Assembly: GCA_963727625.1 (NCBI GenBank)
Contig: CAVSHR010000004.1
Coordinates: 1,504,001-1,568,000 of the forward strand
Length of the DNA: 64,000 nt
Reading direction: 5' to 3'
From: an uncultured delta proteobacterium
Lineage (GTDB): Bacteria > Desulfobacterota > Binatia > UBA9968
Both the position numbers and the translations under genes were made by a program. This document shows, in pieces, positions 1-64,000 of this stretch. The notes beneath the pieces are model-generated. The model saw only the letters and a list, made by a program, of their open reading frames with translations. It made no database searches and was not told the DNA's origin. Numbering within the stretch: position 1 is the first letter of the stretch; every line of letters starts with the position of its first letter.

Positions 1-714
1 ACCCCACGGCGGTCCCGACTGAGTCCCGCACTAAGCGTGTGGCTTGAAGCAACCCTGACCGCGGCAACCATCGAAGCCGGTAAATTACTATTCATCGGTC
101 CCGCCTTTCAGGCAGTGAATATATTCGCGAGCTCCGTCGGCGCGCTATGTGGCGTCATGCTCATCCCCGCCCTTTCATCTAAGAAGGCCCTTCGCTCGCG
201 GCGGCAAGCCGCCCTCCTGGCTGTCTTGTTGGCGCTGCTGTGCTATTTCGAGCTGCGGCCCTTTGACTGGATTTACTTTTTCGAGCTGCCGGCAAAAATC
301 AAGCAGATCGAATGGCTGCCTTTTTTTTCATACTACGGTTCCACACCGCAGGCGGCGTTTTTCGATTTGGCAAAAAAATTGATTTTGACCCTGCCTCTCG
401 GTTATCTGATCGTTGCCGCAAGCCCAAACCGCGCAGAGCGGCGGCGTGCGCGCTACGCCGGCATATTAGGCGCGTTGGTCGGCATGTTTTTGGAAACTTG
501 CCAGCTTCTGACTCGCTCCCGTGTCACCTCGATTACCGATGTTCTAATCTTCACGTTCGGCTCCTGGGTCGGCGCCCTGGCGTTCAACTGGTTCCACGCA
601 TCCACCGCGACAACCTCGGACCTCGGCAACCCCAGAGCCGCCCCCATCGAATCGCCATTAACTCAAGGCGATCAACGACCGACGTCAGCGGCCGGGACTA
701 AATCGCGACCATGA
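1..714 (+). CDS. VanZ-family multi-pass membrane protein (5' truncated by window edge)
   Basis: Frame is open from base 1. Hydrophobic helices; W-L-P-F, 'LPLG' and 'LETCQLLTRSRVTSITDV' match the VanZ E-x-x-Q-x-x-x-x-x-R-x-x-x-x-x-D motif. Confidence 0.7.
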   Translation, partial: TPRRSRLSPALSVWLEATLTAATIEAGKLLFIGPAFQAVNIFASSVGALCGVMLIPALSSKKALRSRRQAALLAVLLALLCYFELRPFDWIYFFELPAKIKQIEWLPFFSYYGSTPQAAFFDLAKKLILTLPLGYLIVAASPNRAERRRARYAGILGALVGMFLETCQLLTRSRVTSITDVLIFTFGSWVGALAFNWFHASTATTSDLGNPRAAPIESPLTQGDQRPTSAAGTKSRP

Positions 715-793
715 GGTTAGCAAATGACATGCGATCTGCTTCCGGCACCCCTTGCTAACGGTGGAAATCGTTCCGCGCGCTAAGGCGGCTCCT

Positions 794-1045
794 ATGCTCG
801 GACTTATCTGGACCGTAATCATCGGTTTTTTCGTCGGCGTCATCGCCAAGCTGATCATGCCGGGCAAGGAGAACCTGGGCTTTATCGCGACCACGGCGCT
901 CGGCATCATCGGTTCCTTAGCGGCGACTTATATTGGGCAAGTCGTTGGCTGGTACGAGGCCGGCCAGGGCGCCGGTTTTATCGGCTCGGTGGTCGGAGCG
1001 TTCGTGGTTTTGTGGGCGTATCTCACAATCAAATCGAGAGCCTAG
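794..1045 (+). CDS. GlsB/YeaQ/YmgE family (transglycosylase-associated) small membrane protein
   Basis: ATG at 794; 'IIGFFVGVIAKLIMPG...LGIIGS...GFIGSVVGA' family pattern. Confidence 0.85.
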   Translation: MLGLIWTVIIGFFVGVIAKLIMPGKENLGFIATTALGIIGSLAATYIGQVVGWYEAGQGAGFIGSVVGAFVVLWAYLTIKSRA

Positions 1046-1382
1046 TATCCGGGCCGCCGGCGATCCGCCACGACTTCTTCCGCCTGCTGCAGGAGAACAT
1101 GAAACTCGTGATCCTCAAGATAGCCGACGTCGAGGGCGGCGTATAACTGGAAACGAAGGTCAGCATAAGAAGCTATGTGGTAGAGAGAATTCGGTGAAGC
1201 TCACCCCTCCCTCCGCGTTCAAATCCTTCGGCCATATTGGACATGATCGACACGGCCGCTCGCTGAATCTTTCCGGACAATCCAAAGTGGCGTGCAAAAG
1301 ATCTCCGTCGGGTTGCTTTATAGATTTCATGAGAGAATTTCCGAGCCTTTTGCAGTGCGGTCAATTTTTCGAGTCGTTCCAT
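1043..1382 (-). pseudogene. Four-helix-bundle protein (23S rRNA IVS-protein family), frameshifted
   Basis: 'QKAR..IYKAT..F..FGL..IQRAAVSIMSNMAEGFERG' stops at 1173. Similarity continues in another frame ('ASYADLRFQLYAALDVGYL...QQAEEV'). Confidence 0.8.
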
Positions 1383-1413
1383 TCGCGCCGCCCCACTTTC
1401 TTCTTACCGATGA

Positions 1414-1441
1414 CTCAGCCCTCAGCCCTCAGTGCCTAGCC
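1414..1441. repeat. 7-bp tandem repeat CTCAGCC x~4 (degenerate)
   Basis: CTCAGCC CTCAGCC CTCAGTG CCTAGCC read directly. Confidence 0.7.
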
Positions 1442-4316
1442 CTTCCCACATCAGCTCCGCCGGGTGTTTCGCTTTTCTGCCGGCCAGGTGATCGATTTGC
1501 TGGCGGCAAGAAATGCCGGGGGCGGCGATTTCGATATCGGCAGCCGCCGCTTTGACGGCGGGAGCGAGACGGCGGTTGCCGATCTTGGTCGAGAGATCGT
1601 AGTGTTCTTTTTCAAAGCCAAAGGAGCCGGCCATGCCGCAACACCCTGAATTGATCTCGCTGACATCGTAACCGGCGGCCTTGAGCATGGCGATGGTCGG
1701 CGCGGTTCCCACCAGAGCTTTTTGATGGCAGTGGCCGTGCAATAGGACCTTCTTGCCCTTGCCCTGCGAATTGAGCGACAATCTTCCGGCCTTCTGTTCG
1801 CGCATGACAAACTCTTCGAGCAGAAAACTGTTTGCGGCGACCTTCTTCGCCGCCGGGTCGCGGATAAATTCCGGATATTCGTCGCGCAACGTCAGCAAAC
1901 AGGAAGGCTCCAGTCCGACAATCGCCGTGCCTTTCTCGGCGAACGGCGCGAGTTTGTCGACGTTCCAAGCAGCATTTTCCTTGGCCTGGCCAAGCATGCC
2001 TTTGGAGATCATCGGCCGGCCGCAGCATTTCTTGTCAACGAGCAAGACCCGATAGCCCGATCGTTCGAGAAAGCGCGTGGCGGCGACGGCGACGTTGGGC
2101 GTGTTGTAGTTGTTGAAGGTGTCGTGAAACAAAACGACCTCGCCCTTCGCACCGTCGCCTTCCGCCTCGTGCTTGCGAAACCAGTCTTCGAAAGTTTCGC
2201 CGGCGAATTGCGGCAAGGGGCGCCTGCGGTCGATGCCGGCAAACAGCTCCATCAGCCAGCGGTTGAGCGATGAATTCGCGATCCAGTTCGACACCGGCGC
2301 CAAGCTTGCACCGATACGATTCAAGGTTTCGATCCCGCCGAACATCCGGTTGCGCAGCGGCAAGCCATGGGCGCGATGGTAATGATCGAGAAACTCATAC
2401 TTGAGCTTCGCCATGTCGACGTTCGACGGGCACTCCGCCTTGCACGCTTTGCATTCGAGACAGAGATCCATCACCTCGTAGAGCCGCTTGCCGGTGAATT
2501 CTTCCTGGGGCATCCTGCCGGCGATCGCGTTCCTGAGCGCATTGGCGCGGCCGCGGGTTGAGTGCTCTTCGTCGAGGGTGCCCATGTAGGACGGGCACAT
2601 GGTGCCGTCAAGTTTCTTCCGGCACTCGCCCATGCCGCTGCACATCTCCACCGCCCGCGCAAAACCGCCTTGGGCACCGAAGTCCAAAGTCGTTCGCGGC
2701 TCCCAGGGTTGGTAGCGCGGGCTGATCTTTAGCGACTCGGTCATCGCCGGCGCGTCGACGATTTTGCCGGGGTTCATGAGATTCTTGGGATCGAAGGCCC
2801 GCTTGATCTGGCGGAAGGCATCGTAAAGCGCGGGACCGAAAAGTTTCAAATTGAAGTGGCTGCGCGCCAAGCCGTCGCCATGCTCGCCGGACATGGCGCC
2901 GTTGAATTCGAGCACGAGATCGGAGATGGCGTTGGCGATGGAGACCATCTTGTGCATCTCGCTCTCTTCCTTGAGATTGATCAACGGGCGGATGTGCATG
3001 CAGCCCACCGAGCAGTGGCCATAGTAGCCCGCGATGGTGTCGTGGCGCGCCACCACTTCGCGAAAGCGTTTGATGAACTCCGGCAACCTGGCCGGCGCCA
3101 CCGCCGTGTCTTCGACGAAGGCGATCGGCTTCTTGTCACCCTTCATGCCGAGCAGCAAACCGAGCCCGGCCTTGCGCACGCCCCAGATCGCTTTCACTTC
3201 CTCCGGCTTGAAGGCGAGCGTCGAGGCATAGCCGATGCGCTCGCGCTTGCGCACCTCTTCGAGTTTATAGACCTGATCTTTGATTTCGTCCTCGTTCTCG
3301 CCGGCGTACTCGACCATCAAGAGCGAATCGGGCGTGCCCTGAACGAAGCCAAGCTTGCGCGACTGCTCGATATTGCCGCGGGCCAGGTTCAAGACCATCT
3401 TGTCGGTGGATTCCATCGCGTAAGGGTGGGTCTGCAAGACGATCTGAGCGCACTCCAACGCTTCGTTATCGTCATTGAAGTGAATCACGTCCATGGCCGT
3501 CCACTTGGGCTTGGGAACCAAACGCATCTTCGCTTCCACGATGGTCGCCAGCGTGCCCTCCGAACCGACGAGCACGCGCGCGAGATTGAAGGGCTGGGGC
3601 TTGACGAATTCGTCCAGATTGTAGCCCGACACACGCCGCATGATTTTCGGATAGCGAGCGAGAATTTCGTTTTTGTGCTGCTGCGCCAGGCGAAACACCT
3701 CGCGGTAGGCGCGACCCTCGATCGTGTCGGCGCGGCTCTTGGTTTGCACATCCTCTGGCGAAAGATCTTTCAGCACCGCTTCGCTGCCATCGGCGAGCAG
3801 CACGGTCAATTCGATCACGTGATCGAGCGTCTTGCCGTAGGTGAGCGAATGAGCGCCGGAAGAATTATTGCCGATCATGCCGCCGACGGTGGCGCGGTTC
3901 GACGTCGACGTGTCCGGCCCGAATTGCAGTCCCATGCCGCGCACGTAGGCGTTCAGCTCGTCCTGGACCAACCCGGGCTGCACCCGGCACCAGAGCTCTT
4001 CTCTATTCACTTCCAAAACATTCTGCATGTACTTGGAAAAATCCAGCACGATGGAATGGCCGACGGCCTGGCCGGCGAGCGACGTGCCGCCGCCGCGCGG
4101 CAAGAGGGTCACGCCGAGCTTGTTGGCGAGCTCGACCGCCGCCTGCACGTCGCCTTTGTGGCGCGGCACGACCACGCCGATGGGCTCGATTTGATAGATC
4201 GAAGCGTCGGTGGAGTACAGCAGGCGCGAGTAACGGTCGAAGCGGATATCCCCTTCGATCCGCTTTTTAAGCTCCGCTTCGATCTCGAAATAGTCCCTGC
4301 CTGCCTTCGTGCTCAT
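1422..4316 (-). CDS. FAD-binding and Fe-S-binding oxidoreductase (YdiJ/GlcD-GlcF fusion type, 2-hydroxyacid dehydrogenase-like)
   Basis: RGGGTSLAGQ FAD motif, GEHGDG, CxxCxxC clusters, CCG domains (CCGRP, CCGMAGSFG). Confidence 0.9.
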   Translation of the reverse strand: MSTKAGRDYFEIEAELKKRIEGDIRFDRYSRLLYSTDASIYQIEPIGVVVPRHKGDVQAAVELANKLGVTLLPRGGGTSLAGQAVGHSIVLDFSKYMQNVLEVNREELWCRVQPGLVQDELNAYVRGMGLQFGPDTSTSNRATVGGMIGNNSSGAHSLTYGKTLDHVIELTVLLADGSEAVLKDLSPEDVQTKSRADTIEGRAYREVFRLAQQHKNEILARYPKIMRRVSGYNLDEFVKPQPFNLARVLVGSEGTLATIVEAKMRLVPKPKWTAMDVIHFNDDNEALECAQIVLQTHPYAMESTDKMVLNLARGNIEQSRKLGFVQGTPDSLLMVEYAGENEDEIKDQVYKLEEVRKRERIGYASTLAFKPEEVKAIWGVRKAGLGLLLGMKGDKKPIAFVEDTAVAPARLPEFIKRFREVVARHDTIAGYYGHCSVGCMHIRPLINLKEESEMHKMVSIANAISDLVLEFNGAMSGEHGDGLARSHFNLKLFGPALYDAFRQIKRAFDPKNLMNPGKIVDAPAMTESLKISPRYQPWEPRTTLDFGAQGGFARAVEMCSGMGECRKKLDGTMCPSYMGTLDEEHSTRGRANALRNAIAGRMPQEEFTGKRLYEVMDLCLECKACKAECPSNVDMAKLKYEFLDHYHRAHGLPLRNRMFGGIETLNRIGASLAPVSNWIANSSLNRWLMELFAGIDRRRPLPQFAGETFEDWFRKHEAEGDGAKGEVVLFHDTFNNYNTPNVAVAATRFLERSGYRVLLVDKKCCGRPMISKGMLGQAKENAAWNVDKLAPFAEKGTAIVGLEPSCLLTLRDEYPEFIRDPAAKKVAANSFLLEEFVMREQKAGRLSLNSQGKGKKVLLHGHCHQKALVGTAPTIAMLKAAGYDVSEINSGCCGMAGSFGFEKEHYDLSTKIGNRRLAPAVKAAAADIEIAAPGISCRQQIDHLAGRKAKHPAELMWEGLGTEG

Positions 4317-4337
4317 CCTTGACCTCGCGTTTCACCC

Positions 4338-4366
4338 TTGAACATTTGAACCTTGAACCCTTGAAC
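4338..4366. repeat. TTGAAC(N1-2) x4 intergenic tandem repeat
   Basis: TTGAACAT TTGAACC TTGAACCC TTGAAC read directly. Confidence 0.7.
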
Positions 4367-4373
4367 AAATTTT

Positions 4374-5252
4374 TTAACCCCACCGTAACACCAAAACGCC
4401 GACGACGACCAGCGCCGCGGCGGCACCGTCCTGAAAGGTGACCTCTTCGATCCCTTGAAGCGTGGTCTTCGCCAGCAAGAAACTGACGATGGGTTGGGCG
4501 CTCCAGATCGGCGCAACCACCGAGGCCGGCGCATGCACCAACGCTTTCAAAGTAAAGATCGAGCCGATCGCATAAAGAAAACCGGCGGCGACAAAACAGA
4601 GCAGGCTTTGGGCGGGAATCCGCTGCCACTTCCGTTCGATCTTGAGCAAATTGCCGAGGGTCATCAGCAGCGCCAACCCGGTGGCGTGCATGACCAGCGC
4701 GCCGAGCACCGGCGGTCCGCCGTGATCAGTGCCGAATTTTTTCAGCACCGGAACCACGCCGTAGCAGAGCGTCGCGAGGACGGCCGCCGGGGTGAGCCGC
4801 CGCGGCGCGGGATTGCCGCCCGGCGTCCTATCGGATCGAGTCACAAAGAAGACGCCGGAGATGATCAACAGGACGCCGATCACGACGGAAAAACTCAGCC
4901 GCTCGCCGAGCACCGCGGCCGCCAGAAACACGGTGATCAGCGGCGAAGAGTTATTGAGCGACTGCGCCCGGGATGCGCCGATCTGATCGACGCTTTTAAC
5001 GAACAGGGTGCGGCCGAGAAAAGCGCCGACGACGCCGGTGCCGGCAAAAACAAGCACGGCCGGCAGCGGAATTTTGCCGGCGAAAAGATCACCTTCGAGC
5101 AGCGCGGAGGCGAATAACGTCAGAAGAATCGCCGCCTGCTGGTGAAGCGTCGCCGCGCTCACGTCGGCGCCCGCCAGCCCGCGTTTGACCAGCACCGGAC
5201 TGGTACCCCAAAAAACTCCGGCGCCAAGCGCGTAGAGGATTCCCGTTTCCAT
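4374..5252 (-). CDS. EamA/DMT family transporter
   Basis: Start re-called at ATG 5252 (METGILYALGAGVFWG). Two EamA repeats, 'VLGERL', about 10 TM helices. Confidence 0.85.
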   Translation of the reverse strand: METGILYALGAGVFWGTSPVLVKRGLAGADVSAATLHQQAAILLTLFASALLEGDLFAGKIPLPAVLVFAGTGVVGAFLGRTLFVKSVDQIGASRAQSLNNSSPLITVFLAAAVLGERLSFSVVIGVLLIISGVFFVTRSDRTPGGNPAPRRLTPAAVLATLCYGVVPVLKKFGTDHGGPPVLGALVMHATGLALLMTLGNLLKIERKWQRIPAQSLLCFVAAGFLYAIGSIFTLKALVHAPASVVAPIWSAQPIVSFLLAKTTLQGIEEVTFQDGAAAALVVVGVLVLRWG

Positions 5253-5266
5253 GGAATCGAGTGACG

Positions 5267-5950
5267 CTAGCGGCTCAGCGCGGCACGGGCTTGGTCGAAG
5301 ATACTTTGGAACATCGATCGGGTCAGTTTGCCGGTAAATGTGTTTTGTTGGCTCGGATGATAAGAGCAAAGTAAGAGCTGCCCGTTGTCTAGATTCACGG
5401 CAACGCCATGGCCGAACTTGGGGCGCGGCTTGGGCAAAACGCCGCCGCTGTCTCGGTACGCGGCGAGAAACGAATCGAAGGCGATCTTGCCGAGCGCGAT
5501 GACCACTTGCATATCGCCGAATAATTTCAGTTCTTCGACCAAGTATGGGCGGCAACGGACGAACTCGATGCGACTGGGTTTGTTGCCCGGCGGCGCGCAA
5601 TGCACCGCCGCCGTGATGTAGCAGTCGCGCAGAGTGAGACCGTCGGAGCGATGATCCGAGTTGGCCTGATTGGCAAAACCGGCGGCGTGAAGCGCGCCAT
5701 AGAGCCAATCGCCGCTACGGTCGCCGGTAAACATGCGCCCCGCGCGGTTACCACCGTGAGCGGCGGGCGCCAGTCCGACAATTAGAAGTCGCGCTTCTCG
5801 ATCACCGAATCCGGGCAGCGGCTTTGCCCAGTACTTTTGGCCCTGATAACGGCGCGGCGGATTTTGCGCTGATGCCTCCCGCCAGCGCACCAGCCGAGGA
5901 CATCGCCGGCAGTTAATAATCCTGCGATTCAATTCGTCGAGCGCTCTCAT
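5267..5950 (-). CDS. Uracil-DNA glycosylase, family 5 (UdgB-like)
   Basis: CRRCPRL Fe-S motif, GLAPAAHGGNR.GRMFTGD, HCAPP.NKP, HPSQQN. Confidence 0.9.
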   Translation of the reverse strand: MRALDELNRRIINCRRCPRLVRWREASAQNPPRRYQGQKYWAKPLPGFGDREARLLIVGLAPAAHGGNRAGRMFTGDRSGDWLYGALHAAGFANQANSDHRSDGLTLRDCYITAAVHCAPPGNKPSRIEFVRCRPYLVEELKLFGDMQVVIALGKIAFDSFLAAYRDSGGVLPKPRPKFGHGVAVNLDNGQLLLCSYHPSQQNTFTGKLTRSMFQSIFDQARAALSR

Positions 5951-6166
5951 GCAGTTGTTGTGTTAGCACAGGGCACGCTGCAAAAGAAAACAAAGCGGTT
6001 CCCTTCCGCCCAATGAGGCGGAGCGCCGCGCGGGCCGCGCAGAGTTGATCGAGAGCGGGGATAACCCAAGGCTCAGGCTGATCAAACGCGGCACGGCAAG
6101 ACCCGTGTAAGCAGTTTCTATTTCTGCTATAAAATCACATGACTTAACTCTTGGAGGGAGATTCCA

Positions 6167-6497
6167 ATGATTGAACGACCACAGCCGTACGTCAGGCAAT
6201 CTGACGTCTGCATCAATCACCGTAATTGGGAAAGCCCGTCCTGCGATTACAGCGGCTCCGAAGAAGTCGTCCATGAGCTGAGAAAAGTCGCCAAAGAACG
6301 AAACCTTAACGGGAAGGTTCGCGGCGCGCGCAGTGGCTGTCTGGACGTTTGCGAGTTTGGACCGAATATGATGGTTTGGCACGAGGGGCTGTGGTCCATG
6401 AAGGTCACCAAGGGCGATGTTCCTCCGATCGTCGACAATTATCTGAAGTTGGAAGCATTCGATCAAAAAAAAAGAAGCCGGCGCAGTGGCGAAGTAA
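6167..6497 (+). CDS. Thioredoxin-like [2Fe-2S] ferredoxin
   Basis: C-x10-C...SGCLDVC..GP pattern. The ORF track runs to 6631, but removing one A from the A9 run at 6465-6473 gives '...DQKKEAGAVAK*' ending at 6497. Confidence 0.75.
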
Positions 6498-6699
6498 ATC
6501 GCATCCCGCATTGTCCGTCGTCTTCCGTTCACCCGCTCGGCGACAAGAATCGCGGTATTTCCACTCACGGAGAAACCGCGATTCCATATCGTCAGGGTGC
6601 TTTAAACACGCGAAATCTCGGCGTTCCTTGACACGGAACTCCCATCCATATTAGAAAAAAGGTTAACATTAAACTTTAGGAACTAGAGGATTAATCATC

Positions 6700-7464
6700 G
6701 TGGCAGACAAAACACTAACGCTGGGTCAGTTTCGCACGCTGCGAAAAGATAATTGGTGGGTGCAGCCGTTGCTCGTCGTTGTCGGTCTCGGCGCATTCGG
6801 CATTTACGCGACGTGGGCTGCATTTCAGAACGCCCACTATTACGTCGAGCCCTATCTTTCGCCGTTTTATTCGCCGTGCATTTCGGCCAACTGTACCCGT
6901 CTCAGCGTGCCGTTGATCGGCTCGTGGTGGAATCTCTCGCCGGCTATTTTGATTTTATGGATACCCGGCGGCTTTCGCGCCACCTGTTATTATTACCGCA
7001 AAGCCTACTACCGCTCTTTTTTTCTATCGCCGCCAGCGTGCGCCGTGCGCGACGCCGCAAAATCTTATAGCGGCGAGACGCGCTTCCCGTATTTGTTTCA
7101 GAACCTGCATCGCTATTTTTTCTATCTTTCACTGGTCGTTTTGGCCTTCCTGTGGTGGGATGCGGTCGACGCCTTTCGGTTTCCCGACGGCTTCGGGATG
7201 GGCGTGGGCACGATTGTGCTGTTTCTCAATGCCGCGCTTCTTTCGCTGTTCAGCTTCTCGTGTAATTCCTGTCGCCACATTTGCGGCGGTCACTTGAATT
7301 CATTCCACAACGCGCCCGCCAAATACAAATTCTGGAGCTGGGTTAGCAAGATCAATGAAAAGCACATGGAACTTGCCTGGGTCAGCTTGATCTGGGTCGG
7401 CCTGACCGATCTTTACGTCCGGCTGCTCTCGATGGGCGTGATTTCCGATTTGAGGTTTTTCTAA
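6700..7464 (+). CDS. Succinate dehydrogenase membrane anchor, actinobacterial Sdh1 (Rv0249c-like) type
   Basis: SPFYSPC, FRATCYYYRKAYYR, QNLHRYF and SCxSCRH motifs; directly upstream of and coupled to the flavoprotein. Confidence 0.8.
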   Translation: MADKTLTLGQFRTLRKDNWWVQPLLVVVGLGAFGIYATWAAFQNAHYYVEPYLSPFYSPCISANCTRLSVPLIGSWWNLSPAILILWIPGGFRATCYYYRKAYYRSFFLSPPACAVRDAAKSYSGETRFPYLFQNLHRYFFYLSLVVLAFLWWDAVDAFRFPDGFGMGVGTIVLFLNAALLSLFSFSCNSCRHICGGHLNSFHNAPAKYKFWSWVSKINEKHMELAWVSLIWVGLTDLYVRLLSMGVISDLRFF

Positions 7465-9263
7465 TGGCTGAAGCAAAGTACGAAACTCACGAATACGACG
7501 TCGTCGTCATCGGCGCCGGCGGCGCCGGTCTGCGCGCCGCAGTGGAAGCGTCCGCGCAAGGCGTTAAGACCGCGCTCGTCTGCAAGTCACTGCTCGGCAA
7601 GGCGCACACGGTCATGGCCGAGGGCGGTATCGCGGCGGCGATGGGCAACGTTTATCCCGAGGATAACTGGAAAGTTCACTTTCGCGACACCATGCGCGGC
7701 GGCAAGCTGCTCAACAACTGGCGTATGGCGCAGCTCCATGCTCAAGAAGCGCCTGATCGGGTGTTGGAGCTTGAAGAATGGGGCGCGCTCTTCGACCGAA
7801 CCAAGGAAGGCTTGATCCTCCAGCGCGATTTCGGCGGCCACCGTTATGCCCGCTTGGCTCACGTCGGCGATCGCACCGGGTTGGAGATGATCCGCACGCT
7901 GCAGCAACACGCCGTGCACAAAGGCATTGACGTGTACATGGAGTGCAACCTCCAGCGGCTTCTGACCGACGGCGGCAGGATCGCCGGCGCCTTCGGCTAC
8001 TGGCGCGAGAGCGGCAAGTTCATCATGTTCAAATGCAAAGCCGTCGTGCTCGCCACCGGTGGCGGCGGCAAGGCCTGGAAGGTTACGTCGAACTCCTGGG
8101 AATATACCGGCGACGGTGTGACCATGGCAGCCGACGTGGGTGCCGATCTGATGGACATGGAATTTATGCAATTCCACCCTACGGGAATGGTCTGGCCGCC
8201 CAGCGTGCGCGGGATTCTCGTCACCGAGGGCGTGCGCGGCGACGGCGGGACCTTGAAAAACACCGAAGGCAAGCGCTTCATGTTCAACTACATCCCGGAG
8301 TTCTTCAAAGCCGAGACCGCCGAGACCGAGCAAGAGGCCGACGCCTGGTACGAAGACAAAAAAAACCGGCGCACCCCGGACCTGCTGCCGCGCGACGAAG
8401 TCGCCCGGGCGATCAACTCTGAAGTGAAAGCCGGCCGCGGCACGGCGCATGGCGGGGTTTTCCTCGACATCGCATCGCGCCGGCCGGCAGACTATATCCA
8501 GAAGCGGCTCCCCTCCATGTATCACCAGTTCAAAGAGCTGGCCGACGTCGACATCACAAAGGAGCCGATGGAAGTCGGCCCCACCTGCCACTATTCCATG
8601 GGCGGGGTTCGGGTGGATGCGGATTCCACAGCGACCACGGTTCCGGGGTTATTCGCCGCCGGCGAAGTCGCCGCCGGTCTGCACGGCGCCAACCGGCTCG
8701 GCGGCAACTCACTCTCCGACCTTTTGGTCTTCGGCCGGCGCGCCGGTCTCTATGCCGCAGAATACGTGAAGTCCTTTAGCGGCTCGGTAAGCGTTGATAA
8801 CGATCAGGTGGAAGCCCATGCGCGCACCATGCTGGCGCCCTTCGAGAGCAAAGGCAACGAAAATCCTTACACTATCCATGCCGACCTGCAGCAGAGCATG
8901 CAGAATCTGGTCGGCATCATTCGCGCCGAATCCGAGTTGAAGCAAGCGCTCGATATTCTCCAGACCCTGAAGCAAAGAACCCTAAATGTAAAAGTCGAAG
9001 GCAATCGGCACTACAATCCGGGATGGCATCTTGCCCTGGATCTACATTCGCTTTTGACCTTCGCCGAAGCCGCGACACTCGCCGCCATCGAGAGAAAAGA
9101 AAGCCGCGGCGGCCATACCCGCGACGACTATCCCAGCACCGATGCCAAGTTTGCCAAGGTCAACGTGATCGTTCGCATCAAGGACGACAAGTTCACGCTC
9201 ACCCAGGAGCCTCTACCCGAAATGCCAGATGAGCTCAAAGCACTGCTCGAGGAGAAAAAGTAA
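7464..9263 (+). CDS. sdhA: Succinate dehydrogenase/fumarate reductase flavoprotein subunit
   Basis: GAGGAG, KAHTVMAEGG (covalent-FAD His), QFHPTG, HGANRLGGNSL, ESRGGH. Confidence 0.93.
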   Translation: MAEAKYETHEYDVVVIGAGGAGLRAAVEASAQGVKTALVCKSLLGKAHTVMAEGGIAAAMGNVYPEDNWKVHFRDTMRGGKLLNNWRMAQLHAQEAPDRVLELEEWGALFDRTKEGLILQRDFGGHRYARLAHVGDRTGLEMIRTLQQHAVHKGIDVYMECNLQRLLTDGGRIAGAFGYWRESGKFIMFKCKAVVLATGGGGKAWKVTSNSWEYTGDGVTMAADVGADLMDMEFMQFHPTGMVWPPSVRGILVTEGVRGDGGTLKNTEGKRFMFNYIPEFFKAETAETEQEADAWYEDKKNRRTPDLLPRDEVARAINSEVKAGRGTAHGGVFLDIASRRPADYIQKRLPSMYHQFKELADVDITKEPMEVGPTCHYSMGGVRVDADSTATTVPGLFAAGEVAAGLHGANRLGGNSLSDLLVFGRRAGLYAAEYVKSFSGSVSVDNDQVEAHARTMLAPFESKGNENPYTIHADLQQSMQNLVGIIRAESELKQALDILQTLKQRTLNVKVEGNRHYNPGWHLALDLHSLLTFAEAATLAAIERKESRGGHTRDDYPSTDAKFAKVNVIVRIKDDKFTLTQEPLPEMPDELKALLEEKK

Positions 9264-10015
9264 TGGCCGATCAACAAGTCCATATGCGGGTGTGGCGCGG
9301 CGATGCGCAGGGCGGCGAATTTAAAGACTATCGCCTTGCTGTCGGGGAGGGCCAAGTCGTGCTCGACGTCATCCACGCGATCCAGGCGCAACAGGCGAAC
9401 GACCTGGCCGTGCGTTGGAATTGCAAGGCCGGCAAGTGCGGCTCATGCAGCGCCGAGGTCAACGGCAAACCGCGCCTCATGTGCATGACCCGAATGAATC
9501 TGTTTCAACCCGGAGAGACCATCACGGTGGCGCCAATGCGGACCTTTCCGATCATTCGCGACCTGGTGACCGACGTTTCTTTCAATTTCAGAAAGGCGCG
9601 GGAGATTCCTGCTTTCAAACCCAAGCCCAAGGAAGCCGATGGCACGCGCCGGATGTTTCAGGAAGACATCGACCGCGTGCAAGAGTTTCACAAATGCATC
9701 GAGTGCTTCCTATGCCAGAATGTCTGCCACGTCATTCGCGACCACGAGGAAAACAAACCGGCCTTCGCCGGCCCGCGCTTTTTCGTCCGCTTGGCGTCTT
9801 TGGAGATGCACCCGCTCGACTCTAACGATCGGATGGAGCTGATTAAGCAGAAGGCCGGTCTTGGTTTCTGCAATATCACCAAATGTTGCACCGAAGTTTG
9901 TCCGGAGCAGATTCATATCACCGATAATGCGATTATTCCCTTGAAGGAACGGGTCGTCGACCGATACTACGATCCGATCGCCAAATTCTTGGGCCTTTTC
10001 TCTCAGAGAAAGTAG
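9263..10015 (+). CDS. sdhB: Succinate dehydrogenase/fumarate reductase iron-sulfur subunit
   Basis: CKAGKCGSC, CIECFLCQNVC, CNITKCCTEVCP. Confidence 0.92.
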   Translation: MADQQVHMRVWRGDAQGGEFKDYRLAVGEGQVVLDVIHAIQAQQANDLAVRWNCKAGKCGSCSAEVNGKPRLMCMTRMNLFQPGETITVAPMRTFPIIRDLVTDVSFNFRKAREIPAFKPKPKEADGTRRMFQEDIDRVQEFHKCIECFLCQNVCHVIRDHEENKPAFAGPRFFVRLASLEMHPLDSNDRMELIKQKAGLGFCNITKCCTEVCPEQIHITDNAIIPLKERVVDRYYDPIAKFLGLFSQRK

Positions 10016-10093
10016 GCGCACCGGCGCCGGTGCGTGAGTCGGAATCACGAACTGATTTGGAATGCCGCGACGCGTTCGCCCGCGGAGCCCGGG

Positions 10094-10624
10094 CTAAGGG
10101 CGTTCGCGCCGCCGCAAATACATTTTGACCCAGTAATCATAAAGGGAAGCGACGGTGAACTTTTCGGTCTGATTGCGCTTCAAGGCCGATTCATAGTCGA
10201 TGGCAATATCCTGGCCATCCTTGCTCACGCCGAGAAGACGGCCCTGTTTCTGATCGACGAATGCGCCGACGGCGCGGAGTATTTGCGAAAGATTATGGGC
10301 CTCGGGGCCCCCGCCCCCGCTGCTTTGCCGTTTCGACTGCCCCTCGGCATCCATCCGAGCGATATCATCGTGCGTATAATGGAGCTCTAGCGCTCCCGAA
10401 GTGGGCTGGGGCTCTGGCGACGGCTCTGCCTTTTTGCGGCGAAAGATCTGCCAGGTCACGCGTAACGAGACATCCGGCGTTTGCGCCTGCGTCTTGGGAG
10501 GCTTTTGGGCGCGCACGGATATGCCGCTATCCTCGACCTTCAGCGAAAACGACTCGATCTGCAGCGGCTCCAACATTTGCCCGACCGGGCGAAGCAATTG
10601 AGAAAAATTTAAATTTAATGACAT
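10094..10624 (-). CDS. Hypothetical protein with internal duplication; paralog of 10859-11377
   Basis: Aligns along its length with the neighbouring ORF (LR..GQ.LE, ELHYT..D..R..AEG, LSQ.LR..G, LYD.WV.MYL.R). Confidence 0.75.
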   Translation of the reverse strand: MSLNLNFSQLLRPVGQMLEPLQIESFSLKVEDSGISVRAQKPPKTQAQTPDVSLRVTWQIFRRKKAEPSPEPQPTSGALELHYTHDDIARMDAEGQSKRQSSGGGGPEAHNLSQILRAVGAFVDQKQGRLLGVSKDGQDIAIDYESALKRNQTEKFTVASLYDYWVKMYLRRRERP

Positions 10625-10858
10625 GGCAGGCGCGAGTTATCAAAAAGACAAGCAGTTCTAAACAATTAATTTTACGCGCTCAGTCGCGCTGAATCGTCAC
10701 TGCGTCTGTTGTCCATTCCAATCCAGGCGTCATAGAGCGTCGGAAGGTCGTTTGGTTCGGTGGCTATTTGCCCGCACGGTCATTCATATTCGGCCCTGCT
10801 GATCGGGCATCCATCCGAAGACTGCACGCGCCTCCAGGCATTCCCGGTTCATTTGAGC

Positions 10859-11377
10859 CTAATGAGCGGTGCGCTCCGCCCGTTGTAAGTACATCCCTAC
10901 CCAAAGATCATAAAGATCTTTGACCGAGAAAGTGTCTTTGATTCGATTCCCCGACGAAGTTTCGTACTCTAAAGTCACAAACTCCATTTCGCGAGTTAAT
11001 TTGACCAGGCTAGCTGATTTCTTGCTCAAATATCCGCCAATACTACGTAGAGATTGCGATAGCCTGGACGCATCTGCCATAGCCGCAGAATTGCCTCGTC
11101 GTGAGCGCCCCTCTGCTTCCAGCCTCTCCACGTCCGATAATGTATAGTGTAATTCAATTGACGACGGTCCGTCGGAACCACTCCGGTCGCCCGCTTGAAG
11201 CGCGTCCCAAGCTGCGCGGATTTTATTCGCGCGCTGGTCTTTCGCGCGGGCCAAACTTCCTCGGATAAAGAATTTGTCGCCCGCGGTTTCCAATTCAAAG
11301 CCCTTGACATCCAATACTTCCAAGGCTTGGCCAATCGCACGCAACGGCTGCGCGTAATCCGTCACCTCAGCCATCAT
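10859..11377 (-). CDS. Hypothetical protein with internal duplication; paralog of 10094-10624
   Basis: Start re-called at ATG 11377 after a GGGGG SD-like run; paralogy as above. Confidence 0.75.
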   Translation of the reverse strand: MMAEVTDYAQPLRAIGQALEVLDVKGFELETAGDKFFIRGSLARAKDQRANKIRAAWDALQAGDRSGSDGPSSIELHYTLSDVERLEAEGRSRRGNSAAMADASRLSQSLRSIGGYLSKKSASLVKLTREMEFVTLEYETSSGNRIKDTFSVKDLYDLWVGMYLQRAERTAH

Positions 11378-11747
11378 TACCCCCACACTAACTTTGGCAT
11401 TGTCTGCGAACAATGCGCCGAAACTTGTCCAATAATTACGTTACAACTGACTCTATAACCGCTTTTTACTCTTCAGTGCATATTGTGTCAAGAAAATTTA
11501 CAACGGATCCACCTGGGGCCAGCCGCTATTTTAGGGTTATGAGGTTGTATTATCTCAATCGGCTGGAACACGACTGATTGCCTTCGCGATCATAAGACTG
11601 AAAACTTGGTGGCACCTCGTCGAATCACTCGTCACAATAAATCGATATTTTAACGAATAAAAATTGTAAAACATGTCGGCTAGGCGAACGGGGCCGTGAG
11701 CGTGAACGCAGGGAATCTCGGACAACATCGATTACGGCTTTCTAACC

Positions 11748-12920
11748 CTAACCGTTGCGCAGGCGGAAACCGCCTGCTGCCTGAAGCGTAATCGGTTTGG
11801 CCTTTTCGTCTTCGCAAGCTTGATCCGCTACCGGCTCTTGGTCGACCTTCAACCCGGCCAACTTTATTTTGAGTCTTAGATTGTTGGCGCTATCGGCATT
11901 CGCCAGGGCCTGGTCCAAACTGATTTGCCCCTCTTTATAGAGGCTAAAAAGCGCCTGATCGAAAGTCTGGCAACCCTCTTGTATACCTTGCTCCATGCCT
12001 CCTTTGAGTTCGTCGACCTCGCCTTTTTTAATCAGATCCTTGAGGCGCGGCGTATCCATCAAAATCTCCAAGGCCGCTACCCGCTTGCCACTAAGGGACG
12101 GAATCAAACGCTGGGAAACGATCGAGCGCAGATTGAGCGACAGTTGCAGATAGATTTGCGCGTGGCGCTCGCTCGGAAAGAAGTTCATGATTCGTTCGAT
12201 TGCTTGGTTGGCGTTGTTGGAGTGGAGTGTGCCGAGACAGAGATGGCCCGTTTCGGCGAAAACAATTGAGGCCTCCATCGTCTCGGTGTCGCGAATTTCA
12301 CCGATCAAAATGACGTCCGGGGCTTGGCGCAGCGTGTTTTTAAGCGCGGCTTGAAAGGAATGGGTGTCGAATCCCACTTCCCGTTGGGTTACCACGGATT
12401 TCTTGTGCCGATGGACAAACTCGATGGGATCTTCGATCGTGATGATATGCCCCGCTTCATTGGCGTTGCGGTGATCGATCATCGCGGCCAACGAGGTGGA
12501 TTTTCCGGAGCCGGTGGCGCCGACCACGAGAACCAATCCCCGTTTCGTCATGACGATATCTTTAAGTATCGACGGCAGGCCCATCTCATCGACCGACATG
12601 ACATCCGCCTTGATGCGCCGAATCACCATGCCTACCGAACCGCGCTGCTGAAACATGTTGATGCGAAAGCGGGCGACGCCCGGCAGTGACGTGGCCAAAT
12701 TCATCTCCAATGATTCGGCAAATTCTCGCTGCTGTTTTTCGTTTAAGATCGCTTGGACAAGCCCCTTGAGCTCATCGGGCGTGAACGAATGCTCGCCGAT
12801 CGCGCGAAGATCACCGTCGATCCGGTACATGGGCGGACGCGCCACCGTGAGGTAGAGATCCGACGCCTCCTGTTCGACCATCACGGTAAAGAAATCTTGT
12901 ATGTTGATGGCTGATTCCAT
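11748..12920 (-). CDS. pilU: Type IV pilus retraction ATPase PilU
   Basis: GATGSGKST, IEDPIE, LRQAPDVILIGEIRD, GTLHSNNANQ; follows pilT. Confidence 0.9.
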   Translation of the reverse strand: MESAINIQDFFTVMVEQEASDLYLTVARPPMYRIDGDLRAIGEHSFTPDELKGLVQAILNEKQQREFAESLEMNLATSLPGVARFRINMFQQRGSVGMVIRRIKADVMSVDEMGLPSILKDIVMTKRGLVLVVGATGSGKSTSLAAMIDHRNANEAGHIITIEDPIEFVHRHKKSVVTQREVGFDTHSFQAALKNTLRQAPDVILIGEIRDTETMEASIVFAETGHLCLGTLHSNNANQAIERIMNFFPSERHAQIYLQLSLNLRSIVSQRLIPSLSGKRVAALEILMDTPRLKDLIKKGEVDELKGGMEQGIQEGCQTFDQALFSLYKEGQISLDQALANADSANNLRLKIKLAGLKVDQEPVADQACEDEKAKPITLQAAGGFRLRNG

Positions 12921-12942
12921 GACGACGATCTCGCTCCGCTTT

Positions 12943-14016
12943 TTAGAGCCTCCCGCCGACCACTGCGGCCGGCCCGGCGGCGCCAAATAGATTGGGGTTC
13001 ATGCTTTTCGACTGGGCTTCTTCGCGAGTCACGATGCCCCGCGTTACCAGGTTCGTCAGCGCCATATCCATGGTCTGCATGCCGTCCCTCTGGCTTACTT
13101 GCATGGTGCCGGGGATTTGATGAATTTTTCCCTCGCGAATTAGATTACGCACCGCGGTGGTGCCCGTGAGAATCTCCAAGGCCGCCACGCGCCCGCCGAC
13201 CTTCTTCTTGAGCAGCGTTTGGGTGATCACCGCTTCCATCGACTCGGCGAATTGCGCGCGGATCTGTGCCTGCTGGGTAGGCGGGAAAACGTCGATGATA
13301 CGGTCGACGGTTTTCGGCGCGCTCGAAGTATGCAGCGTGCCGAAGACGATATGGCCGGTTTCCGCCGCCGTGAGAGCTAGCTGTATCGTCTCCAAGTCGC
13401 GCATTTCACCGACCAGGATAATATCCGGGTCCTCGCGCAACGCGGAACGCAGTGCGTTGGCGAACGAATGAGTATGCGGTCCCAGCTCGCGCTGGTTGAC
13501 CAAGCATTTTTTTGACTGATGGACGAATTCGATGGGATCCTCGACGGTGAGGATATGGCCTTCAAATGAGCTGTTTAGATAATCGACCATGGCGGCTAGC
13601 GTGGTCGATTTGCCGGAACCCGTCGGGCCGGTCACTAAAATCAAGCCCTTGTCCTTTTCGCAGAGCTGTTTCAGTATCGGCGGCATGCCCAGCTCTTCGA
13701 GACTCATCACCTTGGTCGGAATTGTTCGAAATACCGCGCCTTCGCCTTTCCGCTGCATAAAAACGTTGACACGAAAGCGCGCCACTTGACCCAACTCAAA
13801 AGAAAAATCGCATTCATGAGTTTCTTCGAAAACCCGTCGCTGCACGTCGTTCATGATGTCGTAGACGAGCGCGTGAACCTGCTCTTTAGTCAGAGCCGGA
13901 TTGTCCAGCTTCTTGAGCTCGCCGTCGATGCGAATCATCGGCGGTTCGCCGGCGCTCAAGTGACAATCCGACGCCCCCTGTTCAACGCCGAATACTAGAA
14001 GATTGGTAATATCCAT
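12943..14016 (-). CDS. pilT: Type IV pilus retraction ATPase PilT
   Basis: GPTGSGKST, LREDPD, GTLHTSSA, AVRNLIRE (AIRNLIRE motif). Confidence 0.93.
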   Translation of the reverse strand: MDITNLLVFGVEQGASDCHLSAGEPPMIRIDGELKKLDNPALTKEQVHALVYDIMNDVQRRVFEETHECDFSFELGQVARFRVNVFMQRKGEGAVFRTIPTKVMSLEELGMPPILKQLCEKDKGLILVTGPTGSGKSTTLAAMVDYLNSSFEGHILTVEDPIEFVHQSKKCLVNQRELGPHTHSFANALRSALREDPDIILVGEMRDLETIQLALTAAETGHIVFGTLHTSSAPKTVDRIIDVFPPTQQAQIRAQFAESMEAVITQTLLKKKVGGRVAALEILTGTTAVRNLIREGKIHQIPGTMQVSQRDGMQTMDMALTNLVTRGIVTREEAQSKSMNPNLFGAAGPAAVVGGRL

Positions 14017-14237
14017 AGTGTTAAGCTCCACAGCCGCGCGTAGGTGAATTTTATTATACTGGCGTGAAATCTGTAAAGAATTTTAAGATCTACCGGATCG
14101 TAAGCTCGCAAATACAGTACCAAGACTGCCGCAGCGTCAAAATCATTTTCAGCGCGTCGCCCCGCTATGATTTGATTCTTGATTCTCTTCGTAAAAGCAG
14201 ATACTTATGCGCTAACTTCTGAGAGAAATTAGAAATT

Positions 14238-15011
14238 ATGTTAAATCGAAAAGTTGCCTTGGTGACGGGCGGGGGTACCGGAATTGGTAAGGCAATTGCG
14301 CTGGGCTTGGCCCAAAATGGTGCGAATGTGGCCATCGCTTCCCGCGACCTGTCCCATATTGAACAGACGAGCGCGGAGCTAAAAAAGCACGGCCTTTCGG
14401 TCCTTCCGCTCCAGATGGATGTCCGAAAGAAGTCAGATGTTCAGCGAACTATTGCAGCCATTGTGTCGAGCTGGGGCGCAGTGCATATCTTGGTGAATAA
14501 CGCCGGACGGTCCGGACTGAGCATGATGAACGACCCGGACGACGCCACGTGGTACGACATCATCGACACGAACCTAAACGGGCTGTATCTCGTCACCAAG
14601 GCTGTGCTGGAAAAAATGCCGGACCATGCGGGCGGCAGGATCATCAACATCTCCTCCGTTCTGGGAAAATTCGGCGTGCCTGGCTATACGGCATATTGCA
14701 CGACCAAACATGGCATGATCGGCTTTTCACGGGCCCTCGCGCTGGAAGTGGTCCACCGCGGCATTACCGTCAATACCATCTGTCCGGGTTGGGTGGACAC
14801 CGAAATGGCCACACTCGGCATCAACGAAACCGCCGCGTCTCAGGGGATTACACCGGAAGAATTCCGCGCTCAAGCCACGGCCGCGGTGCCGATTAAACGA
14901 TTTCTTCAAGCCGATGAAATCGCCGATCTGGTTTGTTACATCGCTTCTGAGGCGGCCCGCGGCATCACCGGTCAAGCCATGAATATCTGCGGCGGTCAGA
15001 CAATGGATTAG
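14238..15011 (+). CDS. Short-chain dehydrogenase/reductase
   Basis: TGGGTGIG, NNAG, YCTTK (YxxxK), ICPGWVDT. Confidence 0.9.
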   Translation: MLNRKVALVTGGGTGIGKAIALGLAQNGANVAIASRDLSHIEQTSAELKKHGLSVLPLQMDVRKKSDVQRTIAAIVSSWGAVHILVNNAGRSGLSMMNDPDDATWYDIIDTNLNGLYLVTKAVLEKMPDHAGGRIINISSVLGKFGVPGYTAYCTTKHGMIGFSRALALEVVHRGITVNTICPGWVDTEMATLGINETAASQGITPEEFRAQATAAVPIKRFLQADEIADLVCYIASEAARGITGQAMNICGGQTMD

Positions 15012-15115
15012 CGCGACGGGTTGACACCGACTTTTGACCCGCAGTATGGACTGCGCCTTTACCCGCTTCACGGCGCGGATCGAATCGCCATTCTGACTTT
15101 TAATTGGAGAACCTC

Positions 15116-16645
15116 GTGAGCCTCGAATCGATCATCGTTCGAAATCCCGCGACGCTGGAGAAAATCGCCGAGTTGCCGGTCGCGTCGTCATCCGACGTCG
15201 CCGCGACCGTGAAACGCGGCCGCGCGGCGCAGGCGACCTGGCAGGAAACCAGTTTCGCCGAGCGCGCGCGGCTGTTTTACCGACTGCGCGATTTGCTGCT
15301 CGACGAAGCCGATAAACTTTCGGATATCCTGACTAGCGAAACCGGCCGGCCCCGGGCGGAAGTTCACGGCAACGAGCTGTTGTATCTCTGCGATGCCATC
15401 GGCGTTTGGGCGAAGAAAAGCCCACGCTACCTTCGTCCGAAAAAAATTCGGCCGTACTTCCCGTTACTCAAAATCAAGAGAGTCGTCTCAACCTACGCGC
15501 CGCGCGGTGTCATCGGAATGATCAGCCCATGGAATTTCCCATTGACCATGACCCTGGGGGAGGCATTGCCGGCGTTGATGGCGGGCAATGCAGTAATCAT
15601 CAAACCCTCGGAGTTGACGCCCCTGTCGGCGCTTTTCGGCGCGGAAATTGCGGCTAAAGCTGGCTTCCCGGAACATCTATTGCAGGTGGTTACCGGTTAC
15701 GGCGCGACCGGCGAAGCGCTGGTGGACCATGCCGATATGATCGCTTTTACCGGCAGCGTGGAGACCGGCAAGCGGGTCATGCGGCGCGCGGCGGATCGAG
15801 TAATTCCGGTGTCCCTGGAGCTCGGCGGCAAAGATCCGATGATCGTTTTGAAGGACGCGGCGCTCGATCGCGCGGTCGGCGCTTGCGTTTGGGGCGCGAT
15901 GATGAATTGCGGCCAGATATGCACTTCCATTGAACGGGTTTATGTCGAAGCGGCCGTTTATCAACAATTCGTCGACAAGGTCGTCGCGCGGGTGCGCGCC
16001 ATACGCCAAGGCCCGAGCGCAAACGACGTGGATGTCGGTTGCATCACTTCGGAAGCGCAATTGAAAAAAATCGTTGCCCAGGTCGACGAAGCGCTGGCCA
16101 AAGGCGCCAAAGCGCTCACCGGCGGGCGGCGTAATCCGAGTCTCCCGGGCTACTATTACGAACCGACCGTGCTCGTCGACGTCGACGATTCCATGCAGGT
16201 CATGACCGAAGAAACCTTCGGCCCGATCATACCGATTGTCAAAGTGAACGATGCCGCCGAAGCGCTGCGTCTGGCCAACGCCTCGCGTTACGGCCTAAGC
16301 GGCAGCATCTTCACCCGGGATCCGGCGCTAGCCCGACACTTAGCGGATGAGATGCAAAGCGGCTCGGTGTGCATCAATGACAGCTTGGTGCCGTTCATCG
16401 TCGTGGATGCGCCCATGGGCGGGCGCAAAGACAGCGGCTTCAGCTCTCGCCACGGCGCCCAAGGCATCCGCAAATTCTGCCAGCAAAAAACCATCGTCAT
16501 CGACAGATTCGGTCTCAAGGAGGAGTTTCCCTGGTACCCCGCTAGTAAACAAAAAGCGCTCCAAGTTCGCCATCTTCTCAACCTGCTTTGCCATTCCGGC
16601 TGGCGCCACAAGCTCAGCGCCCTTAAAGGCCTGATCAAGAGCTAG
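15116..16645 (+). CDS. Aldehyde dehydrogenase family protein
   Basis: PWNFP, FTGS, LELGGK, catalytic Cys in GQICTS, EETFGP. GTG start at 15116 follows GGAG. Confidence 0.9.
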   Translation: MSLESIIVRNPATLEKIAELPVASSSDVAATVKRGRAAQATWQETSFAERARLFYRLRDLLLDEADKLSDILTSETGRPRAEVHGNELLYLCDAIGVWAKKSPRYLRPKKIRPYFPLLKIKRVVSTYAPRGVIGMISPWNFPLTMTLGEALPALMAGNAVIIKPSELTPLSALFGAEIAAKAGFPEHLLQVVTGYGATGEALVDHADMIAFTGSVETGKRVMRRAADRVIPVSLELGGKDPMIVLKDAALDRAVGACVWGAMMNCGQICTSIERVYVEAAVYQQFVDKVVARVRAIRQGPSANDVDVGCITSEAQLKKIVAQVDEALAKGAKALTGGRRNPSLPGYYYEPTVLVDVDDSMQVMTEETFGPIIPIVKVNDAAEALRLANASRYGLSGSIFTRDPALARHLADEMQSGSVCINDSLVPFIVVDAPMGGRKDSGFSSRHGAQGIRKFCQQKTIVIDRFGLKEEFPWYPASKQKALQVRHLLNLLCHSGWRHKLSALKGLIKS

Positions 16646-16725
16646 ACTCGCTTGCACTCCAACCGGGATTCTACTAATTAAAGACGATATTCACGGACAA
16701 TAGTATCATTTCAGAGGAGATTTAC

Positions 16726-18108
16726 ATGTCTAAAGATCTGCCCAGCTTTATCGCTCAGGAAGGCGCCAAAAGAGAAGGTTCGGTCATTCGCGAGAACAAT
16801 TTTATCGATGCCAACAATTATGAGACGGTCGCCTACCTGAAGCACCTCGACCTGCGCAACGAGCCCAAGATGGTTCTGTTCGAGAACGTGCCCGCGTTGA
16901 ACGGTCAGAAGTCGCCCTTTCCGATGTTTTACAACCCCTGGGTGACCCGGCAGTATGTCGCCGATTCCCTCGATATGGGCGACATCAAGTCACCCATGGA
17001 AGTCAGCCTGGAAGTCGCCAGGCTCGAACAGCAACAAGGCAAGATCGAAGTCATCGCGCCGGAAACTGCGCCTGTAAAACAAGTCGTGCTCACCGGCGAA
17101 AAGGCCGATCTCAGGGTTCTGCCCATGCCCGTGCACCAAAAAGGCGACGCCGGCCCCTACCATACGATGACCTGCGCCATGAAAGGATTGAACGCGGATT
17201 TTTACGACATCACCTTCACTAAAAATAAGTATTATGATCCCCAGCATATGAGCTTCTCGGCACACAAACACCATCATCTCGAAGCGATGGCCTGCGAATA
17301 CGAAGGACAGAATCTGCGCGCGCCGGTGATCGTCATCCTGGGGCATCATCCCGCATTCTACCTTTCCTCATGCGCCATGACCGCCATGGGCAACAACGAC
17401 TACCTCACCGCGTCGGCGTTCCTAAAAGAACCGCTGCGGGTCACACCGTCGACGACCTGGGGCGATAAGTTCATGGTTCCCGCCGATGCCGAAGTGATCA
17501 TCGAAGGTGAAATTCTACCGGGCGTGCGCAAGTCGCAAAACCCCTTCGGCGAAATTCTCGGTTATGCCCAGCCGGTGATGGATGTTCCGGTCATCGAAGT
17601 AACCGCGATCACCCACCGCCGCGGCGGCATTGTCGAAGACTTCTGGCCCGGCCACATGGACCATTGGAATCTCGGCAGCATTCCAAAAGAGGGCAGCACG
17701 TACAACGTCATCAAGAAAAATATTCCGGGCATCAAAGGCATCCATCTCGCCGCGTCCGGTTGCGGCCGCTGCATCTGCTATATTTCGATCAAGAAAGAGT
17801 TTGAAAACGAGCCCAACAAAGCCGGCATGCAGGCCTTCGTCGAGATGCCCAATCTTAAACTTGCGGTCATCGTCGACGAAGACATCGACGTCTATAACGA
17901 ACGCGAGGTAATGTGGGCGGTGGCCACCCGCGTGCACTGGGATAAGGACATCGAGATCATTCGCGAAGTGCAGAGTTTTCGCGGCTGGCTCGGCGACACC
18001 GTGGCGATCATCGACGCCACCATTCCATTGAAATCGAAAGCCGATTGGCCGGTGCGCAACGAGGTCGAGCCCGCAGCTTTTGAACGGGTCGCTAAATATT
18101 TTAAATAA
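16726..18108 (+). CDS. UbiD-family (prFMN-dependent) decarboxylase
   Basis: D.GPY, VPADAEVIIEG, PFGE..GY, VIVDEDIDV...V.WA.ATR, IIDAT. Confidence 0.85.
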   Translation: MSKDLPSFIAQEGAKREGSVIRENNFIDANNYETVAYLKHLDLRNEPKMVLFENVPALNGQKSPFPMFYNPWVTRQYVADSLDMGDIKSPMEVSLEVARLEQQQGKIEVIAPETAPVKQVVLTGEKADLRVLPMPVHQKGDAGPYHTMTCAMKGLNADFYDITFTKNKYYDPQHMSFSAHKHHHLEAMACEYEGQNLRAPVIVILGHHPAFYLSSCAMTAMGNNDYLTASAFLKEPLRVTPSTTWGDKFMVPADAEVIIEGEILPGVRKSQNPFGEILGYAQPVMDVPVIEVTAITHRRGGIVEDFWPGHMDHWNLGSIPKEGSTYNVIKKNIPGIKGIHLAASGCGRCICYISIKKEFENEPNKAGMQAFVEMPNLKLAVIVDEDIDVYNEREVMWAVATRVHWDKDIEIIREVQSFRGWLGDTVAIIDATIPLKSKADWPVRNEVEPAAFERVAKYFK

Positions 18109-18120
18109 GAGGAATGGAAA

Positions 18121-18468
18121 ATGGCGGACAAGGTCAAATTTATCTACAAAGCAACTTGAACGACTTGCCGCAAAGCAAGAAGTTTCTTGCAAGCGAAGAA
18201 AGTCGATTTCGAAGAGCGCGACTACGGGAAAACTCCGTTGACCGAGAAAGAATTGCGGGACATCATCGGCGACGATCCTATCGAGCGCTTTCTAAACACC
18301 CGGACGCCGCTCTATCGGGGAAAGAACATGAAACACAAGCCGCCCTCGAAAGACGAGGCGATCACGCTCATGCTCAAAGACCCGAATCTGCTCAAGCGGC
18401 CGGTGATCCTTAAGGGCAAGAAAAAATTGACCGGCTTTGACGAAGCCGCACTCAAGCAACTGCTCTAA
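18121..18468 (+). CDS. ArsC/Spx-family thioredoxin-fold selenoprotein (UxxC), 115 aa
   Basis: ATG at 18121 after GAGGA; [25 protein letters not shown] is in frame with the 18187-18468 ORF (LLKRPVI). TGA sits at the first Cys of the CxxC motif. Confidence 0.85.
18169..18195 (+). promoter_or_regulatory. Putative bacterial SECIS hairpin
   Basis: CGC-aaa-GCAAGA-[AGTT]-TCTTGC-aa-GCG. The apical loop starts 22 nt after UGA and has G at position 2 followed by U. Confidence 0.65.
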
Positions 18469-18557
18469 TCCGCAAGATCCAGGGCACGGAGAACGCTCCG
18501 CGACCGGAGTGCCGATCCAAGATTTGCATTTATTCAACAAGCTGGAAAAGTTGCGCT

Positions 18558-19427
18558 ATGGCTGAAGAAACGCTCTCTGGTTTAAAACTGTTCAATCGCG
18601 GCAAAGTCCGCGATATTTACGACTTGGGCGACAAGCTCTTGCTCGTCGCGAGCGATCGTATCTCCGCGTTCGACGTGATCTTGCCGACGCTGATCCCGGA
18701 TAAGGGCAAGATTCTCACGGCGATGTCCGTCTATTGGTTCGACGTAATCAAGGACGTCGTTCCGCACCACTTGATCACCACCGACGTGGACAAATTTCCC
18801 GCCGCCTGCCGGCCGCACAAGGACGCGCTGGACGGCCGCTCGATGTTGGTAAAAAAGAGTTTGCCCGCGCCGGTGGAATGTATCGTGCGCGGTTACCTCG
18901 TCGGCTCGGGTTGGAAAGATTACCAACAAACCGGCTCGGTCTGCGATATTGCGTTGCCCAAAGGTCTCGTGGAAGCGTCGCGCTTGGATGAGCCGATCTT
19001 CACGCCGTCGACTAAAGCCCAGATCGGCGCGCACGACGTTAACATCAGTTTTGACGATATGGCCGCCAAGGTCGGCCGGAAAAGAGCCGAGAGGATGCGC
19101 GATGCCACCGTCGCGATTTACAGCCGCGCGAGGGAGATGGCCGAGAAGAAAGGCATCATCATCGCCGACACGAAACTCGAATTCGGCATCGAAGGCGAAG
19201 ACGTTATGCTGATCGACGAGGTGCTCACACCCGACTCGTCCCGGTTCTGGCCGATGGATGGATACCGGCCCGGCAAGACCCCGGACAGCTTCGACAAACA
19301 GTTCGTGCGCGACTACCTGATCAACCTGCCTTGGGACATGAAATCTCCGCCGCCAGAGTTGCCGCCAGAGATCGTCGAGAAGACTCAAGAGAAGTATCGA
19401 GAAGCGCTCAGGCGGTTGACCAGCTGA
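18558..19427 (+). CDS. purC: SAICAR synthetase
   Basis: [54 protein letters not shown]. Confidence 0.96.
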
Positions 19428-19478
19428 TTTCCAATCTGCCTTCCCGTTTGCGCCTCGTGCCGGCGTGACTTATTCACG

Positions 19479-20000
19479 CTAGGCGCGTTGGCAGCGATGC
19501 AGTATTTTTTTTACCATCTCAGTCGCCTTCTTAGGGTCGTAGTTATGCGGGATATGCACAAAACCATACGGAATATCTATCCGATTACGCCGGATGTGGT
19601 CGAGTATCACATACATGGAAAAGTTACAGACATAGTCACCGGCGCTCGCTGACTTCCTTACCTGCTTTCCCAGATGTAGCTGCAACGTTGTTTTGAGGCG
19701 TTTCGGACCACCGGATGAGATCGGCTGCGGCTTATCCGGCCGGCGAGCGCGGCGGCGATTGAGCGCTTGCGCTTCCACGTCAATGCGCCGGCGCGAGCTC
19801 TGACCCAGCCCAAGAACGATGTCGGGTTTGAAACGCTTGAGCAGGTCAATAAATTGTCCCCGGTGAAAGCGCACCGGGAACACGGTCTTTTTCAATCCCG
19901 GTTGTGACGGCAGCGATTTGATGATCCGTTCGGTGATGTTGTCGCGAAATCGCCCGTAGGATCCAAAACCATAGATCAAGGTACGCTTCGTCCTTTGCAT
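19479..20000 (-). CDS. Pyroglutamyl-peptidase I family (C15)
   Basis: GF.YG...N, LGLGQ, Glu in VEAQA, AGDYVCN (Cys), FVHIP (His). Confidence 0.8.
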   Translation of the reverse strand: MQRTKRTLIYGFGSYGRFRDNITERIIKSLPSQPGLKKTVFPVRFHRGQFIDLLKRFKPDIVLGLGQSSRRRIDVEAQALNRRRARRPDKPQPISSGGPKRLKTTLQLHLGKQVRKSASAGDYVCNFSMYVILDHIRRNRIDIPYGFVHIPHNYDPKKATEMVKKILHRCQRA

Positions 20001-20042
20001 GAATCAGAACCAATTCTGAGAGACGACAGTTTGCCTAAAACG

Positions 20043-20069
20043 AAACTGGCCGCGCGAGGCGGCCAGTTT
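20043..20069 (-). terminator. Rho-independent terminator downstream of thiC
   Basis: AAACTGGCCGC-5 nt-GCGGCCAGTTT perfect inverted repeat, followed by a T-rich tract on the minus strand. Confidence 0.7.
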
Positions 20070-20092
20070 GAAGTCTAACCCGATGGCGACGG

Positions 20093-22670
<2,578 letters not shown>

Positions 22671-22768
22671 GTTCTGTTCTTAAGCTAGCTGCGGTGTGCA
22701 GCGCGAGACGGCGCATGGGCCATTGCCGACGCGTTTCACGAGCCGATCGCGGCTCTTGGTTTTAGGTT

Positions 22769-22798
22769 AACTTATAGACCATTACCATGGGATGTCAA
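22769..22798 (-). promoter_or_regulatory. Putative sigma70 promoter for nuoI-thiC
   Basis: TTGACA (22798-22793), then TATAAGTT 16-18 nt downstream. Confidence 0.45.
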
Positions 22799-22835
22799 GG
22801 AAACGAAACTCTGGAATTTCAGCTGCTTTCAAGAT

Positions 22836-23372
22836 CTACTCCGAGTCATATTGGAGGATCGAATAGACTCCGTGAGGGCGCAGTTTCTCGCGCCCCTTGA
22901 GAAACGCAAGCTCGATCACAAAGGCGCATTCGACCACCTTGCCGCCGAGCTTAGAGACCAACTCGGCGGTTGCCGCGGCCGTGCCGCCGGTGGCGATCAG
23001 ATCGTCGGCGATGACCACACGGGCGTTGCGCGGGATAGCGTCGACATGAATTTCCAAAGCGTCCGTGCCGTATTCCAATTCATAGCTAGCCCGATGGGTC
23101 TCGTAAGGCAACTTGCCCGGCTTGCGCACTACGCTAAAGCCCGCGCCCAGTTTATAGGCCAACGCGGCGCCGATGATGAAGCCGCGCGATTCAATGCCAA
23201 GCACCGTGTCGATCTTTTGACCGTGGTAACGTTGCGCAAGCAGATCAATGGATTTGCCGAACAAAGCGCCGCTGGCAAGCAACGGCGTGATGTCCTTGAA
23301 GACAATTCCCGGTTTGGGAAAATTTGGAATGTCACGAATCGCCCGGCGAATGCCCGTGATATCATCGCTCAT
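22836..23372 (-). CDS. apt: Adenine phosphoribosyltransferase
   Basis: FPKPGIVFKDITP, ESRGF, RKPGKLP, Y.LEYG, DDLIATGGT. Confidence 0.96.
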   Translation of the reverse strand: MSDDITGIRRAIRDIPNFPKPGIVFKDITPLLASGALFGKSIDLLAQRYHGQKIDTVLGIESRGFIIGAALAYKLGAGFSVVRKPGKLPYETHRASYELEYGTDALEIHVDAIPRNARVVIADDLIATGGTAAATAELVSKLGGKVVECAFVIELAFLKGREKLRPHGVYSILQYDSE

Positions 23373-23666
23373 ATGGGTCGAACCCTTTCTATTATCTTCG
23401 CGAATGAGCCGTTGGTATTTTCGACCGGCTGGCTCAACTGAAATCAGCCCCGCACCTGCCGCCCAGTTTCAACGACGACTTCGAGCTTACGCTTTAGCCG
23501 TCTGCGCTTATCAAATTTCCCATCACGTGCCAGGAACAACCGTATCGCGGCTTTGATCGTGAGCGGCTTCGGAGACCACCCTTCGTCAATGAGCCGGTTT
23601 GAGCCTCCTCGACCTCGGCCGCCCTTTTGGTTGCAAATTCTTGCCGACTCTTTTATTCGTCCCAGC

Positions 23667-24422
23667 TCAACCTTTCGGCGCCACAATATCGGATGCCGGT
23701 ACACAGCACAACTGAGGCAAATAGCGCAGCGGATCTTGAGCCGCATTGTTTTTGCGGATTTCAAAATGCAGGTGCGGGCCGGTAACGCGACCCGTGCTGC
23801 CGACCTTGGCGATAATCTCCCCGCGGGCAACCTGCTGCCCTTCGCGCGCCAAATTGACCTGGTTATGAGCGTAGACCGACACGATCCCGCCATCATGACG
23901 CACGATCACGATGTTGCCGTACCCGCGCAATTGATCACTGTAGATGACTTCGCCTTGCTCCACCGCGCGAATCGGCGTGCCTTCCGTAGCGGCGATGTCA
24001 ATGCCGTCGTGAAAACTGACACCGCGCGGGCCGAAGCCGGAATTAATCGAGCCGCTCACGGGCCAGAGAAAAGCGCTCCCGTCGACACCCGGCGTCAACG
24101 GCGTGCTACGCCCGTTGACGGTCGATTCGACGGGCGTGATGACCTCCACCGGTAACGGCCGGCTCGCCCCCGGTATAAATATCCTTTGGCCGACGCGAAG
24201 CTGGCGCGGGTCGCGAATGCCGTTGCGCCGCGCCAGCTCTTCGTAAGTGACATCGTAGGCTTTGCCGATACGAAACAAATTTTCTCCGGGTCGAACCACG
24301 TGATAAATGCCGCGCGCGGATTTCACGACCCTCGGTGGCGGCCTCGCAAGCCGCGGCGCGCAACCCGGCAGCGACATCGCCGCAAGGAAAACCGCGCAAA
24401 GCGCTGCGCCGTTAAATTTCAT
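23667..24422 (-). CDS. LysM/M23 peptidase lipoprotein (NlpD-like)
   Basis: Lipobox LPGC, LysM domain, HDGIDI, YAH, GPHLHFE; lies downstream of pcm. Confidence 0.88.
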   Translation of the reverse strand: MKFNGAALCAVFLAAMSLPGCAPRLARPPPRVVKSARGIYHVVRPGENLFRIGKAYDVTYEELARRNGIRDPRQLRVGQRIFIPGASRPLPVEVITPVESTVNGRSTPLTPGVDGSAFLWPVSGSINSGFGPRGVSFHDGIDIAATEGTPIRAVEQGEVIYSDQLRGYGNIVIVRHDGGIVSVYAHNQVNLAREGQQVARGEIIAKVGSTGRVTGPHLHFEIRKNNAAQDPLRYLPQLCCVPASDIVAPKG

Positions 24423-24518
24423 CCGTGAGCTTGCCACTCTGTCCGCAGGAATCGGAGTTGCAAAGGGACGTGAGCGACACAACCGTCGATGGCCCAGGCG
24501 CCCCACCCGAGTTCTAGC

Positions 24519-25199
24519 TCATTCCCGCCAACCGTACTTGCCTAATAACTTGACGAACTTGCATTCGCCGAGCTGCTCTTCCTCGAGGCCGTACTGGGTA
24601 CGCGTGACGCGTAAAAGCATTTGCCCTTGATCGTCGCCGACTGGAATCACCAGGCGGCCTCCCATCGCGAGTTGATCGAGCAAAGGATTGGGCGGGGCGG
24701 GCGCTCCAGCGGTTACCACCACCGCATCGTAAGGCGCATGTTCCGACCAGCCGATGGTCCCGTCGCCCACGTGCAGAGCGATATTTTGGTAACCGAGACG
24801 GTCCAGTAAGGCGCGCGCCTTGCGCGACAACACGCGCAGCTTCTCGACGGAAAAGACATTAAAACAGAGCTCGGCTAACAAGGCGGTTTGGTAACCGGAG
24901 CCGGTGCCGACTTCCAAGACCTTTTCGTGACCGGTAAGCCGCAGCGCCTCGGTCATGCGCGCGGCCATGTAGGGTTGGGAAAGCGTCTGCTTCTCGCCGA
25001 TGGGCAAAGCGCTGTCGTTATAGGCGCGATTGATGATACCCGGGTCGACAAACAGGTGGCGCGGGACCTTGCGTAGCGCGGCGATGACCCGCGCGTCGGT
25101 AATGCCGCGGGCGACGATTTGCTCCTGAACCATCCGCTCTCTGGCCCAGACGAAATCATGAGGCACCGACAAAGGAAGTTTCACGTCTTCAGAAATCAA
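24519..25199 (-). CDS. pcm: Protein-L-isoaspartate O-methyltransferase
   Basis: VPRHLF, QTLSQP, LEVGTGSGY, APYD, FVKL. Exact start uncertain. Confidence 0.93.
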   Translation of the reverse strand: MISEDVKLPLSVPHDFVWARERMVQEQIVARGITDARVIAALRKVPRHLFVDPGIINRAYNDSALPIGEKQTLSQPYMAARMTEALRLTGHEKVLEVGTGSGYQTALLAELCFNVFSVEKLRVLSRKARALLDRLGYQNIALHVGDGTIGWSEHAPYDAVVVTAGAPAPPNPLLDQLAMGGRLVIPVGDDQGQMLLRVTRTQYGLEEEQLGECKFVKLLGKYGWRE

Positions 25200-25285
25200 G
25201 CGATTGGAAAATTTTATTCATGGCTGCGCTCACATTTCCGCAAACAACCAGTCGAACACCATGTGAACACTTACCGTAATGAACC

Positions 25286-25433
25286 GACATCGCGCCAATC
25301 CCATTTACACCAACCTGTCTAACTTCCCCTGCTTGACATCGGAGGCGCACCACGACCGCTCACCCCGGGAGCCCTGGACCATGCGTAAGAACCGATGCTC
25401 AGAACTCCGCTTGGACGGCTGAAGCGCTGTATC
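25286..25433 (-). ncRNA. Candidate rod-shaped structured RNA/leader upstream of pcm
   Basis: Nested complementary segments found by eye; begins about 7 nt after an extended -10 element (TGtTAAAAT, 25449-25441). No family recognised. Confidence 0.3.
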
Positions 25434-25587
25434 ACCGCGGATTTTAACACTAAACGAACGTAGCTTTCCAGACAGCTGTGAATTTAATCGTGGCGCGACG
25501 TGGCTCTCAGTGTTTCCAGCCAGCGAAGAATCAATAGGTGTTTATAAAGTTGGGACAAGAACCCTAGCTTTCGGTACCCTGCTCCGC

Positions 25588-25962
25588 CTAAAGTTTGCCC
25601 TGTTCTTTTAACTCGCGCAGGCGCCAGGCGATAATGCTTTCGACACTTTCTTCCGGCAACCCAGGCGGTATGGAGCTCGGTTCAGCACCTAGCTGAACGA
25701 GTTTTTCACGCATTGTGCTTAAACCGGCGTGGAGGCGCTGATGGTCCCTGACACAATTGGAGCAGTCCGTGAGTTTTTCATCGATGAGGCTTCGATAACG
25801 CTCTAGGTTTTGTTTCTCTTCGTCAAATAACACGGCGAGCTGTTCGCGGATCTCAAAAGTTTGCTCTTGCAGAGTCTCACTGATGTGGCTCAAGTTGATT
25901 TTCATCTGCAAGATGATATCCATCAGCCGATCAACGGACTGTCCGTTCATTTGCCCACCCAT
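25588..25962 (-). CDS. Hypothetical coiled-coil protein
   Basis: Heptad-like L/E/Q-rich ORF; start uncertain (25950-26040). Confidence 0.55.
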   Translation of the reverse strand: MGGQMNGQSVDRLMDIILQMKINLSHISETLQEQTFEIREQLAVLFDEEKQNLERYRSLIDEKLTDCSNCVRDHQRLHAGLSTMREKLVQLGAEPSSIPPGLPEESVESIIAWRLRELKEQGKL

Positions 25963-26487
25963 GTCGCCTTTCACAGGATTGATCGCCGGCTCTGTGGTTT
26001 GAAAACCGGCTGTTGCCGCAGCGCCTCCGCTCATTGCCAACGACGTTCTAGACTTTCTATTCCTTCCCGCTTTGCAATGTCAAGAATTTTGCGCCGTTCC
26101 ACATAAATTAAATCGTTTTCAGTGACGATCTTCACTCGCAGGATCGGCCTCAAGACCGATGAAAAGATACCAACGGCTCGCGAGCATAGCCAACGAGCAT
26201 AGCCAAGCGTTAAAGAAACCACATCGGATCAAATCGACCCGTCGCTTGAACCGAGCCAATGAGTGAAAAAATCCGTTGGCTGCATATGCCACGGTGCGGA
26301 CCCATGACGATTCTACATCCAGAAATTTACCAAATCGCTTTTGGTGTTTTCCGGGATTGTCCCCCAATGAGAGCCACCTGATCGGCCGGGGATGAACTTG
26401 AGCGGGCTAAAACAGACTATTGTCAGACAACTCTTGGCGGCGAGATTAACGACTTTCCTATGGATCCGAAACAACTGCAGTAAAAAA

Positions 26488-26564
26488 TGGTCGGGGCGAC
26501 CGGATTTGAACCGGTGACCACACGCACCCCAAGCGTGTGCGCTACCAGGCTGCGCTACGCCCCG
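26488..26564 (-). tRNA. tRNA-Pro(GGG)
   Basis: CGGGGCGTAGCGCAGCCTGGTAGCGC..., anticodon arm CACGC-TTGGGGT-GCGTG, T-loop GTTCAAATC, encoded CCA. Confidence 0.96.
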
Positions 26565-26900
26565 ACAGGGGACTTTTATAGTTGCCAAACTAGCACCCCG
26601 ACAGTGTCAATTCAATTGACCGAATTGCAAGAGTCGGCCTGTTTGACGTAAAGCCGTCAGGCAATCTTCGTTCAACGAAGCGGCGTCTGCTTAAGACACT
26701 GTGACACGAAAGCTAGAGAGTCGACTTAGCACATGATCTCCGCTATTTTTGATACCCCGTAGTATGCTGGAAGGTAGATCATTAGCCGCTGATTGCCGCA
26801 TTAATTAGCGAGTCGCCGGACAGAGCGCGCGCCAGGCAAAAATGACGCAATTAAAAAAGCCGAAGCAAATTCCGGGCAACCATGGAACATTTCCCGTGAG

Positions 26901-26959
26901 CGCTGCTATAGCAGCGGCTCTAAAAACGAACAGAACATGTAAGGAATCTTTACATGTTC
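26901..26959. promoter_or_regulatory. Two palindromes upstream of the NRPS operon (putative enhancer/operator)
   Basis: CGCTGCTATAGCAGCG (26901-26916, perfect) and GAACATGTAA-N7-TTACATGTTC (26933-26959, contains TGT-N11-ACA). Confidence 0.55.
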
Positions 26960-27025
26960 GAGTTTTCATTCATCCGCCGAGGTCATAACACCTCTGAATT
27001 CCGATAAATTCCCACTCCATGGGAA

Positions 27026-27041
27026 CGGCATTGTGATTGCT
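27026..27041 (+). promoter_or_regulatory. Putative sigma54 (-24/-12) promoter of the NRPS operon
   Basis: CGGCATTGTGATTGCT = GG-N10-GC with GGCA and TTGC. Confidence 0.55.
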
Positions 27042-27293
27042 TTGATCACTGGGTCTAAGCCTTAACCGCTAGGGTTCTAGAATCCTATTTTTCAAACGAA
27101 TAAATCAATAGATGATCAGAATGCTATTTTTCACTGACATGGTACTTTCTCCGGCTGGGTCGATTACTGTTTTGGTATTGAATTTTGCAAACGGTTGGCT
27201 GACCCCCAGTTGGTCAAACGGGGCCGGCGCCGGACAAAGTTCCAAAACATCGGCTCGCGGAATAAATAGCGCCAATGGGCAACCGAGAGCAAA

Positions 27294-29282
27294 ATGATCA
27301 ATCGACTCACGAACCTGCCACCGGCGCAGCAAGCGATCCGGGATAAGTGTTTTCACCCTTCCGGAACCTTTGTCGAGTTTCCGACCGAGGATGTCGAGAC
27401 TTCGATCCCGGCGCGGTTCGAAAAGATCGTAAGGATGTATCCGGATCGGATCGCGGTCAAGGCCGAAATCACTCGGTTACTTATACAGAGTTGAACGCGA
27501 TGGCGAATCGGGTCGCTCTAGCTGTTTCGTTGCAACAGCGGGTCTATTCTGAGCCTGTCGGCATCTTTCTTGAGCAAGAAGTCGAACGAATCGCAGCCAT
27601 GCTTGGTGTGCTTAAGGCAGGCGGATACTTCGTTCTATTGGATCCTGCTTTGCCGTCGGCTCGGATAGCCACGATTTTGGCAGATTCGGGAGCCACTCAC
27701 GTTATTGGCAATGAAAGGACCGGTGCTGATTTACGAATGTCCTCGGGGATTAGTAGTAGATTTATTGCTTTTGAAGGGTTCATGGTACATGCTCTTGCCT
27801 CCCATCCGCGGCAGGGGAGTTCGCCAAGCGACTATAGTTATATCGCCTACACCTCCGGCTCTCTAGGGCAACCCAAAGCGATCATCCAGACCCATCGGAG
27901 CCTTCTTCACCGGGTCATGCTGCATGTCCGTGTAAGCGATATCACTTGCCAGGACCGAGTGGCGCATCTCACTTCCGGGACATCCAACGCGATTACCACA
28001 GCATTCTATGCTCTGCTTAACGGTGCGACTCTCTGTCCCTTTGACGTCAAGAAATATGGGGTCGACGCGCTTGCAGGTTGGCTGGCCCGAGACCAAATTT
28101 CAATTTGCTTCATTAGCGCCACACTTTTTCGCGATCTTTGCAGCGTTCTGGACCGCGGCGAAAACTTTCCCGTTCTTCGGTTTATTAAATTGCGCAGTGA
28201 AGCGGCTTTGAAAAGTGACGTCGAACTTTTCAAAAAGTACTTTTCGTCGAAATGTAGATTAGTGCATTCACTATCATCCAGTGAAACTGGAACGCTTTGT
28301 AATTATATCGTATGTCGCGACAAGGAGATCCCGATCGACGAATTGCCGATTGGTTTTCCCGCTGAGGGTAAAGAAATTTATTTGCTCGACGACGAAGGAA
28401 AAACATTAGGCTTCAACGAAGTTGGTGAAATCGTCGTCCGCAGCCGTTACCTTTCGCGCGGTTATTGGCGTCGCCCGGAACTCACCGAAGCCAAGTTTAA
28501 AAGCGACCCAAATGACGCTGACACGAAGCATTACCGTACAGGCGATTTGGCTCTGATGCTTCCCGATGGCTGTTTGATCCACAAAGGGCGAAAGGATTTT
28601 AGGGTCAAGCTTCGTGGCTATGGAGTTGACCTAAAAGAAGTTGAGAAAGTACTGCTGGAGCATCCTGCAATTGACAACGCCGCGGTGGTCACGTGGCAAG
28701 GGCTGGCCGGGCAGCAGTGCTTGGCGGGCTATGTTGTTTTATGCAAAGGTGTCGCGCTCAGCGTAAGTGACATCAAAGAACATTTGAAGATTAAATTGCC
28801 CGATTACATGATTCCTGCGAAGCTCATTTTTTTAAATTCGCTGCCCCTGACGAACGGGAAGTTGGACCGTCTGGCCCTGCCGATGCCGGATAATAACCGT
28901 CCGGATTTAAAAGAATCTTACGTAGCGCCACGGAGCGACATTGAAAGAAAGCTCTCCGAGATATGGGCGGAAGTTTTGAGTGATTGATCGAGTCGGCATC
29001 CACGATGATTTCTTCGACTTGGGCGGTCATTCGCTGGCGGCATCGCGGGTGATCTCCCGGGTGATTCAATCATTTAACCTAGAGCTGCCGGTTAAGGCGC
29101 TCTTCGAATCACCGACGGTCGCTGAGATGGCGGCAGTCATCGCAAAACACGAAGCGAAGCCGGCAAGCGACGCAGACCTAGCGCAGATGCTGCGTGAGGT
29201 AGAGGCGATGACGGAAGAAGAAGCGCAGAAACGGCTTGCCGGGCAAAGCGCGCGCGACTCTACCGGAGATGGACATGAGTGA
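27294..29282 (+). pseudogene. NRPS A-T loading unit 1 (frameshifts at ~27465 and ~28982; decay or sequence error)
   Basis: Joins ORFs 27294, 27347 and 28980: head LPPAQQAIRDKCFHP, YTSGS, YRTGD, NGKLDR, FFDLGGHSL, acidic tail. Confidence 0.75.
27326..27461 (+). repeat. ~136-bp NRPS head repeat, copy 1 (others at 29316-29451, 35094-35229, truncated at ~41094-41107)
   Basis: Copies 1 and 2 differ at 11 of 136 positions by manual alignment. Confidence 0.85.
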
Positions 29283-31233
29283 TTCTCTCAATCTGGGCTT
29301 CACCCTTCCACCTGAGCAGCAAGCGATCAGGGATAAGTGTTTTCATCCGTCCGGAACCTTTGTCGAGTTTCCGATCGAGGATGTCCAGACTTCTATCCCA
29401 GCGCGGTTCGAAAAGATCGTAAAAATGTATCCCCATCGGATCGCGGTCAAGACCGCTGACGAAAGCATAACTTATGAAGCCTTAAATCAGTCTGCGAATC
29501 GACTCGCCAATGTTATCCTGGCTTGCGTCGAAAATACCGATGCACCTGTTGCCGTAATCCTTCGTCCGGGAATTGCGCAGTGTGCGGCGATTTTAGCGGT
29601 TCTAAAAGCAGGCAAAATATTGTTGCTCCAGGATTCAAGAAGCGACTCGGATGAAGTTGACCATTTCCTGACGGACTCTCAAGCCGGGCTGATTCTTAGA
29701 AGCGAAAAAAACAAGTGGAGCCTTACCGAAAGGGCAGCGACGAGTTCACGGGTGGTCGACATCGAGACTTCAAATATCGATAGCGAGAATCCTAGAATCC
29801 TCATACACCCCGATACTCCAGCCTACATAAAATACACATCAGGCTCCTCGGGACGAGCCAAAGGCATTGTGATCTCCCATCGAACACTCCTGCATAGAGT
29901 CATGACTTATACGAACTCTTGCCACTTTTCCGCGCAAGATCGGCTGGTTCGAGTAAACAGAAATACCATCAGTAGGCAATTGTTTATCCATTTGCTCAAT
30001 GGCGCGACATATTGCCCTTATGATTTCGATAGTGAGGGGTTACACCATTTAGCGATTTGGATGAAAACCCGCGCAATCACAATTTATCGATCGTTTCCCG
30101 GAGTCTTTCGATTATTAGTGAGCTCGTTGGCCGGTCAGGAACGTCTCACAACTTTGCGTCTAATCCGGCTAGGCGGAGAACCCCTCTATCGCAGCGATGT
30201 AGAATTATTCAATAGACATTTCTCATCTGACTGCGTGCTCATTCATTCTTACGCTGCCAGTGAAACAGGACTCATTTCCACCTACTACCTTGATCACAAT
30301 ATGAAAATTCTCGGTCACCGTGTTCCGGTGGGTTATCCGGTAAGCGGCAAGAATGTGTCCATCATCGACACGGACGGCAACGAACTTCCAGTCGACCAGA
30401 CTGGCGAAATCGCGGTGAAGAGTCGATTTCTTTCCGCGGGATATTGGCGACGCGGTGAGGACACGAGCAACACATTTGAATCTTCAGCTGTGGGTTCCGA
30501 GACAAAACTCTATCGCACCGGTGACCTGGGGCGGCTATCCAACGACGGTTGCTTGGAGCATTTGGGACGGAAGGATGACCGGATAAAGATTCGGAATTTC
30601 AGGGTTGATATTGGCGAGGTCGAAGCCAAACTCATGGAACACCCGGAAGTCAAACTTGCGGTGGTCACGGCGAAGGAAGATGCCAGCGGTGATGCGAGAC
30701 TGGTTGCCTACTTTGTGCCTCAAGATCTACCGGCCCCGACCGTTACAGTTCTCCGCGAATTTCTTAGTGCGTCGCTGCCGAGCTATATGGTTCCGTCGGT
30801 TTTCATTGCACTGGCCGAGCTACCTTTAACAAAGAACGGAAAAATCGATCGCCGCAATTTACCCACGCCCGGCAAACGGAGACCGAATTTGGCGACGCCC
30901 TTCGTCGAGCCAACATCGACGATTCAAACAAAACTCGCAGGGATCTGGAAGGATGTTTTAGCGCTTGACCAAGTCGGGATTGACGACAACTTCTTCGACC
31001 TCGGTGGTCATTCATTAACGGCGGCCCAGATCATCTCTCGGCTTATTCAGGCTTTTCAGTTAGAGTTGCCGCTTAAATCGCTGTTCCAGGCGCCGACGAT
31101 CGCTGAAATGGCGGCGATCATCGCGGAGCATCAAGGAGAAAACTTAACCGTGCAAGCCATGGAACGCGTTTTGAGCGAAATAGAATCGATGTCTGATGAT
31201 GAAGCGCAAAGAATAGTAGCTAAGGAAGTGTAA
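29275..31233 (+). CDS. NRPS A-T loading unit 2
   Basis: ATG 29275; LPPEQQAIRDKCFHP head, YTSGSSG, YRTGD, LTKNGKIDR, FFDLGGHSL, tail LSEIESMSDDE. Confidence 0.88.
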   Translation: MSDSLNLGFTLPPEQQAIRDKCFHPSGTFVEFPIEDVQTSIPARFEKIVKMYPHRIAVKTADESITYEALNQSANRLANVILACVENTDAPVAVILRPGIAQCAAILAVLKAGKILLLQDSRSDSDEVDHFLTDSQAGLILRSEKNKWSLTERAATSSRVVDIETSNIDSENPRILIHPDTPAYIKYTSGSSGRAKGIVISHRTLLHRVMTYTNSCHFSAQDRLVRVNRNTISRQLFIHLLNGATYCPYDFDSEGLHHLAIWMKTRAITIYRSFPGVFRLLVSSLAGQERLTTLRLIRLGGEPLYRSDVELFNRHFSSDCVLIHSYAASETGLISTYYLDHNMKILGHRVPVGYPVSGKNVSIIDTDGNELPVDQTGEIAVKSRFLSAGYWRRGEDTSNTFESSAVGSETKLYRTGDLGRLSNDGCLEHLGRKDDRIKIRNFRVDIGEVEAKLMEHPEVKLAVVTAKEDASGDARLVAYFVPQDLPAPTVTVLREFLSASLPSYMVPSVFIALAELPLTKNGKIDRRNLPTPGKRRPNLATPFVEPTSTIQTKLAGIWKDVLALDQVGIDDNFFDLGGHSLTAAQIISRLIQAFQLELPLKSLFQAPTIAEMAAIIAEHQGENLTVQAMERVLSEIESMSDDEAQRIVAKEV

Positions 31234-31348
31234 AGCCGTGGAACGTGCTGACCATGATTTTGGTCGCTCAACAATGGAGCTCGGCCGCTCTTAAAATTTA
31301 ATCGAAGTGTCGATCGAGCAAAGAAACGTTTATTTGGAAAGAAGAGCG

Positions 31349-34300
31349 ATGTCTACTGGATTACAAAACGAACTAAGCAAACGAATGGCTGCGCTATCAC
31401 CCGCAAAGCGGGCGCTTCTCGAGGAACGGTTGAATAAAAAGAGCCCTGATACATCAGTGACGGAGGCCATACCGCGCCGCCCATCGCGGGAATCCGCATC
31501 CCTCTCCTTCGCCCAGGAACGTTTGTGGTTTCTCAATCAATTCGATCCCGAGAGCTCGGCCTACAACGAGCCGAGAGTAATACGATTGAGCGGTTCGCTC
31601 GATGTAAAAGCCCTAGACAAAGCCCTCAATCATATAGTCGCGCGGCACGAAGTGTTACGGACGACGATTGTCGTCGTCGACGGAAGCCCCATGCAACGGA
31701 TCGCAGAGCGCCGCACTATAGACCTGCCGGTGATCGATCTGCGGATTCATAGCGTCCAGGACCGCGACGCCGAGGCGCGCCGATTGATAGATGAAACGAT
31801 CCGCCATCCATTCAACCTGTCTACCGATCTAATGTTACGACCGTTATTGCTGCAATTAGGTGACCAAGAGCACATCCTCGTTCTCGTAAAGCACCATGTG
31901 GCTACGGACGGCTGGTCCTCGGGACTATTTTGGCGCGAAGTTGCAACCCTATATAGAGCATTTAGGACCGGGCAACCGGCGAATCTTCCGGAGCTGCCGA
32001 TTCAGTACGCGGATTACGCAGAATGGCAACGAGAGTTGCTGCAGGGAGAGGTTTTAGAAACTCAGATTTCCTATTGGAAGCAACAGCTCGCCGGCGTTTC
32101 GGACTTGCAACTGCCGACCGATCGGCCGCGGCCGGCGGTGCAGAGTTATCGTGGCGCGCGGCAGTCAATTTCGTTTTCCAGAGAACTAACGGACACTCTC
32201 ATCAGCTTGAGCCGGAAGGAAAACGCCACGCTTTACATGGTTTTACTGGCAGCGTTTCAGACTTTGCTTTCTCGATATTCAGGACAGATGACTATTGCAG
32301 TCGGTTCTCCGATTGCGAACCGCACGCGCCCCGAAATAGAAACCTTGATAGGATTTTTTGCCAATACACTGGTCCTTCGCGGTGACCTATCAGACAATCC
32401 GACCTTTAAAGAATTCTTGGTTCGCATGAAGAACGTTGCTTTGGACGCCTATGCGCACCAGGATCTGCCGTTTGAAAAACTAGTGGCAGAGTTACGGCCG
32501 GAAAGAAATTTGAGCAACTCTCCGCTATTCCAGGTCATGTTCGTATTCCAAAACGCCCCAAGGGAGGCTCTAACGTTGCCGGGGCTTACTATGTCTAATG
32601 TCGAACCGGGGAAGACGACGGCCAAATTCGATCTCCTCTTATCGCTCCGCGAAGACACAGCGGGTTTGAGAGGATCCTTGGAATATAGCACCGATTTATT
32701 TGACGAGTCGACGATTATTCGGATGCTTAGGCATTTTCGAACCCTGCTCGAAGGCATCGTGGCCGACCCGAACCGGCGGACCGGCGAATTGCCACTGCTG
32801 GCCGAAGCCGATCGGCATCAATTGCTGTTAGAGTGGAACGACACTCGACGGAATTTTTTGCAAAGCAAAAGTATCGTCGCGATGTTCGAGAAACAGGTCG
32901 AGCGAGAACCCGACGCGCTCGCTGTAATATTTGAAAATAGCACTCTGACCTACCGAGAACTCAATCAGCGGGCCAACCAGCTGGCGCATTACCTGATCAG
33001 GCGGGGAGTTCAGGCAGAGACCCCCGTGGCCATTTGTCTCGAACGGTCCGTAGAACTTGTCGTAGGCTTATTGGCCATTCTCAAGGCCGGAGGAGTTTAT
33101 CTACCTCTGGAACCGAGCTATCCGCAAGAGCGGCTTACATTCACGCTACAAGATTCGCAGGCGCCATTGGTGATAAGTACTCAGTCCATGTCGTCACGGT
33201 TCTCGTGCGATGGGGTAGAGTCGATCTTTTTGGATATAGCGCAGGGGGACATCGCGCGGGAAGGTCGATCCAATCCAGGACTTTCTATTGCACCGGACAG
33301 CCCGGCTTATGTGCTTTATACCTCGGGTTCCACCGGTCGGCCTAAGGGCGTCGTGATGGGACACGGGGCGCTTAGGAATTTGATCTCCTGGCAGTTGGAG
33401 AATTTCAGCGCGCCCGCGGCGGCCCGTACCCTGCAGTTTGCATCTCCAGGTTTCGACGTCTCGATCCAGGAGATGTTCTCCACGTGGTGCGGAGGCGGAT
33501 CGCTGGTTTTGATCGATGATGAGCTTAGAAAAGACGCGCTAGGATTGCTGCAATACCTGGACGAACAATCCGTTGAGCGATTATTTTTGCCTTTTGTCGC
33601 CCTCCAGCAGTTGGCGGATGCCGGAGCGCAAATGCTACGTGCCCCCAAGAGTTTACGCGAAATCATCACGGCCGGTGAACAACTGCGGCTCAGCGAAGAG
33701 TTAAGAGCGTTTTTGAACAGACTTGGCGATTGCTGCTTACGCAACCAGTATGGCCCGACTGAAAGTCACGTAGTGACTGAATTTACACTTAAATCGCCAT
33801 TTGATCATTTTTCTGAACTTCCGCCCATCGGACGGCCGATAGCGAACACGCAAGTTTACATCGTCGATTCACATTTAAACCCTGTTCCTGTCGGAGTGAC
33901 GGGAGAACTCCATATTTGCGGAGAGGGGTTAGCGCGAGGTTATTTAAACCGCCCTGAGCTAACCGCAGAGAAATTCATTCCGAATCCGTTCAGCACCGAG
34001 CCGGGAGCCCGTCTGTATAAGACCGGGGACCTCGCTCGCTACCTGCCCGACGGTAACATCGAGTTTCTCAGCCGAATCGATCAACAGGTCAAGATACGAG
34101 GTTATCGGATTGAGCTAGGCGAGATCGAGGCGGTGCTCGGACAGCATCCCTCGGTCCGAGAGGTTGCTGTGCTGGCCAGAGAAGATAGCCCGGGTGACAA
34201 GCGTTTGGTGGCATATGTGGTCAGCGCGTCAAGCTCAAGCTCTTTGGCAAGCGAACTGCGCACATTTCTACAACAGAAGTTCCCCGAGTACATGGTGCCG

Positions 34301-34756
34301 TCCGCGTTCATGTTCCTGGAATCGCTGCCGCTCACACCCAACGGTAAAGTGGACCGAAAGGCCCTGCCCGCCCCTGATCAAAGCAGACCGGAGCTGGAGC
34401 ACAGCTACACCGCCCCGCGCACGCCGGTAGAGGCGTTGCTGGCAAACATCTGGGCCGAAGTCCTCAAGCTCGACAAAATAGGCATCCACGACAACTTCTT
34501 TCAACTGGGAGGGCATTCTCTCATGGCCACCCAGGTGGTCTCCCGCGTGCGTCAAGCGTTCCAGGTCGAGCTGCCGGTGCGTGCTCTGTTCGAGGCGCCG
34601 ACGGTAGCGGAGTTGGCTTTGAGGATCGAGCCGAGTGCACTCCGGGGCGGCGATCTTGAGGAGCTTGCCCGCAATCTGGCGGAGGTGGAATCCCTGTCGG
34701 AAGAAGAAATAGGCCGCATGCTGCCCGAAGAACTGAATGGCGAGAAAAGCAAATAG
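31349..34756 (+). CDS. Monomodular NRPS C-A-T (Pro/pipecolate-like code DVQFIAQVVK)
   Basis: Head LSPAKRALLEERL, HHVATDG, FDVS, NQYGPTE, GGHSL, tail LAEVESLSEEE. Confidence 0.92.
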   Translation: MSTGLQNELSKRMAALSPAKRALLEERLNKKSPDTSVTEAIPRRPSRESASLSFAQERLWFLNQFDPESSAYNEPRVIRLSGSLDVKALDKALNHIVARHEVLRTTIVVVDGSPMQRIAERRTIDLPVIDLRIHSVQDRDAEARRLIDETIRHPFNLSTDLMLRPLLLQLGDQEHILVLVKHHVATDGWSSGLFWREVATLYRAFRTGQPANLPELPIQYADYAEWQRELLQGEVLETQISYWKQQLAGVSDLQLPTDRPRPAVQSYRGARQSISFSRELTDTLISLSRKENATLYMVLLAAFQTLLSRYSGQMTIAVGSPIANRTRPEIETLIGFFANTLVLRGDLSDNPTFKEFLVRMKNVALDAYAHQDLPFEKLVAELRPERNLSNSPLFQVMFVFQNAPREALTLPGLTMSNVEPGKTTAKFDLLLSLREDTAGLRGSLEYSTDLFDESTIIRMLRHFRTLLEGIVADPNRRTGELPLLAEADRHQLLLEWNDTRRNFLQSKSIVAMFEKQVEREPDALAVIFENSTLTYRELNQRANQLAHYLIRRGVQAETPVAICLERSVELVVGLLAILKAGGVYLPLEPSYPQERLTFTLQDSQAPLVISTQSMSSRFSCDGVESIFLDIAQGDIAREGRSNPGLSIAPDSPAYVLYTSGSTGRPKGVVMGHGALRNLISWQLENFSAPAAARTLQFASPGFDVSIQEMFSTWCGGGSLVLIDDELRKDALGLLQYLDEQSVERLFLPFVALQQLADAGAQMLRAPKSLREIITAGEQLRLSEELRAFLNRLGDCCLRNQYGPTESHVVTEFTLKSPFDHFSELPPIGRPIANTQVYIVDSHLNPVPVGVTGELHICGEGLARGYLNRPELTAEKFIPNPFSTEPGARLYKTGDLARYLPDGNIEFLSRIDQQVKIRGYRIELGEIEAVLGQHPSVREVAVLAREDSPGDKRLVAYVVSASSSSSLASELRTFLQQKFPEYMVPSAFMFLESLPLTPNGKVDRKALPAPDQSRPELEHSYTAPRTPVEALLANIWAEVLKLDKIGIHDNFFQLGGHSLMATQVVSRVRQAFQVELPVRALFEAPTVAELALRIEPSALRGGDLEELARNLAEVESLSEEEIGRMLPEELNGEKSK

Positions 34757-34772
34757 ATAGAAGGAGAAGCGT

Positions 34773-34991
34773 ATGGACGAGAAGGAAGACAATACTATTT
34801 ACAGAGTCGTTGTGAATCACGAAGAGCAGTACTCGATCTGGCCGGCAGAGCGGGAAAATCCGCTGGGATGGAAGGATGCCGGCAAGAGCGGTCCGAAACA
34901 GGAGTGCCTGGCCTATATCAAGGAAGTCTGGACGGATATGAGACCGCTGAGTTTGAGAAAGAAGATGGAGGCGCAAGGACGGAAAGCTTAG
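34773..34991 (+). CDS. MbtH-like protein
   Basis: [13 protein letters not shown]...P.GW...[17 protein letters not shown]. Confidence 0.95.
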
Positions 34992-35052
34992 CCAATGCAG
35001 CGCGGCTGTCTTTCACCATTGACTACAGGAGAGGTCGGAATCGGACCCGGAC

Positions 35053-38000
35053 ATGAGACATAACGCGACACTAAGCACCAATCTTCCGCCCGAGCAGCAG
35101 GCGATCCGGGACAAGTGTTTTCATCCGTCGGGAACCTTCGTCGAGTTTCCGATGGAGGATGTCGAGACTTCGATCCCTGCCCGGTTCGAAAAAATCGTGC
35201 GGTTATACCCTCAGCGAGTCGCAATCAAAGATAATAAGTCGGTAATCACGTACGCTCAGTTGAACCGGATGGCAAACCAAGTGGCGCACGGATTGCTCGG
35301 TGTGCGCGGCAGCAACATGGAGCCAGTGGGCTTGCTCCTTGGGAACGCAGTTGCATTCATCGCATCGATCCTCGGAGTTCTCAAGGCGGGCAAATTCTTT
35401 ATACCGCTGGATCCTTTGGTTTCGTTGGCACGAAATGGTGCGTGCTTGGAAGATGCCCACGCGCGGTTGTTACTGGCTGACAAAGAAAATATCGGCGCAG
35501 CAAAGCAGCTTGCACTGAATGGTCCTCGGTTGGTTGAATTCGAGACTTTTGAAAAAGAGGCTTCAACGCAGCCGGTTCTGAAATCACCGTCGCCGCTGAT
35601 GCTGGCTTATATCGCATACACCTCAGGTTCGACCGGTGAACCCAAGGGCGTGATGGTCGATCATCGTTACTTACTCCACGATGTGAGGCTGCGAACAAAT
35701 GCTTATCACATATCGCATCATGACCGATTGAGCCTCATAGCGGCAGGCAGCGTTCATGCCCTGAATAATATTTTCTTTGCATTGCTCAATGGTGCAAATC
35801 TGCTTCCTTTCAATGTTCGCCGGGAAGGCGTGCTGCGGTTTGCAGGATGGTTGTTACGAGAACAAATTACGATTTGCCGAATTACCATACAGCTATTCCG
35901 GGAGTTGTGCAGCGCGCTCATCGGTAGAGAAAAGTTTCAAGACCTCCGTCTAATACAATTCGCGGGTGACAGCCGATTTCCCTCTGATGTGGAAAAATGG
36001 GGGAAATGTTTTCCATCTAGTTGCCTGCTCGCAAACGGTATCTCGTCGAGTGAAACGGGGTACCTGACGGATTTTCTAGTCGACCATGCGACGAAACTTG
36101 AGTCAGAAATGATGCCAGCAGGATACACGGTAGAAAACAAAGAACTTTTGTTGCTGGACGATAATGGTGAGCCAGTGGGTTTCAACCAAGTAGGTGAAAT
36201 CGTTGTGAAAAGTGCCTTTATTTCACCTGGCTATTGGCGAAGGCCGGAGCTTAACCGGACAAATTTCAGGCCAAGTTCAAGCGACGACGATAGCCGAATG
36301 TTTTTTACGGGTGACCTCGCGCTTCGGATGCCTGATGGTTGTATCGTTTATAAAGGGCGGAAAGATTTTCGAGTAAAAATTCGGGGTTATAACATCGAAC
36401 CTACACATATTGAAAACGCATTGCGTCAGCACCAATGCATTAAGCACGCCGGGGTGCTTGCCTGTGGGGGCAACGAGCATGATCCCTATTTGGCCGCGTA
36501 CGTTGTGCCTAAGGGAGAAGCACCCAGCGCAGATGAATTGCGTATCTTCCTGAATGAGCTACTGCCCCATTACATGATACCATCGGCGTTTGTGTTTTTG
36601 GAGTCGCTGCCGCTCACTAACGGAAAAATCGATCGCAATGCTTTGCCTGAACCGGACGATAAACGCCCAAAACTACGCATACCATACGCTGAGGCGACAA
36701 ATGAAACTGAAAAGACTCTAGTGGGACTTTGGGAAGATGCGATGGAGGTTCGTCCCATAGGGATCTACGACGATTTTTTCGATTTGGGGGGGCATTCACT
36801 GACCGCTTCACGGGTGATTTCGGCAGTACAGGCGGCCTTTGGGGTCGAGCTATCGATGAAGGATTTGCTTGGGGCGCCGACGGTGGCGGGATTAGCCGAG
36901 CTAATCAGACTGATTCAATCAAGTGTGACTAAAGAACCTGAGTTGGAGAACTATTTGCGGCCGCTAATTAAAGCGGCAAATCGAGATGCGGAAATTCCGC
37001 TTTCATACGCCGAAGAGGGCTTATGGTTGATCGAGCAAATCAGCCCGGGACAAAGCGGTTGGAATATGCAATCGCAACTGCGCTTGCGCGGAGCGCTTAA
37101 CGTCGAGGCCCTTGAGCGCAGTTTTAACGCACTGATCGAGCGCCACGAGACACTGCGAACGGCCTATCGCTTGGTCGACGGGGAACCGCGGCGAGCGATC
37201 TTGCCCACCTTAGCGGTGGAGGTTCCCATCGTTCGACTAGACTCATCGGTGGATGCAAAAACCGAAATTGATCGCCTTAGCGTGGCAGAGAGAACTCAGC
37301 TTTTCGATTTAACCGAGGCGCCGTTGTTCCGTGCGCGACTCCTGCGCGTCGGTGAACAAGATCATGTACTGATTGTTACGGCGCACCACATCATTACGGA
37401 TGCCTGGTCCAACAATGTGTTCAGCCGGGAGCTTTTTGCCCTCTACGAGGCTTATTCGAATGGGGAGCCTTCTCCGTTGGCGGTCTTGCCGGTGCAGTAT
37501 TCGGACTATGCGGTCTGGGTGCGTCAGGCCAAGCAAGACGCTGACGCCAAGAACCTCGCCTATTGGCGAGAGCGATTGAATGGCTACGTGGTCACAGAAC
37601 TTCCCTCGGACAAGCTCCGCCAACTAAAGCGGAGCTATGATGGCGGACACGCCCGCATTCAACTCTCCCAAGATTGCTCGCGGGCTCTGCGAGAATTGTG
37701 CAAAACGGAGCATGCGACAATTTTCATGCTGTTGGTGGCGGCATTCAAAATATTGCTCAGCCGTCATAGCGGAAGCATGGATGTCATTGTCGGTTCGACC
37801 CTGGCGGGTCGCAGGCGCGCTGAATTGGATAATTTGATCGGGGTTTTTATCAACATCCTGACGCTACGTACGGATTTATCGGGCCGGCCCACGTTCCGTG
37901 AGGTTTTACGCCGGGTCCGAAATACGTGCCTGGAAGCGTACGAGCATCAGGATATGCCGTTCGAAAAGCTGGTCGAGGAGCTCAATCCGGGTCGAGGCCT

Positions 38001-41000
38001 GAGCCGCAATCCTTTCTTTCAGGTCTTGTTCAATGTGGCTAACTTGCCACCGATTCCAGTAGAAGCAGCGGGTTTATCGATCGAGCGGCTGTCGCGGCCG
38101 GAAGACGCCGCAAGATTTGATCTAACCCTCTATGCTCCACAAACGCGCGATAACTTAGAAATCCGCGTGGCGTACAATCACAATCTCTTCTCGCAGGACT
38201 ACATCACCGAGGTTCTAGAGCAGTACAAACACCTCTTGGAACAGATTGTAGAGAACCCCGATCAGCCTATTGATCAATACTCCTTGATCACTCCGATGGC
38301 CAAAGGGCTGTTGCCCGATCCAACGGCAAAATTAGATGACACTTGGTACGGCTCTGTCCACGAGCTTTTTACACGCAATGCTCGCGAAAGACCTGAAAAA
38401 ATCGCGGTCGCCGATTCGCTCGGGAGCTGGAGTTTTACCGAGCTGCACGACCGTAGCAACCAGCTGGCCAACTGCCTGTTGGCGAACAACGTGCACCGAG
38501 AGGACATTGTCGCTGTGTACGGGCAGCGCAGCGCAACCTTGGTTTGCGCCTTGTTGGGCGTTCTCAAAGCGGGCGCCGCGTTCTGTGTCATCGATCCTAG
38601 CCATCCTCCGCTTAGAGTCAAGGAATATTTGAGCGCCATCAAGCCCAGAGCATCGATTGAAATAGTGACGACGCCTACGGCGAATCCGGAGACGGATCAA
38701 GTATTAAACGATGCCGGGTTGGATTGTCGGGTCAGGCTACAAGCCACGGCGGGCAATGAACCTTGGCCTTTCCTAACTTCGCATCCAACAGACGACCCCC
38801 CTGTTGGCGTTTCCGCCGATGATCTTGCCTATGTCATTTTCACATCGGGCTCGACTGGCAAACCAAAAGGAGTCATGGGAAGGCACGGGCCGCTGACGCA
38901 TTTTCTCCCCTGGCTGACGGAGAGCTTCGGCATTTCGGAGAACGACCGGTTTAGTTTTCTGTCATCGGTATCAACCAACAAATTGCAGCGGGAGATCTTC
39001 ACCGCTCTCTCTGTGGGAGGAAGCCTCTATATCCCCAGCGATGACGACATCGGCAGCTTTGGAAAGCTGGATCAATGGCTGAGAGTCAACGAAATCAGCG
39101 TCGTTCACCTGACGCCGGCGATGATGCAGTTACTCGATGAGACGGCGCGCGAGCCGATCCCTTCGGTCCAGAGCGTCTTTTTCGGCGGGGATCTGCTGAG
39201 AATGCGCGATGTCAACCGGGCTAGAAAACTGATGCCCGAGGCAAAGATCGTCAATTTTTATAACTCATCGGAGACTCAACGGGGCGGCGGGCACTTTGTT
39301 TTTTCCGAACACGGCCTCAACGGCGAAAAGGACACTCCCCCGCTCGGCAAAGGAGTAAAGGATGTCCAACTTCTAATATTGAATTCGATCGGCAAACTTG
39401 CCGGCGTCGGCGAGCTTGGCGAGATTTGCGTTCGGAGCCCTCATTTAGCGCGCGGCTATCTAGACGATGACCAGCTCACAAAAGAGCGATTCATAACGAA
39501 TCCGTTCACGGGCATCGCCGAGGATCGGATTTACCGCACCGGGGAACAAGGTCGGTACTTGGCGACCGGCGATGTGGAGTTTGTTGCCCGCAGACAAAAT
39601 CAATTCAGCATTAGAGGTTTCCGCGTCGAGCTTAGCGAAATCGAGTCAGCGCTGAGCGATCATCCGGGAATCGACCAAGCCGTTGTCGAGGGACGCGAGA
39701 GTCCTACGGAAACGCTGGTGGCATATTTCAGCGTAAAGAAGGAACAGGCGGTCACTGCGCCCGAGCTTCGGAACTTTCTCAGAGCAAAGCTTCCACGCCA
39801 CATGATCCCTGCGCATTTTGCTCCGGTGGAGTCACTTCCATTGACAGCCACCGGAAAAGTCGACCGCGTCGCTTTGGCCACTAAAATAGATTTCCATCCG
39901 GAATCAAATAACGAATACGTCGCTCCCCGCAACGATCTGGAGCGCTCTCTGTGCAGCTTATGGTCCGAGGTGCTCGGCGTCGAGCGTGTTGGCATCGACG
40001 ATGATTTCTTCGACTTGGGGGGGCATTCCCTTTTGGCGGCCAAATTATTTCGACGGCTCGACGAAGAATTGGGTTGGCATCTGCCCCTCAGCTCGCTCTT
40101 TGCTGCCCCGACGGTGCGCTTGCTCACCGAGCGCTACGAGAGTCTGAAGAGAAAGCACGATCACAGGGCGCTTGTCGCGCTTCGTCCGAGCGGCTCACTG
40201 CCGCCGGTGTTTGCCGTGCCTGGGGTTTTCGGGAATGTGGTGGGCTACGCCGAGCTATCGCGCGCGCTTGGACCGGATCAACCGTTTTACGGACTTCAAT
40301 CAGTAGGCCTTGACGGAAGAGATGCGCCCCTCGATACGATTGAGGCTATGGCCGGGCTCTACGTCGAGGAAATTCGCTTGGTAAGGCCCCATGGGCCCTA
40401 CGCCATTCTGGGTGCTTGTTTCGGCGCTACCGTAGCTTACGAGATTGCGAGGCAATTGCTCGATCAGGGCGAAGACGATAGCTTTTCTGGGGTTATTGGA
40501 TCCGATGCGGCGCGAGCGCTATGGGAGTCGAAAACGAAGCTTTGAACCCAGGATGATAAGACGCACAAAAGTGGTCGCGCGGCTTTTGAGCGAACGGCTG
40601 CGGCTCTATGCCGAAAGAAGCGCAGGGCTTCAATAAATGGAGCGAACGGATAAAGTTCGTCTCTGAGAAAATCCGTTCGTTGGTCGCCAAGGCCGGCAGT
40701 GCTAATCAGATCAAAGGTCTGCAGCGCGAGCTCTATCAACTCGAGGTGTATCGGGCCAACGGGCGAGCTTTACGGAGTTATCGGCGCAGACCCTTGCGGG
40801 GAAAATTGCAGGACTTTCGAGATCTTCGAATCAGCGCACCGGCGCAACCGAACAGCAGCAGCTTTCGAAATCGCAACTCTGTGGGACGGCAGCATCGTCC
40901 GACATACCGTCTCGGGCAAAGACTCCGGCGACATGCTGAGCTCCCAAAATGCACAGCCCTTGGCGCGCTTCTCCGGCAGCGACTGCGAAAAGCTTTCGAG

Positions 41001-41055
41001 GATTCATCGGACGGGGCCGGCGGTGAGACTCGAAATCCTTCGAAAACGAACATGA
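35053..41055 (+). CDS. NRPS A-T-C-A-T-TE (TE tail frameshifted from ~40478)
   Basis: LPPEQQ head, two A domains, two GGHSL T domains, HHIITDA, TE with GACFG. TE continues in ORFs 40445, 40608 and 40699. Confidence 0.85.
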
Positions 41056-41193
41056 GTGATTCGCTCCGACCGGCCTCTACGTTGCCGCCCGAACAGCAGG
41101 CGATCCGATCTTGAGGAGTTTGATCGTAGTCTGGCCGAGGTAGAGTTGCTGTCAGAGGAAGATATAAAATACCAACTCAATAAGACGCCTTAA
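41052..41193 (+). pseudogene. Empty NRPS relic: head peptide fused out of frame to tail peptide
   Basis: MSDSLRPASTLPPEQQAIR followed directly by DLEEFDRSLAEVELLSEEDIKYQL*. Confidence 0.75.
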
Positions 41194-41217
41194 ACGGCAA
41201 GAGAAGAGGAATAGCGT

Positions 41218-41412
41218 ATGGACGAAGAGGAAGACAATACGATTTATAAGGTCGTTGTGAATCACGAGGAGCAGTACTCGATCTGGCCGGCAGAGCGGGA
41301 CAACCCGCTGGGATGGAAGGATGCCGGCAAGAGCGGTCCCAGAAGCGGATTGCCTGGCCTATATCAGGGAAGTCTGGACCGAAATGAGGCCACTATTATC
41401 TTTTCAGCTTAA
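41218..41412 (+). pseudogene. Second MbtH-like protein, frameshifted near 41340
   Basis: N-terminus nearly identical to 34773; C-terminal '[15 protein letters not shown]' is in a shifted frame. Confidence 0.8.
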
Positions 41413-41459
41413 AGCCAGCACATTGAGAACATTTTGCTCTAAGGGATAAACGCGAAGAA

Positions 41460-44400
41460 ATGGATAACGATTCATTTAAGACACCGGAGACTAAGGACCA
41501 TCTCGCCGGTCGTATCGCCGGTCTCTCCCTGGAAAAGCGCGCGCTTCTCGAGCTGAGACTGAAGAATAATCTCGCTCGCGCCTCCGCTGAACTGATCATA
41601 CAGCGTGTGGCACTACGCGAGTCAGTCCCACTTTCTTTTTCCCAGCAGCGGCTGTGGTTTTTGGATCAGTACGAGCCGAACAGCTCGGTTTACAATGTTC
41701 CGAGCGCCCAGCGGCTTCGAGGGCCACTCGATATCGGCGCGCTAGAGCACAGTCTCGGTGAGATCGTAGGGCGCCATGAAGCGCTCAGAACGACATTCTC
41801 AGTGGTCGAGGGAGAACCGGTTCAGGTGATCGCGCCCGCAGCGAGTATTTCGCTGCCCGTATCGGATCTCAGTCATTTTGCGAACAGCGAGCGTGAGGAA
41901 GAGGCCCGACGGCTTGCCACGGCAGAAGCTCGGCGGCCCTTTGATCTCAGTCAAGGCCCGCTGTTTCGGGCCACTCTCATCCGGCTGGATGAAGACGATC
42001 ACCTATTACTGTTGACGATGCATCATATTGTCTCTGACGGCTGGTCGATGGGAGTGCTTCACCGCGAGCTGTCGGTCCTCTACCAGGCTTTTTCCCAGGG
42101 GCAGCCCTCTCCCCTTGCCGACTTGCCGATCCAGTACGCCGACTATGCGGTATGGCAGCGGGAGTGGCTCAAGAAAGACGAGTTAGACAGGCAGTTATCG
42201 TACTGGAAAAAGCAGCTGGAGGGGGTCCCGGCAGTGCTCAATCTTCCCACCGATCGGCCCCGTCCGGCGGTGCAGAGCCACCGGGGAGCACGGCAGTCGA
42301 TTACCTTGTCTAAGGAGCTCTCCGAGAAGCTCAAGGGATTAAGTCGCACGCAGGGAGTCACGCTGTTCATGACTCTTCTGGCGGCTTTTCAGACCCTGCT
42401 TTATCGCTACACGGGGCAGGAAGACATTGTGGTGGGCTCGCCGATCGCCAATCGGACTCGGACCGAAATCGAGGGTTTGATCGGCTTCTTTGTCAATACC
42501 TTGGTGCTGCGGTCAAACTTCTCTAGCAACCCAACATTCAAAGAGCTCTTAGCCCAAGTTAGAGAGACGGCCCTGGGAGCTTATGCGCACCAAGACCTGC
42601 CGTTTGAAAAACTCGTCGAAGAACTCAAACCGGAACGCACCCCCAGCCACTCGCCGCTGTTTCAAGTTCTTTTCAATATGGCCGGCCAGGGGGACTTCAA
42701 TCTTGATTTGCCTGGACTCACGACCGAGCGGTTGTCATTTTCCGACGCAGAGTCAAAGTTCGATCTTACTTCGTATGTCGGAGAACAGAAGGATGAAATC
42801 AGCGTCAACCTCGTTTACAGAGTCGACCTGTTTAGCGAGTCCTGGATAACATGTTTTTTACAGCAATACCGGTATTTGCTCGAGCAGCTCGTGAGCACCC
42901 CGGAAAAGTCGATCCGATCGTATTCGCTCGTCACTCCGGAATCGCGCGTTCTGTTGCCCGATCCGAGCGCTGTTCTCACTGAGCCGCCGCAAAAGTTGGT
43001 AACCGACAAGTTCTTGTCATGGGCTAGACAAACGCCGGTGCAGCCCGCGGTTAGTCAAGGCCAGCAAACGTTGACGTATGAGCAATTGGCTGAGCATGCC
43101 GATTCGATTGCCCGAGCGTTAATGGCAACCGGGTTGGAGCCGGGAGATGTCGTCGCCGTTCATGGTCGTCGAAGCTTTGGTTTGGTCGCCGCTATGATCG
43201 GCACCTTCTTGAGTGGCGGAGTACTTCTGCTTATTGACCCCAACCTACCAAAGCGGCGCAAACAGCTCATGCTTAAAGAAGCCAGAGCGCGGAAATTTTT
43301 ATCCATAGGAGACCAGGATGAAAATACGGGGGTGAATGCAGACTACGCGATCGACGTTCTATCGGTCGATCCAGCGACTGGACATGTTCTGGGTTTAAAA
43401 AACGCTGTGGATCTGAATACGATTTCGTCGCCAAAAGTTTCGCCTAATGATCCCGCCTATATTTTTTTCACCTCGGGGACGACCGGGATTCCCAAGCCCG
43501 TGTTGGGTTGCCATAAAAGTTTAAGCCATTTCCTTGGGTGGCAGCGCGAGACTTTCGCCATTGGACCAAACGATCGGGTAGCGCAACTCACCAATCTTTC
43601 CTTTGACGCGGTCTTGCGGGATATTTTCCTGCCTTTGACAAGCGGCGCCACGCTTTGTCTGCCGGAACTCAATGACGACGCTGGCTCCGCCGATCCAATT
43701 TGTTGGTTGGAACGTGAACGCATCTCCGTTCTACACACCGTTCCTTCGTTGGCCGATTCTTGGTTAGCGTCTGAGGTGCAGCCATTCTACCTGCCTCATT
43801 TGCGCTGGCTGTTTTTTGTCGGCGAGCCGCTCACCGATACGCTGGTGCGACAATGGCGCGTTACCGTTAAGAATGCTGGAGAGATAGTCAATCTCTACGG
43901 ACCCACGGAAACCACCTTGGTAAAATGTTTTTACCGAGTGCCAGCCGACCCGCGACCGGGCGTTCAACCGGTGGGCTCGCCGATCTCCGGCGCTCAGGCG
44001 CTAGTCTTAGGACACGACAACCAGTTGTGTGGGGTCCACGAGCCCGGCGAGATCGTTCTTCGAACTCCTTTTCGCAGTTTGGGCTATCTGAATGCGTCCG
44101 ATGAGAGCCGGAAGCGATTTATCAAAAATCCATTTCGTGACGATGCCGAGGACTTGATTTACTTCACCGGCGACGCAGGTCGCTACCGTGCCGATGGGAC
44201 GCTTGAGATCCTAGGGCGACTCGATGATCAGGTTAAGATTCGCGGCGTGCGCATCGAACCGGCTGAAGTCACGGCGATACTCTCCCAAAATCCTCTAGTA
44301 GCCTCCTGCATCGTGGTTGGCAAGAAAAACGAAGGCGGTGAAACTCGCTTGGTCGCTTACGTGGCGGCCTCGAAACAAGGGCAGACATCAGGTGCACAGC

Positions 44401-44852
44401 TAGCCTCCTATTTACTTGAGCGGCTACCCGCTGCCATGATGCCATCGGCGTTTGTATTTTTGGATGCTCTGCCCCTTTCACCCAACGGTAAGGTCAATCG
44501 CGAAGCACTTCCCGAACCGAGTCACAATCGATCTGAAGCATGCGAGGCTTTCGTGGCACCGCGCACCGAACTTGAGCAGATTGTCGCGGGTATTTGGGCA
44601 GAGGTTCTCAAACTGGAGAGAATCGGCGTCCACGACAGTTTTTTCGAGCTGGGTGGGCATTCACTACTTGCGACCCAGATTGTTTCAAGACTTCGCGTAG
44701 CGCTGCACGTGGAGTTATCTTTGCGGGCTCTATTTGAAAAACCGACCGTCGAGCGTTTATCTGACCACATCGAGGGGCTTCGGTGCGCCGGAACAGCAAA
44801 TCAGCCGACGTCCATAGATGCTTTCGGTGAGAAAGAAGAGATATTGCTATGA
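41460..44852 (+). CDS. Monomodular NRPS C-A-T (acidic-residue-type code DARHFVLLVK), C-terminal EKEEILL docking motif
   Basis: Head LSLEKRALLELRL, HHIVSDG, SFDAVLRDIF, GGHSL. Confidence 0.92.
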   Translation: MDNDSFKTPETKDHLAGRIAGLSLEKRALLELRLKNNLARASAELIIQRVALRESVPLSFSQQRLWFLDQYEPNSSVYNVPSAQRLRGPLDIGALEHSLGEIVGRHEALRTTFSVVEGEPVQVIAPAASISLPVSDLSHFANSEREEEARRLATAEARRPFDLSQGPLFRATLIRLDEDDHLLLLTMHHIVSDGWSMGVLHRELSVLYQAFSQGQPSPLADLPIQYADYAVWQREWLKKDELDRQLSYWKKQLEGVPAVLNLPTDRPRPAVQSHRGARQSITLSKELSEKLKGLSRTQGVTLFMTLLAAFQTLLYRYTGQEDIVVGSPIANRTRTEIEGLIGFFVNTLVLRSNFSSNPTFKELLAQVRETALGAYAHQDLPFEKLVEELKPERTPSHSPLFQVLFNMAGQGDFNLDLPGLTTERLSFSDAESKFDLTSYVGEQKDEISVNLVYRVDLFSESWITCFLQQYRYLLEQLVSTPEKSIRSYSLVTPESRVLLPDPSAVLTEPPQKLVTDKFLSWARQTPVQPAVSQGQQTLTYEQLAEHADSIARALMATGLEPGDVVAVHGRRSFGLVAAMIGTFLSGGVLLLIDPNLPKRRKQLMLKEARARKFLSIGDQDENTGVNADYAIDVLSVDPATGHVLGLKNAVDLNTISSPKVSPNDPAYIFFTSGTTGIPKPVLGCHKSLSHFLGWQRETFAIGPNDRVAQLTNLSFDAVLRDIFLPLTSGATLCLPELNDDAGSADPICWLERERISVLHTVPSLADSWLASEVQPFYLPHLRWLFFVGEPLTDTLVRQWRVTVKNAGEIVNLYGPTETTLVKCFYRVPADPRPGVQPVGSPISGAQALVLGHDNQLCGVHEPGEIVLRTPFRSLGYLNASDESRKRFIKNPFRDDAEDLIYFTGDAGRYRADGTLEILGRLDDQVKIRGVRIEPAEVTAILSQNPLVASCIVVGKKNEGGETRLVAYVAASKQGQTSGAQLASYLLERLPAAMMPSAFVFLDALPLSPNGKVNREALPEPSHNRSEACEAFVAPRTELEQIVAGIWAEVLKLERIGVHDSFFELGGHSLLATQIVSRLRVALHVELSLRALFEKPTVERLSDHIEGLRCAGTANQPTSIDAFGEKEEILL
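41643..42667 (+). repeat. 1025-bp C-domain duplication, second copy at 45089-46113
   Basis: Colinear at offset 3446 with roughly 30 differences by eye (~97% identity). Confidence 0.9.
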
Positions 44853-47800
44853 CGATCGCTGAGCTCCTGTCTCACTTGCAAAATCAGCACGTTACGCTTC
44901 GCGCTGACAATGACCATCTCATCCTTAACGGCCCGAAGGGAGCACTAACCTCCGCACTGCGCGCCGAGTTAATTGAGAGGAAAACGGAAATCCTGGCGTT
45001 TCTGAGAAACACGACTCGCTGTGCAAAACCCGAAGAGTTATCTCCTCGGCGGTTGTCGAGGAAATGGCGTTTACCACTTTCCTTCGCGCAGCAGCGGCTG
45101 TGGTTTTTGGATCAGTACGAGCCGGGCAGCTCGGTTTACAATGTTCCGAGCGCCCAGCGGCTTCGAGGGCCACTCGATATCGGCGCGCTAGAGCACAGTC
45201 TCGGTGAGATCGTCGGGCGCCACGAAGCGCTCAGAACGACATTCTCAGTGGTCGAGGGAGAACCGGTTCAGGTGATCGCGCCCGCGGCGAGTATTTCGCT
45301 GCCCGTATCGGATCTCAGTCATTTTGCGGACAGCGAGCGTGAGGAAGAGGCTCAAAGGCTCGCCACGGCAGAAGCTCGGCGGCCCTTTGATCTCAGTCAA
45401 GGCCCGCTCTTTCGGGCCACTCTCATCCGGCTGGATGAAGACGATCACATCTTGCTTTGCTCCATGCATCATATTGTCTCTGACGGCTGGTCGATCGGAG
45501 TGCTTTACCGCGAGCTGTCGGTTCTCTACCAGGCTTTTTCCCAGGGACACCCCTCTCCCCTTGCCGGCTTGCCGATCCAGTACGCCGACTATGCGGTATG
45601 GCAGCGGGAGTGGCTCAAGGGAGACGAGTTAGACAGGCAGTTATCGTACTGGAAAAAGCAGCTGGAGGGAGCCCCGGCAGTGCTCAATCTTCCCACCGAT
45701 CGGCCCCGTCCGGCAGTGCAGAGCCACCGGGGAGCACGGCAGTCGATTACCTTGTCTAAGGAGCTCTCCGAGAAGCTCAAGGGATTAAGTCGCACGCAGG
45801 GAGTCACGCTGTTCATGACTCTTCTGGCGGCCTTTCAGACCCTGCTTTATCGCTACACGGGGCAGGAAGACATTGTGGTGGGCTCGCCGATCGCCAATCG
45901 GACTCGGACCGAAATCGAGGGTTTGATCGGCTTCTTTGTCAATACCTTGGTGCTGCGGTCAAACTTCTCTAGCAACCCGACATTCAAAGAGCTCTTAGCC
46001 CAAGTTAGAGAGACGGCCCTGGGAGCTTATGCGCACCAAGACCTGCCGTTTGAAAAACTCGTCGAAGAACTCAAACCGGAACGCACCCCCAGCCACTCGC
46101 CGCTGTTTCAAGTGATGTTCGTGCTTCAGAATGCACCCAGCACGGAACTCAAGTTTGAGGGTCTCAGTGTGAGTCCGGTAAGGGTGGGTGAAGAGACGGC
46201 AAAGTTTGATCTGACTTTCTCTGTGAACCAAGCGGCGGAAGGGCTCCGGTTTTCGTTGCACTACGACACCGATCTTTTTGACGCCTCGACGATTGAACGG
46301 ATGATCGGCCATTTTAGAACCTTGCTTGAAGGGATTGTGGCCAATCCCGAGCAGCGCATCTCCGACCTGCCAATGCTGACCGAAGCTGAAAAACACCAGC
46401 TGTTAATCGAGTGGAACGACACCAAGGCCGACTATCCGAAAGACAAGTGCATCCACGAGTTATTTGAAGAGCAGGTCGACCGCACGCCTGAAGCGGTGGC
46501 GGTCGTTTTTGAGGACCAACAACTTACCTACCGAGAGCTCAATACCCGCGCCAACCAACTCGCCCATCATTTGCAAGAACTCGGAGTCGGTCCCGACCTC
46601 TTGGTCGGCATCTGCATGGAGCGATCCCTAGAGATGGTCGTGGGGCTGCTAGGAATCCTCAAAGCCGGTGGTGCCTACGTCCCGCTCGACCCAACCTACC
46701 CCAAAGAACGGCTGGGGTTCATGCTGGAGGACACAAAGGCCGGCGTAATTTTGACCGATACGGTTTCGCTGAACAGCCTTCCCCCCGTTAGCGCCCGGAC
46801 GATTTGTCTGGACCGGGACTGGGAAAAGATTAGAACTGAGTCGCAAAACAATCCGAGCAGTCAAAGCACAGCCAACAATCTCGCCTATGTAATCTACACT
46901 TCCGGTTCGACCGGACGTCCTAAGGGCGTCCAGGTTGCGCACCGTGCTGTGTCTAATTTCCTCACTCATGCGAGAAAAGTCCTAAGCCCGACTAAGAAAG
47001 ACACCTTTCCCTTAGTGGCTAATATTTGTTTCGATATTTCGGTGATGGAACTTTTTCTGCCGCTCCTTTCGGGTGCCCGCTTGGTCGTAGCCAGCCATTC
47101 GGTTGTCATTGATGGAACCCGGATCCAAGAGATGCTATCGGAGTCCGAAATTACAATCATGCACGCGACACCGGCAACGTGGCGAATGCTTTTACAAACC
47201 GGCTGGACCGGCGCAGCCAACTTGACGATCCTTTGTGGGGGAGAGGCGCTTCAAATTGAATTGGCGGATGAATTAATGACGCGGGGCTCCTCGGTGTGGA
47301 ATCTGTATGGTCCTACGGAGACAACGATTTTTTCCTCTTTTACAAGGTATCGGCACCCGTATAATCACGGCACGGTATCGATTGGCCGCGCTGTCGCGAA
47401 CACGCAATTCTATATTCTTGATGATCATCTGCTGCCGGTTCCGATTGGAGTTTCGGGACAGCTTCACATAGGGGGAGACGGCTTGGCGCGAGGCTACCTA
47501 AACCGGCCTGACCTTACCGCGGAAAAGTACATCCCCGACCCATTCAGCAAAACTCCGGGGGCGCGCCTTTATAGGACGGGGGATTTAGCCCGTTATTTAC
47601 CCGATGGCAACGTCGCGTTTCTCGGCCGTATCGATCATCAGGTAAAGCTCCGTGGCTTCCGTATCGAGTTGGGAGAGATTGAAGCCGTACTGGGTGAGCA
47701 TTCTAAAGTTCGTCAATCGGTTATTCTCTCACGAGAGGATGTTCCCGGAGACAAGCGACTTGTGGCTTATGTGGTACCAACCCACAGCCGTACTGCTCCC

Positions 47801-48310
47801 GTCAACGAACTACGGGCGTTTCTAAAAAATCAATTGCCCGAATACATGGTGCCGTCCGCATTTGTGTTTATGGAATCGCTGCCGCTTACGCCCAACGGCA
47901 AATTAGACCGCAAAGCACTTTCGGCCCCGGATAAAAGCAGCTTTGAATTGGCAACGAGCTACGTCGCGCCTCGGACCCGGGAGGAGAAATTGATCGCAGA
48001 GATATGGGCCGAAGTGTTGAGACTCGAAAAGGTCGGTATCCACGACAATTTCTTTGATCTTGGCGGTCATTCATTGAAGGCCACGCAAATTATCTCTCGA
48101 TTGCGTGCATCGTGGCGGATGGATCTGCCCTTGCGCGTCCTGTTTGAGGCACCGACTGTAGCAGAGCTGGCCTTGAGACTTGAGCGGAGTGCATCGGAAT
48201 CCGATGAGCTCGAAGAGTTTAGCCGTAATCTGGCTGAGGTGGAATCGCTGACAGATGAAGAAATAGAGCGGCAGCAGATCGATAAGCACAAGAAGCAGCA
48301 GAGATGCTAG
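44849..48310 (+). CDS. Monomodular NRPS with TubC-type N-terminal docking domain, C-A-T (Gly-clade-like code DIMHLGLIFK)
   Basis: MTIAELLSHL...L....PKGALT..LRAELIERKTEILAFL head, HHIVSDG, FDIS, GGHSL, tail LAEVESLTDEE. Confidence 0.92.
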   Translation: MTIAELLSHLQNQHVTLRADNDHLILNGPKGALTSALRAELIERKTEILAFLRNTTRCAKPEELSPRRLSRKWRLPLSFAQQRLWFLDQYEPGSSVYNVPSAQRLRGPLDIGALEHSLGEIVGRHEALRTTFSVVEGEPVQVIAPAASISLPVSDLSHFADSEREEEAQRLATAEARRPFDLSQGPLFRATLIRLDEDDHILLCSMHHIVSDGWSIGVLYRELSVLYQAFSQGHPSPLAGLPIQYADYAVWQREWLKGDELDRQLSYWKKQLEGAPAVLNLPTDRPRPAVQSHRGARQSITLSKELSEKLKGLSRTQGVTLFMTLLAAFQTLLYRYTGQEDIVVGSPIANRTRTEIEGLIGFFVNTLVLRSNFSSNPTFKELLAQVRETALGAYAHQDLPFEKLVEELKPERTPSHSPLFQVMFVLQNAPSTELKFEGLSVSPVRVGEETAKFDLTFSVNQAAEGLRFSLHYDTDLFDASTIERMIGHFRTLLEGIVANPEQRISDLPMLTEAEKHQLLIEWNDTKADYPKDKCIHELFEEQVDRTPEAVAVVFEDQQLTYRELNTRANQLAHHLQELGVGPDLLVGICMERSLEMVVGLLGILKAGGAYVPLDPTYPKERLGFMLEDTKAGVILTDTVSLNSLPPVSARTICLDRDWEKIRTESQNNPSSQSTANNLAYVIYTSGSTGRPKGVQVAHRAVSNFLTHARKVLSPTKKDTFPLVANICFDISVMELFLPLLSGARLVVASHSVVIDGTRIQEMLSESEITIMHATPATWRMLLQTGWTGAANLTILCGGEALQIELADELMTRGSSVWNLYGPTETTIFSSFTRYRHPYNHGTVSIGRAVANTQFYILDDHLLPVPIGVSGQLHIGGDGLARGYLNRPDLTAEKYIPDPFSKTPGARLYRTGDLARYLPDGNVAFLGRIDHQVKLRGFRIELGEIEAVLGEHSKVRQSVILSREDVPGDKRLVAYVVPTHSRTAPVNELRAFLKNQLPEYMVPSAFVFMESLPLTPNGKLDRKALSAPDKSSFELATSYVAPRTREEKLIAEIWAEVLRLEKVGIHDNFFDLGGHSLKATQIISRLRASWRMDLPLRVLFEAPTVAELALRLERSASESDELEEFSRNLAEVESLTDEEIERQQIDKHKKQQRC

Positions 48311-50215
48311 AAGGAAACAACGATCGAATGGTGGAAACAGCAGGCTATACGATCTATCAACTTATTCGAGATTGGGCGAAAGCGACCCCTGAAGCTATCG
48401 CCATCGCTTCCCCGGTCCACGAACCGATCACTTATCGGCAATTGGTCAGTCAAGTCGATTCTATCGTCAAATCACTCGGTGAAATTGGGATCGGTCATCA
48501 AGACCGCGTTGCTATTGTTGTGCCAAATAGTTTTGAGCTGGCGATAATTTTTCTCGGCGTCTCCTGCGCTGCTATCAGTGTCCCGCTTAATCCGTCGAAT
48601 CGAGAGAATGAATTCGACTTTTATCTCTCCAATGTTCCTGCCAAAGCGCTCGTCGTCCAATCAAGCGTGGACTCGGCCGCGGTTTCGGCTGCGCGAAGGC
48701 GCGCCATCCCCGTCATTGAAGTCGTCTCAACGTCAAATGCGGGGCCCTGCGTTTTTATCCCTAAAATTTCAACGTCCGCCCCCCCTACCCGTTATCGTCA
48801 ATCCGAGCCGGATGACGTCGCCCTCGTGCTTCATACTTCGGGAACGACCGCCAAGCCGAAAAGAGTTCCGCTCACTCACAGAAATCTGTGCGTATCCGCC
48901 TCTTCAATTCAAAAGACCCTTCATTTGACAAACAAAGACCGCTGCCTAGGCGTGATGCCCTTGTTTCATATTCACGGCCTAGTCGGCGGGCTGCTTTCTT
49001 CGTTGGCAGCCGGCGCCAGTTTCGCGGCCGCACCCGACTTTGACGGCGATCGTTTCTTCGACTGGATGAAGGAGCTCTCCCCCACATGGTACACGGCGGT
49101 TCCGACAATTCATCAGGAAATTCTCAGACGTGCCCGAGAGCGAAACGAACGCATCCCAACGAATCGCCTTCGTTTTATTCGATCATCGTCTGCTCCGCTT
49201 CCGCATAAGGTCATGGTCGATCTCGAGGAAGTTTTTAGCGTGCCGGTCATCGAAGCTTACGGTATGACCGAGGCTTCCCACCAAATATGTAGCAGTCAGC
49301 TGCCTCCAGCGGAGCGCAAAGCGGGTTCTGTCGGGATAGTGACCCACACGGACATCGCGGTCATGGACGAAACAGGAAATATTGTCAACGCCGGGAGGGG
49401 CGGGGAAATCGTAATTCGTGGGACCAACGTCATGATGGATTATGAGTCTGACGACGCTAACGAAGGGCCGTTCATCAATGGATGGCTTCGAACGGGGGAC
49501 ATGGGATACTTCGATTCTGACGGTTTTCTCTTCCTTACGGGACGGCTAAAGGAGATCGTCAACCGTGGTGGCACTAAAATAATGCCATGCGAGATCGACC
49601 AAGCGTTGCTCGATCATCCCGATATCTTGCAGGCGGCTGACGTTTGCCACATCGCATCCGACTCTCGGCGAGGAATTGCGGCGGCCGTTGTGGCGCGCGA
49701 CCGAACCCAGACAACGGAGGCAACATCCGTGAATATCTGATTCAGCGTTTAGCCACTTGTCAAAGTGCCGTACTCGGCTATTGATTGTAGATCGACATCC
49801 CAAAGAGTCCAACCGGAAAAGTCCAGCGAGCTAACTTAGCCAAGATATTCGCTGAACGAATGCCGGGCTGGTTTCGTTGCTCCGAAAAACAAGTTGGAGG
49901 CGATCGTCGCCCGTGATGTTTGCCGATATCTTGGAAATTAAACAGGTCAGCTCACGCGATAATTTCTTCGCCCTGGGCGGAGATTCTCTTCGCGCTACGC
50001 AGGTGATATCTCGTGTTCGGTCGCTTTTATCTATTAACGTTGCCGATCTCAACCTTGTTCTTGAAAACAACCGTGGTGGAGCTTGCGGAGGAAATTGCCG
50101 CATCAGTGCATTCGCTCGATCACAACTTGGAAACGGCAATCATGACAGAATCGAGAGCGGTTTCGGAGGAAGGACGCTCAGCCAAAATCTAGCTGAAGTG
50201 TCATTGCCAAAATGA
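48304..50215 (+). pseudogene. Oxalate-CoA-ligase-like acyl-adenylating domain fused to T domain (multiple frameshifts after ~49640)
   Basis: LHTSGTT..PKRVPLTH, MPLFHIHGL, WYTAVPTIHQ, FIRSSSAPL, EAYGMTEASHQ; downstream FFALGGDSL. Confidence 0.75.
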
Positions 50216-51498
50216 CAAAAAAAAATAACCAGATGGACCCATCAGAGCTAGCGAGCCGCTTTGCCAATCTTTCACCTTTGAAACGAGCGTTTTTGGAGGA
50301 AAGGCTTAAGGAAAAGGGTCTCTATTCTTTAGTTAAGCCGACTATCCCATATCGGACGACATCGGAAACAGCAGCTCTACTCCCAACGGCAAGGTGGACC
50401 GAAAGGCACTGCCAGCCCCTGAGCTGAGGCGGTCGAGTCTTGAAAGAAAACTACGTACCTCCTAGAAATTTTACGGAAAATAGCATCGCTAAAATCTGGC
50501 GCGAAGTGCTTGGCATAGATCGAATAGGGATTCACGATAATTTCTTTGACTTGGGTGGCCATTCACTGCTTGCAGTAAAACTCCTGTCGCAGTTGGGGAA
50601 TTTTTATAATCTAGACATAAAAACGCGCTGGCTGTTCGAATCCCCTACCATCGCACAGTTTGCCAAGCACATCCGGAGTAGAAGTTTCTCCAACGAAGGA
50701 GAGAAAGCAACGTGGTCAAATTTAGTGAAGTTGCAGCCGAGTGACGGGAAACGGCCGGTGTTTTTTGTTCCCGGAGGTGCCGGTGGTGAACAAGACATGC
50801 TCAGATGTATCCCCCTCCTTCGTCGACTTGGAGATAAGTATTCCTTTTATGGATTATTGAGCCAGGACAACCGGGTGCTCGGGAGCGTCGAAGAAATCGC
50901 TAAAGAATACCTCAAAGAAGTGAGAACCGTTCACCCCGACGGTCCATATGTTTTGATCGGCGAGTGTATTTCGGGGGTTGTAGCGTACGAGATGGCCCAA
51001 CAACTGCGTGCTCAAGGCCAAAACGTCGCTTTATTGGCGCTTTTAGATACTGTTCGGGTGACCAAACGCAGGTACTTTAATTTTCAACGTCACTATTACC
51101 TGCAAAGACTGACTGTTCATTGGAACCATTTACAAGAGTTCAATTTAGGGGAAAAGATTGTTTATTCGTTGCAAGCAGCAAAGGCAGTTGTCTCCGCGAA
51201 GTTCTTTCTTGATGGGAAACGAGGCAAGAAGAACAGCCAAAAGATAAGCACTACGGGATACGACTACGATACGACTCTTCTTCGTTACCGCCCGCGGGAA
51301 TATCAAGCCCGTATGACCCTCATTTTAAGTGAAACGATTTACAACAGACAACCTGATGGAGGATGGGCTAACCTCGTGCCTGCCGGCGTAGACGTCTACA
51401 GGGTCAACGCTCCTCACAATACATACCTGACAGATCACGTCGATTTTACCGCTACACTCTTGAGAGAATGTTTAGAATGCGCGGAAGGGGATATTTAA
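50212..51498 (+). pseudogene. Docking head + (deleted C-A) + T-TE termination protein, two frameshifts near 50378-50440
   Basis: LSPLKRAFLEERL, then TPNGKVDRKALPAP (A10 motif), then T (GGHSL) and TE (GECISG, LLD, PHNTYL). ORF 50440-51498 is intact as T-TE. Confidence 0.75.
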
Positions 51499-51724
51499 AA
51501 TCAAACTGATTCCTGCTCTTGCCCCAATGCCGCACGGACTCTACGTGACCCATGTCTGTGGCCATGAGCGTCGATCTAGACCGACGAGTCGCGGCATTTT
51601 TGCTTAGGGGCTTCGGAATCGGAATAACTAATTCCAGAGAAAGAGCGGAAGTCAGGGTTAATCAAAGCTTAGGAATTTTAAGATGAACACAAAGGCTTTG
51701 GCGAGCGCCCGGTACCCTAAGTAG

Positions 51725-52078
51725 TCAAGACAACAATTTGCGCAGCGATTCGAGATCTTTTCTGAGCTTTAACAGCGCGGTTTTATATTTCTGCTCGGAA
51801 AGCGGCAGCTTCAGCTGATCTTTGTCTTCTTTTTTTATTTCTTTCAATTTGCGGCGCGCGCCTTCGATCGTAAACCCGTCGGTGTAGAGTAGCCGCTTGA
51901 TGTCGAGCAACAGCTCAACATCTCCCTTTTTATACAGCCGGTGCTTGGAAGGTGCTTTGGCCGGCCGAAGCAAATCGAATTCCGTCTCCCAGTAGCGCAA
52001 GACGTAAGGCTCGACCCCGACAATCTCGCTGACTTCGCCGATCTTGAAATAGATCTTTTCCGGCAGTCGAGCAGGCAT
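51725..52078 (-). CDS. MerR-family HTH regulator (ihfA-linked)
   Basis: YFKIGEVS...LRYWETEF...R.Y...GFTIEGA; typical position after ihfA. Confidence 0.9.
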   Translation of the reverse strand: MPARLPEKIYFKIGEVSEIVGVEPYVLRYWETEFDLLRPAKAPSKHRLYKKGDVELLLDIKRLLYTDGFTIEGARRKLKEIKKEDKDQLKLPLSEQKYKTALLKLRKDLESLRKLLS

Positions 52079-52087
52079 GACCCGTCC

Positions 52088-52411
52088 CTATTCGGACGCG
52101 GAGGATGTCGGTGAAGGAGCGGCAGTATTGGCGGCCATTGTGTTCAGGCTCTTCTTCATGATTTGGCTGGCCTTGAAGGTCAGCACTTTACGCCCCACGA
52201 TAATGATCTCGTCGCCGGTCTGCGGGTTGCGGCCTTTGCGCGGCCGCTTGGTGTTGACGACAAAATTCCCAAACCCGGAGATTTTTACTTTCTCGCCGCG
52301 TTCTAAACAGCCTTTGATAATATCAAACGTGGCTTCGACGACATCAGTAGCGTCCTTTTTTGAGAACCCGACCTTTTCATAGATTCGGGTGATGATTTCC
52401 GCTTTCGTCAT
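52088..52411 (-). CDS. ihfA: Integration host factor subunit alpha
   Basis: MTKAE, VKISGFGNF, GRNPQTG; follows pheT. Confidence 0.92.
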   Translation of the reverse strand: MTKAEIITRIYEKVGFSKKDATDVVEATFDIIKGCLERGEKVKISGFGNFVVNTKRPRKGRNPQTGDEIIIVGRKVLTFKASQIMKKSLNTMAANTAAPSPTSSASE

Positions 52412-52444
52412 GTTACACCTCTTCCCTTTGGGCGGCAGCGATGT

Positions 52445-54529
52445 TTAGCTGCGCCGCGCAGCGCCAAATGTCTCTCCTAGCCGTTCAACCAATCTCCGGT
52501 GTAGCTCATTGATCTCCGCATCCGTAAGCGTTCTATCCTCGGCTCGATAGGAAACTTTGTACGCGAGGCTCTTCTTGCCGTCGGGAACCGGCGCGCCAAC
52601 ATACTCGTCGAAAACTTCGACATGCTCGATCCGCGATTCGCCGAGATTTTGAATCCAACCGATTACTCGTTGCGAGGCAAAGTCGCGATCAACCACTAAT
52701 GCGACATCCCGCTCGACGGCTGGGAATCGTGGAAGTGCATGGACCGCGATTTGCCGCGGAGCATACTCAAGCAGTTTCTCGAAGTCAAGTTCGAATGCGA
52801 AAAGCGCCGGCAGCTCAAGTTGATCGATAACATCCGGATGCAACTGGCCGGCGTAGCCGAGCGGAGCATCGCGCCAAAGCAAATTGGCCGACTTGCCCGG
52901 ATGCAAAAATCCGGCATTCGCCGGCAACCAAACCACCGACTCGCTCAATCGAAAACACTCTAGAACCGCTTCGACCAAACCTTTGCATTCCAAAAAATCG
53001 AAAGGCCTCACCTCGGCGCGGCGCAAGCCGTGACGCGGGCGCGGCCCGTACATCAATCCCGCGATACACTGTCGCTCGACCGTTTCATTGTCGGCGGTTA
53101 GAGAAAATACTTTGCCGAGATGAAAGGCATGACTGCTGCGCACTTTGTAAGCAAGATTGAGCCGTAAGTCGTCGATCAATCCCGGCAGCAAACTATGGCG
53201 CATTTCGGCATTTTCTTTCGTCAATGGATTAAGCAGCGAAACCGTCACGGGGGTATCCTGCCAGACCCCGGGAAAGCTCCAGTTCATACTTTCCCCTATA
53301 AATGGCAGGTTGATCACTTCGGTCAAGCCTTCACCAGTCAGTAGAGAACGGAGTTTTCGTTCCCAGGCCAAACGCGGGTCGTTGTGGCCACCCGAGCTTC
53401 GGACCAGCGGCAGGGTACTGGGAATGCGATCGTAACCCTGCAGGCGGGCCAATTCCTCGATCACATCCACCTCGCGAGCGATGTCCGGACGGAAAGACGG
53501 CGGCACTACCGTGAGCACCCGACGGCGCGGTTGTTGTTTCGTTTTCATCCCGAGAGCACCTAGCAGTTTTGCCGCCGTTTTGCGCTCAAGCTTCAAACCG
53601 AGCAATTTCTCGATGCGCTCTTCGCGCAGCAAAATCGTCGGCTGATTCGTTCTACCGGGAAAGCGGTCGGAAACTCCGGCCTCGGCGCGCCCGCCAGCGA
53701 CCTCGCGAAGCAAGTAAACCGCACGGTTCAATGCCGCGATGGTCCCCTCCGGGTCGACGCCACGCTCGAAGCGATGCGAAGCTTCGCTGTGCATAGCGAG
53801 TCGTTTGGCGGTGCTGCGAATTGACCCCGGCGCAAAATTCGCGCTTTCAAGCAGCACCGAACGGGTTGAGTCACATACCTCGGAATCGATTCCGCCCATA
53901 ACGCCGGCGAGAGCCACCGGGTCAGCACCGTCGCAAATTAAAAGATCAGTGGCTTGTAAGCGCCTTTCCACCCCGTCGAGGGTGGTAAATTTTTCTACCC
54001 TCCCGGCTGGCCTGACGACGATTTTTTTCTTCACCAACCGATCTAAGTCGAACGCATGAAGCGGCTGACCGGTCTCGAGCATGACGTAATTGGTCACGTC
54101 GACGACGTTGTTAATCGAGCGAATACCGCAGGCCTCGAGCCGGGAGCGCATCCAGATCGGAGCCGGCGCAATCGTCACGTCGTCGACGATGCGCGCCGAA
54201 TAGCGGGCGCAGGCCTGCGGATCTTCGATCGAGATCGTAATCCGTTTATCGAGCTTGGCATTTTTCCCGTGCGGGCTCATCGGCGGCGATTTCATGCTGC
54301 CACCGGCAAGCGCGACAACCTCGCGGGCAATGCCGGCGATACCGAGGCAATCGCCGCGATTGGGAGTAACGCCGATCTCCAACAACCAGTCTTCTCCATC
54401 GCTCTCTAACCCGGCCATTGGAGCGATCGATTCGACCTCAAGACCCGCCATCGTCAACGTCGCCGCGAGCGCCGCGGGCTCGAGGTTAAAATCGACCGAC
54501 TCTTTAAGCCAATTGAACGTAACCTTCAT
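52445..54529 (-). CDS. pheT: Phenylalanine-tRNA ligase beta subunit (short form lacking B2 OB domain)
   Basis: GLEVE followed closely by TPNRGDC; GQPLHAFD, RFERGVD, DVIEE, FDX-ACB domain. Confidence 0.93.
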   Translation of the reverse strand: MKVTFNWLKESVDFNLEPAALAATLTMAGLEVESIAPMAGLESDGEDWLLEIGVTPNRGDCLGIAGIAREVVALAGGSMKSPPMSPHGKNAKLDKRITISIEDPQACARYSARIVDDVTIAPAPIWMRSRLEACGIRSINNVVDVTNYVMLETGQPLHAFDLDRLVKKKIVVRPAGRVEKFTTLDGVERRLQATDLLICDGADPVALAGVMGGIDSEVCDSTRSVLLESANFAPGSIRSTAKRLAMHSEASHRFERGVDPEGTIAALNRAVYLLREVAGGRAEAGVSDRFPGRTNQPTILLREERIEKLLGLKLERKTAAKLLGALGMKTKQQPRRRVLTVVPPSFRPDIAREVDVIEELARLQGYDRIPSTLPLVRSSGGHNDPRLAWERKLRSLLTGEGLTEVINLPFIGESMNWSFPGVWQDTPVTVSLLNPLTKENAEMRHSLLPGLIDDLRLNLAYKVRSSHAFHLGKVFSLTADNETVERQCIAGLMYGPRPRHGLRRAEVRPFDFLECKGLVEAVLECFRLSESVVWLPANAGFLHPGKSANLLWRDAPLGYAGQLHPDVIDQLELPALFAFELDFEKLLEYAPRQIAVHALPRFPAVERDVALVVDRDFASQRVIGWIQNLGESRIEHVEVFDEYVGAPVPDGKKSLAYKVSYRAEDRTLTDAEINELHRRLVERLGETFGAARRS

Positions 54530-54606
54530 TTGATTAGGATCGTGGACTGACGGTGTGATGGAGGATTTGCCTTAAACACCTACTCCACCACTCCATTCTC
54601 TCGCGT

Positions 54607-55647
54607 CTAGCAAAACTGTTTCAGAAACCTCAGATCATTTTGAAAAAATAACCGAATATCATCGATGCCGTACTTGAGCATGGCGATGCGCTCCACTCCC
54701 ATGCCAAACGCGAAACCGGACACATGCTCCGGGTCGTAGCCGACGAATTGGAAAACCGCCGGATCGATCATGCCGGCGCCAAGGATTTCCAACCAGCCGG
54801 TAGCCTTGCATACGCGGCAGGTTTGACCCGACTTGTTGGTTCCGCTGCCGCCGCAGATTACGCATTGGATATCGATTTCAGCACTTGGCTCGGTGAACGG
54901 GAAAAAGCTCGGCCGAAATCGCACGGCGAGTTCCCGGCCGAAAATTTGCCGTAAAAAAAGCGTCAATACGCCCTTGAGATCCGAGAACGCGATAGCGCAG
55001 TCGACCATGAATCCTTCGACCTGATGAAACATCGGCGAATGGGTCGCATCGTCGTCGTGGCGATAGACCGCGCCCGGCACAATCACTTGCAGCGGTGGTT
55101 TGCGGCTTTCCATAGTGCGGATCTGCACCGGCGAGGTATGGGTCCGCAGTAGCCGGTTATTGGCAACGAAGAAGGTATCTTGCATATCGCGCGCAGGATG
55201 GTCCTTCGGGATGTTAAGCGCTTCGAAGTTATGGTAATCGTCTTCGATATCCGGACCGCGCGCGATCTCGAAGCCCATGCCCAAAAAAATATCGACGATC
55301 TCGTCGATCACCAGAGTCAGCGGGTGGTAACTGCCGCGCCCCCAGCGCGCGCCGGGAAGCGTGACGTCGATGCGCTCGTCTAGCAGGCTCTGGGCTTTCG
55401 CCCGTCGCTTGACCGCGACGAACCGTTCGTCCAGACGCTCGTCAATCAGACGCTTCAGCTGGTTTAATTGTTCGCCGACCCGCGGACGCTCTCCTACAGG
55501 CAAGTCTTTGAGGCCGCGCAGTAGGAGGGTGATCCTCCCACTGCGTCCCAGTATTTCAACTCGTATCTGCTCGAGATCCTTTTCCGAGTTGGATTGTTGG
55601 ATGCGAGCCAAAACCTCTCCTTGGAGAGATTCCAGGGAATCGTTCAT
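54607..55647 (-). CDS. pheS: Phenylalanine-tRNA ligase alpha subunit
   Basis: HPARDMQDTF, LRTHTS, FPFTEPS, GFAFGMGVER. Confidence 0.97.
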   Translation of the reverse strand: MNDSLESLQGEVLARIQQSNSEKDLEQIRVEILGRSGRITLLLRGLKDLPVGERPRVGEQLNQLKRLIDERLDERFVAVKRRAKAQSLLDERIDVTLPGARWGRGSYHPLTLVIDEIVDIFLGMGFEIARGPDIEDDYHNFEALNIPKDHPARDMQDTFFVANNRLLRTHTSPVQIRTMESRKPPLQVIVPGAVYRHDDDATHSPMFHQVEGFMVDCAIAFSDLKGVLTLFLRQIFGRELAVRFRPSFFPFTEPSAEIDIQCVICGGSGTNKSGQTCRVCKATGWLEILGAGMIDPAVFQFVGYDPEHVSGFAFGMGVERIAMLKYGIDDIRLFFQNDLRFLKQFC

Positions 55648-55669
55648 TGCTTAAAGGCTCAGGAGACGC

Positions 55670-56029
55670 TTAAGCGCTAAGGTGAGACTTTGCCGCCTGG
55701 GCCAACTGCCCGAAACCCGCCATGTCGGTCATGGCTATTTGCGCGAGGACCTTGCGGTCCAATTCGACTCCTGCTTGTTTTAGCCCTTTGATCAACTGGC
55801 TATAAGAGATCCCGTTAATTTTCGCCGCCGCGCCGATGCGCGTGATCCATAACCCGCGAAAAGTTCTCTTCTTGACCCGCCGGTCGCGGTACGCGAACAT
55901 CCCGGCTCGCTCCACGGTCTCCCGCGCCGAGCGGTATAACCGACCCCGGCCGCCGACGTAACCCTTGGCGAGCTTCATGATCTTTTTGCGCCGCTGTCTA
56001 GATTTGCTTCCACCTTTAGCTCTAGGCAC
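55670..56029 (-). CDS. rplT: 50S ribosomal protein L20
   Basis: AKGY.G, AYRDRR.KKR.FR.LWI.RI, LDRKVLA. Confidence 0.97.
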
Positions 56030-56138
56030 GATAAAACTCCTTTTCTAATTAGTCCCGAATCCTGGGCGCCGCATATAGAGGGTTTGGGGAACCAATCGCC
56101 GATCCCTGATTGTCGCGGTTGCTCACTTTTCGACCCTT

Positions 56139-56336
56139 CTACTTATAGGGTATTAACTGACGAATGTTGCGCGCTTCGACCGCGGAAACCAAGCCCGCCC
56201 TGCGCAGATGCCGTTTGCGCTTCTTGCTTTTGGTCGAGAGGATATGGCTCTTGTATCCCTTGTTACGTTTGATCTTGCCGCTTCCCGTGACGCGAAATCG
56301 CTTCGCGGCAGCTCGGTTGGTTTTAATTTTTGGCAC
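56139..56336 (-). CDS. rpmI: 50S ribosomal protein L35
   Basis: MPKIKT..AAKRF..TG.GK...H.L..K..KRKR.L. Confidence 0.96.
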
Positions 56337-56379
56337 TTTCTACTCCTCTAAATTATGATCTCTGGCAATCCAATAGATA

Positions 56380-56889
56380 TCATCCCTTCGGGGTCAGCAG
56401 CATCGCCATGTTCCGCCCTTCCAGGCGCGGCTCGATATCGACTTTGGCGATATCTTGTATCTGCGTCACCACGCCCTTGAGCATTTGCCTGCCCAACTCG
56501 GGATGGGTAATTTCCCGTCCGCGGAAGAAAACCGAAACTTTGACCCTTTGCCCTTCCTCGATAAACTTACGGATATTGCGAACCTTATGCTCCACATCGT
56601 GAGCATCGGTGCGCGATCCCATCTTCACTTCTTTGATTTCGACGACCGTGTGTTTGTTTGCTGCGCCGTGGGATTTCTTTTTCTGCTCATAGCGGAACTT
56701 GCCGTAATCCATCATACGACAGACCGGCGGCTGGGCCTCCGCTGCGACTTCCACTAAGTCCAGCTCCTGCGCTTCTACCTGCTTGAGCGCTTCATGCAAC
56801 GGCATGACACCGAGCTGCTCTCCCTTCGGTCCGATGACACGCACTTCACGGGCGCGAATTTGATGATTGATTCTCGCTTCTCTGGCGAT
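56380..56889 (-). CDS. infC: Translation initiation factor IF-3, ATC start
   Basis: GGAGGT SD, then ATC GCC AGA GAA...INHQIRAREVRVI in frame with ORF 56380-56844; LDLVEV, PPVC, DYGK, FRGRE. Confidence 0.93.
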   Translation of the reverse strand: MAREARINHQIRAREVRVIGPKGEQLGVMPLHEALKQVEAQELDLVEVAAEAQPPVCRMMDYGKFRYEQKKKSHGAANKHTVVEIKEVKMGSRTDAHDVEHKVRNIRKFIEEGQRVKVSVFFRGREITHPELGRQMLKGVVTQIQDIAKVDIEPRLEGRNMAMLLTPKG

Positions 56890-56922
56890 AGGGCACCTCC
56901 ACTCCTCGCGTGATGGTTATTT

Positions 56923-58836
56923 CTATGCTTCTCCCATTTCTTGTGCAACCTCGGCGCGCAGCTTTGCGCTGAAATCGGCCAGCGCCATGGGCGCCAAGCT
57001 TTCACCGCCGCGCCGGCGCGGCGCCAAGGTCTGGGCCGCTACTTCCTTGTCGCCGATCACGATGGCGTAAGGGATTTTAGCCAGCTGGGCTTCGCGGATC
57101 TTGTAGCCGAGCTTTTCGTTGCGTCCGTCCAACTCGACGCGCCACCCCTGGCGGCGCAGCTCTTCGAGCACTTCTCCAGCGTATTTCTTGTGCTCGTCGG
57201 TTACCGTCAGAATTTTTAATTGAACCGGCGCCAGCCACAGCGGAAACGCGCCGGCACAGTGCTCCAGAAGGATCGCAATAAAACGCTCGATGGAGCCGAG
57301 TACCGCCCGATGCAGCATCACCGGCGTACCTTCGCTCCCTTCCGACGTGACGTATTTGAGACCAAAACGCTCGGGCATGGCACAGTCGATCTGCACCGTG
57401 GCGAGGGTCCACGAGCGTTCCAGCACATCGCGGAAATCAAAGCCGATCTTCGGCCCGTAAAATGCGCCTTCTCCCGGCAAAACTTCCACGGAGAATCCCG
57501 ACCGTTCGAGGCAGCGGCGCAGTGCCGCTTCGGCGGCCTCCCAGAGCTCGACGGGGCCGAGAAACTTTTCCGGCCGCGTTTGCAGCGTGACCGCGATGCG
57601 ATCAAAGCCAAATACGTTATAGACCTCTTGGGTCATGGCGACGAATTGCTCCAGCTCGCTATCCAACTGCTCGGGCGTGCAATAAATATGAGCGTCGTCC
57701 TGGGCGAACGACCGCACCCGCGTCAAGCCGGATAGCACGCCGGACGGCTCAAAGCGATGCAGCCGGCTGAAATCGGCGTAACGAATCGGCAAATCGCGAT
57801 AGGAATACTTGCGCGACGCGAAAAGGTAGCAATGCCCCGGACAGTTCATCGGCTTCACGCCGTACTCACCGTCGTGCACGTTCATCAAAAACATGTCATC
57901 GTGAAACGCTTCATAATGCCCCGAAGTTTTCCACAAATCCGTCTTGTAGATCAGCGGCGTCACCACCTCACTGTAGCCGTAACGGCCGTAAAGGCCGCGG
58001 ATGTACTGCACCAGCAGGTTGTAAATGATCGTTCCCTTGGGATGAAAGAACGGCGAGCCCGGCGCGATCGGATGAAGAGAGAACAGATCCAGGGCGGGGC
58101 CGAGACGGCGATGATCGCGCTGTTTCGCTTCTTCGATGCGCTTGAGATAGGCGTCCAAATCTCTACGATTGGCCCACGCCGTCCCGTAAATCCGCTGCAA
58201 CTGTTCGTTTTTCGAGTCGCCGCGCCAATAGGCGCCGGCGATGCTGGTCAGTTTGAAGGCCTTGATCACCGCCGTGCTCGGCACATGGGGACCGCGGCAG
58301 AGGTCCACCCAATCGCCCTGGCGATAAAGGGAAACCGTCTCTTCGGGTATACCTTCAATGATTTGAACTTTGTAATCTTCGCCCATCTTACGGAATAGCT
58401 CGATCGCCTGGCTGCGCGGCAATTCTTCGCGCACGACTTTCATGTCGGTTTTAGCCAATTCTTGCATACGCTTTTCGATGAGCTCTAGATCTTCCGGGGA
58501 AAATGCGCGCTCGCTTTTGAAGTCGTAATAAAACCCGTCTTCGATGGTCGGCCCGATGGTCACTTGTGTCCCCGGAAACAAGCCCTGCACCGCCTGCGCC
58601 ATCAGATGCGCGGTGGAGTGGCGCAAGACATCGAGACCGTCACGGCTTTCCGGCATGACAAACTCCAGCGCGCAATCTTTGTCAAGCACGCTGGCAAGAT
58701 CTACCGCGTGGCCGTCGACTTTGGCGGCGATGGCGGTCTTTTTCACGCCGGCGGACGCGGCAATCTCCTCGACCCTGGCGCCGGGATGAACGTCGACGGC
58801 TTTGCCGTCGACCAAGGTGACGTGAATGCTATCCAT
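56923..58836 (-). CDS. thrS: Threonine-tRNA ligase
   Basis: RHSTAH, DLCRGPH, RDHR, KPMNCP, QDDAH, AFYGPK. Confidence 0.97.
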   Translation of the reverse strand: MDSIHVTLVDGKAVDVHPGARVEEIAASAGVKKTAIAAKVDGHAVDLASVLDKDCALEFVMPESRDGLDVLRHSTAHLMAQAVQGLFPGTQVTIGPTIEDGFYYDFKSERAFSPEDLELIEKRMQELAKTDMKVVREELPRSQAIELFRKMGEDYKVQIIEGIPEETVSLYRQGDWVDLCRGPHVPSTAVIKAFKLTSIAGAYWRGDSKNEQLQRIYGTAWANRRDLDAYLKRIEEAKQRDHRRLGPALDLFSLHPIAPGSPFFHPKGTIIYNLLVQYIRGLYGRYGYSEVVTPLIYKTDLWKTSGHYEAFHDDMFLMNVHDGEYGVKPMNCPGHCYLFASRKYSYRDLPIRYADFSRLHRFEPSGVLSGLTRVRSFAQDDAHIYCTPEQLDSELEQFVAMTQEVYNVFGFDRIAVTLQTRPEKFLGPVELWEAAEAALRRCLERSGFSVEVLPGEGAFYGPKIGFDFRDVLERSWTLATVQIDCAMPERFGLKYVTSEGSEGTPVMLHRAVLGSIERFIAILLEHCAGAFPLWLAPVQLKILTVTDEHKKYAGEVLEELRRQGWRVELDGRNEKLGYKIREAQLAKIPYAIVIGDKEVAAQTLAPRRRGGESLAPMALADFSAKLRAEVAQEMGEA

Positions 58837-58853
58837 GCCGGTCGTTCAAAAAA

Positions 58854-58928
58854 TGGTAGGCACGGGCAGGATTGAACTGCCGACCTCTTCCGTGTCAAGG
58901 AAGCGCTCTCCCACTGAGCTACGTGCCT
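58854..58928 (-). tRNA. tRNA-Val(GAC)
   Basis: AGGCACGTAGCTCAGTGGGAGAGCG, anticodon arm CTTCC-TTGACAC-GGAAG, GTTCAATC, CCA. Confidence 0.96.
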
Positions 58929-59088
58929 GCGTGAATAAGAATAAAGGGTAGTGAACCAAACCAGTTAACTCAACATCTCTGAAACGCGGCACGGCCGGAC
59001 CTGCCAGACGCTTCTCGGCTAGATCCCGGCAGCCATCGGTATCCTAATGGCAAGAGACCGATTTTATTACCAATTTTTAGCCCCGGTG

Positions 59089-59655
59089 TCAACCTGGGGG
59101 GCTGATGGAAGATGCCCTATTCTGCAGCCAGATCATGCTGCGATAAAGATAATGCAGACCCGACGCGACTGTGGTGATAGCGCTGGCGCCAATAAAAAAA
59201 TCCAACACCGACCCGCTTAGAAGACGCGCGTCATGGAGCATGAGCAACGCAACCGCTAAGGTCAGCAGCTGAAAAGTTGTACTCCATTTGCCGAGCAGAC
59301 TCGGCCTGACCTGCAAGCGCTCCTCGACCAAAACGTAGATGATACAGTAACCCAATACAATCAATGCATCCCGGGCCACGACCACCACGGCCAGCCAAGT
59401 AGGAATCCCTCCGACCGAGGCCAGCATGATGAACGACGACACGACCAGCAACTTGTCCGCGACCGGGTCTAAGTACGCCCCGAGAGCGGTTTGCTGATTC
59501 ATCCAACGCGCCGTAAAACCGTCGAGAAAGTCGGTCAATCCGCCGATGGCGAAAACCACCAGCGCCTCCCAATAAAAATGATAGGCGAGAAATTCAAGGA
59601 AGATCGGAATCGTCAGGATCCGAAAAAGCGTCAGGCAGTTCGGCAGATTCAGCAT
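59089..59655 (-). CDS. CDP-alcohol phosphatidyltransferase (PgsA-like)
   Basis: NLPN.LT..R, D..DG..AR.....G..LD..AD signature. Confidence 0.9.
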   Translation of the reverse strand: MLNLPNCLTLFRILTIPIFLEFLAYHFYWEALVVFAIGGLTDFLDGFTARWMNQQTALGAYLDPVADKLLVVSSFIMLASVGGIPTWLAVVVVARDALIVLGYCIIYVLVEERLQVRPSLLGKWSTTFQLLTLAVALLMLHDARLLSGSVLDFFIGASAITTVASGLHYLYRSMIWLQNRASSISPPG

Positions 59656-59662
59656 AGCCGAG

Positions 59663-60967
59663 CTAGGACATTCGTTCGGCGTGAGGTGCGCTCGACTCCA
59701 AGAGCTTACGCATCTGACCGGCCAGCTTAGGCGTGACCATCGCGGTGACGTGAATCAAGTCGCCGTCGTAAAATTCCTCAACAATGCGGCCGCGCTCGCG
59801 CAAGAGCGCGACCAACTCAGCCTGCCCTGAGGTCAAGCAAGCGTGAAACTCTTCCTTTTCCCGATCAAGAATCTTGCCGATGGTTTCCAGAAGCTGGTTT
59901 ACGCCCACCCCACTTAGCGCCGAAATCGGACAGACATCGAGCACATAGTTATTCTTGAGCTGACGCAATGGCGGGCTTGGAGCTAGATCGACTTTGTTGG
60001 GAACCAGCACACTTGGAATCTCTCCAGCGCCGATTTCCTTTAGGACCTCTTCGATCACGCGAATCTGGTCTTCATAGAACGGGTTGGCCATGTCGACCAG
60101 ATGCAGCAACAAGTCGGCCCGGCAGACTTCCTCCAAAGTGCTTTTGAACGCTTCGATCAACGAGTGGGGAATTTTATTGATGAACCCGACCGTATCGACA
60201 ATCATCACTTTATCACCATTGGGCAAGCGCAAAGCGCGCGTGGTCGGATCCAGCGTGGCGAAAAGCTTATCTTCGACGAACACGCCGGCGCGCGTCAGCA
60301 TGTTCATCAGGGTCGATTTTCCCGCGTTGGTGTAGCCCACCAGAGCCACGGTCGCGAAGGGGACCTCGTGGCGTTCTTTGCGCTGCAGCGAGCGTGTGCG
60401 CTCGACGGTCTTGAGCCGCTGTTTGAGGTGGCCGATACGCTCGCGAATGCGCCGTCGATCCACCTCCAGCTGGGTTTCACCGGGGCCCCGCGTGCCGATG
60501 CCACCGCCGAGGCGTGACAAGTGGGTCCATTGCCGGGTCAGCCGCGGCAAGAGGTATTCGAGCTGCGCCAATTCCACTTGCAGCTTGCCTTCGTTGCTGC
60601 GCGCCCGCTGGGCGAAGATATCGAGGATCAATTGGCTGCGGTCAATCACGCGAACTTTGAACGCGTTTTCCAGATTGCGCTGCTGCGCCGGGGTAAGATC
60701 CTCGTCGACGATCACTAAATCGGCGTGGATCCCTTGCAGCGAGCGCTGGATCTCGTCGACCTTGCCGCGCCCGATCAAGGTCGCGGGCGTGATGTTTTTG
60801 ACCTGCTGGGTGTGTTTCTCGAGCACCGTTGCGCCGGCGGTCTCCGCCAATCTCGCGAGCTCCTCCAAACTCAAATCGAGCGGTGCCTTGGGATCGCGCG
60901 ATGGCAAGTCGACGCCGACCAGCACGGCCCGCTCCTTCGGTTGTCGGGTAGAAATTAACTGTTTCAA
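59663..60967 (-). CDS. hflX: GTPase HflX
   Basis: [44 protein letters not shown]. Confidence 0.96.
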
Positions 60968-63900
60968 GAGATTAGCGAGTGGAAACTGACGCGCGGTCCG
61001 AACAACCTGCCGACCATTGCTTCAAGTTCCGGCGACGGCGAGATGCGAACCTGTTCGGGCAGCTCGATGACCGTTTCACCATTGGCTGGCGCACGCAAAT
61101 GGAGAAAAACCGTGTGCCGTCCCGGAAAATCAAGCAGAGTGTCGCGCAGACGGACCAGCTCATCGGGCGACACTTCGTTCTCGCGCACGTAGAGGTCGAT
61201 CTTTTCAGCGGCGCCGTTGGCAACGGCGTTTTTGGAGTTTTTCGCCGCGTCGGCCAATGCCGTCACCTCGTTGGCGATCACTTGAATCCGCTCTTCGCCC
61301 ACTTCCATTTTACCCTTCACGTAAATCGGATCGTCGGCGCTGAGCAGCTCGGCGCATTTTTTGTAGGTTTCCGGCCATGTGATGACTTCGATAAAGCCGG
61401 TCTTGTCTTCGAGATTGAAACTGCCGTAACGGTCGCCTTTCTTGGTGTTGCGCAGGCGCAATGCAGAAACCACGCCACCGATCCTCACCTCGCCCGCAAG
61501 CGCTTTCTCTTTGAGTGCGGCAATCGTGCCGCCGCTGATCTTTTTGAGCACGCGGTCGTATTTGTCGAGCGGATGGCCGGTGATGTAAAAACCGAGCGCT
61601 TCTTTTTCAAAGGCCAGCGCTTCCTGCTGTGACCATTCGTTGACTGTCGGATAGGCCTCACCGGCTTTCTTCGCGCCTTTGCTCGGCGCGCCGAGCATGC
61701 CGAAGATGTCGATCTGATTGCTTGCCTGGTCGCGCTGGTGCGCCTGGCCGACCTTCATGGCGTCGTCCAATGCGCCCGTCATGCGCGCCCGCGAAACCTG
61801 CGTGGAATCGAACGCGCCGCACTTGATCAAGCTTTCGATCACCCTCCGGTTGACCGCCGCCATATCGACGCGCCGGCAAAAATCAAAAAGCGATTCGAAG
61901 GGGCCGTCCTTGTTACGGCTCTGGAGAATCATTTCGACCGCTTTTTCACCGACATTTTTCACGCCGGCCAGTCCGAATCGAATCTTGTCGCCCACCGGCG
62001 TAAAATCGGAGAGGCTCTCGTTGATGTCCGGTGCCAGCACCTCGATGTCTTTATCACGGCACTCGGCGAGATTCTTGATGACCTTGTCGGTATCGCCCAT
62101 TTCGGAAGTCAAAAGCGCCGCCATGAACTCGACCGGGTAGTGGGTCTTCAAATATGCCGTCTGATAGGAAACCAGCGCGTAAGCCGCCGAGTGCGACTTG
62201 TTAAACCCGTAGCGCGCGAAGGTTTCCATCTGATCGAAGATTTCCGTAGCTTTTTTCTCGTCGATCTTTTTCGCCACGGCGCCGCTGACGAAGCGCTCGC
62301 GCTGCGCCGCCATTTCTTCCGGATCTTTTTTGCCCATGGCACGGCGCAGGATATCGGCTTCGCCCATGGTATAACCGGCCAGGATTTGCGCCGTCTGCAT
62401 CACCTGCTCCTGGTACACGATAACGCCGTAGGTGTCTGTTAAAATCGGCTCGAGCAGCGAGTGTAAATATTTGACTTTCTCTTTGCCGTTTTTACGCTTG
62501 ATATAGTCGTCTGCCATGCCGCTATCGAGCGGACCCGGCCGGTAGAGCGCAAGAATCGCGACCAGATCCTCGAAACTGCTGGGCCGGATTTTTACGGTCA
62601 TCTCTCGGATACCCGTGCTTTCCAGCTGGAACACACCGGTGGTATTGCCCTGACAAAGCGTCCGATACGTTTTTTTGTCGTCGAGCCGTAGATGCTCGAG
62701 ATCGACCTTAACGCCACGAGTGATTTCTATGAGCTTTAGGCAATCATGAAGCAGCGTGAGCGTCTTGAGGCCGAGAAAGTCGAACTTCACCAGACCAATT
62801 TTCTCCACCCAGCTCATTTCGTATTGGGTGACGATGCCGCCTTCTTTATCGACAAACAACGGCAAATGATCGACCAGCGGAAGATTGGAGAGGACGACAC
62901 CGGCGGCGTGGGTCGAAGCGTGGCGCACCAACCCTTCCAAGCGCAAAGCATGATCCATCAGGGTCTTTACCCGGGGATCGTTCTTCATCAGCTCGGGTAG
63001 GCGAGGTTCCATTTTTATCGCTTCGGTCAGCGGATAGTCAAAACCCTGCTTGGGCGCGGGAATCAGTTTGGCAATCGCGTCAGTTTCGGCAAAGGAAAGA
63101 CCGATGGCGCGGCCGACGTCTCTAATGGCCGCCTTTGCTTTGAGGGTTCCGAAAGTGGCGATCTGCGCAACACGGTCCGCGCCATATTTGTCTTTGACAT
63201 ATTGAATCACCTGGGCTCGGCCGCGGATACAAAAATCCACGTCGATATCGGGCATTGACTTGCGCTCGGGATTGAGAAAACGCTCAAACAGTAGGACGTG
63301 GCGGATCGGATCGAGGTCGGTGATGCGCAGCGCGTAGGCCACCAGGCTTCCGGCGGACGAGCCGCGACCGGGGCCCACGGGAATGCCGTTACGTTTGGCG
63401 TAATTAATGAAATCGGCGACCACCAAAAAATAGCCGGGAAACTGCATGTCCTTGATCACGCGCAGCTCGTATTCCAGCCGCGCCAAGTAGGTTTTTCGCA
63501 CCTCCGGGTCAGTGACGCCTCCGAGGCGTTCATCCAAGCCCTGGTGCGCCAGTTCGTCCAGGTAGTCGCCGAGACTGATCTGCTTCGGCGGGGTAAATGT
63601 CGGGAAGTGATATTTGCCGAATTCGATTTCGAGATTGCAGCGGTCCGCGATTTCCAGAGACCGCTCCACAGCGCCCGGGCAGTAGTCGAACCCGCGCATC
63701 ATCTCTTCGGCGGACTTTAAAAAGAGCTCGTCGGTTTCCAACTTTAGACGGTTTTCGTCATTGACCGTTTTTCCGGTCTGGACGCACAGCAACACGTCGT
63801 GGGCATGAAAATCGTCGCGCTCGCCGTAGTGGCAGTCGTTGGTTGCAACCACCGGAATCGAAACTTCCTTGGCCAAATCGATCAACAGCCGGTTAACTTT

Positions 63901-64000
63901 CTCCTGCTCCGGCAACTTGTTGTCCTGGATCTCGATATAGTAGCGGTCGCCGAAGATCGACGCGTATTGCTCCACGGCCGCTTTGGCCTTCTCGTAATTG
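60964..64000 (-). CDS. dnaE: DNA polymerase III alpha subunit (5' end beyond window)
   Basis: [35 protein letters not shown] domain. Confidence 0.96.

Follow-up and report, generated by a model that had tools for sequence, protein, structure and literature searches.

A probably decaying NRPS island with two classes of docking peptides between tRNA-Pro and merR genes

Genes of the island and its borders

We analysed a stretch of 64,000 nucleotides from an uncultured delta proteobacterium (the window). An NRPS island of about 25 kb lies between a tRNA-Pro(GGG) gene and a merR-family gene. A Pfam scan of the locus found A, T, C, TE, MbtH, or TubC_N domains in 12 of 15 ORFs; the other three (27294-27494, 40608-41114, and 50212-50427) matched no Pfam family. 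The AMP-binding (A), PP-binding (T), Condensation (C), and Thioesterase (TE) families, together with MbtH, mark this as a modular (type I) NRPS locus, although each of its two thioesterases is either interrupted or separated from the module to which it belongs. The features are:

26488-26564, minus strand: tRNA-Pro(GGG), left border of the island (ARAGORN; Rfam, 64.4 bits)
27294-29282, plus strand: stand-alone A-T loader, broken; acidic tail core at 29190-29222 (alignment to an intact homologue; Pfam)
29275-31233, plus strand: stand-alone A-T loader, intact; acidic tail core at 31171-31203 (Pfam)
31349-34756, plus strand: head-C-A-T module, intact; head core at 31394-31432, tail core at 34676-34708 (Pfam)
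34773-34991, plus strand: MbtH-like gene, intact (PF03621, E 1.1e-23)
35053-41020, plus strand: A-T-C-A-T-TE gene with a broken TE; GACFG at 40411-40425 (Pfam; frame-aware alignment)
41052-41193, plus strand: relic of a deleted loader gene; acidic tail core at 41131-41163 (three-frame reading; junction sequence)
41218-41440, plus strand: second MbtH-like gene, frameshifted near its 3' end (PF03621, profile positions 5-45 of 53)
41460-44852, plus strand: head-C-A-T module, intact; head core at 41523-41561, ends in EKEEILL at 44829-44849 (Pfam)
44849-48310, plus strand: TubC_N-C-A-T module, intact; acidic tail core at 48230-48262 (PF18563; Pfam)
48304-50215, plus strand: acyl/acid ligase-T gene, broken; degenerate tail at 50177-50203 (Pfam; alignment to a homologue)
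50212-51498, plus strand: terminal module, broken; basic head core at 50269-50307 (three-frame reading; junction sequence)
51725-52078, minus strand: merR-family gene, right border of the island (Pfam; synteny in congeners)

An earlier, sequence-only reading had seven of eight synthetase genes carrying at most one module, but it counted broken pieces as genes. Only five genes in the island are uninterrupted (29275-31233, 31349-34756, 34773-34991, 41460-44852, and 44849-48310).

Past merR lie ihf-like, pheT, pheS, rplT, infC, and thrS genes. In 20 of the 25 congeners with a merR match, tRNA-Pro adjoins merR, with about 100-600 nt between them; in another four of the 25, the contig ends there. 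One congener (G014) has a related NRPS island of 42 kb at the same tRNA-Pro/merR site, and genes are broken there too. Between tRNA-Pro and merR, the locus thus forms a variable island. We looked for att-like direct repeats at the borders and found none.

Among the 30 congeners searched, there is no orthologous intact copy of the island (the best identity for the T-TE was 38%), so the ancestral gene set had to be rebuilt from paralogues and distant relatives. Outside the genus, we found no close relative of the loader (best match 39% identity).

Docking peptides and the proposed order of modules

The sequence-only reading described five acidic C-terminal tails and a degenerate sixth, three basic N-terminal heads, and one junction of another type, and we found all of these where it had placed them. 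Tail cores are in the frames that stop at 29282, 31233, 34756, 41193, and 48310, and the degenerate tail is in the ligase-T gene; heads begin the genes at 31349, 41460, and 50212. At the other type of junction, EKEEILL directly precedes the TubC_N gene, as the stop of 41460-44852 overlaps the start at 44849. The N-terminus of 44849-48310 matches PF18563 with E 4.8e-15 (residues 3-53, profile positions 1-51 of 52).

A six-frame scan of the whole genome (13,238,944 residues) for the strict tail pattern gave four matches. All are in the locus, and each follows a T domain and lies 9-19 residues ahead of a stop. In the same scan, three of the four matches to the head pattern are in the locus. Given how the matches concentrate here, the tails and heads are not chance patterns. 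Net charges are -4 to -7 for the tails and +2 to +4 for the heads.

All six head-bearing genes that we examined in three genomes directly follow a tail-bearing gene (three in the window, one in G014, and two in the congener G044). An MbtH gene stands between the two in 2/6 cases, both in the window. Against this wiring, several tail-bearing genes precede genes with no head (29282 to 29275, 34756 to 35053, and 48310 to 48304). We considered a conserved motif at the N-terminus of the loaders as the acceptor for a preceding tail. We rejected this idea because first-in-line A domains carry the motif too, as do A-T-TE enzymes without an upstream partner.

Tails and heads of these types also occur at T/C junctions in cyanobacterial, acidobacterial, and Chloroflexi loci (alignments A1 and A2), and endings comparable to EKEEILL precede TubC-type heads in other (cyanobacterial) loci. 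In 80 distant loci, loose regular expressions picked up just 3 of the 88 frames that end in T and 2 of the 71 that start with C, but these patterns are too narrow: by eye, the termini listed for the same loci include about a dozen tails and a dozen heads. Our comparisons rest on alignments A1-A3 and not on the loose-pattern counts.

Among docking domains of known structure, none gave a significant match. The head profile (A2) hit the CurG-CurH fusion 4MYY at the N-terminal helix of CurH, which was not significant (E 0.24), and a single head had no match among PDB sequences. T plus tail matched PDB sequences through the carrier domain only, all matches of the tail profile were to helical proteins that are unrelated, and the PAX entries were matched by neither heads nor tails. 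An AlphaFold2 model of T plus tail (alignment A1; mean pLDDT 61.9, below 55 in the tail) has helices at 74-85 and 89-99. The predicted complex of T plus tail from 29275-31233 with the head of 31349 scored 0.06, which gives no answer, neither for nor against binding.

Judging by these comparisons, the two docking classes are ordinary: a putatively helical acidic-tail/basic-head class, which seems closest to the class 2 and PAX types, and a SLiM/beta-hairpin class. The data support the view that the proteins of the island are wired by terminal docking peptides of these two classes. We propose that the acidic two-helix tail after T pairs with the basic one-helix head before C, and that the C-terminal short linear motif pairs with the TubC-type beta-hairpin domain. 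In the ancestral assembly line, one or more loaders would have passed their acid to 31349-34756, which appears to be Pro-like (pocket signature DVQFIAQVVK). A helical pair would have led from there to 41460-44852, the EKEEILL/TubC_N pair on to 44849-48310, which appears to be Gly-like (DIMHLGLIFK), and a second helical pair to a C-A-T-TE protein at 50212, with release by its Cys-type thioesterase. The ligase-T starter and the self-contained A-T-C-A-T-TE protein would stand beside this main line. The module at 41460-44852 had been called Asp-like, but its pocket signature does not bear this out.

The tails of 34756, 41193, and 48310 are identical at 14-16 of 23 residues and the three heads at 13-16 of 25, so docking alone can hardly order the modules. 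Such similar ends speak for a working, non-colinear line, in which tails and heads are interchangeable, modules join in alternative orders, and a family of small acyl-peptides results. However, the tails fall into two groups: of 23 residues, a loader tail has just 5-9 in common with the elongation tails, and the loader tails have 7 in common among themselves. This, and the use of another, orthogonal docking class at one junction, would instead fit two or three strictly colinear lines that arose by duplication, with one-to-one docking and no crosstalk, and with the extra A-T genes as redundant duplicates on their way out. Helical docking specificity is described as resting on a few salt bridges (PMC9113145), and duplication is evident in the locus (see below), which also suit colinear lines. 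On the other hand, different partners would be expected for the tails of 34756 and 48310, yet these two hardly differ, and PMC9113145 also reports natural docking crosstalk (RXP, COM, and CurK).

Loader genes in the island and across the genus

Three alternative loaders had been proposed for the island. We do recognise two A-T genes and a ligase-T gene, but only 29275-31233 is intact, and the tail of the ligase-T gene is degenerate. We extracted A-domain signatures by alignment-anchored extraction. When aligned to LgrA, the loader at 29275-31233 has Asn in the column of Asp235, so its pocket has no Asp at this position, and neither A pocket of the gene at 35053 has Asp235. Among 33 loader-type domains there are 32 distinct signatures, none with Asp235 (10 of the 33 signatures are gapped at the first positions). 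The lone repeat is an orthologous pair. Since the loader pockets lack the Asp that binds the alpha-amino group, their substrates are probably non-amino carboxylic acids. One orthologous pair of stand-alone A-T genes has dN/dS of 0.25, which indicates purifying selection.

An intact cluster of the same family in G044 contains seven tandem stand-alone A-T genes, a ligase-T gene, and an A-T-C-A-T gene, with four C domains and two heads. In view of this cluster, the idea of many loaders feeding few acceptors survives as a hypothesis about the family, but not as a working system in this locus. The diversity of the loader pockets, the selection on the orthologous pair, and the G044 cluster all speak for a mix-and-match line. 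The strictly colinear lines leave unexplained why the loaders of G044 outnumber its C domains and its heads; with this and the near-identity of the tails of 34756 and 48310, we consider them rather unlikely.

Tails also outnumber heads in whole genomes. With profiles A3 (tails) and A2 (heads), the counts are 36 and 3 in G014, 9 and 1 in G004, 8 and 0 in G003, 14 and 3 in G044, and 6 and 4 in the window's genome; these ratios are biased, as most of the sequences behind A3 are these very tails and A2 comes from a small number of heads within the genus. Of 17 stretches fetched from G014, 7 hold a single tail-bearing A-T gene and no C-domain frame. The neighbours of these lone genes are unrelated: LigB, LysR, CoA-transferase, PEP mutase, and IS91 with an integrase. 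Many of the tails in the A-T clade end in a further conserved motif. These observations raise another explanation, that the acidic tail is a C-terminal extension of the A-T clade that serves a different partner or role, either in place of docking to C-domain heads or in addition to it, and that many A-T proteins act outside assembly lines. Besides the bias in the tail-to-head ratio, this reading must contend with the gene order, in which every head-bearing gene examined follows a tail-bearing gene, and with the recurrence of the tail/head pairing at T/C junctions in other phyla. We think it very unlikely.

Broken genes, duplications, and comparison with known systems

Six genes of the island are frameshifted or deleted, and both release domains are affected. 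The alignment of the first loader (27294-29282) to an intact homologue runs through frames 3, 2, and 3, with two frameshifts at 27467-27476 and 28981-28989, and the AMP-binding and PP-binding matches fall on separate ORFs. The gene at 35053 has the A-T-C-A-T-TE order that the sequence-only reading gave for a self-contained synthetase, but its TE is broken. The Pfam match on ORF 35053-40545 spans only profile positions 2-105 of 226, and the rest of the TE is in other frames, with at least four frame changes between 40520 and 41010 relative to an uninterrupted T-TE frame (G000:C2:218929-219966). The acidic tail at 41193 is real, but the supposed gene that it ends is a relic of 140 nt, in which the N-terminal motif of a loader (41082-41111) is fused out of frame to the tail, with the deletion junction near 41105. 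The second MbtH-like gene changes frame at 41327-41346.

In the ligase-T gene, AMP-binding is found in 48304-49740 only and a partial PP-binding match in 49877-50215; against a homologue on G000:C10, there are at least six frame changes and two in-frame stops within 49640-50215. In the terminal module, a deletion junction near 50380 joins the head to the end of an A domain (50379-50423, in another frame), and the T-TE is on a separate ORF (50440-51498, with GECISG at 50959-50976). Relatives of this T-TE lie in frames of 1283-1398 amino acids, and the one of 1395 amino acids is a C-A-T-TE protein with the same kind of head, so the terminal module appears to have lost its C domain and most of its A domain between the head and the T-TE. 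It also has a further frameshift.

Could the breaks be artefacts, as they would have to be if the island were a working mix-and-match line? The source assembly has 15 contigs and an estimated contamination of 6.3%, and errors of assembly or consensus may lie behind some breaks, above all the isolated ones (27467-27476, 28981-28989, and 41327-41346). However, the lesions are dense and local, with at least four frame changes in 500 nt at one site and at least six plus two stops in 570 nt at another. In contrast, we found no split gene in 40 kb of flanks (34 flanking ORFs scanned, 26 of them with a Pfam family), where ThiC, PheT, PheS, ThrRS, SdhA, aldehyde dehydrogenase, and HflX match their profiles end to end. 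Other NRPS frames of this genome are also uninterrupted (2346, 2840, 2452, 2157, and 1592 amino acids; about 34 kb). None of the break sites that we read is at a homopolymer of 5 or more, and homopolymers are equally dense in the locus and in the flanks (0.95 and 1.0 per kb). In two of the lesions, kilobases have been deleted and the ends joined out of frame, and polishing errors do not produce such changes. We scanned metagenome contigs twice for exact patterns that span the deletion junctions, with no match. The only public run found, X1 (0.06 of words), gave just scattered short contigs for 31600-51599, some of them identical, which do not usably cover the break sites.

A working combinatorial line, as had been proposed, would have two of its three loaders, its terminal module, and both thioesterases broken, with no intact release domain still joined to a head. 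We consider it quite unlikely. Most likely, the island as it stands yields no complete product, or nothing beyond crippled shunt products.

The locus also has internal duplications. The C domains at 41628-42667 and 45074-46113 are 96.5% identical over 1040 nt, and this identity between the genes at 41460 and 44849 begins exactly where their two different docking heads end. A block of tail plus MbtH is duplicated (41106-41394 and 34651-34948, 79.6% identical), and the 5' ends of the loaders are 86-90% identical. From these copies, we infer that the tails resemble each other because of recent duplication within the locus. The island would have grown through internal duplication and gene conversion, and its decay would now be under way.

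Taking all of this together, our best explanation, in which we have moderate confidence as a whole, is that this is an NRPS island of about 25 kb that was wired by docking peptides, grew by duplication, and is now decaying. It would belong to a genus-specific family of multi-protein, loader-rich clusters of stand-alone A-T proteins and single C-A-T modules, and, with about half of its genes broken, it would be a decaying member of that family and not a working mix-and-match factory. A bolder extension, which we regard as unlikely, is that the stand-alone A-T proteins, of which each genome has dozens in clusters or dispersed, serve as a plug-in library for loading starter acids. The loaders would have differing pockets for non-amino acids and the same class of tail, and would converge on a few head-bearing acceptors to give large families of N-capped peptides, with the tRNA-Pro/merR island as a decaying member. 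If so, the near-identical C domains with two different heads would mean that docking peptides have been swapped as cassettes in evolution.

The sequence-only reading saw here the best candidate for an undescribed kind of system. We do not believe that it is one, because docking peptides of these types are standard and this copy appears to be largely dead. Its value is as a snapshot of how a multi-protein synthetase is rebuilt: one C domain sits behind two docking classes, a tail-plus-MbtH block has been duplicated, and whole C-A units have been excised between the head and the carrier domain, both in the island and independently in a congener. In the genus, tail-bearing stand-alone A-T genes are also unusually expanded, and their pockets have diversified. 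If it is true that these loaders compete for the same head, they would be a natural template for docking-based exchange of starter units, which engineers are now trying to build by hand.

Among known systems, the RXP synthetases of Xenorhabdus and Photorhabdus (Kj12ABC), as described in PMC6195595, PMC9872161, and PMC9113145, also have single-module subunits joined only by terminal docking peptides, and promiscuous docking gives peptide libraries. By sequence, the EKEEILL/TubC_N pair is of the same SLiM/beta-hairpin class. But RXP synthetases use the beta-hairpin at all junctions and reuse modules iteratively, whereas the island has one TubC_N head and three basic heads of the putatively helical acidic/basic class. 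Stand-alone A-T loaders and thioesterases are also among its subunits, and about half of its genes are broken. A complex of a TubC-type beta-hairpin with a C-terminal SLiM has been described (PDB 6EWV; PMC9113145); by sequence, the N-terminus of 44849-48310 is an ordinary member of PF18563, and the protein upstream has an acidic-then-hydrophobic ending.

For the helical junctions, the comparison is to the class 2 PKS pair CurG/CurH (PDB 4MYY) and to the three-helix bundle of PaxB/PaxC from PAX (PDB 6TRP), both described in PMC9113145. As in these, a helical piece would follow the carrier domain (here, two helices predicted at low confidence), the partner would have a helical N-terminal piece, and opposite charges would lie over a hydrophobic core. 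There is some resemblance between the head motif and the N-terminal helix of CurH, with the non-significant match given above. Unlike CurG/CurH, the junction here is T/C in an NRPS and not ACP/KS.

Finally, the anabaenopeptin and puwainaphycin/minutissamide clusters have alternative starter modules (Rouhiainen 2010 and Mares 2019, as cited in PMC7524897). They too have more than one loading unit per cluster, and there the units feed the same downstream module, which widens the range of products. At least two loading units beside one acceptor are also found here, with two A-T genes and one ligase-T gene in the island (one of the three intact) and seven A-T genes plus a ligase-T gene in G044. 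Those clusters are described with two starters, whereas this family has up to seven A-T genes and a ligase-T gene per cluster and dozens dispersed per genome, and, unlike theirs, the pockets of these putative loaders lack Asp235.

Synthetase genes in a variable island

Every gene of the NRPS locus at 27294-51498 is on the forward strand, and the genes are tightly packed, with several stop/start overlaps. Three ORFs (27294-27494, 40608-41114 and 50212-50427) had no Pfam family in our scan of the locus ORFs.

Features of the locus and its borders (domains and MbtH genes as found by Pfam)
26488-26564: tRNA-Pro(GGG), island border
27347-28987 (+): A; 28980-29282 (+): T
29236/29275-31233 (+): A-T
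31307/31349-34756 (+): C-A-T
34773-34991 (+): MbtH
35053-40545 (+): A-T-C-A-T-TE, with TE profile coverage limited to the first 105 of 226 positions
41218-41412 (+): second MbtH, profile positions 5-45 of 53
41460-44852 (+): C-A-T
44849-48310 (+): TubC_N-C-A-T
48304-49740 (+): AMP-binding ligase
49877-50215 (+): partial T
50440-51498 (+): T-TE
51725-52078: merR, island border

The locus is a variable island. We found no orthologue of it among the 30 congeners searched. The merR gene had a match in 25 of these 30, and in 20 of the 25 (9 loci in one set and 11/13 in another, including L115 of G005, a genome marked unpublished) the tRNA lies just ~100-600 nt from merR. In another four of the 25, the contig ends at merR. 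One congener, G014, has a 42-kb NRPS island at the same site, with piecewise 65-80% nucleotide identity to the window's island. Some of its genes are broken too; one reads head-C fragment-A end-T in frame. At the two ends of the window's island (26000-32000 and 50000-52000), G+C is down to 0.48-0.52, as compared to 0.55-0.59 in the flanks.

Broken genes: decay or assembly artefact

Five genes are intact (29275-31233, 31349-34756, 34773-34991, 41460-44852 and 44849-48310), and the A-T-C-A-T part of the 35053 gene is also uninterrupted. Relative to an intact homologue, 27294-29282 runs through frames 3, 2 and 3 in turn and is broken at 27467-27476 and 28981-28989. The TE of the 35053 gene shifts frame at least four times between 40520 and 41010 (compared to the uninterrupted T-TE frame G000:C2:218929-219966, from the same genome), and the second MbtH is frameshifted at 41327-41346. 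At 41052-41193, an acidic tail is fused out of frame behind an N-terminal motif that is common to all of the loaders (stand-alone A-T proteins); it is a remnant of a gene from which the body has been deleted. Compared to a homologue on contig 10, the ligase's 3' part and T domain (49640-50215) change frame at least six times and contain two in-frame stops. Near 50380, the head ORF continues out of frame into the final A-domain motif, and there is another shift ahead of the T-TE ORF. The frames that hold relatives of this T-TE are 1283-1398 aa long, and that of 1395 aa is head-C-A-T-TE; therefore, the terminal module here lost its C and most of its A. In G014, a 282-aa ORF (C3:608460-609305, locus L094) joins a head and the start of C to the end of A and T. 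This in-frame deletion is of the same kind as that in 50212-51498 and arose independently.

Pfam families were found in 26 of 34 ORFs in the flanks (about 40 kb), whose long housekeeping genes have end-to-end profile matches and are never split, and five other NRPS frames in the same assembly (1592-2840 aa) are all uninterrupted. None of the break sites that we read is at a long homopolymer, and homopolymer density is the same in the locus as around it. The lesions occur in clusters, and among them are two deletions of kilobase size. In two scans, no metagenome contig matched the deletion junctions. Taken together, the intact flanks and other NRPS frames, the lack of homopolymer bias, the clustering and the kilobase deletions favour real decay over artefact, short of proof. 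We consider this copy of the cluster to be largely dead.

Elsewhere in the same genome, the A frame and the T-TE frame of an NRPS-like gene lie apart (G000:C2:218929-221635), and an A-T gene has an in-frame TAG (G000:C9:446765-448711). These further broken genes suggest steady gain and loss in the gene family.

Docking motifs and their copying

The sequence-only reading had placed acidic helical tails (C-terminal docking peptides after T), basic heads (N-terminal docking helices before C) and an EKEEILL motif paired with a TubC_N hairpin, and we find EKEEILL and the cores of the tails and heads at exactly those positions. The motifs are real and not due to chance. The strict tail pattern has four matches in 13,238,944 six-frame residues (a 6.6-Mb genome); all four are within the locus, and each follows a T domain, 9-19 residues ahead of the stop. 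The head pattern has four six-frame matches genome-wide, three of them in the locus. Two other synthetases in this genome end in looser members of the same tail type, and contig 7 encodes a stand-alone C domain with the same head type. Net charge is -4 to -7 for tails and +2 to +4 for heads.

Each head-bearing gene in the three genomes that we inspected comes after a tail-bearing gene (3/3 in the window, 1/1 in G014 and 2/2 in the congener G044), with an MbtH gene in between in two of the window's three pairs. The reverse is not true, as several tails precede headless genes.

The tails ending at 34756, 41193 and 48310 have 14-16 of 23 residues in common, but the two loader tails have only 7/23 in common with each other and 5-9/23 with the other tails. 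The locus heads have 13-16 of 25 in common. The locus also has internal duplications. The C domains of the 41460 and 44849 genes (41628-42667 and 45074-46113) are 96.5% identical over 1040 nt. This identity begins exactly where two different heads (helical and TubC_N) end, and it stops inside the C domain; it looks like a recent gene conversion or cassette swap. The tail and MbtH block 34651-34948 has a second copy at 41106-41394 (79.6% identity), the 31349 and 44849 genes are 69.7% identical over 875 nt in their A-T 3' parts, and the 5' ends of the loaders are 86-90% identical. The tails thus owe their likeness to recent copying.

Substrates, loader-rich clusters and known docking classes

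We anchored the A-domain signatures on motif positions in GrsA numbering and compared them with reference signatures. The signature of 31349-34756 (DVQFIAQVVK) is Pro-like and that of 44849-48310 (DIMHLGLIFK) is Gly-like, but that of 41460-44852 (DARHFVLLVK) is not Asp-like, contrary to the sequence-only reading. Asp235 of A domains holds the alpha-amino group. It is absent from the three loader A domains and from the second A of the 35053 gene (29275-31233 has Asn in this column of an alignment with LgrA). Across the genus, none of 33 loader-type domains has Asp there (10 of the 33 are gapped at this column). Given the role of Asp235, loader-type domains probably load non-amino acids. The 33 domains have 32 distinct signatures, and the single repeat is an orthologous pair. 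Both thioesterases of the locus have Cys in place of Ser in the nucleophile motif (GACFG, 40411-40425; GECISG, 50959-50976), as does G000:C2:218929-219966, which may indicate unusual release chemistry.

Loader matches were found in all 41 genomes searched, and in the genus many are in frames of ~660 aa. In one congener, 40 matches reach E 1e-100 or better, and the frames of 22 of these are 625-735 aa long. In G014, 7 of 17 fetched stretches have a single such A-T gene with no C-domain frame and unrelated neighbours. Many solitary G014 A-T proteins (L101, L103, L105, L106, L110 and others) have a further conserved short motif beyond the tail (alignment A1), and one solitary gene adjoins an IS91-type transposase and an integrase. 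Tail:head counts in five genomes were 36:3, 9:1, 8:0, 14:3 and 6:4, from profiles (A3 and A2) that are biased towards tails. For one orthologous A-T pair from two congeners, dN/dS was 0.25.

G044 has an intact 34-kb cluster, in the order A-T-C-A-T, four A-T, head-C-A-T, three A-T, ligase-T, ThDP enzyme, C-A-T and head-C-A-T-TE. Pfam backs the domain calls for 10 of the 12 synthetase genes and also identifies the ThDP enzyme. Identity between the cluster's proteins and the corresponding ones of the window is 36-55%. The ThDP gene (L138:14193-15824, minus strand), between ligase-T and the next C-A-T, has no counterpart in the window; it would fit keto-acid chemistry for starters.

In fused A-T-A-T-C-A-T proteins, a plain linker takes the place of the tail seen in the split forms. 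Two synthetases (G000:C2:541151-548188 and G014:C3:581536-591786) start with A-T-A-T-C, that is, two loader didomains with no C between them. They correspond, in fused form, to the tandem A-T genes at 27294-31233.

The docking types themselves appear to be ordinary. TubC_N is a curated Pfam family with a match in the locus, and EKEEILL-like endings stand before TubC_N-type heads in cyanobacterial loci. The helical tail/head pair also occurs at T|C junctions in loci labelled Nostoc, Cyanosarcina, Calothrix, Sphaerothrix, Pyrinomonadaceae, Thermoanaerobaculaceae and Caldilineaceae. Our regular expressions matched just 3/88 and 2/71 termini of these distant loci, so the recurrence across phyla rests on reading the termini and on alignments (A1, 29 T+tails; A2, 15 heads; A3, 24 tails). 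In PDB sequence and profile searches, tails and single sequences had no relevant match to solved docking structures. The head profile reached 4MYY, a CurG-CurH fusion, through its CurH part and with the same short motif, but the E-value of 0.24 is not significant. AlphaFold2 models the tail in T+tail as two helices, with low confidence.

The motifs and domains of the sequence-only reading thus hold up, but an undescribed plug-and-play system does not, as the docking classes are known and this copy is for the most part dead. The loader-rich cluster family and the evolutionary movement of docking cassettes are the points of interest that are left. In the open-access main texts searched, we found no description of such arrays of stand-alone A-T genes. 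The review PMC9113145 lists COM, PAX three-helix and beta-hairpin docking for NRPS, and class 2 helical docking for PKS and hybrids; natural crosstalk is on record there for RXP (rhabdopeptide/xenortide-like peptide synthetases), COM and CurK. Promiscuous single-module synthetases are already known in kind from RXP, as are alternative starter modules from anabaenopeptins and puwainaphycins (as cited in PMC7524897).
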